A stretch of 64,000 bases of DNA from Okamejei kenojei (taxonomy: Eukaryota): contig CM069154.1 of the NCBI GenBank assembly GCA_035221665.1, positions 6,014,001 through 6,078,000 on the forward strand, written 5' to 3'. The notes beneath the pieces are model-generated. The model searched no databases, was not told the origin of the DNA, and saw only the letters and a program-made list of their open reading frames with translations. Each line of letters opens with the position of its first letter. The first letter of the stretch is position 1. Position numbers and translations under genes: made by a program. This document shows positions 1 through 64,000 of this stretch, in pieces.

Positions 1-159
1 TTTGCAAAATTTTCTAAACACCTGTTTTCGCGTCGTCATTCTGGGGTATTGTGAGTAGATTGATGATAAAAAAATAAATGTAATCCATTTTAAAATAAGG
101 ATGTAATGTAACAAAATGTGGAAAAAGTGAATGGGTCTGTATAATTTCTGAATGCACTG
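1..159. mobile_element. Terminal part of a Tc1/mariner-like DNA transposon (runs off the left edge)
   Basis: Ends in ...tttctgaatgcactg|ta, the reverse complement of a CAGTGCATTCAGAAA Tc1-type TIR followed by a TA target site. Confidence 0.6.
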
Positions 160-431
160 TACATCCACCTTTCTTCCTTATCACTCACAGTGATCCCAAT
201 TGACTCAAATGTCCAAAATGTCTTTTAAATGCTGTTATTCTGACTGCCTCAACAACCTCCTCTGGCAGCAGGTACCATTTACATATCACCCAATGTGTGG
301 AGAACGTTGTCCCTCAGAACAGAAGTTGGGATGTTATATTTCAGTTGTACATATGTTGTTGAGGTCGAACTTGGGCAAATTGTGGTCAGATTCAGCCACT
401 CATCTGTACAAAACATGCCATTACAGAAAAT

Positions 432-780
432 TGCACCATCTACTATATCCGCTTGTTCACACCTGGTACGACGGATATAGTAGATGAGGTTAGAGGAGAT
501 GCAAGTGAACCTCTGCCTCACCCGAAAAGACTGTTGGAGTCCTTGGACGGAGTGGACGAAGGAGGTATAGGGACAGGTGTTGTATCTGCTGCAGTTGTAG
601 GGGAAGGTACCTGGGGACGGGGTGGGTTGGGTGGGAAAGGATGAGTTGACCAGGGAGTTGCGGAGGGAACGGTCTCTACGGAAAGCAGAAATCGGTGGAG
701 ATGGAAAAATGTGGCTAGTGGTGGGATCCGGATGGAAGTGGAGAAAATGTCGGAGGATTATACGCTGTGTGCGACGGCTG
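432..780 (-). mobile_element. Penelope-like retroelement fragment (GIY-YIG region)
   Basis: Minus strand translates to QRFTCISSNLIYYIRRTRC; same family as 19560-20160, 29860-30245 and 45797-47200. Confidence 0.7.
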
Positions 781-1238
781 ATAGGGCGAAATGTGAGTTT
801 ATTCTCCTTACCACCAGGGAAATGTCGGGGTGGAGAGGCTGGCTGTCTGCCGGGCGGTGGGTGGACATTGGGGGTGGGGGCTCATTGACGGGGCAGAGGA
901 AGGGAGAGAGAGAGAGAGCGCAGGGTGGGGAGGAAGAGACTGAGGTGGTGGCGGGGATCGGGCTGGCCTGCCTCGGGAGGACTGAACGCAGTCTGTTGAG
1001 TTCCTGGGACTGATTCCCTGTTTAATATTCTGCGGGTATTCAGACCACGAGCAACACTTGTTTCTCACTGATCTGTACCTGTGGGATCATTAGTTTGAGT
1101 GGGAATGTAAACCTCTGGCAGGGTGACTTTTTTTTACAGTTCAGAGGCAGGGAAATGTGCTGAGCATCCCACTTGAAGTGACACTTCCCGGATCAGGCAT
1201 TTCAGTGGAGACATCAAGTCAATCGCTGCGAAACGTAC

Positions 1239-1559
1239 CGTCAGATACTTGGAGATGAACGTTAAACAGTGGATCCGTGTGATCTGTATAAATTCCACAG
1301 CTGTACCATCCTGTATCTTCAGAGTGAAGATCCTCCACAGTCACAGTAAATATTCCTCGTGCCGGGTTATCTGTGATTGACACTCTTCCACTCCGTCTGT
1401 GTTGCCACTTAGTTGCCACTAAAACTTTACATTGGATAGTCCACCCATGGCACCAGTATTTTGTGTATGAGCGGTACCATGATTCATATTGACAATCGAT
1501 TGTGATCGCTCTTCCCACAACTCCTCTTACATACTTCACTCCCCACACTGCATCTGAAA
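1239..1559 (-). CDS. Gene A: V-type Ig domain exon of a CD300/pIgR-like (MDIR-type) receptor
   Basis: Acceptor ctcccctcag, donor G|gtacgt, 321 nt, phase 1-1, open frame: VSDAVWGVKYVRGVVGRAITIDCQY...KYWCHGWTIQC...RVSITDN...DTGWYSCGI...LQVSD. Four Cys including the CD300/pIgR-type C-x6-C extra pair. Confidence 0.9.
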
Positions 1560-1719
1560 CTGAGGGGAGAAACTTTAAGATGGAGAGCATATGAACTGTT
1601 TAATGAAAATAGATACATTTTGAAGATTACACGAAAGAAAACTTAATTCGTTCCATGATGTGTCATGTTGCTTTCCGGCCGATGTCTCCAGGCAGTGCTG
1701 TTATTGTACCAGTTGTGTC

Positions 1720-1850
1720 AGTGTGCTGTCCCCGGGTCAGTACAATTAGTGTTCACTTCCCACTCCAGATCCCTGGGCAGAAACTGGGCTGGGATCGCAG
1801 TGCGGTACTGAGGGAGCGCGGCAGTGTTGCAGGAGCTGCCTTTCAACAAT
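1720..1850 (+). repeat. Ancient Deu-domain SINE-like relic in intron 1 (paralogous copies at about 21150-21270 and 52950-53070)
   Basis: Contains cccactccag...cagtgcggtactgagggagcgcggcagtgttgcaggagctgcc, resembling the DeuSINE/SacSINE1/AmnSINE core as I recall it. Confidence 0.45.
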
Positions 1851-2904
1851 CCCAGGCGGTGCCCGGCCTCTCACCCTACAGAAACACCCCACTTTGCTAT
1901 TTCATTGGCGGTGCCGCCGGCTGCGCTGCCTACATTCATCTCTCAACCGACACTGGGCCGGACCCTTGTTTGGACATTCAGCGCCGCCACTGCCTTTACA
2001 ACGCCCAGACTGAGGACAGAGTACGGACGAGTTATAATAAAAAGGGTCCCTTACTGGAGAGCGTTACTAGCGTGAAAACGCACACCGCCAGATTCAGGAA
2101 CAGTTTCATCCCAGCTGTTATCAGGCATCTGAATCATCCTACTACAAACAGATGGCAGTTGTGTAGTCCCAGCTACCTCTCTGATGACCCTCGGACCACC
2201 CTTGATCGGACTTTGCTGGCTTTACCTTACACTAAACGTTATTTCCTTTTCATGTATCTATGCACTGTAAGAGGATCGATAACAATCATATATTGTCATC
2301 CTGCTGGCGAGTTTGCTCGCGACAAAAAAACTCTACCTGGGCACACGTGACAATAACCTAAACTGAATTTGGAACCCACTGGTCATCTGGGACATGTTCT
2401 ATTCCCAATGACTCCGGCTCGCCTTGGACCTTTCAGCACCACTGGGCCGCGGATTGGAGAGAGAGTTGGGAGTTGGTGGATAGAGCGAGGACAGTGGTTC
2501 AGTTTCAGACTCCAGGGAATTGTTGGATTTACGACAGAGTTGAGTTGGACAAATGCAGGGAATATTTGAACTTACACAATGAGTCCACAATCGTGACTTC
2601 CACCTCAGTTCTAAACACATTTTGTTAGTGTATATTAATTTCATGGTGATGTTGGAACCTCTTTCTTCGGTCCAGGTGTCTTGGAGTATCTGCTCCAAAT
2701 TCATTTGCTATGTTATGCCTTTAAACTATCGTCGAACAGAGTCTCGATATTTAAATACGATTTCAGATCCATCACCACAATATACTGAGTTCCAACTCCC
2801 CCATTACATGTCTACACACACTTAACCATCTCTGCTGTGGAAAGGGTGCACGGGACCCCAACTAACATTGATCACTGGAATATCAAGATCTGGCTTTCAC
2901 TCAC

Positions 2905-2941
2905 CGGGCAGTGAGGAGATGAGAAGAATGGGAATCCACAT
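2905..2941 (-). CDS. Gene A: signal-peptide exon MWIPILLISSLP(G/V)
   Basis: ATG at 2941, 37 nt, G|gtgagt donor, phase 1 joins the V exon in frame. Confidence 0.85.
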
Positions 2942-3039
2942 TGTTTTATCCACAGTTACAAGGCCAGCATTTTTCTTCCTGTCGCTCAGCTCTGAGCTCT
3001 CAGATACAACCGCATCTCTCAAATAGCAATGAGGAAGAA

Positions 3040-3060
3040 GGGAACAGGAAGTCACATCAT
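3040..3060. promoter_or_regulatory. Candidate ETS (PU.1-type) site in the proximal promoter of gene A; copy at about 23800-23820 in gene B
   Basis: gggaacaggaagtcacatc about 105 nt upstream of the ATG, conserved in A and B and deleted in pseudogene D. Confidence 0.35.
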
Positions 3061-3361
3061 GAACCACAGCGAGCAGTAGCAGCTCGACACGATGTAGTGT
3101 GAAAGGCTCAGGGTTATATTTAGCAAATGGTTGGGTCAGATGATCACAGTCATACAGCAGGAAACAGGCCCGTCTCCCCAAGCGTTAAACCAATATGCTC
3201 ATCTAAGTTAGTCAAATTTGCCCACGCTCGATCCATATCTCCCCAAACCTTCCCTATCCATGGGCCTGTTCAAGTGCCCGATACACGTGGGTATTGCAGC
3301 TGCTTCAGCCACTTCGTCTAGTGTGATGTATCCGTAAGGATGAAGCAGCGGTTAACTGTGT

Positions 3362-4152
3362 AAACATAGAAACATAAAAAAATAGATGCAGGAGTAGGCC
3401 ATTCGGCCCTTCGAGCCTGCACCACCATTCAATATTATCATGGCTGATTATCCAACTCAGTATCCTGTTCCTGCCTTCTCTCCATACCCCTTGATCTCTT
3501 TAGCCACAAGGGCCACATCTAACTCCCTCTTAAATATAGCCAATCAACTAGCCTCAACTACCTTCTGTGCAGAGAATTCCAGAGACTCACCACTCTCTGT
3601 GTGAAAAATGTTTTCCTCATCTCGGTCCTAAAGGAATTCCCCCTTACCCTTAGACTGTGACCCCTTGCTCTGGACCTCCCCAACATCGGGAACAATCTTC
3701 CTGCATCTAGCCTATCCAACCCCTTACATATTTTGTAAGCTTCTATAAAATCCCCCCTCAGTCTTCTAAATTCTCGTGAGTACAAGCCAAGTCTATCCAG
3801 TCTTTCCTCATATGAAAGTCCTGAAATCCCAGGAATCAGTCTGGTGATCCTTCTATGGCAAGAATGTCTTTCCTCAGATTTGGAGACCAAAATTGTACTC
3901 AATACTCCAGGTGTGGTCTCACCAAAACCCTGTACAACTGCAGTAGAACCTCCATGCTCTTATACTCAAATCCTTTCGCTATGAATGCTAACATACCATT
4001 TGCTTTCTTCACTGCCTGCTGCACCTGCATGCCTACTTTCAATGATTGGTGTACCATGACACCCAGGTCTCGTTGCATCTCCCCTTTTCCTAATTTGCCA
4101 CCATTCAGATAATAGTCTGCCCTCCTGTTTTTGCCATAAATGTGGATAACCT
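3362..4152 (-). mobile_element. CR1 LINE, 5'-truncated 3' end
   Basis: RT C-terminal peptides (RDLGVMVHQSLK, LYRVLVRPHLEY, SYEERLDRLGLYS) and the CR1-type tail; absent from the paralogous site in B (about 24115). Confidence 0.9.
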
Positions 4153-4896
4153 TGTATTCAGAGTCTGTTAACACTGAACAGTGGCAGATAAAAAAATGCA
4201 GGAGCAACTCTGCGGGCCAGGTAGCACCTCTGGAGAAAATGGATAGGTGACGTTTCGGGTCTGGACCGTTCAAGTAAACAATGATACGTTGGTTAAAATA
4301 TGACATTTAGAAGATTAGAAAGTCTAAGATGTGTACACTTCCGGCTCATTCCCTCTTGATGATTTTGTAAGTGGACCGGCAGATCAAAAATATAATCGTT
4401 GGAACCTTTGTTGTGGCATGTTACTGGTGACAAGGGGCAAAACAGGAAGCTGGCGTGAGGAAGTAGGGGCTTTTGACCTGAACTCAGCTGAGGTTAATTG
4501 GAGTTTGAGCCTCTTCTCTCTACTTCAACTATTTAATTCAAACTTTGAAACGCTATTGTTATGATATTCATGTTTTGAAAATAACAATTAATGGTGTTGT
4601 GGACTGTGAAGAAGTTTGTCTAGAATTACCACAGGATGGCGATCAGCTGGGAAAGCGGGATGTGGAATGTAACTGACATGTGTAATGTAACTGAAACAAG
4701 GGCGAAGTGATACGCTCAGTGAAGTTAAAGCGAGGTAGAATATGCACGGTGAATTGAATTGTTAACTTGTTTTTCTTTGCAATACAGAGCTAATAAATTA
4801 TCAGAGTTGTGTTCATGTATATTCCATTGTCTGATTGTTTACATCTGCCTGCAACGCTTTCATTCCTTACGCAACCAGTGGCATTATAATATAACC

Positions 4897-5547
4897 TATT
4901 ATTACCCATATCACACATCTGAGGTATGCTTTTACGAAATTGTATTCCCTTCGTTTTTACTGCCAGCAGCGCTAACAGGGGAATATTTTACTATATTCCC
5001 CGCTGTTTTAACAGGTAAAGTCCATAGGCGTTCGCAAGAAAGGGGAATACAAGAAAATATTCCCCTGTTACCCCTGCTGGCAGTAAAAACGAAGGGAATA
5101 CAATTTCGTAAAAGCATACCTCAGATATGTGATATGGGTAATATTTTCTTATATTCCCCTTTCTAGCGAACGCCTATGGACTTTACCTGTTTAAACAGCG
5201 GGGAATATAGTCTTATATTCCCCTGGTCTCACATCCGGGAACTTGGCAACGTGACGGCAACGTGACGCTGCGTGGGAAATTTAGAATATTCAAACAGCAG
5301 ACAGGAAGACTGCCGCGTCCATTTTGGTTAAATTTTTACGTGGAAGTCCGCCGAGCTGAGATGTTCAAATTTTCCTCTAGATGTCTGATAATGGGTAATA
5401 ATAACAATATTGACTGTCCTCTTTCGGGAGATACGACATATATTGCCCTCACTAGATCCATATTGCCCTCGTCTTCGACTCGGGCAATATGAATCTACTT
5501 CAGGCAATATATGTCGTATCCCCCTCAAGGCCAGTCAATATTCTATT
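4897..5547. mobile_element. Non-autonomous DNA element with inverted repeats and terminal hairpin (CryptonV-like), internally rearranged
   Basis: Absent from paralogs (24498, 31002, 54995). Inverted repeat tattacccatatcacacatct...agatgtctgataatgggtaata, then a palindrome of about 140 nt (5405-5547) with a ccctcgtcttcgactcggg loop. Family assignment is from recall. Confidence 0.5.
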
Positions 5548-6642
5548 AATATCTGCTGCTGGCTATCGTTCTCAGTGGGTTACTTTCAGTGGGAACAATG
5601 CAGTTTATTCGGGTTGTGTCCATCTGTGGCAATGTTGTGCATCACGTGGTATCGGTGCAACACACTGATGTGTCCGCCACTGATGTTAGCTGAGCGTTGG
5701 CGACCCTCAGTAAAGGATCTTCTGTTCGGGGCGATTTGTTGTTTACTTGCCCAACTAAAAACACTGCAGTGAGGAACCGACGATGCAGCAAAACAATTTA
5801 ATTCTGTCTTCATTCGCCTTTGACCCATGACTTCTGCAAACACTTCTCAGCAAACAGTGTTACAACGAGCTGCTCGCAAGATGCGGTTCACATGTACGAA
5901 TCTACAAATCCTTGTTGCAGCATCGCGAGCAAAGTGTCAGCAGTGCAGAACAATTCAGCGTAAAGAATGAAATGAGTGTTTGAACATATCAGATTAAAGT
6001 TCATTGCAAGCCAACACCCACCACTAAATACAACAGTGGCGTCGACCCGAAATGTCACCCATTCTTTCCCTCTGGTGAAGCTGCCTGTCCCACTGAGTTG
6101 CTCCAGTATTTTGTGTCTATCTGTGGCATCTCAGACCGTTTATCTCTCACTATCTGTGAGGCACTTTGGGATATCTTGCAATGGGGAAATAATCAACTCA
6201 AGATCACCCCTCCCATTAGAACTTTAACAAGCTCCATTTGAACGGGCCAGCCAGCATCAGTGTGACCACAGAATCTGCAAGTATCTCTGACTATTCAGCA
6301 CCCCTCTGATATCCCTGACTTGAGGGTTTGTGTGTTCTAAGCAGCCTCTGGTCTCATCTCCTCGTCTCCCCGCTTACTGTGTGGAGAATGTTTATCTTTG
6401 TCAGTGGGACATTTTACCCAAAGCAATCCTTGAATCTTTCCGAACTTCATGGCGGTTACTCCGTTTTTGCAGGTCACCATTTCTTACTTCCAAACGACAT
6501 CCTTCATAGTTCTTTCATAGGCGGGATTACAGTCACAAGTCAGACTGAGGAAAGCAACACAATGTATTTGCAGTTTTACACCCCGCGCTTTGCAAGCTGC
6601 AACTCAACCATTTTTTTTGCATAAGAATATACTTTCCACTAA

Positions 6643-6940
6643 TTTAGTTTAGTTTAGTTTGGAGATATAGCGAGAAAACAGATCCTTCGGTCCACACTGA
6701 CCAGCAATCCCCGCACATTAACACTATCCCACACACACTGGGTACAATTTACATGTATAGCAAGCCAGTAAAACCCACACTACATCTTTGTAGTGTGGAA
6801 GGAAACGGACGATCTCGAAGAAAACCCACGCGGTCACGGTAGAATGTACAAACTCCTTACAGTAGTCGGGATCGAACGCGGGACCCCGGCGCTGCAAGTG
6901 CTGTAAGGCAGCAACTCTACTGTTGCGCCACGGTGGCCAC
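6643..6940 (-). mobile_element. tRNA-derived SINE (V-SINE/HE1-like)
   Basis: Minus strand has A box gtggcgcaacagtag, B box gttcgatccc, a central ggttttc...ccacact domain and a (ctaaa)n tail. Confidence 0.7.
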
Positions 6941-8816
6941 TATTTGTAGTCCTTTAACTCATTTGTACAGTGGCAAAATGAAATAACTCTTTGCAGCATT
7001 AAAATGTTTATCAATATTACGGTACTCAAAGGACGCGAAAGTGGGGTGATATAGAACAAGTGATAAAGGGTTGTTTGCTGGTTGACGTGGACTCGGTGGG
7101 CCAAATGGTCTGTATCCAAGCTGTATCTTTCAATCACAATCAAAAAATAGATGTCGGAATATAAGACTATATTCCCCGCTGTTTTAACACGTAAAGTCCA
7201 TAGGCGTTCGCAAGAAAGGGGAATACAAGAAATTATTACCCATATCACACATCTGAGGTATGCTTTTACAAAATTGTATTCCCTTCGTTTTTACTGCCAG
7301 CAGGGTTAACAGGGGAATATTTTCTTGTATTCCCCTTTCTTGCGAACGCCTATGGACTTTACCTGTTAAAACAGCGGGGAATATAGTCTTATATTCCCCT
7401 GGTCTCACATCCGGGAACTTGGCAACGTGACGGCAACGTGACGCTGCGTGGGAAATTTAGAATATTCAAACGGCAGACAGGAAGACTGCCGCGTCCATTT
7501 TGGTTAAATTTTACGTGGAAGTCCGCCGAGCTGAGATGTTCAAATTTTCCTCTAGATGTCTGATATGGGTAATAATAACAATATTGACTGTCCTCTTTCG
7601 GGAGATACGACATATATTGCCCTCACTAGATCCATATTGCCCTCGTCTTCGACTCGGCAATATGAATCTACTTCAGGCAATATATGTCGTATCCCCCCTC
7701 AAGGCCAGTCAATATTCTATTAATATCTGCTGCTGGCTATCGTTTCTCAGTGGGTTACATTCAGGGGGAACAATGCAGTTTATTCGGGTTGTGTCCATCT
7801 GTGGCAATGTTGTGCATCACGTGGTATCGGTGCAACACACTGATTTGTCCGCCTCTAATGTTAGCTGAGCGTTGGCGACCCTCAGTAAAGGATCTTCTGT
7901 TCGGGGCGATTTGTTGTTTACTTGCCCAACTAAAAACACTGCAGTGAGGAACCGGCGATGAAGCAAAACAATTTAATTCTGTCTTCATTAGCCTTTGACC
8001 CATGACTTCTGCAAACACTTCTCAGCAAACAGTGTTACAACGAGCTGCTCGCAAGATGCGGTTCACATGTACGAATCTACAAATCCTTGTTGCAGCATCG
8101 CGAGCAAAGTGTCAGCAGTGCAGAACAATTCAGCGTAAAGAATGAAATGAGTGTTTGAACATATCAGATTAAAGTTCATTGCAAGCCAACACCCACCACT
8201 AAATACAACAGTGGCGTCGACCCGAAATGTCACCCATTCTTTCCCTCTGGTGAAGCTGCCTGTCCCACTGAGTTGCTCCAGTATTTTGTGTCTATCTGTG
8301 GCATCTCAGACCGTTTATCTCTCACTATCTGTGAGGCACTTTGGGATATCTTGCAATGGGAAATAACCAACTCAAGATCACCCCTCCCATTAGAACTTTA
8401 ACAAGCTCCATTTGAACGGGCCAGCCAGCATCAGTGTGACCACAGAATCTGCAAGTATCTCTGACTATTCAGCACCCCTCTGATATCCCTGACTTGAGGG
8501 TTTGTGTGTTCTAAGCAGCCTCTGGTCTCATCTCCTCGTCTCCCCGCTTACTGTGTGGAGAATGTTTATCTTTGTCAGTGGGACATTTTACCCAAAGCAA
8601 TCCTTGAATCTTTCCGAACTTCATGGCGGTTACTCCGTTTTTGCAGGTCACCATTTCTTACTTCCAAACGACATCCTTCATAGTTCTTTCATAGGCGGGG
8701 TTACAGTCACAAGTCAGACTGAGGAAAGCAACACAATGTATTTGCAGTTTTACACCCCGCGCTTTGCAAGCTGCAACTCAACCATTTTTTTTGCATAAGA
8801 ATATACTTTCCACTAA

Positions 8817-9122
8817 TTTAGTTTAGTTTAGTTTGGAGATATAGCGAGAAAACAGATCCTTCGGTCCACCGAGTCCACACTGACCAGCAATCCCCGCACA
8901 TTAACACTATCCCACACACACTGGGTACAATTTACATGTATAGCAAGCCAGTAAAACCCACACTACATCTTTGTAGTGTGGAAGGAAACGGACGATCTCG
9001 AAGAAAACCCACGCGGTCACGGTAGAATGTACAAACTCCTTACAGTAGTCGGGATCGAACGCGGGACCCCGGCGCTGCAAGTGCTGTAAGGCAGCAACTC
9101 TACCGTTGCGCCACGGTGGCCA
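8817..9122 (-). mobile_element. tRNA-derived SINE (duplicate of 6643-6940)
   Basis: Same A/B boxes and tail. Confidence 0.7.
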
Positions 9123-9339
9123 CTATTTGTAGTCCTTTAACTCATTTGTACAGTGGCAAAATGAATAACTCTTTGCAGCATTAAAATGTTTATCAATATT
9201 ACGGTACTCAAAGGACGCGAAAGTGGGGTGATATAGAACAAGTGATAAAGGGTTGCTTGCTGGTTGACGTGGACTCGGTGGGCCAAATGGTCTGTATCCA
9301 AGCTGTATCTTTCAATCACTTAATCAAAAAATAGATGTA

Positions 9340-10025
9340 TGACATGCTGGAGTAACTCGGCGAGGCAAGGAGCATCTCTGGATGAAAGGAACGGGTGACG
9401 TTCCGGGTCGAGACCCTGCTTCAGACGGAAGTCAGGGGAGAGGGAGATACTTGGATAAGGATCCGTGGTTTGGAAAAAAGTGGATGGATATCAAAGGAAA
9501 ATGTGGAATAGATCATTGTTAGCTGGGAGAAGGTAACAACAAAGCAATTAGAGATAAAATGCAGTCGGAGACTGCCAGACTGATCGGAGAACTAGCAAGG
9601 GGTTGGGGGTGGATTGAGACGGAAAGCGAGGGTTACTTGATGTTAGATAAATCAGTATTCGCACCGCGGGGGTGTAAGCTGCCCAAGCGAAATATGAGGT
9701 GCTCTTCCTCCAATTTGCGCTGAGGCTCCCTCTGACAACGGAGGAGGCCCGGGACAGAAATGACAGTGTGAGAATGGTAGGGGGAGATAAAGTGTTTAGC
9801 AACCGGGATATCAGGTAGGTTTAAGCAGACTGAGCGGAGGTTTTCAGCTAAACGATCGCCGAGAAACGAGAACAAGCGCAGGCTCGGCGATCAATTCGCT
9901 GAACACCGCCGCTCAGTCCGCCGAAGCCTACCTGATCTATCCGCAGATGTCGCCTGTCACGCTGAGTTACCCCAGCAATTTATGTCTATCTTCAGTTTAA
10001 ACCAGCATCTGGAGTTCCTTCCAAC
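9340..10025. mobile_element. Penelope-like element fragments with terminal repeat
   Basis: Minus-strand DRLAENLRSV...VAKHF...RKLEEEHLIFRLGSLHPRG (GIY-YIG C-terminus); a short inverted piece at about 9870-10025. Confidence 0.75.
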
Positions 10026-10199
10026 CTAAAAATTATTTGCATATTGGAAATGAAATCTGCAGATGTTGGATGTGCTTAGTGCGTCAGTCCGCGTCTGTGG
10101 AGTGAAAAATAAGGCTAATCGTGTGAACAATTTCGTAGCATAATTTTGTTCTGATGGTATTGCATAGTCTGAAATATTAATTGATTGGCTCTCCTAAAT

Positions 10200-11016
10200 G
10201 TGATAAATATGAAGTTATCAACTTTGCTGGCAAAAACAGGAGGGTATACTATTATCTGAATGGTGGCAAATTAGGAAAAGGGGAGATGCAACGAGGCCTG
10301 GGTGCCATGGTACACCACTCATTGAAAGTAGGCATGCAGGTGCAGCAGGCAGTGAAGAAAGCAAATGGTGTGTTAGCATTCATAGCGAAAGGATTTGAGT
10401 ATAGGAGCAGGGAGGTTCTACTGCAGTTGTACAGGGTTTTGGTGAGACCACACCTGGAGTATTGCGTACAGTTTTGGTCTCCAAAGCTGAAAAAATACAT
10501 TCTTGCCATAGAGGGGGTACAGAGAAGGTTCACCAGACTGATTCCTGGGATGTCAGGACTTTCATATGAGGAAAGACTGGATAGACTTGGCTTGTACTCG
10601 CTAGAATTTAGAAGACTGAGGGGGGATCTTATAGAAACTTACAAAATTCTTAAGGGGTTGGATAGGCTAGATGCAGGAAGATCGTTCCCGATGTTGGGGA
10701 TGTCCAGAACAAGGGGGTCACAGTCTAAGGATAAGGGGGAATTTCTTTAGGACCGAGATGAGGAAAACATTTTTTACACAGAGAGTGGTGAGTCTCTGGA
10801 ATTCTCTGCCACAGAGGTAGTTGAGGCCAGTTCATTGGCTATATTTAAGAAAAAGTTAGATGTGGCCCTTGTGGCTAAAGGGATCAGGGGGTATGGAGAG
10901 AAAGCAGGTACAGGATACTGAGTTGGATGATCAGCCATGATCATATTGAATGGTGGTACAGGCTCGAAGGACCGAATGGCCTACTCCTGCACCTAATTTC
11001 TATGTTTCTATGTTTC
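10200..11016 (+). mobile_element. CR1 LINE, 5'-truncated 3' end
   Basis: ORF 10181-10750 is CR1 RT C-terminus; ends in a (ttctatgt)n tail. Confidence 0.9.
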
Positions 11017-11184
11017 TAAACGCCTTTAACGTTTGGCAACAAGAGGAATATCGAGCAGTCTAATCAAAACAAATTAGACAAACTATTTAGTGACAACCAT
11101 TTATTAAGAAGCATTCCGTTTCATTATTATTAATTAATTTGTGAAAAAAAAATCCAGGAAATTTAATGCATATAATATAGTTTA

Positions 11185-12785
11185 GCTGGACTATAAATCT
11201 CATAGAATTCAAAGAAGACATTTGTGCAACCCAAAGAATTTGGTGGATGAACACTCCCTAATTTTTTGTATTATTATTGGGAAGCAAACTTCAAAAATGT
11301 GATTCACCTGTCGGACAACTCTGCCCAGCGGGTGGATTGGATAGTAATGGAGAGAGAGGATTGCGCCCATTTTAATATAGGAGCGATCCTTCTCTCACCA
11401 ACAAAACTGAATAATACAATATACAGTAAAAATCCAATTAGTCATAATACTATTAGAATTTGGAAACAAATAAAATTAACCCTTAAATTACGACATTTAT
11501 CACTTCTCACCCCTATAGTTTATAATCTGTCATTTAAACCTTCTAGTATTGATAAATCATTTACATATTGGGAAAGAATAGGAATTAAAACGTTCGGAGA
11601 CATGTATGAAAATGGAAATTTCTTATCATTCCAACAACTACAACTAAATACAACCGGAGAAGTAATCAATATTTTCAATATTTTCAAATTCATGCTACTT
11701 GAAAACATATACACAAGAATATCAAAATTTGTCTCCAGACTTATTAGACGAAGCAATGAATATAAAGGCAGATTCAACTAATTTAATATCATATTTGTAT
11801 AATATTATGCTAAATATAGAAATACCATCATCTGATAGAATTAGAAGAGATTGGTAACAAGAACTAGCTATAAAAATCTCGAAAGAGAGTTGGGATAAAC
11901 ACTTGCTATCTGTGCACAAATGCTCGATCAATGTAAGACATATTTTAATCCAATTTTAATCTTTACATAGACTATATTATTCAAAAACTAAAATATGTAA
12001 TTGTTTTCTAAATGTCTCCCCAATTTGTGATAAATGTCTATCCCCAAAAGCTACCATAGCGCATTCCTTTGTTTTTTGCATAAAAATCCAAAAATTCTGG
12101 AATGAAATCGTTGAGATTTTTACAAATTATTCAAAATAAAATTGAAACCGAATGCAGAATTTATTATTTTTGGAACAATGGAAGCCAGCTTTGAGCTAAC
12201 TTCGTTCCAAAAGAGCTTCCTTAATTATGGCTTAATAATGGCAAAAAAACTTGTACTTAAATTCTGGAAAAACGCTCCCACACCAACGATAAAAATGTGG
12301 ATTTCAAACATGTCTGAAATGTTACACCTAGAAGATATGAGATTCCTCCTAGCAGGCAAATCAGACCATTTCCAAAAGATCTGGTCTCCATTTATCGACT
12401 TATTACAAGCATAGGGTGCAACACAACTATGAAAACAAATTGTATCAGGACCCGGTGAGGGGTGTGTAAAGATACGTAGGTACATCCCTTTTATCTTAGA
12501 TTATTTTACTTTCTCATATTTTCTGTCTTCTATTTTTTTTTATTTCTTTTCCTTTATTTTTGTTTTAGTCTTTCTTGTGTCCTACGCTTCTACGGGTTCT
12601 TCCTGATCACTCTTTCACGCACTTACTATTCTATCTAACTCTCTCTCTTCTTCTTCTTCTTCTTCTTCTTCTTCTTCTTCTTCTTCTTCTTCTTCTTCTT
12701 CTGCTTCTTCTTCTTCTTCGTTATTTTTGGCTTATATCATTGTAATGTACATTACTTCTAATAAATAAAATTAAAACAAATAATA
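11185..12785 (+). mobile_element. L1-clade LINE 3' fragment, degenerate, with 13-bp target-site duplication
   Basis: ORF2 C-terminal peptides (YYYWEAN..., CDKCLSPKATIAH Cys-rich motif), A-rich end, TSD ataatatagttta at 11172-11184 and 12786-12798. Confidence 0.8.
12646..12719 (+). repeat. (TTC)n microsatellite in the L1 3' UTR
   Basis: Directly visible. Confidence 0.95.
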
Positions 12786-13584
12786 ATAATATAGTTTAAC
12801 TGAATATAAAACTCTGGAACCGCAGAAAGCACGCAAAGGTTAATACAATAGTTCGAAGCTGACGAAAGAAACCTTGGAAGAAGTGACAAAAATTAAGATG
12901 GTGCAAGCTAGAAGTGTTCATTGTAATTCGGGGGACGAGTGGCGAAGTTCTGATTCACCGTGTCTCTGCAAAAGACAATGTGAAGTCATCAGTCTCACTG
13001 ACAGTGGGAACTACGCTTTATTTGTCCCGACCAATCCCAACACAGTGCTGTCTGGAAGATGGACCCCAACGACTCCACACCGGGCACAGAAATCCACCCT
13101 GCACACGTACAACCTGACAAAACCTCGTGATATTATCTACATGGACATTTGGATTAACTTCAGGATACGAAAACGTGCACGGTTTTTGTTTATATCAATG
13201 GACAGGATATTTGAAAGCATTAATGGAAACCATTTGGATAAATTCGGCGAAGAGATGGGATTGCTTTAGGCAGAGGGTGGCGAATCTATGAATTTCATTG
13301 CCACAGGAGGCTGTGGAGGCCAAGTCAATTCAAACAGGAGATGCTGCCTGTCCCGCTGAGTTACTCCAGTATTTTTGTATCTATCCAAATCAATTGATAT
13401 TTTTCAGGCGAACATTTTCATATTCTTGATAAATAAGGATGTCTTGGGTTTTGGGGTGAAGGCAGGATAATGGAATCGAGAGGGAAGGATAGATCAGTCG
13501 TGATTGGGGGCGGATTATATATGATGGGCTGAATGGCCTAATTCTGCTCCTATAATTTATGAACATAATGACGATCAAACCTAC

Positions 13585-13675
13585 CTTAGAGTCTCTTGTG
13601 AACACTGCGGTTGAGATACTCCAGATCACAAGCAGGAGAAAGAACAGCCAGCGCCCCACTCTCCATGAGATGTAA
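13585..13675 (-). CDS. Gene B: transmembrane exon YISWRVGRWLFFLLLVIWSISTAVFTRDSK (Arg-containing, activating type)
   Basis: Acceptor ctcttgccctttgcccag, donor AAG|gtaggt, 91 nt (phase 2-0), hydrophobic segment; 87/91 nt identical to 39726-39816. Confidence 0.75.
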
Positions 13676-14666
13676 CTGGGCAAAGGGCAAGAGATACAGA
13701 ATCACTGGGAGGAAACGAGACTGTTTATCTTTGAAACATTTACCTGTTATTTGCTTCATAGCTTTGGCGAAGTGGAGCGGGGCTAAGCAGCGGCGTCAAT
13801 GGAGATCAGCTTGGAGAAAGAACGAGTGTTGGACTGGGGGGTGGGGGGGACAACTCATGATCACCAATTACTGACCTGATTGCTGGAGCATGGTTACAAG
13901 ACTGGGAATGAGAGATTACACGGTTAAATGGATTCGGAGAAGACAGATAAATAAGTCATGAGATGGAGCAGTGAATACAGTGAATGCAGAGTAGATAGAC
14001 AGAAAATGCTGGGGAAACACAGCGGAAAAGGCAGCAATTCCGGAGAGAAGGAATGGGTGACGTTTTGGGTCGAGACCCTCTTCAGACTGGGAGTCACGGG
14101 AGAGTGAAACTGTAGAAGGATAAAAAGAACAGTGTAATATCCTGGAAGAAAGAAAATGCTGTTGCAAGGAATATTATAATAAAATCCATATGGATAGACA
14201 GGAATAATCAAAAAAAGAGCAATTCTAATGGTGGAAGGGAGATGGAATAAAAATGGAAACAGAGAGGCCAATTAATAAAATACATTAAAATGATAATGCT
14301 TAATCTCACACCCTCGATATTTCCTGGTTTAACGCGGTAGGTGTGTGGTTGGAGGAATCGTGTTCGAAAAATCGGTTAAAGGTTCGCTCATATCGGCGTG
14401 ACTTTTATTAACGTTCATATTTCCTAACGCAAGTATTACACAAGATCGCGATAACAGACACATCTATTTCAATTGTAATAATGATTATATTATGATGAAA
14501 TATTCAGGGATAATTTTTTTAATGGTTTCAAAGTTCAATGTGTAAGAGAGCGTCAGTTAACTCAGTTCGCTGTTTTCGGTCTGATTCAAGATTATTTTCT
14601 CACATTATGCGCCAGCGAATTTTTGGTGCATGACGCCATCAATGGCAAGGTGTTGCCACAAGTGAT

Positions 14667-14669
<3 letters not shown>

Positions 14670-14737
<68 letters not shown>
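14670..14737 (+). repeat. Poly-G tract
   Basis: About 68 G; the paralogous position near 26565 has about 12 G. Confidence 0.9.
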
Positions 14738-14738
<1 letters not shown>

Positions 14739-15803
14739 GGGGGTGTCTTAGCCCATAATTCACAATGCATTTACCTAGCAGCACAACACTAGAGCAGGTC
14801 ACACCAAAGCTAAACTGCAAGACTTGGGTTTGGCAACGATGCTCATCTCACAGAATGGGATGAGGCTAGTGATGGAGAAGTCGTGGTGAATAGTGCAGGG
14901 AGCGCTCTCGGAAAGGCAGCAAATGGAGGAACTTGTTCTTATCATCCAAACATATACACGACACAATGAGATGTAAACCCAGTGCGATTCCCCTTCTGAT
15001 GAGTTAACTAATAACTGGTTTGCAAGTTATATACATATTATTAAATAATATTTAATAGGTATAATTATGTTTGGTGTCAGGCTTGAAACATTTACAAAAA
15101 GTGATTATGTTTTCTGACATTTGGGAGCATTGGATCAAAGACGCATAGAGAAACTCGGTATAGAACCAGGGTATTTGGCCCTTCATGTCTGTGCCGATGG
15201 TCAACTACATTCACACAAATCCTGTGTCAATCCCATTTTTATTTTGCCCACTTTCTCATCAACTACCACTACCGTCCAACACCCTGCCCCTCCCCCGCCC
15301 CACACCCTATCCACCCTGTACACATGGGACAGTTTACAACTGGCATATCATTGGGAGCTGTGATAACACTGAAGCACTTCCCCCCGCATTCCAAAGTCGT
15401 GCAGCTTTGTAGGTTAATTGGCTTCTTGTTAACTGTCCCCATGGAACTAGTGTACTGGTGATTACTGGACGGTGTGCCTCAGTGGGCCAAAGAGCCTGTT
15501 TCCGTGCTATATCCATAAACTAATCTTAAGGGTGCAATAACACTTGAGATGAGTATTGCTTGGAATGTCACATTACAGTTATGGGGAGGGGCTGGTTAGG
15601 GGTTTTATAAAAGTCGATTCAGGACAGGTGAGGAAAGGGGAATCCATTACAGGTGTGCGAAACTGTGAGCAGCATAGATCGGGTATTATTGGAACATTTT
15701 GCACGGCAGATATTTGTAAAAGTGGAGAACATATGGTTAAGTTAAGGAGCAGGATGTTTCAAGGCAATCAAGAAATATGTTTAAACCTAGAAGGTAGAGG
15801 TAC

Positions 15804-16383
15804 CTGAATTGGTGAATCCTCTCACCCTTGTAATGGACTGTTCGAACTACTCCCTTCCGGCAGACGTTACAAGGCCTTCTACGCCCGCACCTCCAGACTC
15901 AGGAACAGCTTCATTCCCAGAGCCACAGCGGCTCTGAACCGGCCCTGCTGAGTGCCAACCCACCCCCATGGACTGTCTCCCCCGGCCTCGCACTTTAGTC
16001 TGTTTTGACTTTACTGGTCTAATGTTCGTTTTACAAACCTTGTTCTCGGGGTATCTAAACCTAAAGTTATGACATTGGATGGAAGTTGCAAACCAAATCT
16101 CGTTGCACTTATGTGTAATGACAATAAAATATATAATTATAATTATTATTATTATTATTGCCACAATGGACGAGGTGCTGGTAAATGGGATTAGTATCGA
16201 TGGTACTGAATGGTCAACGTTAACACAGTGGACCAAATCAGATACCGTCGTCAATGTGTTATCTGTGGCCACATTTACTGATCATTTCTGATCGTTTCCC
16301 ATATCTGAGGGTCGGTCATGTGGAGATGATGGCGGGAAAGTGAAAATGCTTGACCTGATGTCACTGCAAACCTAGTTTTAAAG
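15804..16383 (-). pseudogene. Gene B: candidate stalk exon, frameshifted and interrupted by a LINE fragment
   Basis: Acceptor tttgcacag, donor CAG|gtacct. The paralog in D reads ALNQVCNDISPSTFTFPPPSP; no intact copy exists in the window. Confidence 0.35.
15812..16160 (+). mobile_element. Rex1/Babar-type LINE 3' fragment with (att)n tail
   Basis: FELLPSGRRY...RTSRLRNSFIPRA peptide; the empty site acctgaattgccacaatgg is seen at about 27761-27779. Confidence 0.75.
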
Positions 16384-16696
16384 CTGTGCAAACATAAGAG
16401 GAAGTTCTAGCCGGGAGGCTGGCCTACACCAGCACTGGGAAATCTATGTCTGGAGCCCAGCAACCAAGTATTGACAAATAGGACATAATTCCATAATTTT
16501 AATCTGGATAAGTTAATTAAATAACGTGCATGAAATTCAGAGTGTGGAGGGTTATGGGGAGAAGGCAGGAGAATGGGGTGAAGGGATGATTAATCAGCCA
16601 GGATTGAATGGTCTATTTCTGCTGCTATTACTTGTGATTTTATGAACCACCACACTCCCACTTCCCCTTCTTCTCCTCATTCCATCCACTACTTAC

Positions 16697-17017
16697 CAGT
16701 GCCGATGATTTTCACTAGAAAACTGCAGGGCACACCACTGCTGGAGATGGACACGGTGACCATTTCACTGGATTTTGATCCACGTTGGTTTGAGGCTGTG
16801 CAATAATATTGATGGTGCTGATGTTTGAAGGATTGACAATGTAGATCCAGGGCATTGTTGTCTGAGATCTTTGAATTCACAGATGTGGTCTTTCCATACC
16901 AGCTGTAGCTAATTGGAAGGGATCCCCGCATCGACTCGCAGGACACTGTCAATGACCCACCGAGACAGGATAAATTGGCTGGTGACAGAAATCTAAGCAC
17001 AGGAGCAGATACGGGTT
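16697..17017 (-). CDS. Gene B: intact C2-type Ig domain exon
   Basis: Acceptor ctttcccacag, donor G|gtaagt, 321 nt, phase 1-1: EPVSAPVLRFLSPANLSCLGGSLTVSCESMRGSLPISYSWY...YYCTASNQRGSKSSEMVTVSISSSGVPCSFLVKIIGT. Confidence 0.85.
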
Positions 17018-17200
17018 CTGTGGGAAAGGAGCAAACAGTCAGACACTGAGTGAACATCTGAAAATCAAACACTCGCCAATATTCACCATCTCTGTATGTT
17101 AGCCAGGGCCGCCAGGTTGTAGTCTGATCCATCCATCTACAGAGTAATAGAGTGATACACCATAGAAACAGGCCCAGATGTTCATATGTTGTTGAGGTTG

Positions 17201-19793
17201 AACTTGGGCGAATTATGTTCAGCTTCAGCCACTCAGCTGTACCAAACATCCCACTACGGTCAATGACACTTTACTATCCCCCTCTTTAAATAATTCCCAT
17301 TACCTCTGTCCTCCACTCCCTCATCCCACACATCATGGGAAAATGTATATGCTTCGCGTAATTGATACATTTCCATAAGTACCTCGCTCAATCATTTCCA
17401 CAGCAAGGAATGAAGTCTGTAACAATCTGTCCCTGCGTTAATCACACCCTGTCCAGGCAGCGTTGCCCTAAAACCTTTCTGCACGCTGTCCACCTCAACG
17501 GCATTTTTCTTGGAGCTGAGGGACTAAAGCTGAATATAATTCCCAAAATGTGGACTCAACATCTGAAGCATATTATCTCAAATTATGTTCTGAATGTTCT
17601 CACTGATGATGACCAGCGTGCCAAAAACTCTATTTAATGCCTTTGAATTTAAAGGCGAAAATTAATTACGATCCCTTTAAGATAGACCAAACAACGCTGG
17701 AGCAACTCAGCGGAGCAGGCGGCATCTCTCGACAGAAGGAATGGGGGACGTTTCGGGTCATGACCCTTCTTCAGTCTGAGAGTCATGAGAAAGGGAAACA
17801 GAAGAGAAATGGAAGGGTAAGGTGTGAAAACAAATGAACAAAAGTAAAAATGTAAAAATAAAATGTAGAATGGATCATTGTCAGCTGAATGGAAGGTGAC
17901 AACGAGGCATACAATCAGTAAAATATAATCAGGAAGACAGTGAAACTAAATGGCACACTAGGACGGGGCGGGATGCAGACAGGAGTAAAGCAAGGGTTAC
18001 TTGAAGATAGAGAAGTCAATATTCTAACCGCTGAGTGTCAGCTGCCCAAGCCAAATATGAGGTGCTATTCCTCCAATTTGCGTTTGGCCTCCCTCTGACT
18101 GTGGAGGAGCTCCAGGACAGAAAGGTCAGTTTGCGAATGGGAGGGGGAGTTCGTGCTTAGCAATCGGGAAGTAGCGTAGGCCGATGCAGACTGAGCGGAG
18201 TTGATCAGCGAAACGATCGCCGAGCCCGAACCTCCGAGGAGTTCACAACTCAGATCCAGTTGATTGCCAGACAAGATCGTTGACCACCCATACTCGTTCT
18301 TCTCACACCATGTGTAATGGATGGGAAGGGATCCACGGACAGACTCACACGACACTGTGACGGAGCCTCCGAGACGTGAGGCATTTGCTGGTGACAGATA
18401 TCTGAGCACAGGAGCAGACACAGGTTCTGTGGGAAAGGAGTAAACATTCAATCACCTGTATCTTACCGGCTCATCTTCATCTCTGTGACTGTGCGACACC
18501 CAGACACTGAAGCAGGTTACAGTTATAGAGTACCGAAAGAGGCCCATCACAACAGCTCATTCATGCCGACAATCATGTCTTTCTAGACCATTTTCATATG
18601 TCGACGTTTCTGCCTTAACGCTCGCAATGATCCCAATCTACGCAACTGTCCAAAATGTCTTTTAAATGCTGTTATTCTGACTGTCTCAACAACTTCCTCT
18701 GGCAGCAAGTTCCAGACACATATCACCCAATGTGTGGAAAATGTTGTCCCTCAGAACAGAAGTTGGTCAACTTGGGCGAATTGTGTTTAGCTTCAGCCAC
18801 TCACCTGTACCAAACATGCCACTACGGTCAATGACACCTTACTATTCCCCCCTCTTTAAATAGTTCCAGTACCTCTGTCCCCCACTTTCTCATCCCACAC
18901 ATCGTGGAAAATGAACATGCTTCTCGTGATTGATACATTTCTATAAGTTCCTCGCTGAATCTGTTCCACACCAAGGAATGAATTCTGAGTGTCCAATCGC
19001 TCCCTGCGTTAATCAAATCCTGTCCAGGCAGCGTCGTCTTAAAATTTTCTGCACGCTGTCCACGTCAAAGGCACTTTTCTTGGATCTGAGGGACTAAAGC
19101 TGAACACAACCCCCAGAATGTGGACTCAACACCTGCACGTCTGAAGCATATTATCTCAAATTATGTTCTGAATCTTCTCACTTATGAAGACCAGCGTGCC
19201 AAAAACCCTGTTCATTGGCTTGGAATTCAAAGGCGAAAACTAATTACGATCCCTTTAAGATAGACACAAAATGCTGGAGTATCTCAGCGGAGCAGGCAGT
19301 ATCTCTCGAGAGAAGGAATGGATGAGGTCTCGGGTCGAGACCCTTCTTCAGCCTGAGAGACATGTTCAGGGTAGCAGAAGAGAAATGTAAGGGTAAGATG
19401 TGAAAACAAGTTATCAAAGTGAACAATGTTAAAGGAATATATAGAATGGATAATTGTCAGATGAACGGAAGATGACAACGAGGCATACAATCAGTAAAAT
19501 ATAATCAAGAGGACAGTGAAACTAAATGGAGAACTAGGGCGGGATGGAGACAGAAGTGAAGCAAGGGTTAATTGAAATTTGAGAAGTAAATATATAAGCC
19601 GCTGGGTTGGAAGCTGCCGAAGCGAAATATGAGGTGCTGTTCCTCCAATTTGCGTTTGTCCTCACTCTGACAGTGGAGGAGTTCCAGGACAGAAAGGTCA
19701 GTTTGGGAATGGGAGGGGGAGTTAGTGTTTAGCAATCGGGAAGTAGCGTACGCCGAGGCAGGGTGAGCGGAGTTGATCAGCGAAACGATCGCA
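17201..19793. repeat. Tandem duplication of an intron module flanking C2 exons (about 17201-18223 vs 18769-19793), each copy with a Penelope fragment
   Basis: Collinear similarity over about 1 kb; both copies end in Penelope sequence. Confidence 0.85.
18228..18426 (-). pseudogene. Gene B: truncated first C2-type exon (no second Cys), fused to Penelope sequence
   Basis: Intact acceptor, then EPVSAPVLRYLSPANASRLGGSVTVSCESVRGSLPIHYTW...LDLSCELLG, running directly into ctcggcgatcgtttcgctg (Penelope). Confidence 0.75.
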
Positions 19794-20638
19794 GAGTCTG
19801 CGCTTGGTCTCCCATCTACTATATCCGCTTGTTCGCACCTGGAACAGCGGATAGAATAGATGAGGTTAGATGAGATGCAATTGACCATCTGCTTCACCCG
19901 AAAAGACTGTTGGAGTCCTTGGACGGAGTGGACGGGCGAGGTTTCTGGACAGGTGTTGCATCTGCTGCAGTCGTAGGGGAAGGTACCTGGGGACGGGATG
20001 GTTTGGGTGGGAAAGGACGAGTGGCGCAGGGAGCTGCGTAGGGAACGGTCTCTTCGGAAAGCAGAAAGCGGTGGAGATGGAACTATGTGGTTAGTTGTGG
20101 GATCCCGATGGAGCTGGCGAAAATGTCGGAGGATTGTATGCTGTGTGCGACGGCTGAGGGGGCGAAATATGAGTTTATTCTGCTTACCACCAGGGAAATG
20201 TCCGGGTGGAGAGGTTGGCTGACTGCTGGGTGGTGGGTGGACAGTGGCTGCTGTGGTTGGGGGTTCATTGACGGGGCCGAGGGAGAGAGAGAGAGAGCAC
20301 GCAGGGTAGGGAGGAAGTGACTGATCCCAGAGGTGGGGGCGGGAAGCGGGCTGGCCTGCCCCGGGAGGACTGAACGCTGTCTGTTGAGCTTCGGGGACTC
20401 ATTCCCTGTTTAATATTCTCCGGGTATTCAGACCGCGAGCAACACTTGTTTCTCACTGATCTGTACCTGTCGGTTTATTAGTTTGAGTGGAAATGCAAAC
20501 ACTCTGGCAGGGTGACATTTTTTTACAGTTCGGAGGCAGGGAAATGTGCTGAGCATCCCCCTTGAAGTGACACTTCCCGGAGAAAACATGGAGCAGGCAT
20601 TTCTGTGGAGACATCAAGTCAATCGCTGCGAAACGTAC

Positions 20639-20953
20639 CGTCAGATACTTGGAGCTGAACGTTAATCAATCCATCCCAGAAATACGAACTAATTCCACAG
20701 CTGTACCATCCTGCATCTTCAGAGTGAAGATCTTCCACAGTCACAGTAAATATTCCTCGTGGCGGGTTATCTGTGATTGACACTCTTCCACTCCGTCCGT
20801 GTAGCCCATTTGTTTCCACTAAAACTGTGCACCGGCGAGACCACCCACGGCACCAGTATTTTGTGTGTGAGCGGTACTCTGCTGCATAGTGACAATCGAT
20901 TGTGATCGCTCTTCCCACAACTCCTCTTACATCCCTCTCTGCCCACACTGCAC
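20639..20953 (-). CDS. Gene B: V-type Ig domain exon (CD300/pIgR-like)
   Basis: Acceptor atttcag, donor G|gtacgt, 315 nt, open frame: GAVWAERDVRGVVGRAITIDCHYAAEYRSHTKYWCRGWSRRC...DAGWYSCGISSYFWDGLINVQLQVSD. Confidence 0.88.
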
Positions 20954-21649
20954 CTGAAATGGAGGGGCGGAACTTTCAGATGGAGAACAAATGAACTGTT
21001 TAATTGAAATAGATACATATTGAAGATCACATGAAAGAAAACTTAAATCGTTCCATGATGTGTCATATTGCTTCACGGTCAATGTCTCCGGTCTGAAATG
21101 CAGGCAGCGCTGTTATTGTACCTGTTGTGTCGGTGTTCTGTCCCCGGGGTCAGTACAATTAGGGTTCACTCCCCACTCCAGATCCCTGAGCAGAAACTGG
21201 GCTGGGATCGCAGTGCGGTACTGAGGGAGCGCGGCAGTGTTGCAGGAGCTGCCTTTCAACAATCCCAGGCGGTTCCCGGCCTCTCACCCTACAGAAATAC
21301 CCCACTTTGCTATTTCATTGGTGGTGCCGCCGGCTGCGCTTCCAACATTCATCTCTCAATCGACACTGGGCCGGACCCGTGTTTAGACATTCACCGTCTC
21401 TACAACGCCCTGACTGAGGACAGAGGACGGACGAGTTACAATAAAGCGGGTCCCTTACTGGAGAGTGTTACTAGCGTGAAACGCACACCGCCAGATTCAG
21501 GGACAGTTTCATCCCAGCTGTTATCAGGCATCTGAATCATCCTACCACAAACAGAACTCCCATCTACCACTCTGAGAATCCTCGGACTACCCTTGATCGG
21601 ACTTTGCTGACTTTACCTTACACTAAACGTTATTTCATTTTCATGTATC

Positions 21650-22297
21650 TCTGCAGCTGTAGACGAGCACTCCCCACCACCCAGATGATCACCTTCGTGA
21701 AGGCCGGAGTGCAGCTGCCAAGAACAACAGCAGCCAGGACTGACAGCTTTCATAGACCTGGTGAAACAGCTGAAGTTCCCACAGCACATTGCCACGACCA
21801 CCCTGAGGCCAGATGTCCTCCTGGTCTCAGAAGCGACCAAAAACATCGTCTTGTTGGAACTGACAATTCCGTGGGAGGACCGTCTGGAGGAGGCCCACGA
21901 GAGGAAGATGACCAAGTATGAAGAGCTGGTCATAGACTGCCGTAAGCAGGGCTGGAAGGCAAGGTGTATGCCCATCGAGGTTGGCTACAGAGGTTTTGCA
22001 GGGCAATCGCTCTACAAAGCCTTGAGTACACTGGGCATAAACGGAGTGGCGAGGAGAAGAGCCATCAAGAACACCACAGAGGCAGCTAAGAAGGCCTCGA
22101 GATGGCTCTGGATCCGGAGAGAAGGTCCATGGTGATGAGCGAATGCCACCTGAACACAAGTCGTGGTCTGATCAACCACGGCTGGGTCGCCTGGGTGAGG
22201 GTGTCTGATGTTGAAAGACCCGAAACACCCAATGACCCCAGGTTACATCACTGATGATGTGTTCAAGAGCATCAATAGATGTATTTGTATCAAAAAT
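21650..22297 (+). mobile_element. HERO/NeSL-type non-LTR retrotransposon 3' fragment (restriction-like endonuclease)
   Basis: LRPDVLLVSEATKNIVLLELTIPWEDRLEEAHERKMTKYEEL...IEVGYRGF (PD-(D/E)xK motif); absent from the equivalent site in gene A intron 1. Confidence 0.8.
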
Positions 22298-22377
22298 GCA
22301 CTGTAAGAGCATCGATAGCAACCATGGATTTTCTTTCTGCTGGCTGGTTAGGACGCAACAAAAAAACGTTTCACTCT

Positions 22378-23082
22378 TGGAACTTGGAAAACTTTATTGT
22401 CATTCAGACCTTGCGGTCTGAACGAAATTTCGTTGCCTGCAGTCATACATATAGTAAATAACAAAAACACACAATAAACACATATTTAACATCCACCACA
22501 GTGAGTTCACCAGACGCCTCCTCACTGTGGTGGAAGGCAAAAATCTTGTCTTTGTCTCTTCCCTTCTTCCTCTTCCTCTGCGCTGAGGCGACCCGGGCCT
22601 CCGATGTTGTGACCGCACCGGGTGATGTAAATAAGTCCCGCGGGGGAACCGCGCTCCGCGAGCGGGCCGGTTCAACTCCGCGGCCCGAGCGGTCGAAGCT
22701 GCCGAAGCTGCCGCCCTCCAGTCCAGCGGACGCAGCTGTTGCCGCGGGAGCTCCGGAAAAACAGGTCACCAACCTGTGACCTGCGAGCTCCCGACGATGG
22801 CATCCATTGGGCCCGCGGCCGGGCCTCCGAAGTCGCTGCCGCCGCCACCGGAAAGCCGCCACAGCTCCGAGTCGGGCCGTTGGAACGCCTGAACCTGCCG
22901 CAGCACCCGAAGTCGGCCAGCCCCGCGCTGGTAAGTCCTGGCTGGCTCTACCTCCGGAGCCTCGGGTCGGTCGCAGTTAAAGTTGGAGGCCGCCAGCTCC
23001 GCGATAGGCCTCAGCGCAGACGGAGACTGAGACGGGGGATACGACAAGAAAAGTCGCGTCCCCCCAAAAGGAAGAGACTAAG
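22378..23082 (-). mobile_element. Unclassified GC-rich non-autonomous retroposon
   Basis: Absent from gene A, flanked by actct direct repeats, with a LINE-like 3' end (gacaataaag plus short tandem tail) on the minus strand; CpG-rich body. Confidence 0.55.
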
Positions 23083-23665
23083 GACTCTACCTCAGTGCGC
23101 GTGACAATAAACGAAATTGAATTTGGAACCCGCTGGTCATCTGGGACATGTTCTATTCCCAATGGCCTCGGCTCTCCTTGGACCTTTCAGCACGACTGGG
23201 CCGCGGATTGGCGAGAGGATGAAGAGAGAGTTAGGAGTGGGTGGATAGAACGAGGACAGTGGATCAGTCTCAGACTCCGGGTAATTGTTGGGTTTACGAC
23301 AGAGTTGAGTTGGACAAATGCAAGGAATATTGAACTGACACAATGTGCCCATAATCCTGACTTCCACCTCAGCAGTAAACACATTTTAAAAGTGTAGAAT
23401 TAACATCCTGGTGCTGTTAGAACCCCTGTTCTTCGGACCAGGTGGCTTGGAGTATCTGCTCCAAATTCATTCGCTATTTTATGCCTTTCAACTATAATCA
23501 ATATTCGATATTCAAATGCGATTTCAAATCCATCACCACAATGCACTGAGTTCCATCTCTCCCATTACATGTCTACACACACTTAACCATCTCTGCTGTG
23601 GAAAGGGTGCACGGGACCCCAACTAACATTGATGATTGGAATATCAACATATGGCTTTCACTTAC

Positions 23666-23702
23666 CGGGCAGCGAGGAGATGAGAAGAATGGGAATCCAC
23701 AT
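23666..23702 (-). CDS. Gene B: signal-peptide exon MWIPILLISSLP(G)
   Basis: ATG at 23702, 37 nt, G|gtaagt donor. Confidence 0.85.
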
Positions 23703-26700
23703 TGTTTTATCCACAGTGACAAGGCCAGCACTTGTCTGCCTGTCGCTCAGCTCTGAGCTCTCAGATACAACCGCATCTCTCAAATAGCAATGAGAAAGAA
23801 GGGAACAGGAAGTCACATCGTGAACCACAGCGAGCCAGCAGCAGCTCGACACGATGTAGTGTGAAAGGCTCAGGGTTATATTTAGCAAATGGTTGGGCAG
23901 TTGTTCATAGAGTCATACAGCAGGAAACAGGCCCTTCTTCCCAAGAGTTAAATCAATATGCTCATCTAAGTTAGTCAAATTTGCCCACGCTCGATCCATA
24001 TCTCCCCAAACCTTCCCTATCCATGGGCCTGTCCAAATACCACATTGGTATTGCAGCTGCTTCAGCCACTTCGTCAAGTATGATGTATCCTAAGTATGGA
24101 GCGGCGGTTATCTGTGTACTAAGAGTATGTTAACACTGAACAGTGGCAGACAAAAAAAATGCAGGAGCAACTCTGCGGGCCAGGCAGCACATCTGGAGAA
24201 AATAGATAGGTGACGTTTCGGGTCTGGACCGTTCATGTAATCAATGATACGTTGGTTAAAATATGACATAAAGAAGAGTAGAAACGTCTAAAATGTGTGC
24301 ACGTCCTGATCATCACCTCTTGATGATTTTGTAAGTGGACCGGCAGATCAAAAATATAATTATTGGACTTTTGTTGTGGCATATTACTGGTGACAAGGGG
24401 CAAAACAAGAATTATCAGAGTTGTATTCATGTACATGTTGTACATCTGCATGCAACGATGTCATTCTGTAGGCAACTAGTTGCATTATAATATAACCTAA
24501 TATCTGCTGCGGGCTATCGTTCTGGGTTTGTTACTTTCAAGGGAACAGTACAGTTTATTCGGGTTGTGTACATCAGTGGCAATGTTGTGCATCACGTGGT
24601 ATGGGTGTAAAACACTGATGTGTCCGCCACTGATGTTAGCTTAGCGTTGGCGACCCTCAGTAAAGGATCTTCTGTCGGGAGCTATTTCCTGTTTACTTGC
24701 CCAACTAAAGACTCTGCAGAGAGGAACCGACGATGCAGCAAAACAATTTAATTCTGTCTTCATTCGCGTTTGACCCTTGACTTCTGCAAACACTTCTCAG
24801 CAAACAGTGTACAACGAGCTGCTCGCAAGTGCGTCTGAGATACGAATCTACACACCCTTGTTTCAGCAGCCCGAGCAAAGTGTCAGCACTGCCGAATAAT
24901 TCTGTGTAAAGAAAGAAATGACTGTTTGAACATATTAGATTAACGTACATTGCAAGCCAGCACCCACCTCTAAAAACAACAGTGGCATCGACCCGAAATG
25001 TCACCCATTCTGTTCCTTTAGTGAAGCTGCCCGTCCCGCATAGTTGCTGCAGTATTTTATGTCTATCTGTGGCATCTCTGACCGTTTACCTCTCACTATC
25101 CGTGAGGCAATTTGCGATGTCTTGCAGTGGGGGAAATGCTCCAATTCAAGATCATTCCTCATACTAGGCCATTAACAATCTCCATCTGAACGGGCCAGGC
25201 AGCATCAGTGTGACCTCAGAATCTGCAAGTATCTCTGGCTATTGAGCAGCACTCGGATATCTCAAACCTGGGGGTTTGTGGGTTCACATCAGCCCCTGGT
25301 CTCATTTCCTCATCTCCCAGTTTACTTTTGGATAATATTTATCTTTGACAGTGGGACATTTTACCCAAAGCAATCCTTGAATCTTTCCGAACTTTATGGT
25401 GGTTACTCGGTTATTGCAGGTCATCATTTTTTATTCGCAAACAACATCCTTGATAGCTATTTCATGGGCGGGGTTACAGTCACAAGTCAGACTGAGGAAA
25501 GCAACACAATGTATTTGCCATTTCACACCCCGCGCTTTGCAAGCTGCAACTCAACCATTTTGTTCGGCACAAGGCTAGACTTTCCAATAGTTTAGTTCAG
25601 TTTAGTTTAGGGATACAGCGTGGAAACAGGCCCTTCGGCCCACCGAGACCACACTGACCAGCAATCTCCGCACATTAACACTACCCTGCACACACTGGTG
25701 ACAATTTACATTTATCGCAAGGAGGCAACTCATGATCACCAATTACTGACGCCATTGCTGGAGCATGGCTAGAAGACTGGGAATGAGAGATTTACAATGG
25801 ATTCGGAGAAGACAGAGAAATAAGTCATGAGATGGATCTGTGAATCTAGTGAATACAGTGTAGGTAAACACAAATGCTGGAGAAACACAGCAGGAGAGGC
25901 AGCATCTCCGGAGAGAAGAAATGGACGACGTTTCGAGTCGAGACCTTTCTTCAGTCTGCGAATCACGGGAGAGGGAAACTGGAAGGATACAAAGAATAGT
26001 GTAATACCCGGGAAGAAAGAAAATGCAGCTGCAAGAAGATTATAATAAAATCCATATGGATAGATAGGAACGATACAAACGGATCCATTCTAATGGTGGA
26101 AGGGAGGTGGGACAATAAATATGGAAACAGATGAGGCCAATTAATAAAATAAATAAATAATGCTAATGCTTAATCTCACAGCCTCGATATTACTGGGATA
26201 AACGCGGTAGGTGTGTGGATGGAGGACCCGTGTTCGAAAAATCGGGCAAAATGTTGGTCATAACGCCGTGGTTTTATTAACGTTCTTATTTTCTAACGCA
26301 TGTATAACACAAGAGTGTGATAGAAATCCAGAATTGAATTATTTCTATTGTAATAAGATAAATAACACAGTGTTCCCACTTTCATGACTATATTGTGATT
26401 GAATATTCAGCGTTAATTTGTTTTTTAATGGTTTCAATGTTCAACGTCAGTTAACTCAGTTCGCTGTATTCGGTCCGATTCAAGACTGGTTTCTCACATT
26501 CTGCGCCAGCGAATTTTTGGTGCATGACCCATCAATGGCAAAGTGTTGCCACAAGTCAAATCAAGGGGGGGGGGGGTGTCTAAGCCCATAATTCATAAGG
26601 CATTTTCCTATCAGCACCACACCAGACCAAGTCACAGCAAAGCTAAACGGCAAGACTTGGGTTTGGCAACTATATTCATCTCACAGCATGGGATGAGGTT

Positions 26701-27102
26701 AGTGATGGGTTGGTTATTCTGAATACTGCCGGGAGCACTCTCTGAAAAGCAGCAAGTGGAGGATCTTGTTCTTATCATATACATAACATATACATAACAC
26801 AATGAGATGTAAACCCAGTGCGATTCCCCTTCTGATGAGTTAACTAATAACTGGTATGCACGTTATATACATATTATTAAATAATATTTAAGGGATAAAT
26901 TTGTATTTAGTGTCAGGCTTGAAACATGTACAAAAATTGATTATGATTCCTGAAATTTGGGTTCATTGGACCAAAGACCCAGAGAGAATCAAAGTATAGA
27001 AACAGACCATTTGGCCCTTCAGGTCTGTGCTGACAGTCATCTACATTCACACGAATCCTGTGTAAATCCCATATTTATTTTCCCCACATTCTCATCAACT
27101 AC

Positions 27103-27253
27103 NNNNNNNNNNNNNNNNNNNNNNNNNNNNNNNNNNNNNNNNNNNNNNNNNNNNNNNNNNNNNNNNNNNNNNNNNNNNNNNNNNNNNNNNNNNNNNNNNN
27201 NNNNNNNNNNNNNNNNNNNNNNNNNNNNNNNNNNNNNNNNNNNNNNNNNNNNN
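27103..27253. other. Assembly gap
   Basis: Run of N. Confidence 1.
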
Positions 27254-28302
27254 CACTGTCCACTGATTCAACCACTCTCCTGTACACACGGGGCAATTTA
27301 CAACGGGCAACATCTTTGAGAGCTGGGAGGAAACTGGAGCACTTTTCCCCCGCATTCCAAAGTCGTGCAGGATTGTAGGTTAATTGGCTTCTGTAAATTG
27401 TCCCGATGGAGCTAGTGCACTGGGATTGCTGGACGGTGTGTACTCAGTGGGCCGAAGAGCCTGTTTCCGCGCTGTATCCATAAACTAATTTTTAGGGTGG
27501 AATTTCACGAGATAAGTATTGCTTGGGATGAAACATTACATTTATGTGGAGGGGCTGTATAGGGGTTTTATACAATTCCATGCAGGACAGGTGAGGAAGG
27601 GGGAATCTATTACAGGTGTGCAAGATTGTGAACAGCACAGAGTATTTTTGGAAAATTTTGCATGACAGATATGTGTAAAAGTGGAGAACCTATGGTTAAG
27701 TTAAGAAGGAGGATGTTTCATGGGTGTCAAGTAATAGTGTTAAACCGTGTAGGTGGAGGTACCTGAATTGCCACAATGGACGAGGTACTGGTAAATGGGA
27801 TTAGTATCGATGGTACTGAATGGTCAACATTAACACAGTGGACCAAATGTGATACCGTCGTCTAGGAGTTAACTGTGGCCACATTTACTGATGATTTCTG
27901 TTCCCTTCCCATATTTTAGCGTCGGTCATGTGGAGATGATGGCGGGAAAATGAAAGTGCTTGGACTGTTGTCACTGCAACGTAGTTTAAAGGCGTGTAAT
28001 AATAAAAGGAAGTTCTAGCCGGGAAGCTGGCCTACACCAGCACTGGGAAATCTATTTCTGCAGCCCAGCAACCAAGTATTGACAAAGGAGCCATAATTCC
28101 ATCATTTTAATCTTGATAAGTTAATTAAATAACGTGCATGGATTTCAGGGCGTCGGGGGCTATGGGGAGAAGGCAGGAGAATGGGGTGAAGAAGGGAAGA
28201 TTCATCAGCCATGATGCAATGGTTTATTTCTGCTTCTATCACATGATCTTATAAACCACCCCATCCCCACTTCCCCTTCTCCTCATTCCCTCCACTACTT
28301 AC

Positions 28303-28617
28303 CAGTGCCGTTGATTCTCACTAGGAAACTGCAGGGCACGCCACTGCTGGCGATGGACACGTTGATTATTTCACTGGATTTTGATCCACGTTTATTTGAG
28401 GCTGTGCAATAATATTGATGGTGCTGGTGTTTGAAGTATTGACAATGTAGATCTAGGGCATTGTTGTCTGAGATATTTGACCATACCATTTAAGCATACC
28501 AGGTGTAGCTAATCGGAAGGGATCCCCGTAACGACTCCTAGGACACTGTCAATGAGCCCCCGAGACAGGAGTCATTGGCTGGTGACAGAAATCCAAGCAC
28601 AGGAACAGACACTGGTT
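28303..28617 (-). pseudogene. Pseudogene C: orphan C2-type Ig exon
   Basis: Splice sites intact, but the first domain Cys codon is TAG and a second stop follows (YTWYA*). No leader, V or TM exon remains in this unit. Confidence 0.85.
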
Positions 28618-29420
28618 CTGTGGGGATGGAGCAAACAGTCAGACAGTGAGTGAACATGTGAAAAGCAAACATTCTCCAATATCCACCATCTCTGTATCTT
28701 AGCAAGAGCCGTCAGGTTGAAATCTGACCCGCCCGTCTACATAGAATCATAGTGATACAGGCCCTTTGGTCTAACTTGCCCGCACTGACCAACACGCCCA
28801 ATCTACACTAGTTCCACCTGCTTGACCCTTAACCCTCTAAACTAAGCCCATTCATGTACCTTCCAAATTTCGCTTAAATGTTCAAGAGCCAAGAGTGTTT
28901 TATTGTCATTTGTCCCATATAGGGCTTACTTGCTGCAGTACAACAGAATATGTAATCATAATAAATAATATAACAAAAACTCAGTTAAAAAAAAAAACAA
29001 ACAATGTTGCGATAGTACCTGTCATAAGTACTTCCGTCGGCAGTTTGTTTCATATACCTATCAACATTTGTGTAAAAATGTTACTCCCCAGGTTCTTCTT
29101 AAATCATTCCCTCCTCGTCTTAAAACAATGTCCTCTGGTTCTCGATTCCCCTGCTTTGCGCAAAAGACTCTGTGAATTTAGCCGATCTATTCCTCGCATG
29201 GCTTGTTGCCTGCCATGAAATCATCCCTCAGCCTCCTGCGCGCCAAGAAATAATGTCCTAGTCTGCTCAACCCCTCCGGCCCTCGTCATCGCAACATCCT
29301 TGTAACCCTTCTCTGTGGCATATCCAACTTGACAGCATCTTTCTTATAACATGGTGATTAAAACAGACCATAAATCAGACAAATCATCAGACAAATCTTG
29401 AATTATATAGTACACTTCAG

Positions 29421-29663
29421 GAATTGGCCGCACGAAAACGGAGCATCGTTAATGCAAATCTGTCGGACATTTAAGGCAACAAGGAAGCTGCCCAATGGTC
29501 TAATCAAAATCAAACTATGTATGCATGAGTCCAATTATGATGGAAATCGACAGCGATACACTCCAATGCAGATGAGGACAATGTCAACCACTCAGATGTC
29601 ACATTTCAGTGCGACAGCCAAATTACCCGTCAGAATGCTCCTTCTCACAATTTACCAGATTGA
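29421..29663 (+). pseudogene. Antisense relic of an ITIM-type cytoplasmic exon (copy 1)
   Basis: cttcag|GAA start; ELAARKRSIVNANLSDI*GNKEAAQWSNQNQTMYA*VQL*WKST...EDNVNHSDV aligns by eye to the 61450-61767 exon. Confidence 0.6.
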
Positions 29664-29859
29664 TACTTCTCTGTGTCTCTCCATCCTCCCAGCTGCCAGA
29701 ACTACCATGTCTGCCACTGTACCAGTACACAGCAGCACCATCTGTCTTTGTTTTACATTTCCAACATCTGCAGTTTTTATTTAATCTTCCTTTAATCTGC
29801 AACTCTGCCACAAGTCTACGATACCAACATTCAAACACGCCATCGCTGCATTAGTATTT

Positions 29860-30245
29860 TCGGAAAGCAGATTGCGGTGGAGAGGGAAAGATGTGGCTAG
29901 TTGTTCGATCCCGTTGGAAGTGGCGAAAATGTCGGCGGATTACGTGATGTGTGCACATAGTAGCGTAGGCCAAGTTGTTCAGTGAAACGTTCGGTGAGTC
30001 CGGGCTTGGTCTCGCCGATATATAGGAATTCACACCTGGAACAACGGATATAGTAGATGAGGTTGGAGGAGATGCATGTGAACCTCTGCCCCACTCTGTA
30101 AGACTGTTGGAGTCCTTGGACGGAGTAGTGGGAAGAGATATAGGGACAGGTGTTGCATCTCCTGCAGTTGGAGGGGAAGGTACCTGGGGAGGGGGTAGTT
30201 TGGGTGGGAAAGGACGAGTTGACCAGGGAATTGCGGAGGGAGCGG
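29860..30245 (-). mobile_element. Penelope-like fragment
   Basis: CRRCNTCPY...QRFTCISSNLIYYIRCSRCEFLYIGETK (GIY-YIG). Confidence 0.8.
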
Positions 30246-32097
30246 TTATCTCTGTACTCAAAGTCTGTTAACACGGAAGAGCGGTGGACATAATGACAGA
30301 CCGAAAAAATGCAGGAGCCTCTCTGTGGGCCAGGCAACACCTCTGGATAAAATGGATAGGTGACGTTTCGGGTCGGGACCCCTCATGTAAACAATGATAC
30401 GTTGGATAAAATATGAAATTAGAAGAATAGAAACGTCTAAGATGTGTACACTTCCGGATCATTCCCTCTTGATGATTTTGTGAGTGTCCCGGCAGATCAA
30501 AAAGATAATCATTGGAACTTTTGTTTTGGCATATTACTGATGACAAGGGGCAAAACAGGAAGCTGCATAAGGCAGTAGGGGCTCTTCACCTGAAATCAGC
30601 TGAGGTTAATTGGAGTTTGACCCTCATCTCTCTGCTTCAACTGTTTAATTCAAATTTCAAACACCTTTGTGATGATATTCACGTTTTCAAAATTACAATC
30701 AATGTTGTAGTGGACTGTGAAGAAGTTTGTCTAGAATTAACACAGGAAGGAGATCAGCCGGGAAAGCGCGATGTGGAATGTAACTGACATGTGTAATGTA
30801 ACTCAACAAGGGCGAAGTGATACGCTTAGTGAAGTTAAATCAATGTGGAATATGGACGGTGAATTGAATTGTTAACTTGTCTTCTTTACAATGCAGAGCG
30901 AATAAATGATCAGAGCTGTGTTCATGTACATGTCATTTACTGACTTTGCACATCTGCTTGCAAAGATTAATTTCATTCTGTAGGCAACTAGCTGCATAAC
31001 CTAATATCTGCTGCGGGCTATCGTTATGGGTGTGTTACTTTCAGGGGAACAGTGCAGTTTATTCGGGTTGTGTGCATCAGTGGCAATGTTGTGCATCACG
31101 TGGTATGGGTGCAACACACTGATGTGTCCGCCACTGATGTTAGCTGATCGTTGGCGACCCTCAGTAAAGGATCTTTTGTTCGGGGCTATTTCTTGTTTAC
31201 TTGCCCAACTAAAAACACTGCAGAGAGGAACCGACGATACAGCAAAACAATTTAATTCTGTCTTCATTTGCCTTTAACCCATGACTTCTGCAAACACTTC
31301 TCAGCAAACAGTGTTACAACGAGCTGCTCGCAAGGTGCGGTTCAGAGATACGAATCTACACACCCTTGTTTCAGCAGCGCGAGCAAAGTGTCAGCACTGC
31401 AGAACAATTCAGTGAAAATAAATAAATGAGTGTTAGAACATATCAGATAGAAGTTCATTGCAAGCCAGCACCCACCACTAAAATCAACAGTGGCATCGAC
31501 CCGAAATCCTACGCATTCTTTCCCTCCAGTGATGCTGCCTATCCCGATGAGTTGCTCCAGCATTTTGTGCCTATATGTGGCATCTCAGACCGTTTATCTC
31601 TCACTATTTGTGAGGCACTCTGGGATATCTTGCAATGGGGAAATAATCCAACTCAAGATCATCCCTACAATTAGAACGTTAACAAACTCCATTTGAACGG
31701 GCCAGGCAGCATCATTGTGACCACAGAATCGGCAAGTATCTCTGGTTATTCAGCACTCCTCGGATATCTCTGGCCTGGGGGTTTGTGTGTTCAAAGAAGC
31801 TTCTGGTCTCGTCTCCTCGTCCCCCCGCTTACCGTGTGGACAATATTTATCTTTGTCAGTGGGACATTTACCCAAAGCAATCCTTGACTCTTTCCGAACT
31901 TTATGGTGGTTACTTCGTTTTTGCAGGTCACCATTTCTTATTTCCAAACAACATCCTTCATAGTTCTTTCATGGGCGGGGTTACAGTCACAAGTCAGACT
32001 GAGGAAAGCAACACAATGTATTTGCAGTTTCACACCCCGCGCTTTGCAAGCTGCAACTCAACCATTTTGTTCTGCACAAGAATAGACTTTCCACTAA

Positions 32098-32417
32098 TTT
32101 AGTTTAGTTTAGTTAATAGATACAACGAGGAAACAGACCCTTCGGCCCACCGAGTCCCACTGACCAGCAATCCCCGCACATTAACACTACCCCACACACA
32201 CTGGGGACAATTTACATTTATAGCAAGCCACTTAAGCTACGTACCTGTACGGCTTTGGAGTGTGGGAGGAAACGCAAGATCTCGAAGAAACCCCACGCGG
32301 TCTCGGTAGAACGTACAAACTCCGTACAGACAGCTCCCGTAGTCGGGATAGAACCCGGGTCTCCAGCGCTGCAAGAGCTGTTATGCAGCAACTCTACCGT
32401 TGTACCACCGTGGCCAC
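32098..32417 (-). mobile_element. tRNA-derived SINE (V-SINE/HE1-like)
   Basis: Same family and paralogous position as 6643-6940. Confidence 0.7.
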
Positions 32418-32826
32418 TAATTGTAGTCCTTTAACGCATTTGTACGGTGGAGAAAATGAATAACTCGTTGCAGCATTAAAATGTTTATAAATATTACGGT
32501 ACTCAAAATATGCGAAAATGGGATGATATAGAACCAGTGAGAAAGGGTTGATTGCTGGCTGACGCGGAGTCGCTGTGCCAAATGGTCTATATCCGTGCTG
32601 TATCATTCAATCACTTAATCAAAAAAATAGTTGTGCAAAAATACTGGAGTAACTCAGCGGGACAGGCAACATCACTGGATGAAAGGAATGGGTGCCGTTT
32701 CGGGTCCAGCCCCTTCTTCAGGGGAGAGGGAAATACTTGGATCAGGATCCGTGGTATGGAAACTGGACAAAGGGGATGGAGGTCAAAAAATGTAGAATAG
32801 ATCATTGTTAGCTGGGAAAAGGTAAC

Positions 32827-33697
32827 AAGTCAAGTCAAGTCAAGTTTATTCATCACATACACATACGGGATGTGCAGTGAAATGAAAAGTGGCAGTGCCT
32901 ACGGACTTTGTGCAAAAAACCAACACACTACAAACAGAATCACATGTTCTTTTTCATATTAAATATTGTGGGCGGTATTGTGGTACAGTAAGTTAGTAGA
33001 GTTAGTCCCTGGTGAGATAGGAGTTTACAGTCCGAATGGCCTCTGGGAAGAAACTCCTTCTCATCCTCTCCGTTCTCACAGCACGGCCACGGAGGCGTTT
33101 GCCTGACCGTAGCAGCTGGAACAGTCGGTTGCAGGGGTGGAAGGGGTCTCCCATTATCTTATTGGCTCTGGAGTTGCACCTCCTGATGTATAGTTCCTGC
33201 AGAGGGGCGAGAGAAGTTCCCATAGTGCGTTCGGCGGAACGCACTACTCTCTGCAGAGCCTTCCTGTCCTGGGCAGAACAATTCCCAAACCAGATTGTAA
33301 TATTTCCGGATAAGATGCTTTCCACAGCCGCAGAGTAGAAGCACTGGAGGATTCTCGGAGACACTCTGATTTTCCTCAATTGCCTTAGGTGGTAAAGGCG
33401 CTGCCTTGCCTTACTCACGAGCGCTGCAGCGTGCGATGTCCATGTCATATCCTCAGAGATGTGGACTCCCAGGTATTTAAAACAGCTCACCCTATCCACA
33501 GTATCCCCATTTATCCTCAATGGTGTGTACGTCCTCGGATGATGTGCCCTCCTAAAGTCCACGATCAGTTCCTGCGTTTTTTTGATGTTCAAGAGGAGAC
33601 TGTTCTCCTGACACCAGAGTGCCAGTTCAGCCACCTCCTCCCGGTAGGCCTTCCATCATTGTCTGAGATCAGGCCCACCACCGCGGTGTCATCAGAT
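32827..33697 (-). mobile_element. Rex1/Babar LINE 3' fragment inserted into a Penelope relic
   Basis: DDTAVVGLIS...WCQENSLLLNIKKTQELIVDFRR...FKYLGVHIS RT peptides; (cttga)n tail. Confidence 0.85.
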
Positions 33698-34631
33698 TGC
33701 AACAACATTGCAATTAGAGATAAAATGTAATCGGAGACTGTGAGACTGATCGGAGAACTGGGAGGGGGTGGGACTGGTATGGAAAGCAAGTGTCACTTGA
33801 AGTTAGAGAAGTCAATGTTCACACCGCTGTGGTGTAAGCTGTCCAAGTGAAATATGAGGAGCAGTTCCTCCAATTTGCGCTGGGACTCACTCTGACAATG
33901 GAGGATGCCCAGGAGAGAAATTACAATGCGGGAATGGGAGGAGGAGTTAAAGTGTTTAGCGACCGGGATATCAGGTAGGTTTAGGTGGACTGAGCGGAGG
34001 TGTTCAGCGAAACGATCGCATCTGTGGAGAAAAAATAAGTCTAATCGCCTGAACAATCTCGTTGCATACTTTTGTTCTGATGGGATAGCATGGTCTAAAA
34101 GATTAACTGATTGCCTTTCCTAAACCACTTTTAACGTTTGGCAACAGGAGGATTATCCAGCAGTCTGATTGCAGTCTGTTCTTCATCACTAATGTTGCAG
34201 TCTGAACAAAACAAATTAGACAAACCATTTATTGACAACAACCATTTTTTAAGAATCATTCTGTTGCATTATTATTCACTAATTTGTGAAATACATTTTT
34301 TTTTCCAGGAAGTTGAATGCATATGATATAGTTTAACAGAGCTATATCATATGCTCTGGAGCAGCAGAAACCATGCAGAGTTTAAAACCATAGATCGAAG
34401 CTAATGAAAGAAACCTTGGAAGAGGTGACAAAAATTATGGTGGTGCAAGCTAGGTGTCCTCAATGTAATTCGTGAGTCAAGTGGCGAGGTTCTGAATCAT
34501 CGCGTCTCTGCAAAAGACAATGTGAAGTCATCAAACTAGTGGGAATGACGCTTTATTTGACCTGACCACTCCCAATACCATGCTGTCTGGATTGGATGAT
34601 GGACCCCAACGAATCCACACTGGTCACATAA

Positions 34632-37600
34632 ATAGTAAGATTAAATGAGAACTTACCAGTTTGAAGTTTGATCTTTATTTTATGAGGAGTTACGATGAGG
34701 GATTACGTGAAGACCCCGCCAGGACGCATGCGCGACATTCTTCAAAGCAGTGGTGTGAAATCACAGATACCAGAGTAGACTAATATAGTAAGATAAGAGA
34801 ACTTCCATACCAGTTGAACTTTATAATAGAGGGTTTTGGGAGCGGAGGGCACGTAATCCCTCATCGTAACTCCTCATAAAATAAAGATCAAACTTCAAAC
34901 TGGTAAGTTCTCATTTAATCTTACTATTTTACTTCGGAGTCACGTGAGTGACTACGTGAAGATTTCAAAGCTCTGTGATTTCATGCCCTGGAACGAGACC
35001 ATGCTCACACACTGCCATTCTGGGACGGAGGATGAACGTATTTCACACACGACACTGTGCTGAAAAACAATAAAGGTATTATTCATACCTAAAATAATAT
35101 GCCCCACATTGGGTAATTTATTTTACAGAACTTAATTTTTCCCTGCAAAAGTCTCAGGATCGGCCACGGGTTTATTATAAAGCATTGAACCCCGCTGTGG
35201 CAAGGATGTGGTCCATAGGAACTCCCATCATCCTAGCGTCCGATGTAGATGCGGCCCTGTTGGAGTGAGATTTGAAACATTAGTATTCACCACTGCACGT
35301 AATACCACCCGAACCATCTGGATATGGTTTGCACTGTGACCTTAGGTGAGGGCATTTATGGCTAATGAGAAAGCTCTCTCCGTGCCCATAAGTGTCTTGG
35401 TGACTATATATTGGAAAGTATGTGTCACTATGCAGGGCCGACTATCTGCAGGATAGGCCAGAACTCTAATATTGGCCAAAGGAACCGGGTCAGTCTAGTT
35501 TAAGTACCCCTGTATGTAGCAGGTTATCTGCCATTTGTGACAGACATGACGTCCTATTCTACCTTGTGTAAGGACTGGACCCGTTGTGCTGATCCAAGTG
35601 CCATAATCATTCCCATCTAGGATATTAGTTTGTCCAGAGTGAGCCCCGATATTGGTGTCCATCCTCGTAACATGGTGTACTACCTATGTCCCATATATAG
35701 GTGTATCTGGACCTGGGGGGAAATAGAGTACAAATACCCCTCATTCGTTTAGGTACTAGTGGGTGTGATCCTATAGCCAGGTGATCACTCCCTCTGCCCA
35801 GATATTAGCTAGGGCACTCCTTGCACAATAATGGCACTGTAACTCAATCCTTCATCGAAATGAAGGGTGGCCAGAACTCCAGCACTTCAGTGTTGGTGGC
35901 TGAGTCATATGTATGTTTCGTCCTGGTGCTGAACACTTCCCATTTCCTGACATATGTCAGGTACTGTCTTCTCGTGGACTCCCTGTACGACGCTGAGATG
36001 GCATTGATCGTCCTGTCGGAGAGTCCGTATCCCAGAAATGGCCTGTTCAGAAACTGCAAATCAACAAGTTCATACAGTCATGGCACGGATACTTTCCCCG
36101 CACGGGGTGTGCCAACCTCCTTGGCCGTTGTTGATCCAGATGCAGGGTTCTGAGACCATCTTTGTACTGTTGGGAACCATGGTACCCGTTGCGGCGTCTT
36201 GTTTAATTATTGTAAGACTCGCCTGATGAGGCAGAAGGGGAAAATGCATAGCAAAAACAAATCCCCCCCCCCCCCCCCCCCTAATGCAGCGAGAAATCGT
36301 CCATCGCTGCCTGCCCCTGGGTCTGGTTTCCAAGCAACATATGTTGGTAGTTGGTGAATTAGTCTGGATGGAAAAAAAAGGTCGATATCTGGTGTCCCAT
36401 ACCGTCTATAATATCTGTACACAGTTTTCCGATCCAACATCCATTTAATGTTGTCGTTTGAATTTACGTGACCTGGTGTCCTGCCACTGTATTTTAGCTT
36501 ACCTGGAAGGTAAGTGGTTGAGATCCAAATCTCTCTCCCAGACACCAGTGCCAGATATTATTAGGCAATTCATCACATGATATCGACTTTATTTCACCCA
36601 TATGATTATATAGGCCCCCAGTGTGGTATCAATCTGTACCGTACATTTCAACTGGTGCTCATCTGAGCAGTAGGCCCTGAGTCCATGAAACGCTCCCAGC
36701 ATTTCTAGATAATTAATTCCTAGTGCTTTAAACAGAATAACTTTTGTGCACTCATCTGCCACCACAACTTGCGGTGGTATTAGTTGCTCCCCAACCTTTA
36801 GCACTGGCATCAGTCTGTAATGGTACCCTAGGGATATAGAATGGGGTGATGGGGGTTAGGATAATATGGAACATTTCTATCCACCATTTAATTCTAATTT
36901 ACTTTCCCTGGTAGTTGCATAGGCCTATTGAAATGGCCTGTATGATTTTTGAGAGCTAAAATTTCCCTCTTCCAGGTTTTATAATGAGTGGTCCAATTGT
37001 GCTGCTGGGAACGCAGCCACCAATTCCCAATCACTCTTGCTCCTTGCCGAATGGATGGTTCCCTGATGCCAGTGAGGCTTTTGCATACTCCCATCAAGTC
37101 TGTCACTTTTGTTTGGTGGCAAGGTGATAGACATATGAACAGAGTCAATAGTGAACCCCAAATAATCCATGGTAGTGGAGGGTTCCAATTTTGATTTATC
37201 TGGATGTACGTTAAACCTCTCTGTTGTGGCTGATACCACCAATGTAGCCAGCTCCAATTTCACCTACAAATGAGAATATCATCAAGGTAAGCCATGACGA
37301 TATGGGTATGTTTCTTTAAGTATGCTAAAGCTGGTTTTTAATAAATTTGTAATAGCCTGGGTGCTGATTACAACCCATTGATTAAGGCCTACTGCCATTG
37401 CTGTCCCATCCAGATAAATTTCAGGTATTTACGATGACCCTGTGTGTGACAAACGTGTCTATTTTGAAATGGGCATACTGAACGGAAGTATTTAGTTCGG
37501 TCAAATCTGTAATGATACGGCAACCACCATCTTTTAGTTTTTTATAAATATTTTTGATACGAACTCTTGAAATTCTCTGATTGTTTTCTCAATCCCTTTT

Positions 37601-39238
37601 GTGTTTAGTCTTAACAGTTCAGCATGGCCTGCTGTTCTCTCTTTTTGTGAGAGTATGAACTTCCTGCTAGGCGTATGCTGAACTGGGACGGTAGTTTGTA
37701 TACAAATTCAATTTTGTAATTCTGAATACTTCCGAGTATGTAAAAGTTCAGAGGTAAAAGTGCAGCACACATGATGAAACAAGTGCAACCGTCCCCCAAC
37801 TTTTAATGAATCGGACATGCAATTTTTTTTAAAGACAACCAACCCACCTACCTCCATGGTTACCGGTGTTGTGTGGGTTGTCTCCGCAGTTGTTTCTTCT
37901 GGTATTGTGTTGCTGCGTTGTGGGGTTTGGCGCGTTTGCCAAGAAGGCCGGGCTGGGCCATGGTCTGAAAGACCGCTGTGCAGGTGGGCCGGCCTTCGAG
38001 CTTTCACCACCAGATGTCTTCCATAGCACCGATGTCTGGTGGGTGTGTAGGGGTGCTGCCGCTGTTGATAGTGGGTTTTAGAGGTGCTTGGCACCTTGAT
38101 CAGGCCTATAGCCTTGGCTTCCTCATGCAGGTCTTTCACCTGCTTCGGGAGGTCCCCCAACAGCAATTTTGGCGCCTGTGTGCTACTTGTCTTGCATAAT
38201 TCCGCACTTCTTGATGATGCTCTTCCTGTAACTGTAAATCTCCACTGAGTATTACACAGTCTGCTAGAGCATCACGTAACTCTTCAGGCAAATCAACCCC
38301 ATCAGTTGTCCTGGTACTGCTGTGATTTAGCAGCCAGCAGTTTCCTCTGGAGCTTCACCTCCTGGCTCCTTATAGATGGGCTCCTGTTGCCCCAGATGGG
38401 GTCATAGACTGCTGGTACTTTAAGAGAAATGGAGTTCTCTGGAGCAATGTGCTTCCCAGCCATAAAGTTAATGGCTTGCTCCTGTAGCTGGTTTGTAGCC
38501 ATGTATTTTTTACTGGCTTGCAGCTTTGTATAGGCAGTCCTTCTTGAGTTGATACAGCATGTGTCCCACAATCTTCTGCTGCTCTCTCTTCTGGCACCCC
38601 TCACAGTTGACTGTTCAGCCGTTGCCCCTTCTTCAGGGTCCAGCCCAGCTCTGACCCCTAATGCTCCCCTGCGAAGAGGGTGAGACATTTGGCAGTCCTT
38701 GAAAGGATCCTGCCGTGGGTCTGCGAAGAGACCCACTGTGACTCTGCCCCTGCATAAACAGGTCACGCTGGAGCACTGCTCCCCACCCGCTCCCGCGGGA
38801 AAGACGCCCGCCGTCGCTATCTGTGAACAGGGTGTCTTCAGGTCCGGACCCAGCCGAGTCACGGACCTGTCCGACTTCCGGGTGGTTTTGCCGCCGACCG
38901 CGGCGCACCTGCGGTCTGTAGCGGCGAGAAGCCGGGAGCTGCTGGCAGCACCTGCAGCTCTGGAGAGACGGCACGCTGCTGGCTGCTTCCACAGCAGCAG
39001 TATCAGCTGCTGCTCTCCCCTGCGCGACTCCATGGTGCTTCCTCCGTTCTGCAAAAGAAACACACCGAGTCGCCACGCTCACCAGAAAAGGTAAGACTTA
39101 CCTTCAGTAATTTTTCAAAATTCGCGCTGGAGGAGCGGTGCTCCTCCCGACTGTCGCTTCCGCAATGCGTTCGACGATATGGCGCGCATGCGTGCTGGCG
39201 GGTCTTCACGTAGTCACTCACGTGACTCCGAAGTAAAA
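34632..39238 (-). mobile_element. DIRS1-like tyrosine-recombinase retrotransposon, full-length structure with degenerate ORFs
   Basis: Left terminus 34631-34708 is complementary to 34851-34928; right terminus 39204-39238 is complementary to 34927-34962 (ICR); imperfect ITRs. Remnants of gag, RT (MAYLDDIL, YLGFTIDSV), RNase H (INYLEMLGA), MT (TPDIDLF) and YR (SYRESTRRQY, HSNRAASTS). The empty site is seen near 13090. Confidence 0.9.
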
Positions 39239-39304
39239 TCACCCTTAACACACACAACCTGACAAAAACTCGTGATAACATCTACATAGATATTTGGTTT
39301 GTCT

Positions 39305-39340
39305 TCAGGATATTAAAACGTGCACGGTTTTTGTTTCTAT
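39305..39340 (-). pseudogene. Pseudogene D: candidate short cytoplasmic/terminal exon IETKTVHVLIS*
   Basis: Acceptor ccctgtccgtag, phase 0 matching the TM exon; AATAAA at 34552-34557 lies beyond the DIRS insertion. The acceptor is mutated in B. Confidence 0.35.
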
Positions 39341-39725
39341 CTACGGACAGGGTATTTGAAAGCATTAATGGAAACCGTTTGGAAACATTTGGGGGAAGAG
39401 AAGTGATTGCTTTGGCCAGAGGGTGGTGAATCTATGGATTTCATTGCCAAAGGAATCTGTGAAGGCCAAGTCAATTCACACCGGAGATGCTGCCTGTCCC
39501 ACTGAGTTACTCCAGCATTTTTCTATCTATCTAAATCAACTGATATTTTTAAGGCGGAGATTTTCATATTCTTCATAAATAAGGATGTCAATGGTTATGG
39601 GGAGAAGGCAGGAGAATGGGATCGAGAGGGAAGGATAGATCAGCCGTGATTAGGGGCGGCTTAGATATGATGGGCTGAATGGCCAAATTCGTCTATAATT
39701 TATGAACGATGACAATAAAACCTAC

Positions 39726-39816
39726 CTTAGAGCCTCTTGTGAACACCGCAGTTGAGATACTCCAGATCACAAGCAGGAGAAAGAGCAGCCAGCGCCCCAC
39801 TCTCCATGAGATGTAA
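39726..39816 (-). pseudogene. Pseudogene D: transmembrane exon YISWRVGRWLLFLLLVIWSISTAVFTRGSK (open)
   Basis: Same splice sites and length as the gene B TM exon. Confidence 0.75.
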
Positions 39817-41313
39817 CTGGGCAAAGGCTAAGAGTACAGAATCAATGGGAGGAAACGAGACAGTTAATCTTTGAAGCATTTACCTGTTATTTGCTTCATA
39901 ATCTTGGTGAAGTGGAGCCGGGCGAAGCAGCAGGGTCAATGGAGATCATCTTGGTAAAATAACGGGTGTTGGACTGGGAGGGGTGGTGGAGGGGACATAT
40001 GATCCCCAATTATTGACCTCATAGCTGGGGCATGGCTACAAGACTGGGAATGAGAGACTATGCGGTTAAATGGATTCGGAACAGAGAAATAAGTGAGACA
40101 GGGCAGTGAATACAAAGTAGATAGACACTAAATGTTGGAGAAAGCGGGAGAGGCAGCATCTCTGGAGAGAAGGAATGCGTGACGTTTTGGTCAAGACCCT
40201 TCTTCAGACTGGGAGTCACGGGAGAGGGAAACTAGGGATGTGGGAAGGATATAAAGAACAGTATAATACCCTGGAAGAAAGAAAATGCAGCTGCAAGGAA
40301 GATTATAATAACATCCATATTGATGGACAGGAATAATAAAAAGGGATCGATTCTAATGGTGGAAGGGAGATGGGGCAATAAATATGGAAATAGATGAGGC
40401 CAGTAAATAAAATAAATTAAAAATTATAATGCTTAATCTCACACACTCGATATTACTTTAATTCACGCGGTAGGTGTATGGAGGGAGGAAAATGTGTTCG
40501 AAAAGTCGGTTAAAGTTTCGCTCATTACGGCGTCCCTTTTATTAACTTTCTTATTTCTGAAATCAAGCATAGCACAAGAGAGTGATAGAAAACCAGATCT
40601 ATATCGATTGTAATAAGATAAATGACAAAATATTCCCACTTTCACGACTATATTGTGATGGAATATTCAGAGATTTTTTTTATGGTCTCAAGTTTCATTG
40701 TGCAAGTTAACTCTGTTCGGTGTATTCGGTTTGATTACACATGGTGAAGTGAAGGAGCAGGATGTTCCAAGGGTATCAAAAAATATTTTTAAACCCTGGT
40801 AAATGGGATTAGTATCGATGGCACTGAATGGCCAACATTAACACAGTGGACCAAATCTGACACCGTCGTCTAGGTGTTAACTGTGGCCACATTTAGTGAT
40901 AATTTCTGATCCCTTATCATATCTGTGTCGGTCATATGGAGATGGTGGTGGGAAAGTGAAAGTGCTTGGACTGATGTCATTGCAAACCTGGTTTAAAGCT
41001 GTGTAAACACAAGCGGCAATTCTATGCAGTAAGCTGGCCTCCACCAGCACTGGGTAATATATTGCTGGGGCCCAACAACCATGTATTGACAAATGGTCCA
41101 TAATTCCATCATATTAATCTTGATAAGTTAATTGAATAACGTGCATGGATTTCAGGGTGATAGAGGTTATGGGGAGAAGGCAGGAGAATGCGGTGAAGAG
41201 GCGAAGATAGATCAGCCATGATTGAATGGTCTCTATTTGTGCTTCTATCACATGATCTTGTGAACCACCCCACCCCCACTTCCCTTCTTCTCCTCATTCC
41301 CACCACTACTTAC

Positions 41314-41574
41314 CAGTGCCGTTGATTTTCATTAGAAAACTGCAGGGCACGTCATTGCTGGAGATTGACACGTTGACCATTTCACTAGATTTTGATCCAC
41401 GTTGGTTTGAGGCTGTGTCTGAGATGTTTGAATCCACAGATGGGGTATTTTCATACCAGCTGTAGTTAATCGGAAGGGATCCCCGGACCGACTCACAGGA
41501 CACTGTCACTTAGCCCCCGACACAGGGTTCATTGGCTGTTGACTGAAATCCAAGCACAGGAACAGACACGGGTT
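41314..41574 (-). pseudogene. Pseudogene D: C2-type Ig exon
   Basis: In-frame TAA after VGG and a 60-nt deletion removing LDLHC...YYC (261 vs 321 nt). Confidence 0.85.
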
Positions 41575-42160
41575 CTGTGGGAAAGGAGCAAACAGTCAGA
41601 CACTGGGTGAACATCTGAAAATCAAACACTCTCCAATATCCACCATCTCTGTACAACCAGAGCCGCCAGGTTGTAATCTGACCAATCCATCTATATAGAG
41701 TCATAGAGGCATACAGCACAGAAACAAGCCCTTCGGTCTAAATTGCCCGTTCTGACCTACACGACCAATCTACACTAGTTTCACCTGCAATTGCTTGGCC
41801 TTTAACCCTCGAAACTTATCCTATTCATGTACCTGTTCATTTTTTTTTCTTAAATGGTGCGATATTACCTGCCATAACTATTTCTGTCGGCTGTTTGTTT
41901 CATATACCTAACAACTTTTGTGTGAAAACATTACACCCCAGCTTCTTGTTAAATCATTCCCCCCCATCTTAAAACGATGTCGTCTGGTTCTCGATTCCCC
42001 TACTCTGGGCAAAAGACTCTGTGCATTTACTGGATCTATTCCTCGGATGATGTTGTACCTGCCATAAGATCATCCCTCATCCTCCTGCGATCCAAGAAAT
42101 AAAGACCAAGTCCGCTCAGCCCCTCCATGTAATCAGGCCCTGAAGTCATAGCAACTTTAG

Positions 42161-42420
42161 GAATTGCCAGCAGGAAACGGGAGCATCGTTTATGCAACAC
42201 CGCCAGATATTCAAAACAACAACGAAGCTGCCCATTTGTTGAATCAAAATCAAACTGTATACAGGAGTGCAATTGCGAAGGAAATCGACAGGGACACACT
42301 CCAGTACAAATAAGGACAATGTCTGCTACTCAGATGTTACATTTCAAAGTGACAGCCAAATTGCCCGTCAGAAAACTCTTTCTCCTCACAATCCATTAAC
42401 CAGATTTATACTTCTTCGTG
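42161..42420 (+). pseudogene. Antisense relic of an ITIM-type cytoplasmic exon (copy 2)
   Basis: ctttag|GAA start; ELPAGNGSIVYAT...EAAHLLNQNQTVY/(frameshift)GVQLRRKSTGTHSSTNKDNVCYSDV; shares TNKDNV with gene E. Confidence 0.65.
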
Positions 42421-42964
42421 TCTCTCCATCCTCCCAGCTGCCAGAACTACCATGTCTGTCACGGTACCAGTACACAGCAGCACCATCTGGCTTTGTTTTA
42501 CAATTCCAGCATCTGCAGTTAATCTTCTTTTAATCTGACACTCTGCCTCAATTGTATAATACCAACATTCAAACATCTCATTAGTGCAACAGTATCACTA
42601 TCACCAACTTTTTAATTTCCTTGCATAAAATTGTTGAGTGATACTGTTGCACTAATGAGGTGTGCGAATGGCGGTATTGTAGAATTGTGTGTAGGGAGCG
42701 AATGGGAAAGTGGAATAACTAGTGTGACCGGTGATCGCTCGTCGGTGAAGACTCGTTGGGCCGAAGGATCCGTTTCCATGTTGCATTTCTAAACTACAGC
42801 TAAATATCCCGGTGAACTTTTCCTGCAACCTCTCCAAACCTTTCACATCTTTTATTTTATAAAGCGGCGACCAGAACTGTGCACCAGACTCCCATATGTG
42901 ACCCAACAAATGTTTTATGCAGATGCCAAATTGGAGACATGAAGTCGCTCACTGAGTAACCTAC

Positions 42965-43274
42965 CTTCAGATACCTCGAGATGGACATTAAATGTTGGTT
43001 CGCCAGGTGTAGTAATTCCACGACTGTACCATCCTGTATCTCCAGAGTGAAGACCCTCCACAGTCCCAGTATTCCTCGTGCCGGGTTATCTATGATTGAC
43101 ACTCTTCCGCTCTGTCCATGTTTCCATTTGTTTGCACATTGTGCACATTGGCGACTTGTCCCATTGCACCAGTATTTGTGCGTGAGCGGCACACTGCTGC
43201 ATAGTGACAATCGATTGAGACCGCTCTTCCCACATCCACTTGCAGTGCACTCTCTGCCCACAGTGCGCCCGAAA
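42965..43274 (-). pseudogene. Pseudogene D: frameshifted V-domain exon
   Basis: VSGALWAESALQVDVGRAVSIDCHY.../KYWCNGTSRQC...GRVSIIDNPARGI; 310 nt with several indels; splice sites retained. Confidence 0.85.
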
Positions 43275-43299
43275 CTGAAGGAAACTCCTTTCATATATT

Positions 43300-44500
43300 G
43301 AAGGGCGAAATTAGCCTTTCAAAAACATATACATTATCGTATACACCACTGTGTACAGGGGAGTCCGCCCAATCATATCCCTAACTCTGTTGAATGCTAC
43401 CTAGATTGCGATGAGAGACAGATACTGTACACCGTCCCTCACCATCTGCACAGCAGTGACGTGCGGTGAGGTCAATGGCTGGGGAGGCACTGGCTAGTAT
43501 CAGACGCCCGGCCCTCCCTGTATTGATCACCGCGTCTCCCCGGGGAGGGAGAGAGGAGTGGAGCCGGGACTGTGTGCGTGAAGCACGCCGACTGGAGGTG
43601 CGGGAGCGTTGTCCCACAGTGCCGGCCTTAGCGGTGCGGGGCCCAATTGGGAACTATTTTGGTGAGCCCAAGGTACCCAGCCAAGGTCTGTAGAATCTTA
43701 GAAATACAAATAAAGTCTATTATAGACTTTATATCTCTATGGTAGAATGGAAAGTAATCAAAATGTGCGCTTAAAAAGTGTCTGCGACGTAATGGACCAA
43801 ACAGATCTAAGCTACAGTTTAATATAAAATTACATTGCCCCAGCGCGGGGCCCAATTAGGAGCTCTCAGCGGCCCAGAGCCTCCGAATCGGCCGCTACAA
43901 CTCAATGTATCAACCTACCAGTCAGCGCCGCCCGCAGCTGGAAAGTCAGCGCTCCCAGCGGTGGAATGCAGTACTGCGCCGCCGCTGTTGAAGCTCGCTA
44001 ACCAGGAGGGAGGGTGAGGTAGCGTTAATTACGTGGGCTGAGGCTCCGTAATTGACGCTCGCTCTTCCTCCACTGGGCTCAAGACACGCCCCCTTGTGAG
44101 GCAGATGTGATCGCTGCCTCCCCTGGTGCTTTTTGATTGCAGTTTTATGATGAGACCAGCGAGCACAAATGTAATATATTTATATGTGAAATACGTTACC
44201 TGGACTATGGAAGGTGAGGACATGTAATGGAAGGGTTTACACATATTACATTGGTGACATGCATGGAGATAGCAACAGGCACACTCTTATTGCCCGCGCT
44301 CCATTCAGTTTCTGCTGCATCTCCTCTCATCATTTCCTGTATTTGCAGCGGAGCTGCGCAAATTTGGCGATTTTTGCTATAAAAAATTATTCGATTCATA
44401 TTGAAATTACATTTATAACACAGATAAGTGGAAAAATCTTTATCTTTATTTTATTATTATTTTTCTTTACTTTTCTTAACAGCTATTTTCATTGGGAGTA
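43300..44500. mobile_element. Unclassified GC-rich insertion, probably DNA-transposon derived
   Basis: Replaces the intron seen upstream of the other V exons; CpG-rich, no recognisable ORF; second terminus not identified. Confidence 0.3.
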
Positions 44501-44629
44501 TGACAGGTGAGGCCCTGCCTCCCCTCCCTCTCCTAACGGCACGTCCCTGCTGCACAGGTCATTCCAAAGCTCTTTCAGCCAATATGGGTGTGAATGGTGA
44601 AGAATGATGCATTGAACACAGACCCCGTT

Positions 44630-45024
44630 TTCATAGAATCTTAGAATCATAGAAAATAGGTGCAAGAGTAGGCAATTCGGCCCATCCATCCTCCACCGCC
44701 ATTCAATATGATCATGGCTGATCATCCAACTCAGTATCCTGTACCTGCCTTCTCTCCATAACCCCTGATACCTTTAGCCACAAGGGCCACATCTAACTCC
44801 CTCTTAAATATAGCCAATGAACTGGCCTCAACTATCTTCTGTGTCAGAGAATTCCACAGACTCACCACTCTCTGTGTGAAAAATGATCTTCTCATCTCAA
44901 TCCTAAAAGACGTCCCCCTAATCCTTGAACTGTGACCCCTTGTTCTGGAGTTCTCCAGCATCGGGAACAATCTTCCTGCATCTAGCCTGTCCAAACCATT
45001 AAGAATTTTGTAAGTCCCTATAAG

Positions 45025-45058
<34 letters not shown>

Positions 45059-45796
45059 CAATCCCCTAAATTCAAGCGAGTACAAGCCAAGTCTATCCAC
45101 TCTTTCTTCATATGGAAGTCCTGTCATCCCAGGAATCAGTCTAGCGAACCTTCTCTGCACCTCAACTCTGGCAAGTTTTTTTTGCTCAAATTAGGAGACC
45201 AAAACTGTATGCAATACTCCAGGTGTGGCCTCACCAAGACCCTGTACAACGGCAGTAGTACCTCCCTGCTCTTGTACTCAAATCCTTTTGCTATGAATGC
45301 CAAAATACCATTCGCTTCCTTCACAACCTGCTGCACCTGCATGCCTCCTTTCAATGACTGGTGTACCATGACACCCAGGTCTCGTTGCATCTCCCCTTTC
45401 CCTAATCGGCCACCATTCAGATAATAATCTACCCTCCTGTTTTGCTGCCAAAGTGGATAACCTCACATTTATCCACATTATACTGCATCTGCCATGCATT
45501 TGCCTACTCACCCAACCTGTCCAACTCACCTTGCAGCCTCCTAGCATCCTCCTCAAAGCTAACACTGCCCCCCAGCTTCGTGTCATCCGCAAACTTGGAG
45601 ATGTTGCCTTCAATTCCCTCATCCAGATCATTAATATATATTATAAATAGCTGGGGTCCCAGCACTGAGCCTTGCGGTACCCCACTAGCCACTGCCTGCC
45701 ATTCTGAAAATGACCCGTTTACTCCTACTCTTTGCTTCCTGTCTGCCAGCCAGTTCTCTATCCACATCAATACTGAACCCCCAATACCGTGTGCTT
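44630..45796 (-). mobile_element. CR1 LINE 3' portion
   Basis: [14 protein letters not shown]...[11 protein letters not shown] motifs and the CR1 3' tail. Confidence 0.9.
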
Positions 45797-47200
45797 ACCC
45801 TCAATAACTTCTCGTTTGACTTGTCCCATTTCCTCCAAATACAAGGCGTAGCTATTGGCTCATGCATGGGCCCCAGCTATGCCTGTCTCTTTGCTGGGTA
45901 CATCGAACAATCCTTGTTTGAGGCATACCAGGGCCCCATCCCCGACCTCCACCTCCGTTACATCGACGATTGCTTTGGTGCTACCTCCTGCACCCACACA
46001 CAACTGACTGACTTCATCCGCTTCACCACTAAGTTCCATCTGGCACTCAAATACACCTGGACCATTTACGACACTTCCCTACCATTTCTTGACCTCAGTA
46101 TCTCCATCGCAGGTGATAGATTTCTAACGGACATCCACTACAAACCCATTGACTCGCATGGCTATCTAGACTACGCTTCTTCCCACCCTGCTTCCTGTAA
46201 GGACTCCATCCCCTATTCCCAATTTCTCCGTCTCCACCGCATCTGCTCCCAGGATGAGGTGTTCCACACCAGGGCATCGCAAATGTCCTTGTTCTTTGGG
46301 GAACGGGTGTTCCCCCCCCCCCCCCCCAACTATAGATGAGGCTCGCACCAGGGTCTCTTCAATACCCCGTCACACTGCCCTCTCTCCCTATACCCCCACT
46401 CGCAACAAGGGCAGAGTCTCCCTAGTCCTCACGTTCCACCGCACTAGCCATCACATACAGCAAATAGTCCTCCATCAGTTTCGCCACCTGCAACGTGACC
46501 CCACCACTCGCCACATCTTCCCATCACCCCCCTGTCTGCTTTCCACAAAGACCGCTCCCTCCGTAACTCCCTTGTCAATTCTTCCATTTCCTCCCGCACC
46601 ACCCCCTCTTTCCCTTGCAATCGCAAGAGATGCTACACTTGTCACTTTACCTCCCCCCTCGACTCCATTCAAGGACCCAAGCAGTTGTTACAGGTGCGAC
46701 AGAGGTTCACCTGCATCTGCTGCTCTAGATGTCAGCTGATCTAAATCGGTGAGACCAAGCGTCGGCGTGGCGATCATTTCGACGAACACCTCCGCTCAGT
46801 CCACATTAACCAAACTGACCTCCCGGTGGCTCAGCACTCCCCCTCCCATTCCGGATCTGACCTCTCTGTCCTGGGCCTCCTCCATGGCCAGAGTGAGCAA
46901 CACCAGAAATTGGAGGAACAGCACCTCATATTCCGCTTAGGCAGTCTGCATCCCGGTGGTCTGAACATTGAATTCTCCCAATTTCGTTAGCCCTTGCTGT
47001 CCCCTCCCCTTCCTAGCACTCCCTCGGGCTCCTCTTCCTCCTTTTTCCTTTCTACCCCCCCCCCCCCCCCCCATCAGTCTGAAGAAGGGTTTCGGCACGA
47101 AAAGTTGCCTATTTTCTTTACTCCATATATGCTGCTGCACCCGCTGAGTTTCTCCAGCACTTTTGTCTACCTTCGATTTTCCAGCATCAAAAGTTCCTTC
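45797..47200 (+). mobile_element. Penelope-like element (RT plus GIY-YIG remnants plus terminal repeat)
   Basis: [31 protein letters not shown]...LRYIDDCFG...LPFLDL...SIPYSQFLRL. Confidence 0.9.
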
Positions 47201-47204
47201 TTAA

Positions 47205-50200
47205 AAACGGGTGAAATTATCATTGGCACTAAGGAAGACACAAACAATCCGCCAGATGTACTGGAGGTCAGAGGATCTAAGGGGGTAGAGGAACCGAAAT
47301 AAACTTTCATTAGGCGAGAAATACTATTGGATAGGCTAATGGGACAGAAGGATAATAAATCCCCTGGGCCCGATGGTCTGCAGGGAGGGTCCTCAGGGAG
47401 GTGGTTCTAGAAATAGTGGACGCATTGGTGATAATTTTCCAATGTTCAATAGATTCAGGATCAGTTCTTGTGGATTGGAGGATAGCTAATATTATCCCAC
47501 TTTGCAAGTAAGGGGCGAGAGAGAAAACGGGGATTACAGACCAGTTAACCTGACTTCGGTGGTTGGAAAGATGCTGGAGTCAATTATTAAAGAGGTAATA
47601 ATGGAGCATTTGGATAGCAGTAAAAGTATTAGTCCAAGTCAACATAGAAACATAGAAACATAGAAATTAGGTGCAGGAGTAGGCCATTCAGCCCTTCGAG
47701 CCTGCACCGCCATTCAATATGATCATGGCTGATCATCCAACTCAGTAACCCGTACCTGCCTTCTCTCCATACCCTCTGATCCCCTTAGCCACAAGGGCCA
47801 CATCCAACTCACTCTTAAATATAGCCAATGAACTGGCCTCAACTACCCTCTGTGGCAGAGAGTTCCAGAGACTCACCACTCTCTGTGTGAAAAAAGTCTT
47901 TCTCATCTCGGTCTTAAAGGATTTCCCCCCCTTATCCTTAAGCTGTGACCCCTTGTCCTGGACTTCCCCAACATCGGGAACAATCTTCCTGCATCTAGCC
48001 TGTCCAACCCCTTAAAGAATTTTGAAAGTTTCTATAAGATCCCCTCTCAATCTCCTAAATTCCAGAGAGTACAAACCGAGTCTATCCAGTCTTTCTTCAT
48101 AAGACAGTCCTGACATCCCAGAATCAGTCTGGTGAACCTTCTCTGCACTCCCTCTATGGCAATAATGTCCTTCCTCAGATTTGGAGACCAAAACTGTACG
48201 CAATACTCCAGTGTGTGGTCTCACCAAGACCCTGTACAACTGAAGTAGAACCTCCCTGCTCCTGTACTCAAATCCTTTTGCTATGAAAGCTAACATACCA
48301 TTCGCTTTTTTTTCACTGCCTGCTGCACCTGCATGCCTACTTTCAATGACTGGTGTACCATGACACCCAGGTCTCGCTGCATCTCCCCTTTTCCTAATCG
48401 CCACCATTTAAATAATAGTCTGCTTCCTGTTTTTGCCACCAAAGTGGATAACCTCACATTTATCCACATTATACTGCATCTGCCAAACATTTGGCCCACT
48501 CACCCAGCCTATCCAAGTCACCTTGCAGTCTCCTAGCATCCTCCTCACAGCGAACACTGCCCCCCAGCTTAGTGTCATCCGCAAACTTGGAGATATTGCC
48601 TTCAATTCCCTCATCCAGATCATTAATATATATTGTAAACAGCTGGGGTCCCAGCACTGAGCCCTGCGGTACCCCACTAGTTTACTGCCTGCCATTGTGA
48701 AAAGGACCCGTTTACTCCTACTCTTTGCTTCCTGTTTGCCAGCCAGTTCTCAATCCACATCAATACTGAACCCCTAATAACCGTATGCTTTAAGTTTGTA
48801 TACTAATCTCTTATGTTGGGACCTTGTCGAAAGCCTTCTGGAAGTCCAGATATACAACATCCACTGGTTCTCCCTTATCCACGCTACTAGTTACATCCTC
48901 GAAAAATTCCACAAGATTCGTCAGACATGATTTACCTTTTGTAAATCCATGCTGACTTTGTCCAAAGATTTCACCACTTTCCAAATGTGCTGCTATCCCA
49001 TCTTTAATAACTGACTCTAGCAGTTTCCCCACTACCGATGTTAGACTAACTGGTCTGTAATTCCCCGTTTTCTCTCTCCCTCCCTTCTTAAAAAGATGGG
49101 TTACATTTGCTACCCCCGCCAATCCTCAGGAACTACTCCAGAATCTAAAGAGTTTTTGAAAGATTATCACTAATGCATCCACTATTTCCTGAGCTACTTC
49201 CTTAAGTACTCTGGGATGCAGCCTATCTGGCCCTGGGGATTTATCGGCCTTTAATCTTCAATTTACCCAACACCACTTCCCGACTGACCTGGATTTCACT
49301 CAATTCCTCCTTTGACCCACAGTTCCCTGCTATTTCCGGCAGATTATTTATGTCTTCCTTAGTGAAGACGGAACCAAAGTAGTTATTCAATTGGTCCGCC
49401 ATATCCTTGTTCCCCATGATCAACTCACCTGTTTCTGACTGCAAGGGACCTACATTTGTTTTAACTAACCTCTTTCTCTTCACATATCTATAAAAACTTT
49501 TGCAGTCAGTTTTTATGTTCCCTGCCAGTTTTCTTTCATAATCTATTTTTTCCTTTCCTAATTAAGCCCTTTGTCCTCCACTGCTGGTCTCTGAATTTCT
49601 CCCAGTCCTCTGGTATGCTGCTTTTTCTGGCTACTTTGTACGCATCATCCTTTGCTTTGATGCTATCCCTGATTTCCCTTGTTATCCACGGATGCACTAC
49701 CTTCCCCGATTTATTCTTTTGCCAAACTGGGATGAACAATTTTTGTAGTTCATCCATGCAGTCTTTAAATGTCTTCCATTGTATATCCACCGTCAACCCT
49801 TTTAGAATTAATTGCCAGTCAATCTTGGCCAATTCTCGTCTCATACCCTCAAAGTTACCTTTCTTTAAGTTCAGAACCATTGTTTCTGAATTAACAATGT
49901 CACTCTCCATCCTAATGAAGAACTCAACCATATTATGGTCACTCTTGCCCAAGGGTGGCACGTACAACAAGACGGCTAATTACCCCTTCCTCATTACTCA
50001 AAACCCAGTCTAAAATAGCCTGCTCTCTCGTTGGTTCCTCTACATGTTGATTTAGATAACTATCCCGCATACATTCCAAAAAAATCCTCTTTCTCAGCAC
50101 CCCTGCCAATTTGATTAACCCAATCTATATGTAGATTGAAGTCACCCATTATAACTGTTTTTGCCTTTGTCGCACGCATTTCTAATTTCCTGTTTGATAC

Positions 50201-52601
50201 CATCCCCAACTTCTCTGCTACTGTTAGGTGGCCTGTACACAACACCCACCAGCGTTTTCTGCCCTTAGTGTTTTGTATCTCTACCCATACCGATTCCACA
50301 TCCTCCAAGCTAATGTCCTTCCTTTCCATTGCTTTAATCTCCTCTCTAACCAGCAACGCTACCCCACCTCCTTTTCCTTTCTCTCTATCCCTCCTGAATA
50401 TTGAATATCCCTGGATGTTCAGCTCCCAGCCTACGTCACCCTGGAGCCATATCTCCGTGATCCCAACTATATCATAATCATTAATATCTATCTGGCACGT
50501 TCAACTCGTCCACCTTATTACGAATACTCCTTGCATTGAGACACAAAGCCTTCAGGCTTGTCTTTACAACGCATTTACCCCTTATACAATTTTGCTGAAA
50601 AGTGGCCCTTTTTGATTTTTGCCCTGGTTTTGTCTGCCTGCCACTTTTACCTTTCACCTTGCTACCTAATGCTTCTACCGTCATTTTACACCCTCCTGCC
50701 TCTCTGCTCTTGTACCCATCCCCCTGCCACATTAGTTTAAATCCTCCCCGACAGCACTAGCAAACACTCCCCCAAGAACATTGTTCCATTCCATTCCAGG
50801 TGCAAACCGTCCTGTTTGTACCGGTCCCACCTCCCCCAGAACTGGTCCCAGTGCCCTAAAAATTTGAATCCCTCCCCCTTGCACCACTTTTCAAGCCACG
50901 TATTCATTTGCATTATCCTCCTATTTCTACTCTGACTGGCCCGTGGTACTGGTAGTAATCCGGAGATTACTACCTTTGAGGTCCTACTTTTAAGTTTATC
51001 TCCTAGCTCCCTAAATTCACCTTGTAGGACCTCATCCCTTTTTTTACCTATATCGTTGGTGCCACATGCACCACGACAACTGGCTGTTCACCCTCCCCCT
51101 CCAGAATGTTCTGCAGCCGTTCAGTGACATCCCTGACCTTTGCACCAGGGAGGCAACATACCATCCTGGAGTCTCGTTTGCGGCCGCAGAAACGCCTATC
51201 TATTCCCCTGACAATTGAATCCCCTATTACTATTGCCCTTCCCCTCTTTTTTCCCCCCTCATGTGCTGCAGAGCCACCCATGGTGCCATGAACCTGGCTG
51301 CTGCTGCATTCCCCTGATGAGCCATCTCCCTCAACAGTATCCAAAATGGTATACCTGTTTAGGAGGGAGATGACCGCAGGGGACTCCTGCACTACCTGCC
51401 TACTGCTTTGCTGGCTATTGGCCACCCGTTCCCTTCTTGTCCTCTTCCTCTTACCTGCGGTGTGACCAACTCACTGTACGTGCTATCCACGACTTTCTCC
51501 GCATCGTGGATGCTCCAGTATGAATCCAGCCGCAGTTCCAATCGTTCAATGCGGTCTGCCAGGAGCTGCAGCTGGACACACTTCCTGCAAACGTAGTCAC
51601 CAGGGACACCGACCATCTCCCAGATCTCCCACATGTTGCACGCTGAACAAACCACGGGGCCAATCTCTACTGCAATTGGATTTATGAAAGGGAAATCATG
51701 CCTGACTAATCCTCAGGAATATTTTGAGGATGTGACAAGTAAAATGGATGAAGGGGTGCCAGTGAATGCAGTGTATCTAGACTTTCAGAAAGCCTTTGAT
51801 AACGTCCCGCCCGGGTGAGAGGTGACTAAAATTAAAGCACATGGTATTGGATGTAGGGTGTTGACATGGATAGAACATTGGTTGGCAGACCAGAAGCAAA
51901 GGGTAGGAGTGAACGGGTCCTTTTCAGAATGGCAAGCAGTGGCGAGTGGAGTGCCACAAGGCTCGGTGTTGCGGCCGCAACTGTTTACCATATATACTAA
52001 TGATTTGGAAAAGGGAATTAGGAGCAACACTAGCAATTTTGCGGATGACACAAAGATGGATGGCAGTGTGAACTGTGAAGTGGATGTTAGGAGGTTGCAG
52101 GGTGATTGGACAGTTTGAGTGCGTGGGCAGATGCTTGCCAGATGCAGTATAATATAGATAAATGTGAGGCTATCCACTTTGGCGGCAAAAACAAGGGGGC
52201 AGATTATTATTACAAAGGGGTTAGGTTAGGTAAGGGGGAGGTGCAGCGAGACCTGGGCGTCCTTCTACAACGGTCACAAAGTTAGCTTACAGGTACAGCA
52301 GGCAGTGAAAAAAGCTAATGGAATGTTGGCCTTCATAATAAGAGGTTTTCAGTATAGGAGTAAGGAGGTTCTTCTGAAGTTGTATAGGTCTCACGTGAGA
52401 CCACATCGGGAGTATTGTGTATAGTTTTGGTCTCCTAATTTGAGGAACGACATCCTTGTGATTGACGCAGTGTAGCGTAGGTTCACGATATTGATCCCTG
52501 GGATGGCGAGACTATCATCTGAGAAAAGATTGAAAAGACTAGGCTTGTATTCACCGGAGCTTAGAAGGATGAGGGGGGGGGGGGGGGGGTATCTTATAGA
52601 A
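47205..52601 (+). mobile_element. Plus-strand CR1 fragment split into 47205-47645 and 51672-52601 by a nested CR1
   Basis: ...SPSQH / GFMKGKSCLTN... is continuous across the insertion. Confidence 0.8.
47642..51668 (-). mobile_element. Near full-length CR1 LINE (ORF1 zinc finger plus SGNH esterase; ORF2 APE plus RT), frameshifted
   Basis: CSACNMWE...CRKC; AIVIGDSIVRG; LCLNARSIRNK; VIMGDFN; LGKSDH; NYRPVSLTS; YLDFQKAFDKV; KFADDTKLG; 3' tail. Confidence 0.92.
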
Positions 52602-52603
52602 GC

Positions 52604-52770
52604 CCGTCCGGGTTGCCCATTTGTTTCCACTAAAACTCTACACGGGCGGCTCCTCCCAAGGCACCAGTATTTTGTGTGTGAGCGGTACTCTGCTGCATAG
52701 TGACAATCGACTGTGATCGCGCTTCCCACAGCTCCTCTTACATACGTCCCTCCCCACAGTGCATCTGGAA
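52604..52770 (-). pseudogene. Pseudogene D: 5' half of a V-domain exon truncated at a CR1 junction
   Basis: VPDALWGGTYVRGAVGSAITVDCHYAAEYRSHTKYWCLGRSRPCRVLVETNGQPGR, then CR1 sequence. Confidence 0.88.
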
Positions 52771-53878
52771 CTGAGGGGAGAAACTTTCAGATGGAGAGCA
52801 AATGAACCGTTTAATGGAAATAGATACATTTGGAAGATTACATGTAAGGAAACTTAAAACGTTCCATGATGTGAAATACTGCTTCACGGCCAATGTCTCC
52901 GATCTCAAGTGGGGGCAGTGCTGATATTGTACCAGTTGTGTCAGTGTTCTGTCCCCGGGTCAGTACAATTAGGGCTCACTTCCCTGTACAGATCCATGAG
53001 CAGAAACTGGGCTGGCACCGCAGTGCGGTGCTGAGGGAGCGCGGCAGTGTTGCAGGAGCTGCCTTTCAACAATCCCAGGCGGTGCCCGGCCACTCACCCT
53101 GCAGAAATGCACCATTTTGCTATTCATTGGCGGTGCCGCCGGCTGCGCTGCCTACATTAATCTCTCAACCGACACTGGGCCGGACCCGTGTTTAGACACT
53201 CACCGCCGCCACTGCCTTTACAACGCCCAGACTGAGGACAGAGGACAGATGAGTCACAATAAAGCGCGTCCGTTACCGAATCTGGCGGTAGAGCGTTACT
53301 AACGTGAAAACGCACACCGCCAGATTCGGGGACAGTTTCTTCCCAACTGTTATCAGGCATCTGTGTCATCCTACCACATCCAGAGAGCAGTGCTGAACTA
53401 CTTTCTACCTCTTTGATGACCCTCAGACCACCCTTGATCACTCTTTGCTGGCTTTACCTTACACTAAACGTTATTTCCTTTCCATGTATCTATGTACTCC
53501 AAGAGGATCGATTGTAATCATGTAATGTCTTTCTGTTGGCTGGTTAGCGTGCAAAAAAAAGCATTTTCAGTGTACCTCGGTACACGTGACAATAAATTAT
53601 ACTGAATTGGGAGCCAAATGTCCCGCTGCTCATCGGGGACAGGTTCTATTCTCATTTTAAACTGTCGTCAGGATTCAAATAGACCATGTGTCAACACTGG
53701 TTAAACTACGAACAAGTTTAGATATTCAAATGTGACCAAAGCCATCACCACAATGCACTGAGTTACATTTCCCCCCATTAAATGTCTACACATACTTAAC
53801 CAGCTCGGCTGTGGAAAGGTTGCACAGGACCCCAACTAACATTGATCATTGGAATATCAAGATCTGGCTATCACTCTC

Positions 53879-53915
53879 CGGGCAGCGAGGAGATGAGAAG
53901 AATGGAAATCCACAT
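53879..53915 (-). pseudogene. Pseudogene D: leader exon MWISILLISSLP with mutated donor (GT>GA)
   Basis: G|gagagt instead of G|gtgagt. Confidence 0.8.
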
Positions 53916-56900
53916 TATTTAATCCACAGTGACAAGGCCAGCACTTGTCTGCCTGTCGCTCTGATCTGTGCTCTCAGGCTCAGGGTTATATTTAACAAAT
54001 GGTTGGGTCAGATGATCACAGAGTCACATAGCACGGAAACAGGCCCTTCTCCCAATCTCGTTAGAGCAATATGCTCATCTAATTTAGTCAAATTTGCCAC
54101 GTTCGACCCATATCTCCCCAAACCTTCCCTTTCCATGGACCTGTCCAAGTGCCTGTTAGATGTTGGCATTACAGCTGATTCAGCTACTTCGTCAAGTGTG
54201 ATGTATCCGTAAGGATAGAGCGGCGGTTTTCTCTGTACTCAGAGTATGTTAACACTGAACAGTGGTGGAAATAATGATACACAAATAATTGCAGAAGCAT
54301 CTCTGCGGGCCAGGCAGCACGTCTTGGAGAAAACGGATAGATGACTTTTCGGGTCGCGACTCTTCATGTAAATAATGATACGTTGGATAAAATATGACAT
54401 TTAAAATAGTAGAAACGTCTAAGATGTGTACACTTCCGGATCATTCCCCCTTGAGGATTTTGTAAGTGGACCGGCAGATCAAAAATATAATTATTGGAAC
54501 TTATGTTTTGGCATATTGCTGTTGACAAGGGGCAAAACATGTAGCTGGCGTTAGGAAGTAGGGGCTTTTCACCTGAAATCAGCTGAGGTTAATTGGATTT
54601 TGACCCGTTCCTCTCTGCTTCAACTCTTTAGTTCAAACTTTGAAACACTATTGTTATGATATTCATGTTTTGAAAATGACAATTAATGGTGTAGTGGACT
54701 GTGAAGAAGTGTGTCTAGAATTACCACAGGATGGAGATCAGCTGGGAAAGCGGGATGTGGAGTGTAACTGACATGTGTAATGTAACTCAAACAAGGGCGA
54801 AGTGATACAGTTAGTGAATTTAAATCAAGGTAGAATATGCACGGTGAATTTAATTGTTAACTTGTCTTCTTTGCAAAACAGAGCTAATAAATGATCAGAG
54901 TTGCGTTCATGTACATGTCATTTCCTGACTTTGTACACCTGCTTGCATCGATTAATTTCAATCTGTACGCAAACAGTTGCATTATAATATAACTCAATAT
55001 CTGCAACGGGCTATCGTTCTGGGTGTGTTACTTTCAGGGGACCAGTGCAGTTTATTCGGGTTGTGTACATCAGTGGCAATGTTGTGCATCACGTGGTATG
55101 GGTGCAAGACACTGATGTTAGCTGAGCGTCGACAACCCTCAGCAAATGATCTTTGTTTAGGAGCTATTTCCTCTTTACTTTCCCAACGATACACATTGCA
55201 GAATTGAACCGACGATACTGCAAATCAATTTATTTTAATTCTCGTTCTGCTTTTTCCCATGACTCCTCCAAACACTGCTCAGCAAACAGTATTACAACAA
55301 GCTGCTCACAAGATGGGGTTCAGAGTACGAATCCACACATCTTCGTTTCAGGAGCTACGTCAAATTGTCAGCACTGCAGAACAATTCAGTGTAAAGAAAT
55401 GACTGTTTGAACATATTAGATTAAAGTACATTCCAAGCCAGAACCCGCCATTAAAAACAACATTATTCCTCTCCATTGATGCTGCCTATTCCGCGGAGTT
55501 GTTCCAGTATTTTGTGTCTATCTGTGGCATCTCAGACTGTTTTTCTCTCAATATTTGTGAGGCTCTTTGGAACGACTTGCAGTAGGGAAAAGCTCACATT
55601 CAAGTTAATTCCTCCCATTAGACCTTTAATAAGCTCGCGTGAAACAGGTCAAGTGGCATTATTGTGACCGCATAATCTATAAAAGTATCTCTGGCTATTT
55701 AGCACCCCTCGGATGTCCCTGATCTGTAGGTTTGTGAGTTCAAAGCTGGGCCTCTGGTCTCATTTTCTCGTCTCCCCGCTTACTGTATATAAAGTCCCCG
55801 AAGGACTTTATATAACTTACCTCTTTGTCAGTGGGGTATTTTACCTGAAAGAATCCTCTATTCTGTTCCAACATTATGGCTATTACTCCATCAGTGCAGA
55901 TTACCGACTGTCCTTTTTAAACACCTTTCATTGGTCGTAAATCCGAGGGTGGTAAATCTGTGGCGGCCAAGTCAATGGTTATTTTTAAGGCAGAGATAGA
56001 CCGATTCTTGCTTAGTATGCGTGCCCGTGGTGATGGGGAAAAGGCAGGAGAATCGGGTTGAGAGGTAAAGATCAGCCACGATTGAATGGCGGAGATGACT
56101 TGATGGGCCGAATCGCCCAATTCTGCTCCTGGATCTATGAACATATGAACATAGTTCATTGATGGGCGGAGTTACAGTCACAAGTCGGACTGAGAAATAT
56201 AACACATAGTTGTAGTTTCTTACCCCGTTCATCAATGCAAACCGCAACAAACTGCTCTCAACCGTTTTGTTCTAAATATAAATCGATTTTATATTATTTA
56301 AAGCCCTTCAGGTCCTAATATTCACGCTTTGTATATTAAAATGACCGCTGTAATGGACAGTGCAGCGGTTTGCCTAAAGATGCCACAGCATGTAGATCAA
56401 AGTGGGAAACAGGGTAGAGAAATTACATTTGTAATTTAAGTGGGATATTTCTTATACTGATTGTATTGGGAAGGGTGATTATACGGTGATGGGTTGTATA
56501 TATGACTAAGAGATACTGTATAGTACAGGAGGGTCTTTTCTTTTTAATTTTTTTTCTTTCTTTTTTTGTGTGGCTTTGTAAATATTTGATTAGTGTATAA
56601 ATGTAAATTCCGCGTCTCGTCGTTTACTGTGTGAAGAACATTTATCTTTGTCAGGGAGGGAATTTACCCGAAGCAATCTTTGACTCTAACCGAACTTTAT
56701 GGTCCTGACTCCATTATTGCAGTTCTCCATGTTGCAAGCAACATCTTTCATAGTACTTTCATGGGCGGGGTTACAGTCACAAGTCAGAAAGCAACACAAT
56801 GTATTTGTAGTTTCACACCCCGCGCGTTGCAAGCTGCAATTCAACCATTTTGTGCTGCACATGAGTAGACTTTACACTATTTATAGTCCTTCAACTCCTT

Positions 56901-58451
56901 ATTGGACAAGTTGAATAACTCGTTGCAGCAATATTTTCTTTAAATCAATGTTGCAGAACTCAAAGGACGCGAAGGGTGGGATAACATAGAACTAGCGTGA
57001 AATGGTTGATTGCTGTTTGATGTGGACTCGATGGTCCAAATGTTCTATACCCTTGGTGTATCTTTCACTCACTCAGTCAAAACAAAACAAAAAATGAATT
57101 GCATATCGCACTTAAAATCCTCAGATATTAGATGGTCTCAGCATGTCATGCAGCATCTTTGGAGAGAAAAATAATGCTAATATTCAGAACAAGGTCGTTG
57201 CATCATATTGTTCTGACGGGATACCATGGTCTGAAAGATTAATTGATTGCCTTTATTAAACGTCCTTAACGATTGTCAGCAGGAGGAATATACAGCAGTC
57301 TGAATGCAGTCTGTTCTTCATCAATAAAGTTACAGTCTAAACAATACAAATGACACAAACGCTTCATTGACAACAACAGTTTATTAAGAAGCATTCTAAT
57401 ACATTATTATTCATTGATCGTTATAAAAAAAGAATTACAGTCATTTGAATGCATTGAACAGGGTTTAACAGAGTATAAGGCTCTAGAGCAGCCGGCAACC
57501 GTGCAATGGTTTAAAAATAGCTCCAAGGTGACGAAATATAATTTCAGAGATGACAAAATTAAAATCAGAGCGGGAAACGATAAGTATAGGGAAGGAGTTT
57601 TGGAAACCGTTATGGTCTTGATATTTGGAAATGTACGTCCTCTGGTTCTTGATCCCCTTTAACTCTGAATAAAATGATATGTGCATCTACTCTGTCAAGG
57701 GTTAGAGTTTTCAGACTTTTAAAGCGCAGGGCAAACAAAGTGGAAACCAAAGGTTCTGATGAATTTGGACTTTAAGATAGCATTTTATAAGATGGCACAA
57801 GGTTATTATAGGACATTTGATTTATAACATGGTTATGTTAGGTGCTGGCATGAAATATAATTTGCTTGTGGATCGGAAACAGAATGTATGAATTTTCGTG
57901 TCATTTTCAGATTGGGAGTCTATGACCGATCTGTGAGAAGTGGATCGCAACAGAGTTCATTGCTGCTGTCCCATGTGTTCCCATCTGCACTAATGATTTG
58001 GATGAATGAACCGATTGTAGCTTGATCAGGTGTATTATCCGGCAGAATAGGTTGGGAGGAGGTTATTGGGAGACTTCAAGGGGATGGAGACAGGCAAACA
58101 GAATGGGTGAATAAGCATGTGGAAGGTGTGAAGTTATCCACTTTCGTAGCAAATATACAAGGGTCGTGTGTTTATTAGATGGTGAAGGATTAAAGTATTG
58201 TTGTGTGGAAAAATTTGGGTATTTTTGTACATGAATCCTTGAATCTTACCAGAAAGACAATAAGAAATTAGATGGACAAATGGTCACCATTGCATGAAAA
58301 TGTGTCTAGTCCTGTAAATATGTCTTTATATCTTTAAATACGGTCTTTACACTCACATCGTATGTATAGTATTGGTGAGCTAGCAGCGACCAGAGCAAAA
58401 CCCGATTAAGGATATCTGAAACAGAAGCAAAAATATTGGAAGCAATTTTCT

Positions 58452-58920
58452 GTTTAGTTTAGTTTAGTTTGGTTCAAAGATCCAGCGCAGAAACAGGCCT
58501 TTCGGCCCACAGAGTCCTCGCCGACCAGTGATCCCCGTACACCAGCACTATTTTACACACGAAGGATAATTTACAATTTTTATCGAAGCTCATTAACCTA
58601 CAAACCTATACGTTTAATTTAGTTTTGTTTGGAGATACGGCGTGGAAACAGGCCCTTCGGCCCACCGAGTCCGCGCCGACCAGTGATCCCCGTACACCAG
58701 CACTATTCTACACACGAAGGACAACGTACAATATTTACCGAAGCTCATTTACCTACAAACTTGTATTTCTTGGGGGGGGGGGGGGGTACCGGAGATCCCA
58801 GGGAAAACCAACGGAGGTCACGGGGAGAACGTATAAACTGCGTACAGACAGCACTCGTTGTCAAGATTTAACGTGGGTCTCTGGCGCTGTCAAGGAAGCA
58901 ACTCTACCGCTGCGCCACGA
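58452..58920 (-). mobile_element. Two tandem V-SINE/HE1-like SINE copies (one partial)
   Basis: (ctaaa)n tails and a repeated ggcccaccgagtcc..cgccgaccagtgatccccgtacacc segment. Confidence 0.65.
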
Positions 58921-60815
58921 TGTAGCAAGGGGGATGACTTTAGGCACCCTGAGGTACGTGTGAGGTATCACGTTTGCAGCACACAATAATGCCTCATAGA
59001 TTTTCCATTTTACTGTAACACTCTGCATCAGTTCCTAATATTATTAACCAGCGTAAGCAACCCAACAGATGTTCAACAATTTCAACATTGGTTTAATTTC
59101 AGCAGTCACTGTGGCAACTCAACCGTCTCCTTCAGCTTTCAGTTCCCCTTTATCTACTTCCTTTATGAAAATCCACGATTCCATCAGCTGTTTATGCCAC
59201 CGCTAGCTGTTGAAGCAAGTGTCTCATCATGCCTGACCATCCCTGGTAATATAAGCCACATTGTCTCTCCTTCAATTCATCTAAGTAGATCTAGGACAGA
59301 TTATATTTGGGTAAGGTCTCTCAACTGCCAGGACTTCTATAGTCATGAAGGGTGTTCCGGTCAGTTGCTGCAAGTTGTGCTGTCTCTGGGGAGTTTGTAC
59401 GTTCTCCCTGTGACTGCGTGGGGTTTCTCCGGGTGCTCCGGTTACCTCCCACACACCAAGGACATAGAGTTTGATGGCTTCTGAAACAAAATGTAAATTG
59501 TCCCGAGTTTCTAGGAAAATGCTAGTGTACGGGTTGATCGCTGGTAGGCATGGACTCGCTGGGCCGAAGGGTCTGTTTCCCCACTGCATCTTTACATAGA
59601 TAGAAACAAATAACTGCACGAGTAGGCCATTCGGCCCTTCGAGCCAGCACCGCCATTCAACATGATCATGGCTGACCTTCCAAAATCAGTACCCCGTCCC
59701 TGCTTTCTCGCAATATCAATTGATACCGTTAGCCCTAAGAGCTACATTGAACTCTCTCTTGAATATCTCTATTGAATCTCTAAGTGAACTAAAGTCTACA
59801 GGGCGGAGCAAGAGAATATAAGCGACGAATCATCTTGTCGGTTGTGTACGTTCTCTTGTGTGTTACTTCTTAGAAATGGTAACAATGTCGAACATCTAAT
59901 CAAACTTGCTTTATTGGTGAAAAATAACAACCAGCAGCGCAGTGCCTAAAATCATACGACACAGTGCGTATAGTTCTGAGAAAATAAGACCGTAAGAATT
60001 AGAAGCGGGAGTAGATAGTTTCGCCTTTGTACCTATTCAGCCACTCAATGGAATCATGGCTGATCTTTTATCCCAGCCTCACTATCCTGCACTAACCACT
60101 ATCCTTCACTAACCCCACTATCCTGCACTAACCTATAGTTTCAGTTTTAAAGATATGGAAACAGGCATGGAATCAGGCCATTCGGACCAACGAGTCCAGG
60201 TTAACTATTGAGCAAAGGTTCGCATTTGTTCTGTGTAATTCCAATTTCTCACCTACTCCCTGCATATTAGTGACATTTTTGTACAGAGGCCAATTAACCA
60301 ACAAACCCACACGGCTTTTGGGATGTGGACGAAAACTGGGATACTCAGTAATTAGCTTACTGTCATTTGTGCAGAACTCTGATCTGACAGGTTTCATACG
60401 TAAATTATAGAATTTCTTACACTATTGTGAAAGACTTTCATCTGAGAATGAGAGATCAATACAGTAATCTTAATATAAAATGCTGTCACAGGGAGAACAT
60501 GCAAACGCCACACAGACAGATTCGACAAAAGTGGTGAATGCTGCCCATTCCGTCACTGGTTCTCACCTCCCCACCCTTGAATGGATTTACAGGGATCGCT
60601 GCCTCAAAATGACAGCCAGCATTATCAGAGGCCCACACCACCATGGCCACGAACCCATTTCACCCCTACCAACGGAAAGCCTGAAAACTATAATCACTAG
60701 CTTCAGAGCAGCTTTCTCCCGACAGCCATCAGGTTAGTAAACACAACAACTTCCAATTAAACTCTGACCGACATAGACTAGGATGGGATTAGTTTTGTCT
60801 CTTTGCACTATTATT

Positions 60816-60946
60816 NNNNNNNNNNNNNNNNNNNNNNNNNNNNNNNNNNNNNNNNNNNNNNNNNNNNNNNNNNNNNNNNNNNNNNNNNNNNNNNNNNNNN
60901 NNNNNNNNNNNNNNNNNNNNNNNNNNNNNNNNNNNNNNNNNNNNNN
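60816..60946. other. Assembly gap next to AT-rich low-complexity sequence
   Basis: Run of N. Confidence 1.
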
Positions 60947-61449
60947 TTCAATAATATATATGATATCTGATATATGATATAATATTATAATATATATAAT
61001 GATGATATAGGATATAATATTATAATATAATATATTAAATATCACACACATACACACACATACTGAACTTGTTATCGTTTATATTATTTACATAGCCCTA
61101 TGTTTATATATTCTGTTATGCTGCTGCAGGTAAGAATGTCATTGTTCTGTATGGGACATTTGACAATAAAACACTCTTGATTTTAACTTCAGCTTTTTAG
61201 CAAGACCAATGAAAGAAATTAGGTTGGATTTTGTGTGTCTGTGTGAGGATGGATATCGCCACTAGACTACTATTGTTTGGCTAGATAATGCCAATGAAGG
61301 GGTAATTGGAAAAGGGGGTGCAAATTGAAAGAATAAATTTATGGAAGCTTTACAAATTTAGCATGTGCATAGATTATGCCAGAGGAGCCTGATAAAACAG
61401 GGGAGCGAAGACAAGGCCGCAAAGAACACAGTTCCAATAAATAGTTTTC

Positions 61450-61767
61450 CTAAGAAGCAACCCTGGCATAAATTGGCTGTGCAGAATCTTGCAGTTTGCC
61501 AGGGGACCTGGCATTGCCCCTTGGGGGACCGCTTGGGGATTTAACACTTGCATAGGTGACATTGTCCTCACTGGTAACATAATGCTTTCCTTGGGAGATG
61601 ACGTTGTCTTTGTTGGTAACGGACGGTCCCATTCTCGATCTCCTTTGAAACTGCACCGCTGCATACATGATCCCGCTGTCATTGTTGGCCAACTGGGCAG
61701 CTGTCTCGTCGTCTCGAGAATACTGCAGATTCGCATAAGCAGCACTTTCTTCCGGTGTTGGTATTTC
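61450..61767 (-). CDS. Gene E: terminal cytoplasmic exon of an inhibitory receptor (rest of gene right of the window)
   Basis: Acceptor tttgtttatgttag, phase 0, 105 codons plus stop: EIPTPEESAAYANL...GIMYAAV...NVTYASV...PIYARVAS*. Two consensus ITIMs (IMYAAV, VTYASV) and two ITIM-like motifs. Confidence 0.8.
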   Translation of the reverse strand, partial: EIPTPEESAAYANLQYSRDDETAAQLANNDSGIMYAAVQFQRRSRMGPSVTNKDNVISQGKHYVTSEDNVTYASVKSPSGPPRGNARSPGKLQDSAQPIYARVAS

Positions 61768-62519
61768 CTAACATAAACAAAAATGAAGATCCAATTTACA
61801 ATCTGATGGAAGGCGGAAGGTGTAGTCTACTCTTCCAAGAATAACACAGCGAGTTTGCGGATGTTTCCGCTAGTGGGAGAGTGTCAGACTAAAAGGACGT
61901 ACCTTTAGAAAGGATATGAGAAGGCATTTCTTTAGTCAGTGGGTGGTGAATCTGTGGGATTAATTGCCAAAAAAGGGTGCGTTGAGGGACAAAAGTGCGA
62001 AAACGCACACCTCCAGATTCAGGGTCAGTTTCTTCTCAGTTATTATCAGGCAACTGAACTGTCCTATCAACAAACAGAGCATGGCGCTGACTAGCATCTA
62101 CCTCATCAGGGACCCCCGAACTATTTTTAATCGGGCTTCAGTAGACTTTATCTTGCACTAAACATTATTCTTATTATCCTGTATCTGTACTCTGTGGACG
62201 GCGCGATAGTAATCACGAATAGTCTTTCCCCTGACTGGATAGCACAGAATGAAGTGATTTTCACTGTGCCTAGTAAACTGCACACTGTACGTGGCAATAA
62301 ACTAAACAAAACAAAACAAAACCTCATCACCGTTCAGCCATGGAAGTTCCGTCATGATATTTATTATAGCCCTGCTGTCATGCATAGAGAAGAAGATTGT
62401 GGCATTCTCTCTTCAGTAATTAGCTTTAAAAACCGGAGAGGCAACTGTTGAAGGAATTTACAAATGTATCCCAATGTATTTAACGTGACAGAAACATAAT
62501 TCAACTTGGTGGTCAAGTT

Positions 62520-64000
62520 GAAAATTAATAAGGTACTAATACAGAGTTAGTTTGTCAAATGGTCAGGTGTGATCAAGTTAAGTTGTGTCACGTAAATTGG
62601 AATATGTTTCCAACAAACACAGTTCACAGCAACGCTAACTTCAGGTGTGCATCTGTGGTTGGGAGAAAAGGACTTGACGATCCACCAAGGGAGGAAAAAG
62701 TGCTTGAGAGAGCAGAGACATGGGCCTCGCATTGACCAGTACTTCTTACGAAGCCACCAGTCAAATCAGTCAAATGAAGCACAGCGACGGGACACAAACC
62801 AAAGTTCGTAGAGCATCAGCACCCATGTCACTGAAGAGGGTGATCCAAGCACAGAAATGCCGGTGGAGGAGCCCACGCAACAACTACAAAGACCTCCATT
62901 GGAGGGAAAGATCAAAGGGCACAAACCTGAAGTTAAATGGCCCAAAGCTGTTGAAAAGAAAGAGTGGGAGACGGTCAACAGTGACCTTATACATATCTTG
63001 GAGCAAAATGTGGGCACAGCAGTGGAAAAGCTTCAAAGGATGGGCAACACAATCTACAGCTATGGAGAAGAATGGTTTGGGGTGAGTAAAGGGAGAGGTG
63101 GAAAGAAATTACCAACACCAATCAAGTCCAGGAGGCAGCAGGAGATCGAGAGGCTAATCAGAGAGAGGAGACAGTTGAAAAAGCAATGGAAAAAAGCAAC
63201 TGACGCAGAGAGAGAAGGTCTCATGCTACTCCAAGAGGACATCGAGCCAATTGGCAACCTTGCGAAAAGCAGAGAACATGAGGAAACTTCGCAAGAAGAA
63301 AGAACACACAAGAACACGGTTCTACAAAGACCCTTTCAAGTTCATCAAAGACCTCTTCGCAAAGGAAAAAAGTGGAACTTTGAAAACATCAAAACAAGAA
63401 TTGGAGGAACACCTGGAAAAGGCCCACCAAGACACGAAAATGCATGAGCAGTTAATCATCCCACATGACATCCCACCTATTCAACCACCTGAATTCAACC
63501 TGGACACCAGCCCTCCGAAATAGCAACAGGTAGAGTACACTGTCCGGCGAGCAAGAGCAGCATCAGCTCCGGGGCCAAATGGAGTACCTACAAGAATGCA
63601 CCAGATGTGTTACGCCTTCTATGGAAGCTCATGAGGGTGGTGTGGAAGAAGCAAACAATACCTAAGGCATGGCGAAGGGCCGGCGGCGTACTAATACCTG
63701 AAGAAAAGGATGCATCAGACATCAGCCAATTCCGGCCAATATGTCTCCTCAACGTCGAGGGAAAAATCTTTTTCAGCATTGTATCACAAAGGCTATCGAC
63801 CTATCTGGGAACAAACAAGTACATTGATACATCTGTACAGAAAGCAGGAATTCCAAGATATTCGGGCTGCTTGGAGCATGATCTGGCACCAGATCCAAGC
63901 AGCTAAGAAGGACAAGAGAGACCTACATGTGATCTTCCTCGATCTGGCCAATGCATTTGGTTCAGTTCCCCATGAACTCCTTTGGGAAGCTTTTCCATGT
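62520..64000 (+). mobile_element. HERO-like non-LTR retrotransposon, N-terminal and RT region, degenerate, runs off the right edge
   Basis: GLTIHQGRKKC, VKWPKA, SAPGPNG, FRPICLLNVEGKIFF, IDTSVQKAGIP, FLDLANAFGSVPH. Confidence 0.85.

Follow-up and report, generated by a model that had tools for sequence, protein, structure and literature searches.

In mammals, activating and inhibitory members of the CD300/pIgR/TREM family are clustered. Partners of the FcR-gamma chain carry an Arg near the N-terminus of the transmembrane (TM) segment and partners of DAP12 carry a central Lys; a true pIgR ortholog is a single gene with an all-V ectodomain that binds polymeric Ig. The MDIRs share a related V domain with the mammalian family and add C2 domains in varying numbers, and in MDIR5-type receptors the Arg lies near the TM N-terminus, unlike the central Lys of DAP12 partners. 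The original describers reportedly listed MDIR5 as being without typical signalling motifs.

A relevant paper on MDIR in the literature is PMC3031540. N-terminal TM Arg, short tail, birth-and-death evolution, domain shuffling and secreted forms occur together in Xenopus XFL and mammalian LILRA, OSCAR and FcaR, and Xenopus TMs with an N-terminal NxxR motif associate with FcR-gamma, according to PMC2413239. The XFL/LILRA type belongs to a different ectodomain family from the MDIRs. Just some of the MDIR Arg-TMs retain the N of NxxR, and adaptor binding, demonstrated for XFL, is predicted from sequence for MDIR.

The window described here, the whole 64-kb stretch of skate DNA that was analysed (Okamejei kenojei), was compared with MDIR2 (ABC86796.1), MDIR3 (ABC86797.1) and MDIR5 of the clearnose skate (ABC86800.1). 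Its MDIR5-type copies share domain order and a homologous 15-aa Tyr-free tail with MDIR5, with 12/12 leader residues identical, C2a at 88% (over 65 aa of gene B), C2b at 81% (gene B) and Arg-TM exons identical at 27/30 (B) and 29/30 (C/D) residues. The TM exons read WRVGRW in the window and WKVGRW in MDIR5. Unlike MDIR5, the window copies are broken: B is without half of C2a, V2 and a recognisable stalk, X is a remnant and C/D is a pseudogene. MDIR3 and little-skate P0039/P0019 have the same V-C2 modules and are the nearest neighbours of the C2b of B (86%) and the V1 of gene A (78%), respectively, but carry an uncharged TM and an ITIM tail; no uncharged TM exon of MDIR2/MDIR3 type was found anywhere in the 64-kb window.

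Identity and layout of the cluster

Leader, V, C2 and TM exons all lay on the minus strand between 1239 and 61767, forming five MDIR units within 64 kb. Pfam assigned the two intact V exons to V-set (E 1.6e-13 and 3.3e-13) and the intact C2 exon to Ig_2 (E 1.7e-7). Window domains matched the corresponding MDIR2/3/5 domains at 59–73% (V), 80–88% (C2a) and 79–81% (C2b). All 120 matches listed in a C2b homolog search were V/C2 receptors of chondrichthyans, MDIR3 (79%) and MDIR5 (81%) among them, and the gene E search gave MDIR2 and skate orthologs (3/3 matches); MDIR1 and MDIR4 were not among the matches listed in three homolog searches. The best relatives of solved structure (PDB) for the gene B V domain were pIgR and CD300.

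The MDIR family, CD300/pIgR-like, is already known and the cluster is real. The original prediction had named this family, thought it probably known and described leader, V, C2 and TM exons; the family and these exons were confirmed. Segmental duplication, also part of that description, was present at 80–90% identity, but the supposed repeat of about 20 kb was irregular: leader-to-leader spacing was 20.8 and 30.2 kb and TM-to-TM spacing 26.1 kb, with units 21–30 kb apart. Many 'pIgR-like' RefSeq models already represent the cluster, in each skate species on a single contig. Because the family is known and clusters of this kind exist as RefSeq models in other skates, the finding as such is an ordinary one. 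A published account of the locus organisation was not found in a search that left most subscription journals outside, which does not show its absence from the literature.

Exons and splicing of gene B

Gene B (minus strand) retained an intact leader exon (23666..23702), an open V1 exon (20639..20953) whose usual acceptor was lost, with an in-frame AG 6 nt downstream, the 5' part only of C2a (18230..18426), an intact phase 1-1 membrane-proximal C2b exon (16697..17017), an Arg-TM exon running from phase 2 to 0 (13585..13675) and a phase 0 tail exon of 15 aa without Tyr (12918..12965; score 42 versus a shuffle maximum of 29). V2 was missing, and the broken C2a was skipped in the observed contig. 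In run X2 (kind not on record), contig 8 (381 nt) joined V1 to C2b with 0 mismatches, 20639-20792 being connected to 17017-16791 with the 3621 nt between them skipped (CT..AC) and 0 other letters. Cover was zero across the unique intron bins in X2; runs X1 and X4 gave paralogous contigs only, with one V-C2 joint in X4. Gene B is still spliced from V1 to C2b.

The stalk exon that had been predicted for the units was sought in the introns of the three C2b-bearing copies, and no canonical one was found; a 151-nt N gap in the X intron could hide one. A profile from 43 stalk starts scored at best 1.6 (B), 3.2 (X) and 3.8 (C/D) versus a self minimum of 13.2. When 57 stalks were aligned locally and compared with shuffles, the sole strong match was the model-derived stalk of P0081 (in B and X), and the other alignments at z of at least 3 (4 in B, 3 in X and 2 in C/D) were short or of low complexity. 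A 6-residue EYSCQT trace was noted among the weak stalk matches in the X intron.

Read in phase 1, the gene B Arg-TM exon reaches a stop after 15 codons, and splicing of V1 to C2b and then directly to the TM exon would give a predicted 240-aa protein whose stop lies 41 nt before the last junction. Because the TM is out of frame without a stalk, and no stalk homolog was found in gene B, the most direct product would be a secreted V-C2 protein. Gene B may thus now yield a secreted protein of this length, a decoy or a non-functional transcript.

Damaged copies and inverted ITIM exons

Remnant X was a lone C2b exon (28303..28617, minus strand) with 2 in-frame stops, to which no leader, V or TM exon belonged. 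Gene C/D, also on the minus strand, was distributed over a leader exon whose donor is dead (GA; 53879..53915), the 5' half only of V1 (52601..52770), a frameshifted V2 (42965..43278), a C2b with one stop and a 60-nt deletion (41314..41574), an open Arg-TM exon (39726..39816) and a 15-aa tail exon without Tyr (34460..34507). Some 9 kb of repeats, a LINE-type endonuclease among them, truncated its V1, and C2a was absent. An insertion of about 4.6 kb with terminal repeats (34633..39236) separated TM and tail; none of the 7 open segments examined in it had a Pfam match. The exons at 52.6-53.9 kb (leader and V) and those at 39.7-43.3 kb (V, C2 and TM) belong to a single broken gene; two separate genes, C and D, were rejected, D having only leader and V1 and C only V2, C2b, TM and tail. 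A further 3' flank of Arg-TM type, orphaned at 57153..57558 (minus strand) and homologous to sequence behind the C/D tail, is probably a duplication or deletion boundary.

An inverted, decayed ITIM-type terminal exon stood beside C2b in two copies. Copy 1 (29421..29660, plus strand) contained stops and matched the P0021 tail (E 3e-22). Copy 2 (42161..42395, plus strand), frameshifted and within the V2-C2b intron of C/D, matched the same tail at 68-70% (E 1e-23) and was 79% identical to copy 1 in DNA. A nested opposite-strand gene was rejected because these exons had no plus-strand V, stalk or TM partners.

By their C2b similarity (about 86-88%), B, X and C/D are duplicates of an MDIR5-type gene. 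The ancestral unit was leader-V1-C2a-V2-C2b-stalk-Arg-TM-short tail, with four Ig domains where the original prediction had assumed a V-C2 unit, and the copies were damaged by deletions and retroelement insertions. A complete V1-C2a-V2-C2b-stalk-TM reading frame was found in 0/3 copies. C/D is a pseudogene and X a remnant, and the window contains no intact MDIR5-type copy.

Genes A and E at the window edges

Gene A comprised an intact leader exon (2905..2941, minus strand) and an intact phase 1-1 V1 exon (1239..1559, minus strand), its remaining exons lying beyond the left edge. Its nearest skate V was that of the ITIM-type little-skate P0039/P0019. Gene A could not be called activating because its V is closest to the V1 of this ITIM-type model.

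The terminal exon of gene E (61450..61767, minus strand, phase 0), a MDIR2 ortholog, was open over 105 aa, with 88/105 residues identical to MDIR2 (84%); identity to XP_055510905.1 and P0086 was 80% and 75%. Upstream exons lie beyond the right edge, and no upstream MDIR2 exon was found in 61768-64000. The four predicted Tyr motifs were confirmed as AAYANL, IMYAAV, VTYASV and PIYARV, 2 fitting the strict ITIM consensus and 2 being ITIM-like. Shuffling the exon 20000 times never gave four such motifs, which occurred in 1 of the 206 open segments of at least 80 aa in the window. Three of the motifs were conserved in the orthologs, AAYANL was absent from 3/3, and MDIR2 has DTYARV in place of VTYASV. 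A V-C2 ectodomain and an uncharged TM were present in 3/3 orthologs, among them MDIR2, a cDNA-named protein. By homology, gene E is the 3' end of a MDIR2-type ITIM receptor, and receptors of this type would recruit SHP-type phosphatases. An ITIM-type inhibitory gene thus probably adjoins several damaged copies of a predicted activating MDIR5-type gene.

The Arg-TM segment and its adaptor

The two WRVGRW exons expected from the original prediction were those of B and C/D; each was followed by its homologous tail exon, where the prediction had seen no signalling tail. In MDIR5, V/C2 domains continue in frame into a nearly identical Arg-TM. Since MDIR2 has a V-C2 ectodomain and MDIR5 this in-frame joint, neither an unrelated ectodomain for gene E nor an Arg-TM permanently separate from V/C2 exons was found at family level. 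For the window copies themselves decay of the Arg-TM genes was evident, and an in-frame C2-to-Arg-TM splice was not demonstrable for any of them.

Arg was present in 55/55 pattern matches among TM matches, a set chosen by similarity. Three residues before it, at the N of NxxR, both window copies have R; among 59 Arg-TMs this residue was K in 24, D in 12, S in 8, N in 6, T in 4 and another in 5. An Arg near the TM N-terminus with a tail lacking a signalling motif is the FcR-gamma-associating TM1 feature, and by analogy with the receptors of PMC2413239 it points to an FcR-gamma-type adaptor and not to DAP12. MDIR5-type receptors would couple to an ITAM adaptor of that type. PMC4016189 reports that no FcR-gamma chain was found in sharks, and no later report of an FcR-gamma-type adaptor in sharks was found in a literature search with subscription journals mostly outside its reach.

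Comparison across sharks and rays

The 159 proteins compared comprised 64 with an uncharged TM and Tyr motif, 44 with Arg-TM and short tail, 46 with no terminal TM and 5 others. A C2 tree with 106 rows, of which 48 were Arg-TM and 58 strict ITIM, needed 30 label changes, where labels can be wrong because most comparison proteins are predicted models and some are fused genes, and the AU test rejected a single Arg-TM clade (p 5.7e-36). Starred Arg-TM/uncharged sister pairs occurred within several genera. MDIR5 and MDIR3 shared 82.5% of 229 ectodomain positions, whereas their TM and tail were not alignable. As judged from these sequences, ectodomains of Arg-TM and ITIM receptors in sharks and rays do not sort by signalling type, and such interleaved C2 domains are expected of paired receptors. 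By unequal crossover and gene conversion, TM-plus-tail cassettes with a common start point behind the stalk would be moved between ectodomains that resemble each other. Activating copies would then be born and lost quickly, and the Arg-TM copies in the window appear mostly dead.

Discussion

We consider it about 80% probable that the window is a piece of a tandem MDIR (CD300/pIgR-like) cluster in skate that works as a paired-receptor locus. If the Arg were a snorkelling or topology residue, MDIR5-type proteins would be non-signalling adhesion or scavenger receptors and the locus would not be an activating/inhibitory pair. The missing N at the NxxR position in the window and the absence of FcR-gamma from the shark findings of PMC4016189 fit such a role, but the invariance of Arg in the similarity-selected TM set, the short tails and the interleaving with ITIM receptors' ectodomains make it improbable. 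It is far less credible still that the cluster encodes true pIgR orthologs carrying polymeric Ig. The top PDB matches are pIgR and many RefSeq names are 'pIgR-like', yet pIgR scores sum several domains; V-C2 modules, ITIM or Arg-TM ends and a multigene cluster match MDIR instead of the all-V single gene, and PMC4016189 records no pIgR in sharks.

For gene B itself, a transcribed pseudogene in the course of being lost is a reading to which we give slightly less than even odds. Four lesions (V1 acceptor lost, C2a truncated, V2 deleted, stalk not found) and two dead sister copies (X and C/D) argue for it, against open leader, V1, C2b, TM and tail with good splice sites and an existing spliced contig; gene B being a pseudogene would leave no functional MDIR5-type gene in the window. 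Rather doubtful is a functional secreted receptor, with loss or skipping of the stalk exon as a recurring skate route to soluble MDIRs: once the phase 1-to-2 stalk is skipped, the Arg-TM exon would be read in the other frame to a short Cys-bearing end. Leader, V1 and C2b are intact and splicing bypasses the broken C2a. Nonsense-mediated decay is usually escaped when the stop lies within 50-55 nt of the last junction, as it does here. Exactly the same shifted reading ends 3/275 proteins, all predicted models (XP_055510904.1 and XP_055511094.1 of little skate, XP_032898097.1 of thorny skate), two of them sister rows from two species (99), but these models may merely reflect broken genes and the C2b-to-TM joint was not among the observed joints. 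Moreover, the TM exons of B and C/D are better conserved than the flanking introns, with 4 differences over 91 nt (binomial test against 12%, p 0.012). Of these 4, 2 are synonymous in the TM frame, a pattern suggestive of earlier selection for the membrane form. That conserved TM frame also fits a membrane receptor whose frame is restored by a non-canonical or two-part stalk exon, as do 9 weak phase 1-to-2 candidate exons in the intron, one strong-site 26-nt phase 0-to-2 candidate (13876-13901) and the Rhinoraja model P0081, which takes the homologous intron stretch as stalk. This seems unlikely, since none of the candidates looks like the family stalk (top score in the B intron 1.6, weakest true stalk 13.2), the P0081-type acceptor is CG and not AG in B, and no phase 1-to-0 exon strong enough to act as partner turned up.

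A broader scheme, which we offer as speculative and on balance improbable, would make one small stalk exon the frame switch of a dual-frame Arg-TM exon in skates: an activating membrane receptor is made when the stalk is included, and when it is left out the Arg-TM exon supplies the end of a secreted decoy, while TM-plus-tail cassettes are swapped behind the stalk, partly by inversions, and an FcR-gamma-type adaptor already exists in cartilaginous fish. If true, one cluster would give rise to inhibitory, activating and soluble partners, and the inverted ITIM exon would be a fossil of inversion. The membrane-to-secreted frame-shift route is a concrete idea, cheap to test, and points to a probable cause of gene-model mis-annotation. 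MDIR5-type TMs resemble FcR-gamma partners in animals where PMC4016189 reports the adaptor missing, and so offer a direct test of the time at which activating ITAM-adaptor signalling arose. Turnover of paired receptors, as the comparative tree shows, extends throughout the sharks and rays.

Exon content and family identity

Leader, V, C2, transmembrane (TM) and tail exons were located on the minus strand by six-frame translation and splice-site mapping of the window, and lie within segmental duplications of 80–90% identity. Gene copies, read right to left, were designated E, C/D, X, B and A. For gene E, only the last exon, of MDIR2 type, is present (61450–61767, minus strand); it is open for 105 aa and carries four Tyr motifs, a count obtained in 0 of 20,000 shuffles of this exon (three motifs in 42) and in none of the others among 206 long open segments. 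An orphan 3' flank lies between E and C/D (57.2–57.6 kb). C/D is a single pseudogene, with a GA leader donor, V1 interrupted by repeats, C2a absent, V2 frameshifted, C2b bearing one stop and a 60-nt deletion, an open TM exon, and the tail 4.6 kb further on, beyond an insertion. X is a solitary C2b with two stops, B comprises leader, V1, half of C2a, C2b, TM and tail, and A comprises leader and V1. C2b identity among B, X and C/D is 86–88%.

Pfam assigned V-set to both intact V exons and Ig_2 to the intact C2, and the receptor exon cluster of the original prediction is real. Its units of about 20 kb were measured at spacings of 20.8, 30.2 and 26.1 kb, and the Arg-TM exons (WRVGRW), said to lack a visible signalling tail, were found by alignment to have a 15-aa tail exon. 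The stalk placed in its units was not recovered: neither a stalk profile nor local alignments picked up a homolog in any of the copies B, X and C/D, while a comparable alignment procedure did recover the tail.

The proposed kinship with CD300, pIgR and the modular domain immune-type receptors, or MDIRs, of skates held when V and C2 translations were searched. Among 121 C2b matches, the 120 listed were all from sharks, rays and skates and included clearnose skate MDIR3 and MDIR5; solved relatives of the gene B V domain were pIgR and CD300. With the 120 listed proteins mapped back onto the window, every exon was assigned to the MDIR5 template (L-V1-C2a-V2-C2b-stalk-TM-15-aa tail), and the Arg-TM exons matched MDIR5 at 27/30 and 29/30 residues. 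The gene E exon matched three proteins, MDIR2 at 84% and two of its orthologs from skates, all leader-V-C2-stalk-uncharged TM-Tyr tail. With identities of 78–86%, the window itself is probably skate DNA. The V closest to that of gene A among skates was V1 of an ITIM-type model (78%), so A, judged by sequence, need not be activating. The cluster is a further member of the known MDIR family, described in PMC3031540 as multigene activating and inhibitory receptors similar to CD300, TREM and pIgR. No paper on this locus was found in a search that covered few subscription journals and not the MDIR founding paper.

Splicing and possible products of gene B

In sequencing run X2, a contig of 381 nt, with 0 other letters, joined V1 to C2b over a canonical 3621-nt skip, and unique intron bins had zero cover in this run. 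This pattern, from one study and a run of unrecorded type, is what spliced RNA gives.

To connect C2b, which leaves off in phase 1, with the TM exon, which begins in phase 2, a stalk exon of phase 1-to-2 is required; the TM acceptor position is supported by 8 of 159 models, which use it in the other two frames (3 phase 1, 5 phase 0). Gene B is tentatively read as a dying transcript (probability about 0.4). A secreted product is less likely: joining C2b directly to TM gives 240 aa without a TM, and the same shifted reading terminates three predicted skate proteins (XP_055510904.1 and XP_055511094.1, little skate; XP_032898097.1, thorny skate), but between B and C/D the TM exon is better conserved than adjoining introns, and of its 4 changes 2 are silent when read in the TM frame, which argues against a long-standing secreted role. 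The direct-join stop lies 41 nt ahead of the last junction. A membrane form, made via an unseen exon supplying the required phase, is improbable.

Weak cryptic stalk candidates persist for gene B. Two strong donor sites lie shortly upstream of its TM exon, the nearer also kept in C/D; a candidate exon of 26 nt, phase 0-to-2 (13876–13901, minus strand), and a stretch of 66 nt that is rich in Ser/Pro and contains stops (13745–13810, minus strand) are possible vestiges of stalk exons. In X (26650–26680, minus strand), six residues, EYSCQT, match the family stalk start, with no usable acceptor, and may be a remnant of a lost stalk or chance.

Repeats and inverted exons

A 1-kb duplicate (85%; 17201–18224 and 18769–19796) on both sides of the broken C2a of gene B may mark recombination that deleted V2. 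Directly upstream of the gene A leader, a 2.2-kb tandem duplication (4980–7154 and 7156–9338; 96%), starting with a 246-nt inverted copy, is either recent or an assembly duplicate. The 4.6-kb insertion at 34633–39236 has an imperfect terminal palindrome, and its two ends share an exact inverted match of 37 nt; seven segments gave no Pfam match, and by resemblance we take it to be possibly a DIRS-like element. A retrotransposon in the last intron of gene E (62700–64000, plus strand) contains a reverse-transcriptase fragment (Pfam RVT_1, E 4.5e-4).

Plus-strand remnants at 42161–42395 and 29421–29660 correspond to the tail of a Rhinoraja model of ITIM type (better copy 68–70%). Both are decayed, include 3' flank, are 79% alike and occupy the same site upstream of C2b in X and C/D, both copies of Arg-TM type; no partner exons were found, and their tail subtype differs from that of gene E. 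Before the split between X and C/D, an Arg-TM gene probably received an inverted copy of an inhibitory gene's 3' end. The intron bearing this exon was lost from B.

Probable receptor pairing across sharks and rays

From 297 C2 domains in named proteins, 108 with another V following and 72 without TM were removed; this left 66 rows with an uncharged TM, 48 with an Arg-TM and 3 that were shifted, plus 2 from the window, in a short alignment of 107 columns whose rows are mostly predicted models, some fused. Arg-TM and uncharged labels interleave in the tree, where the starred branches require 12 changes or more. An Arg-TM clade was rejected (p-AU 5.7e-36, 30 changes) with uncharged rows limited to the 58 of 66 with strict ITIM. 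MDIR5 agrees with MDIR3 over 82.5% of the ectodomain, and behind the stalk the two have no part that can be aligned; two more such pairs share 71–79%. Tyr occurs in 11 of 44 Arg-TM tails (9 as terminal YKVK) and in neither window Arg-TM tail.

Several RefSeq MDIR models, among them P0001, P0022, P0021 and P0047, fuse neighbouring genes, one fusion including a TRIM gene; public annotation of the MDIR cluster is therefore unreliable.

Proposed mechanism

ITIMs recruit SHP phosphatases. MDIR5-type receptors would activate via an FcR-gamma-type adaptor, and turnover would be driven by cassette exchange and unequal crossover. Counting against the adaptor reading, the original MDIR description reportedly listed MDIR5 as without typical motifs. 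FcR-gamma is bound by N-terminal NxxR TMs, as tested for Xenopus XFL (PMC2413239), whereas in the window Arg-TMs N is replaced by R, and PMC4016189 gives FcR-gamma as not found in sharks; both also count against it. Three points merit testing: a possible frame switch that depends on the stalk, the fossil of an inverted ITIM exon, and the interpretation of MDIR5 as FcR-gamma-type.

What the first reader, a model, noticed from the sequence alone, without database searches (positions are those of the whole stretch)
29421..42420. Inverted fossil ITIM-tail exons embedded in activating-type gene units C and D
Seen: two plus-strand segments (29421-29663 and 42161-42420) start with ag|GAA like gene E's last exon and keep its motif order (SIVYA/NANL, EAA, TMYAxVQ, TNKDNV/EDNVxYSDV). 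They lie antisense, 0.6-0.8 kb upstream of the C2 exon. Inference: an inhibitory gene's tail was inverted or captured during the rearrangement that built these activating units. This could be a footprint of inhibitory-to-activating conversion, or the remnant of an opposite-strand inhibitory gene.
Basis: partly seen in the sequence, partly recalled or inferred. Interest (0 to 1): 0.8.

Follow-up and report, generated by a model that had tools for sequence, protein, structure and literature searches.

The report
Dead inverted inhibitory-tail exon relics
Two decayed, back-to-front copies of the last exon of an inhibitory immune receptor (skate MDIR family) lie inside broken receptor gene copies; they are real fossils of gene-cluster reshuffling with no sign of present function.

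Summary
A profile built only from the inhibitory tails of 15 receptors of other rays, sawfish and skates scores 40.4 bits on 29421-29657 (+), covering the whole tail, and 27.8 bits on 42255-42395 (+). The best score in 30 shuffled windows is -0.2. The only other hit in the window is the live tail of gene E (61453-61767, -), which is 83% identical to clearnose-skate MDIR2.

Both segments are dead. C has three stop codons and has lost two tyrosines. D has a 2-bp deletion and has lost its stop codon. They share no disabling change, and dN/dS between them is 0.90. They are low-copy, not a dispersed repeat. An independent sample and a related species hold the D copy with the same LINE junction.

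The host units C and D are pseudogenes, not working activating genes. No other inhibitory-gene exon lies on either strand. A 5'-truncated LINE ends within 56 bp of the fossil's start, and TE-like sequence begins about 20 bp after its stop.

The most likely history is one rearrangement that set an orphan tail exon head-to-head with a C2 exon, followed by segmental duplication and neutral decay. An inhibitory-to-activating conversion is neither shown nor excluded. Elsewhere in this genome the scan noted an unrelated ITIM-tail loss (s1-879992, untested).

The parts
29421..29663 (+). Fossil C: pseudo-exon homologous to the ITIM-bearing last exon of MDIR-type inhibitory receptors. It has three in-frame stops. 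Tyr1 is changed to Asn and Tyr3 to His. The terminal TGA lies at the position of the living stingray-type stop.
   Evidence: HMM 40.4 bits over profile positions 1-80/84; tblastn E=1.4e-10 against the P0003 tail; translation
42161..42395 (+). Fossil D: the same pseudo-exon. A 2-bp deletion near 42254 splits it into two frames, and the stop codon is lost (TGA to TTA). The three tyrosines are retained, but only VCYSDV still fits the ITIM consensus.
   Evidence: tblastn E=6.9e-9; HMM 27.8 + 1.8 bits; C-D alignment
29407..29837 (+). Full block shared by C and D (D: 42148-42575), 82% identical. It begins 7-14 bp before the exon start and runs ~175 bp past the stop.
   Evidence: self-BLAST; alignments
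42148..42575 (+). D copy of the shared block.
   Evidence: Contigs of two samples of the same species and of a related species cover 42087-42447.
28737..29364 (-). LINE-Y in unit C: a 5'-truncated LINE fragment with its (CATAGA)-type 3' terminus near the C2 exon. Its truncated 5' end lies at most 56 bp from the fossil's first base.
   Evidence: tblastn with a LINE ORF of the window; DNA alignment to four LINE copies; sequence
41686..42154 (-). LINE-Y in unit D. Relative to C, about 115 bp are deleted, so LINE sequence now ends 7 bp from the fossil exon.
17139..17175 (-). Stub of the LINE-Y 3' terminus retained in unit B. Beyond it, B's sequence diverges from C and D.
   Evidence: alignment of B, C and D; sequences
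28298..28642 (-). C2 pseudo-exon of unit C (two stop codons).
41315..41599 (-). C2 pseudo-exon of unit D (one stop codon and a 20-codon deletion).
42948..43290 (-). V pseudo-exon of unit D (spread over three frames, with a stop).
39714..39818 (-). Activating-type TM exon of unit D (SYISWRVGRWLLFLLLVIW..., Arg in the membrane span), open reading frame intact. Unit B has its counterpart at 13573-13680. Unit C has none.
61453..61767 (-). Live last exon of gene E: 105 codons with four Tyr motifs (AAYANL, IMYAAV, VTYASV, PIYARV). It is 82.6% identical to the tail of clearnose-skate MDIR2.
29859..30246 (-). Penelope-like element fragment forming the right flank of fossil C. Its two pieces are in permuted order relative to units A and B, so this is a rearrangement junction. 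The V and leader exons are missing beyond it.
   Evidence: self-BLAST
29680..29775 (+). Stretch after the fossil's stop that resembles the 3' terminal ~110 bp of an abundant repeat (copy at 9889-10021). The D counterpart is 42424-42527. This is a possible old TE tail, not original 3' UTR.
   Evidence: local alignment z=4.7-5.6, above all 300 shuffles; motif CCAGCATCTGCAGTT

Best explanation
The two segments are paralogous, non-functional relics of one ancestral orphan copy of the terminal exon of an inhibitory MDIR-family receptor. That exon encodes the cytoplasmic tail with three ITIM-type tyrosines.

A structural rearrangement placed this exon head-to-head against the C2 exon of an activating-type MDIR unit. 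The rearrangement was either an inversion or inverted insertion of a small genomic fragment, or the overwriting of the rest of an opposite-strand gene. The exon kept at most 56 bp of upstream sequence and little or no original 3' UTR. If the LINE that now separates the two exons is removed, the two splice acceptors face each other across only about 150-190 bp.

The whole C2 / LINE / tail block was then copied by segmental duplication into units C and D. Each copy has since decayed independently and neutrally, together with its host unit.

Shown: homology to ITIM tails; orientation; pseudogene state of the fossils and of their hosts; a single origin before the C/D duplication; low copy number; presence in a related species.

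Inferred: the type of rearrangement, and that the block is older than the split of units B, C and D.
For: Homology: HMM of 15 foreign tails scores 40.4 and 27.8 bits against a null maximum of -0.2; tblastn E=1.4e-10 and 6.9e-9; colinear alignment from the first residue to the stop.

Family: gene E's tail is 82.6% identical to MDIR2 of Rostroraja eglanteria.

Single origin: C and D share the LINE junction, a one-codon deletion (NQNQ) and an inserted DS.

Independent neutral decay: no shared stop or frameshift. dN/dS is 0.90 with a bootstrap interval of 0.43-2.34. C-D identity in the fossil (77-83%) lies within the range of the flanks.

Orphan status: tblastn with full-length homologues finds V and C2 exons only on the minus strand. 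An HMM of the inhibitory TM/juxtamembrane segment finds nothing on either strand.

Host decay.

LINE boundaries.

Reads: contigs of an independent sample of the same species cover the fossil. A 361-nt contig of a related species spans 42087-42447 with 12 mismatches and no gap, so it has the same junction and the same 2-bp deletion. Summed depth on the fossil bins is about 2-7 times single copy, against about 1e5 on the LINE bins. An RNA-like run gives zero depth on the fossil.
Against: - The mechanism is not resolved. The upstream 56 bp show no similarity to gene E's last intron, and they have a poor pyrimidine tract.
- The 'ag' before GAA would also be produced by the conserved ...Thr-Gln|Glu exon junction of a spliced mRNA, so a retrocopy origin is not excluded.
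- The stretch after the stop looks TE-derived, so the fossil is sandwiched between TE sequences. This would also fit TE-mediated capture.
- The RNA evidence is one small run kept only as contigs, so absence of expression is weak.
Confidence: 0.6

Rival explanations
1. The fossil marks the event that converted an inhibitory MDIR gene into the founder of the activating units: one rearrangement built the activating gene and inverted the old tail.
For: Units B and D carry an activating-type TM exon with Arg. Unit B keeps the 3' stub of the same LINE that abuts the fossil, so the configuration may predate the B/C/D split. Activating receptors do arise repeatedly from inhibitory ones in KIR and Ly49 (PMC2213150).
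Against: The fossil lies upstream of C2 and inverted, not downstream of the TM exon where a replaced tail would remain. Known conversions work by point changes or by swapping the signalling domain. No inhibitory TM or juxtamembrane exon accompanies the fossil. The apparently intact activating unit B has no fossil. The fossils' tail type differs from the cluster's own live tail, since they lack its 14-residue insertion.
Confidence: 0.12
2. The fossil is a partial retrocopy or TE-mediated capture. A reverse transcriptase primed on a TE 3' tail switched to an inhibitory MDIR mRNA, producing a chimeric insert of tail-coding sequence followed by a TE tail in the same orientation.
For: TE-tail-like sequence follows the stop in the same (+) orientation after about 20 bp. 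The 'cag|GAA' boundary equals the expected spliced Gln|Glu junction found in all living proteins. The upstream sequence has no pyrimidine tract and no similarity to gene E's intron.
Against: The 10-18 codons upstream of GAA in C do not match the conserved ...RGGNNETQ segment. The TE-tail similarity is modest (z about 5). No poly-A tract or target-site duplication was recognised.
Confidence: 0.12
3. The segments still function, for example as the last exon of a plus-strand transcript or as an antisense regulatory element inside the V-C2 interval.
For: The stretch 29664-29783 is 93-95% identical between C and D, higher than the coding part. D keeps a 96-codon ORF at 42243-42530.
Against: Equally conserved patches occur elsewhere in the C-D alignment. 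Other evidence against function: stops and a frameshift; dN/dS of 0.90; no upstream plus-strand exons; zero depth in the RNA-like run; pseudogene hosts.
Confidence: 0.03
4. The similarity is due to chance, or the segments belong to a dispersed repeat.
For: Similarity to gene E alone is weak. TE fragments flank both copies.
Against: 40.4 and 27.8 bits against -0.2 in shuffles. Only two copies in the window. Read depth is low-copy. There is no significant alignment of the fossil to LINE copies.
Confidence: 0.01

Closest known systems
MDIR2 (modular domain immune-type receptor 2) of the clearnose skate and its batoid homologues annotated 'polymeric immunoglobulin receptor-like'
   Same: The cluster has the same family architecture: a CD300/pIgR-like V-set domain, a C2 domain, a TM segment, and a tail with ITIM-type tyrosines encoded by one last exon. 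Gene E's tail is 82.6% identical to MDIR2. The fossils align colinearly with these tails.
   Different: The fossils are dead, solitary and inverted. They lack the 14-residue insertion and the fourth C-terminal tyrosine motif of the skate MDIR2/gene E type. In length they resemble the three-tyrosine tails of stingrays and mantas, at about 40% identity.
Activating KIR and Ly49 genes derived from inhibitory homologues (Abi-Rached and Parham 2005, PMC2213150)
   Same: Both are paired activating/inhibitory Ig-type receptor clusters evolving by birth and death, in which traces of inhibitory tails are associated with activating-type genes.
   Different: In KIR and Ly49 the switch is made in place, by a charged TM residue plus a stop codon in the ITIM, or by recombination of the signalling domain. 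The relic therefore stays downstream and in the same orientation. Here the relic is inverted, lies between the V and C2 exons, and sits in pseudogenes.
Gene fragments and pseudo-exons in TE-rich multigene immune clusters (LRC/KIR/LILR type)
   Same: An orphan exon left by duplication, inversion and TE insertion, evolving neutrally.
   Different: This is a specific case in a cartilaginous-fish MDIR cluster. I found no description of it in the papers searched.

Membership tests
MDIR family inhibitory tail exon (homology) | Significant, colinear similarity to the last-exon-encoded cytoplasmic tail of MDIR-type receptors | tested here: met
   HMM 40.4 bits (C) and 27.8 bits (D); tblastn 1.4e-10 and 6.9e-9. 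Gene E and MDIR2 anchor the family.
MDIR family (the cluster as a whole) | V-set domain of CD300/pIgR type followed by a C2-type Ig domain, with activating (charged TM) and inhibitory (ITIM) members | tested here: met
   Pfam V-set 5e-13 and Ig_2 2e-07 on exons of unit B. 71-73% (V) and 62% (C2) identity to MDIR2. Arg-containing TM exons. ITIM tail of gene E.
Functional ITIM | (S/I/V/L)xYxx(I/V/L) in an open, expressed cytoplasmic reading frame | tested here: not met
   C: SIVNANL (Tyr lost), TMYA-stop-V, VNHSDV (Tyr lost). D: SIVYATP (+3 is Pro), LYTGV after a frameshift; VCYSDV fits the consensus but lies in a broken frame.
Functional exon | Intact frame, usable acceptor with pyrimidine tract, upstream exons on the same strand, transcript evidence | tested here: not met
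   Stops and a frameshift. A LINE ends within 56 bp upstream. No plus-strand exons. Zero depth in the one RNA-like run, which is weak evidence.
Dispersed repeat / transposable element | Many copies genome-wide; similarity to TE sequences | tested here: not met
   Two copies in the window. Summed contig depth is about 2-7 times single copy, against about 1e5 for the adjacent LINE. At least one further copy about 89% like D exists elsewhere. Only the stretch after the stop looks TE-like.
Processed retrocopy | Preceding-exon sequence directly upstream of the exon junction, poly-A tract, target-site duplication | tested here: inconclusive
   The upstream 56 bp match neither gene E's intron nor the conserved juxtamembrane segment. 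No DNA of a close living paralogue was available.
Relic of in-place inhibitory-to-activating conversion (KIR/Ly49 type) | ITIM-coding remnant downstream of the TM exon, in the same orientation, in a gene with a charged TM | tested here: not met
   The fossil is on the opposite strand and lies between the V and C2 exons.

The most novel reading that the evidence does not exclude
The head-to-head C2 / tail junction is the breakpoint scar of the rearrangement that founded the activating MDIR lineage of this cluster. All activating units (B, C, D and others outside the window) would then descend from a founder that carried the inverted inhibitory tail in its V-C2 intron, and the live unit B later lost everything except a ~40-bp stub of the adjoining LINE.
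Probability: 0.15. Interest if true: 0.55.

Novelty: new member of a known kind. Interest (0 to 1): 0.3.

Why it matters
This is a clean, datable example of how a paired-receptor cluster in a cartilaginous fish is rebuilt by duplication, inversion and transposon insertion. It also shows that a second, now extinct or unsampled, type of inhibitory tail existed in the skate MDIR family. For annotation, units C and D should be called pseudogenes, and the two segments should not be joined to any gene model. The finding does not reveal a new mechanism or a new kind of receptor.

Tried and rejected
Searches and tests that gave nothing:
- Word-indexed protein search with the 105-residue tail: no hit, because of the length window.
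- Pfam on the tail and on the fossil ORFs: no hit.
- DNA-level alignment of the fossils to gene E's exon and flanks: only a weak coding match, and none in the intron or 3' UTR.
- Lenient alignment of the fossil block and of D's right flank to LINE copies: scores at noise level with inconsistent coordinates. I therefore make no claim that the fossil is LINE-derived. The 'LINE-Z' fragment next to D's V exon rests only on an eye match of the translated ORF.
- Similarity of the post-stop stretch to three in-window copies of an abundant repeat: none. Only the copy at 9889-10021 gave z about 5.
- Search for plus-strand V, C2, TM or juxtamembrane exons: none.

Tools and papers not available:
Genomic DNA of P0001, P0003 and P0019 could therefore not be compared, and the breakpoints could not be mapped in other species.
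- The Cannon 2006 MDIR paper is not held. It is cited through PMC3031540.

Limits kept to:
Exons were searched one by one, by reference.
- The N runs at 27103-27253 and 60816-60946 were left untouched.
Full report
**What the window is.** The window is a transposon-rich cluster of Ig-superfamily receptor genes of a skate. All recognisable V, C2 and TM exons lie on the minus strand.

Exon inventory:
- Intact leader and V exons occur in unit A (leader 2941, V 1222-1575) and unit B (leader 23702, V 20622-20975).
- Unit B also has an intact C2 exon (16692-17042) and an activating-type TM exon with an arginine in the membrane span (13573-13680).
- Unit D has the same TM exon, intact (39714-39818). 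Its C2 exon (41315-41599) carries a stop and a 20-codon deletion, and its V exon (42948-43290) is spread over three frames.
- Unit C has a C2 exon with two stops (28298-28642). It has neither a V nor a TM exon.
- Gene E contributes only its last exon (61453-61767, minus strand). This exon has 105 codons and four tyrosine motifs, and it starts behind tag|GAA.

**Family.** Searching all protein representatives with gene E's tail gave three relatives: a Rhinoraja longicauda protein (81% identical), a Hemitrygon akajei 'polymeric immunoglobulin receptor-like' protein, and a Narcine protein. Two region-restricted word searches added 14 stingray, manta and sawfish tails, plus MDIR2 of the clearnose skate and a Leucoraja erinacea protein.
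- Gene E's tail is 82.6% identical to MDIR2. The V exons are 71-73% identical and the C2 exon 62%.
- The cluster therefore belongs to the modular domain immune-type receptors. These are a multigene family of activating and inhibitory receptors described from the clearnose skate (Cannon et al. 2006, cited through PMC3031540).

**The observation.**
- Against gene E alone the similarity is weak (E=0.26 and 0.006).
- Against the stingray tail P0003 it is strong. C aligns from the first residue to the stop (29421-29660, E=1.4e-10), and D aligns over its second half (42255-42395, E=6.9e-9).
- A profile built only from 15 tails of other species scores 87.2 bits on gene E, 40.4 bits on C (profile positions 1-80 of 84), and 27.8 + 1.8 bits on D in two frames. 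It scores nothing else in six frames.
- The best score in 30 composition-preserving shuffles of the window is -0.2 bits.

**State of the fossils.**
- C has three in-frame stops and has lost the first and third tyrosines (SIVNANL, VNHSDV).
- D has a 2-bp deletion near 42254 and has lost its stop codon.
- They share in-frame peculiarities: a one-codon deletion giving NQNQ, an inserted DS after FQ, and SDV for ADI. They share no disabling lesion.
- dN/dS between them is 0.90, with a bootstrap interval of 0.43-2.34.
- Their nucleotide identity (about 80% in the coding part) lies within the range of the neighbouring non-coding sequence.
- They have therefore drifted neutrally since about the time of the C/D duplication.
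- They lack the 14-residue insertion and the fourth tyrosine motif of gene E and MDIR2. Their nearest living tails, about 40% identical, are from sawfish and manta. They represent a tail lineage different from the cluster's own living one.

**Anatomy around them.**
- The C-D homology is colinear from about 25.7-29.84 kb to 40.0-42.58 kb. The fossil was therefore copied as part of a larger unit.
- Between the C2 exon and the fossil lies a 5'-truncated LINE on the minus strand (C 28737-29364, D 41686-42154).
- In C, at most 56 bp separate its truncated end from the exon. D has lost a further ~115 bp, so LINE sequence ends 7 bp from the exon.
- Unit B shares the first ~37-46 bp of this LINE's 3' terminus and then diverges. 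The LINE is therefore older than the B/C/D split, and B has lost what lay beyond it.
- After the stop codon, about 20 bp on, comes a stretch resembling the 3' end of an abundant repeat (z about 5).
- Beyond 29837 / 42575 the two units differ. C runs into a Penelope-like fragment whose pieces are permuted relative to units A and B, and then into 5' flank with the V and leader exons missing. D runs into another degraded repeat and then its V pseudo-exon.
- No inhibitory-type TM or juxtamembrane exon exists anywhere in the window on either strand.

**Reads.**
- Contigs of two samples of the same species cover the fossil. One contig bridges the LINE/fossil junction.
- A related species has a 361-nt contig over 42087-42447 with 12 mismatches and no gap. 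It thus has the same junction and the same 2-bp deletion, so the arrangement predates that species split.
- Summed contig depth on the fossil bins is about 2-3 times (42214-42347) and 5-7 times (42348-42481) the single-copy level. On the LINE bins it is about 1e5. The fossil is not a dispersed repeat.
- A contig about 89% like D, with a 1-nt deletion at 42324, is too similar to D to be C. At least one further copy therefore exists elsewhere in the genome.
- An RNA-like run shows nothing on the fossil. It does hold a contig joining the C2 exon end to the TM exon through 45 unplaced bases, which suggests that an activating paralogue is expressed.

**Interpretation.** With the LINE removed, the acceptor of the C2 exon (minus strand) and the acceptor-like start of the tail exon (plus strand) face each other across only about 150-190 bp.
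- This is the geometry expected when a breakpoint in a V-C2 intron is joined to a breakpoint just upstream of a last exon in opposite orientation. An inversion, an inverted templated insertion of a small fragment, or the overwriting of an opposite-strand gene could each produce it.
- I cannot distinguish these three.
- I also cannot exclude a retrocopy. All living proteins read Thr-Gln|Glu at this exon junction, so 'cag|GAA' is also what a spliced mRNA would give. In addition, the upstream 56 bp resemble neither gene E's intron nor the juxtamembrane exon.
Known conversions in KIR and Ly49 act in place or by swapping the signalling domain (PMC2213150).
- The LINE stub in unit B keeps open the possibility that the configuration is ancestral to all activating units here.

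**Verdict.** These are real, statistically solid, non-functional exon relics in pseudogene units of an MDIR cluster. They are a new instance of a known kind of thing. Interest is modest.

**Limits.** The only RNA evidence is one small run kept as contigs.

Noticed in passing
window 16912-19796: Unit B carries a ~1.4-kb tandem duplication in its V-C2 interval. It includes a half copy of the C2 exon (18242-18451) that runs into a Penelope-like fragment. If spliced in, this would disrupt the receptor.
   Followed up: partly
window 52601-52786: A fifth V exon copy is cut off after about 62 codons by a LINE fragment (52157-52578). The leader-like region at 53709-53977 no longer has a recognisable MWIP start.
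   Followed up: partly
window 61453-61767 (-): Gene E keeps the tyrosine of the first motif (AAYANL), where clearnose-skate MDIR2 and the Leucoraja protein have arginine (AARVNL). The skate-type tail contains an internal duplication (SVTNKDNV / VTSEDNV) that is absent from ray, sawfish and fossil tails.
   Followed up: partly
window 39726-39818 and 41312-41385 (run X21): A 627-nt contig of a run labelled as possible RNA joins the C2 exon end to the activating TM exon through 45 unplaced bases. It is 97% and 88% like unit D, so it probably comes from an expressed paralogue with a small stalk exon.
   Followed up: no
window 42277-42473: Reads of two samples contain a further copy about 89% like fossil D, with a 1-nt deletion at 42324. 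It is neither C nor D, so a third fossil or a living relative lies outside the window.
   Followed up: no
window 42178: All laid contigs of three runs read A where the window has C. This changes codon 6 of fossil D from Asn to Lys, as in fossil C. It is a variant or a small assembly error.
   Followed up: no
window 62708-64000 (+): A LINE reverse-transcriptase ORF fills gene E's last intron, so the rest of gene E lies beyond the window's end.
   Followed up: no
window 9551-9890, 19571-20400, 46445-46987: There are several Penelope-like element fragments with the GIY-YIG endonuclease motif (YIGET...EH). The copy at 9551-10025 ends in the very abundant ...CCAGCATCTGGAGTTCCTTCC tail.
   Followed up: partly
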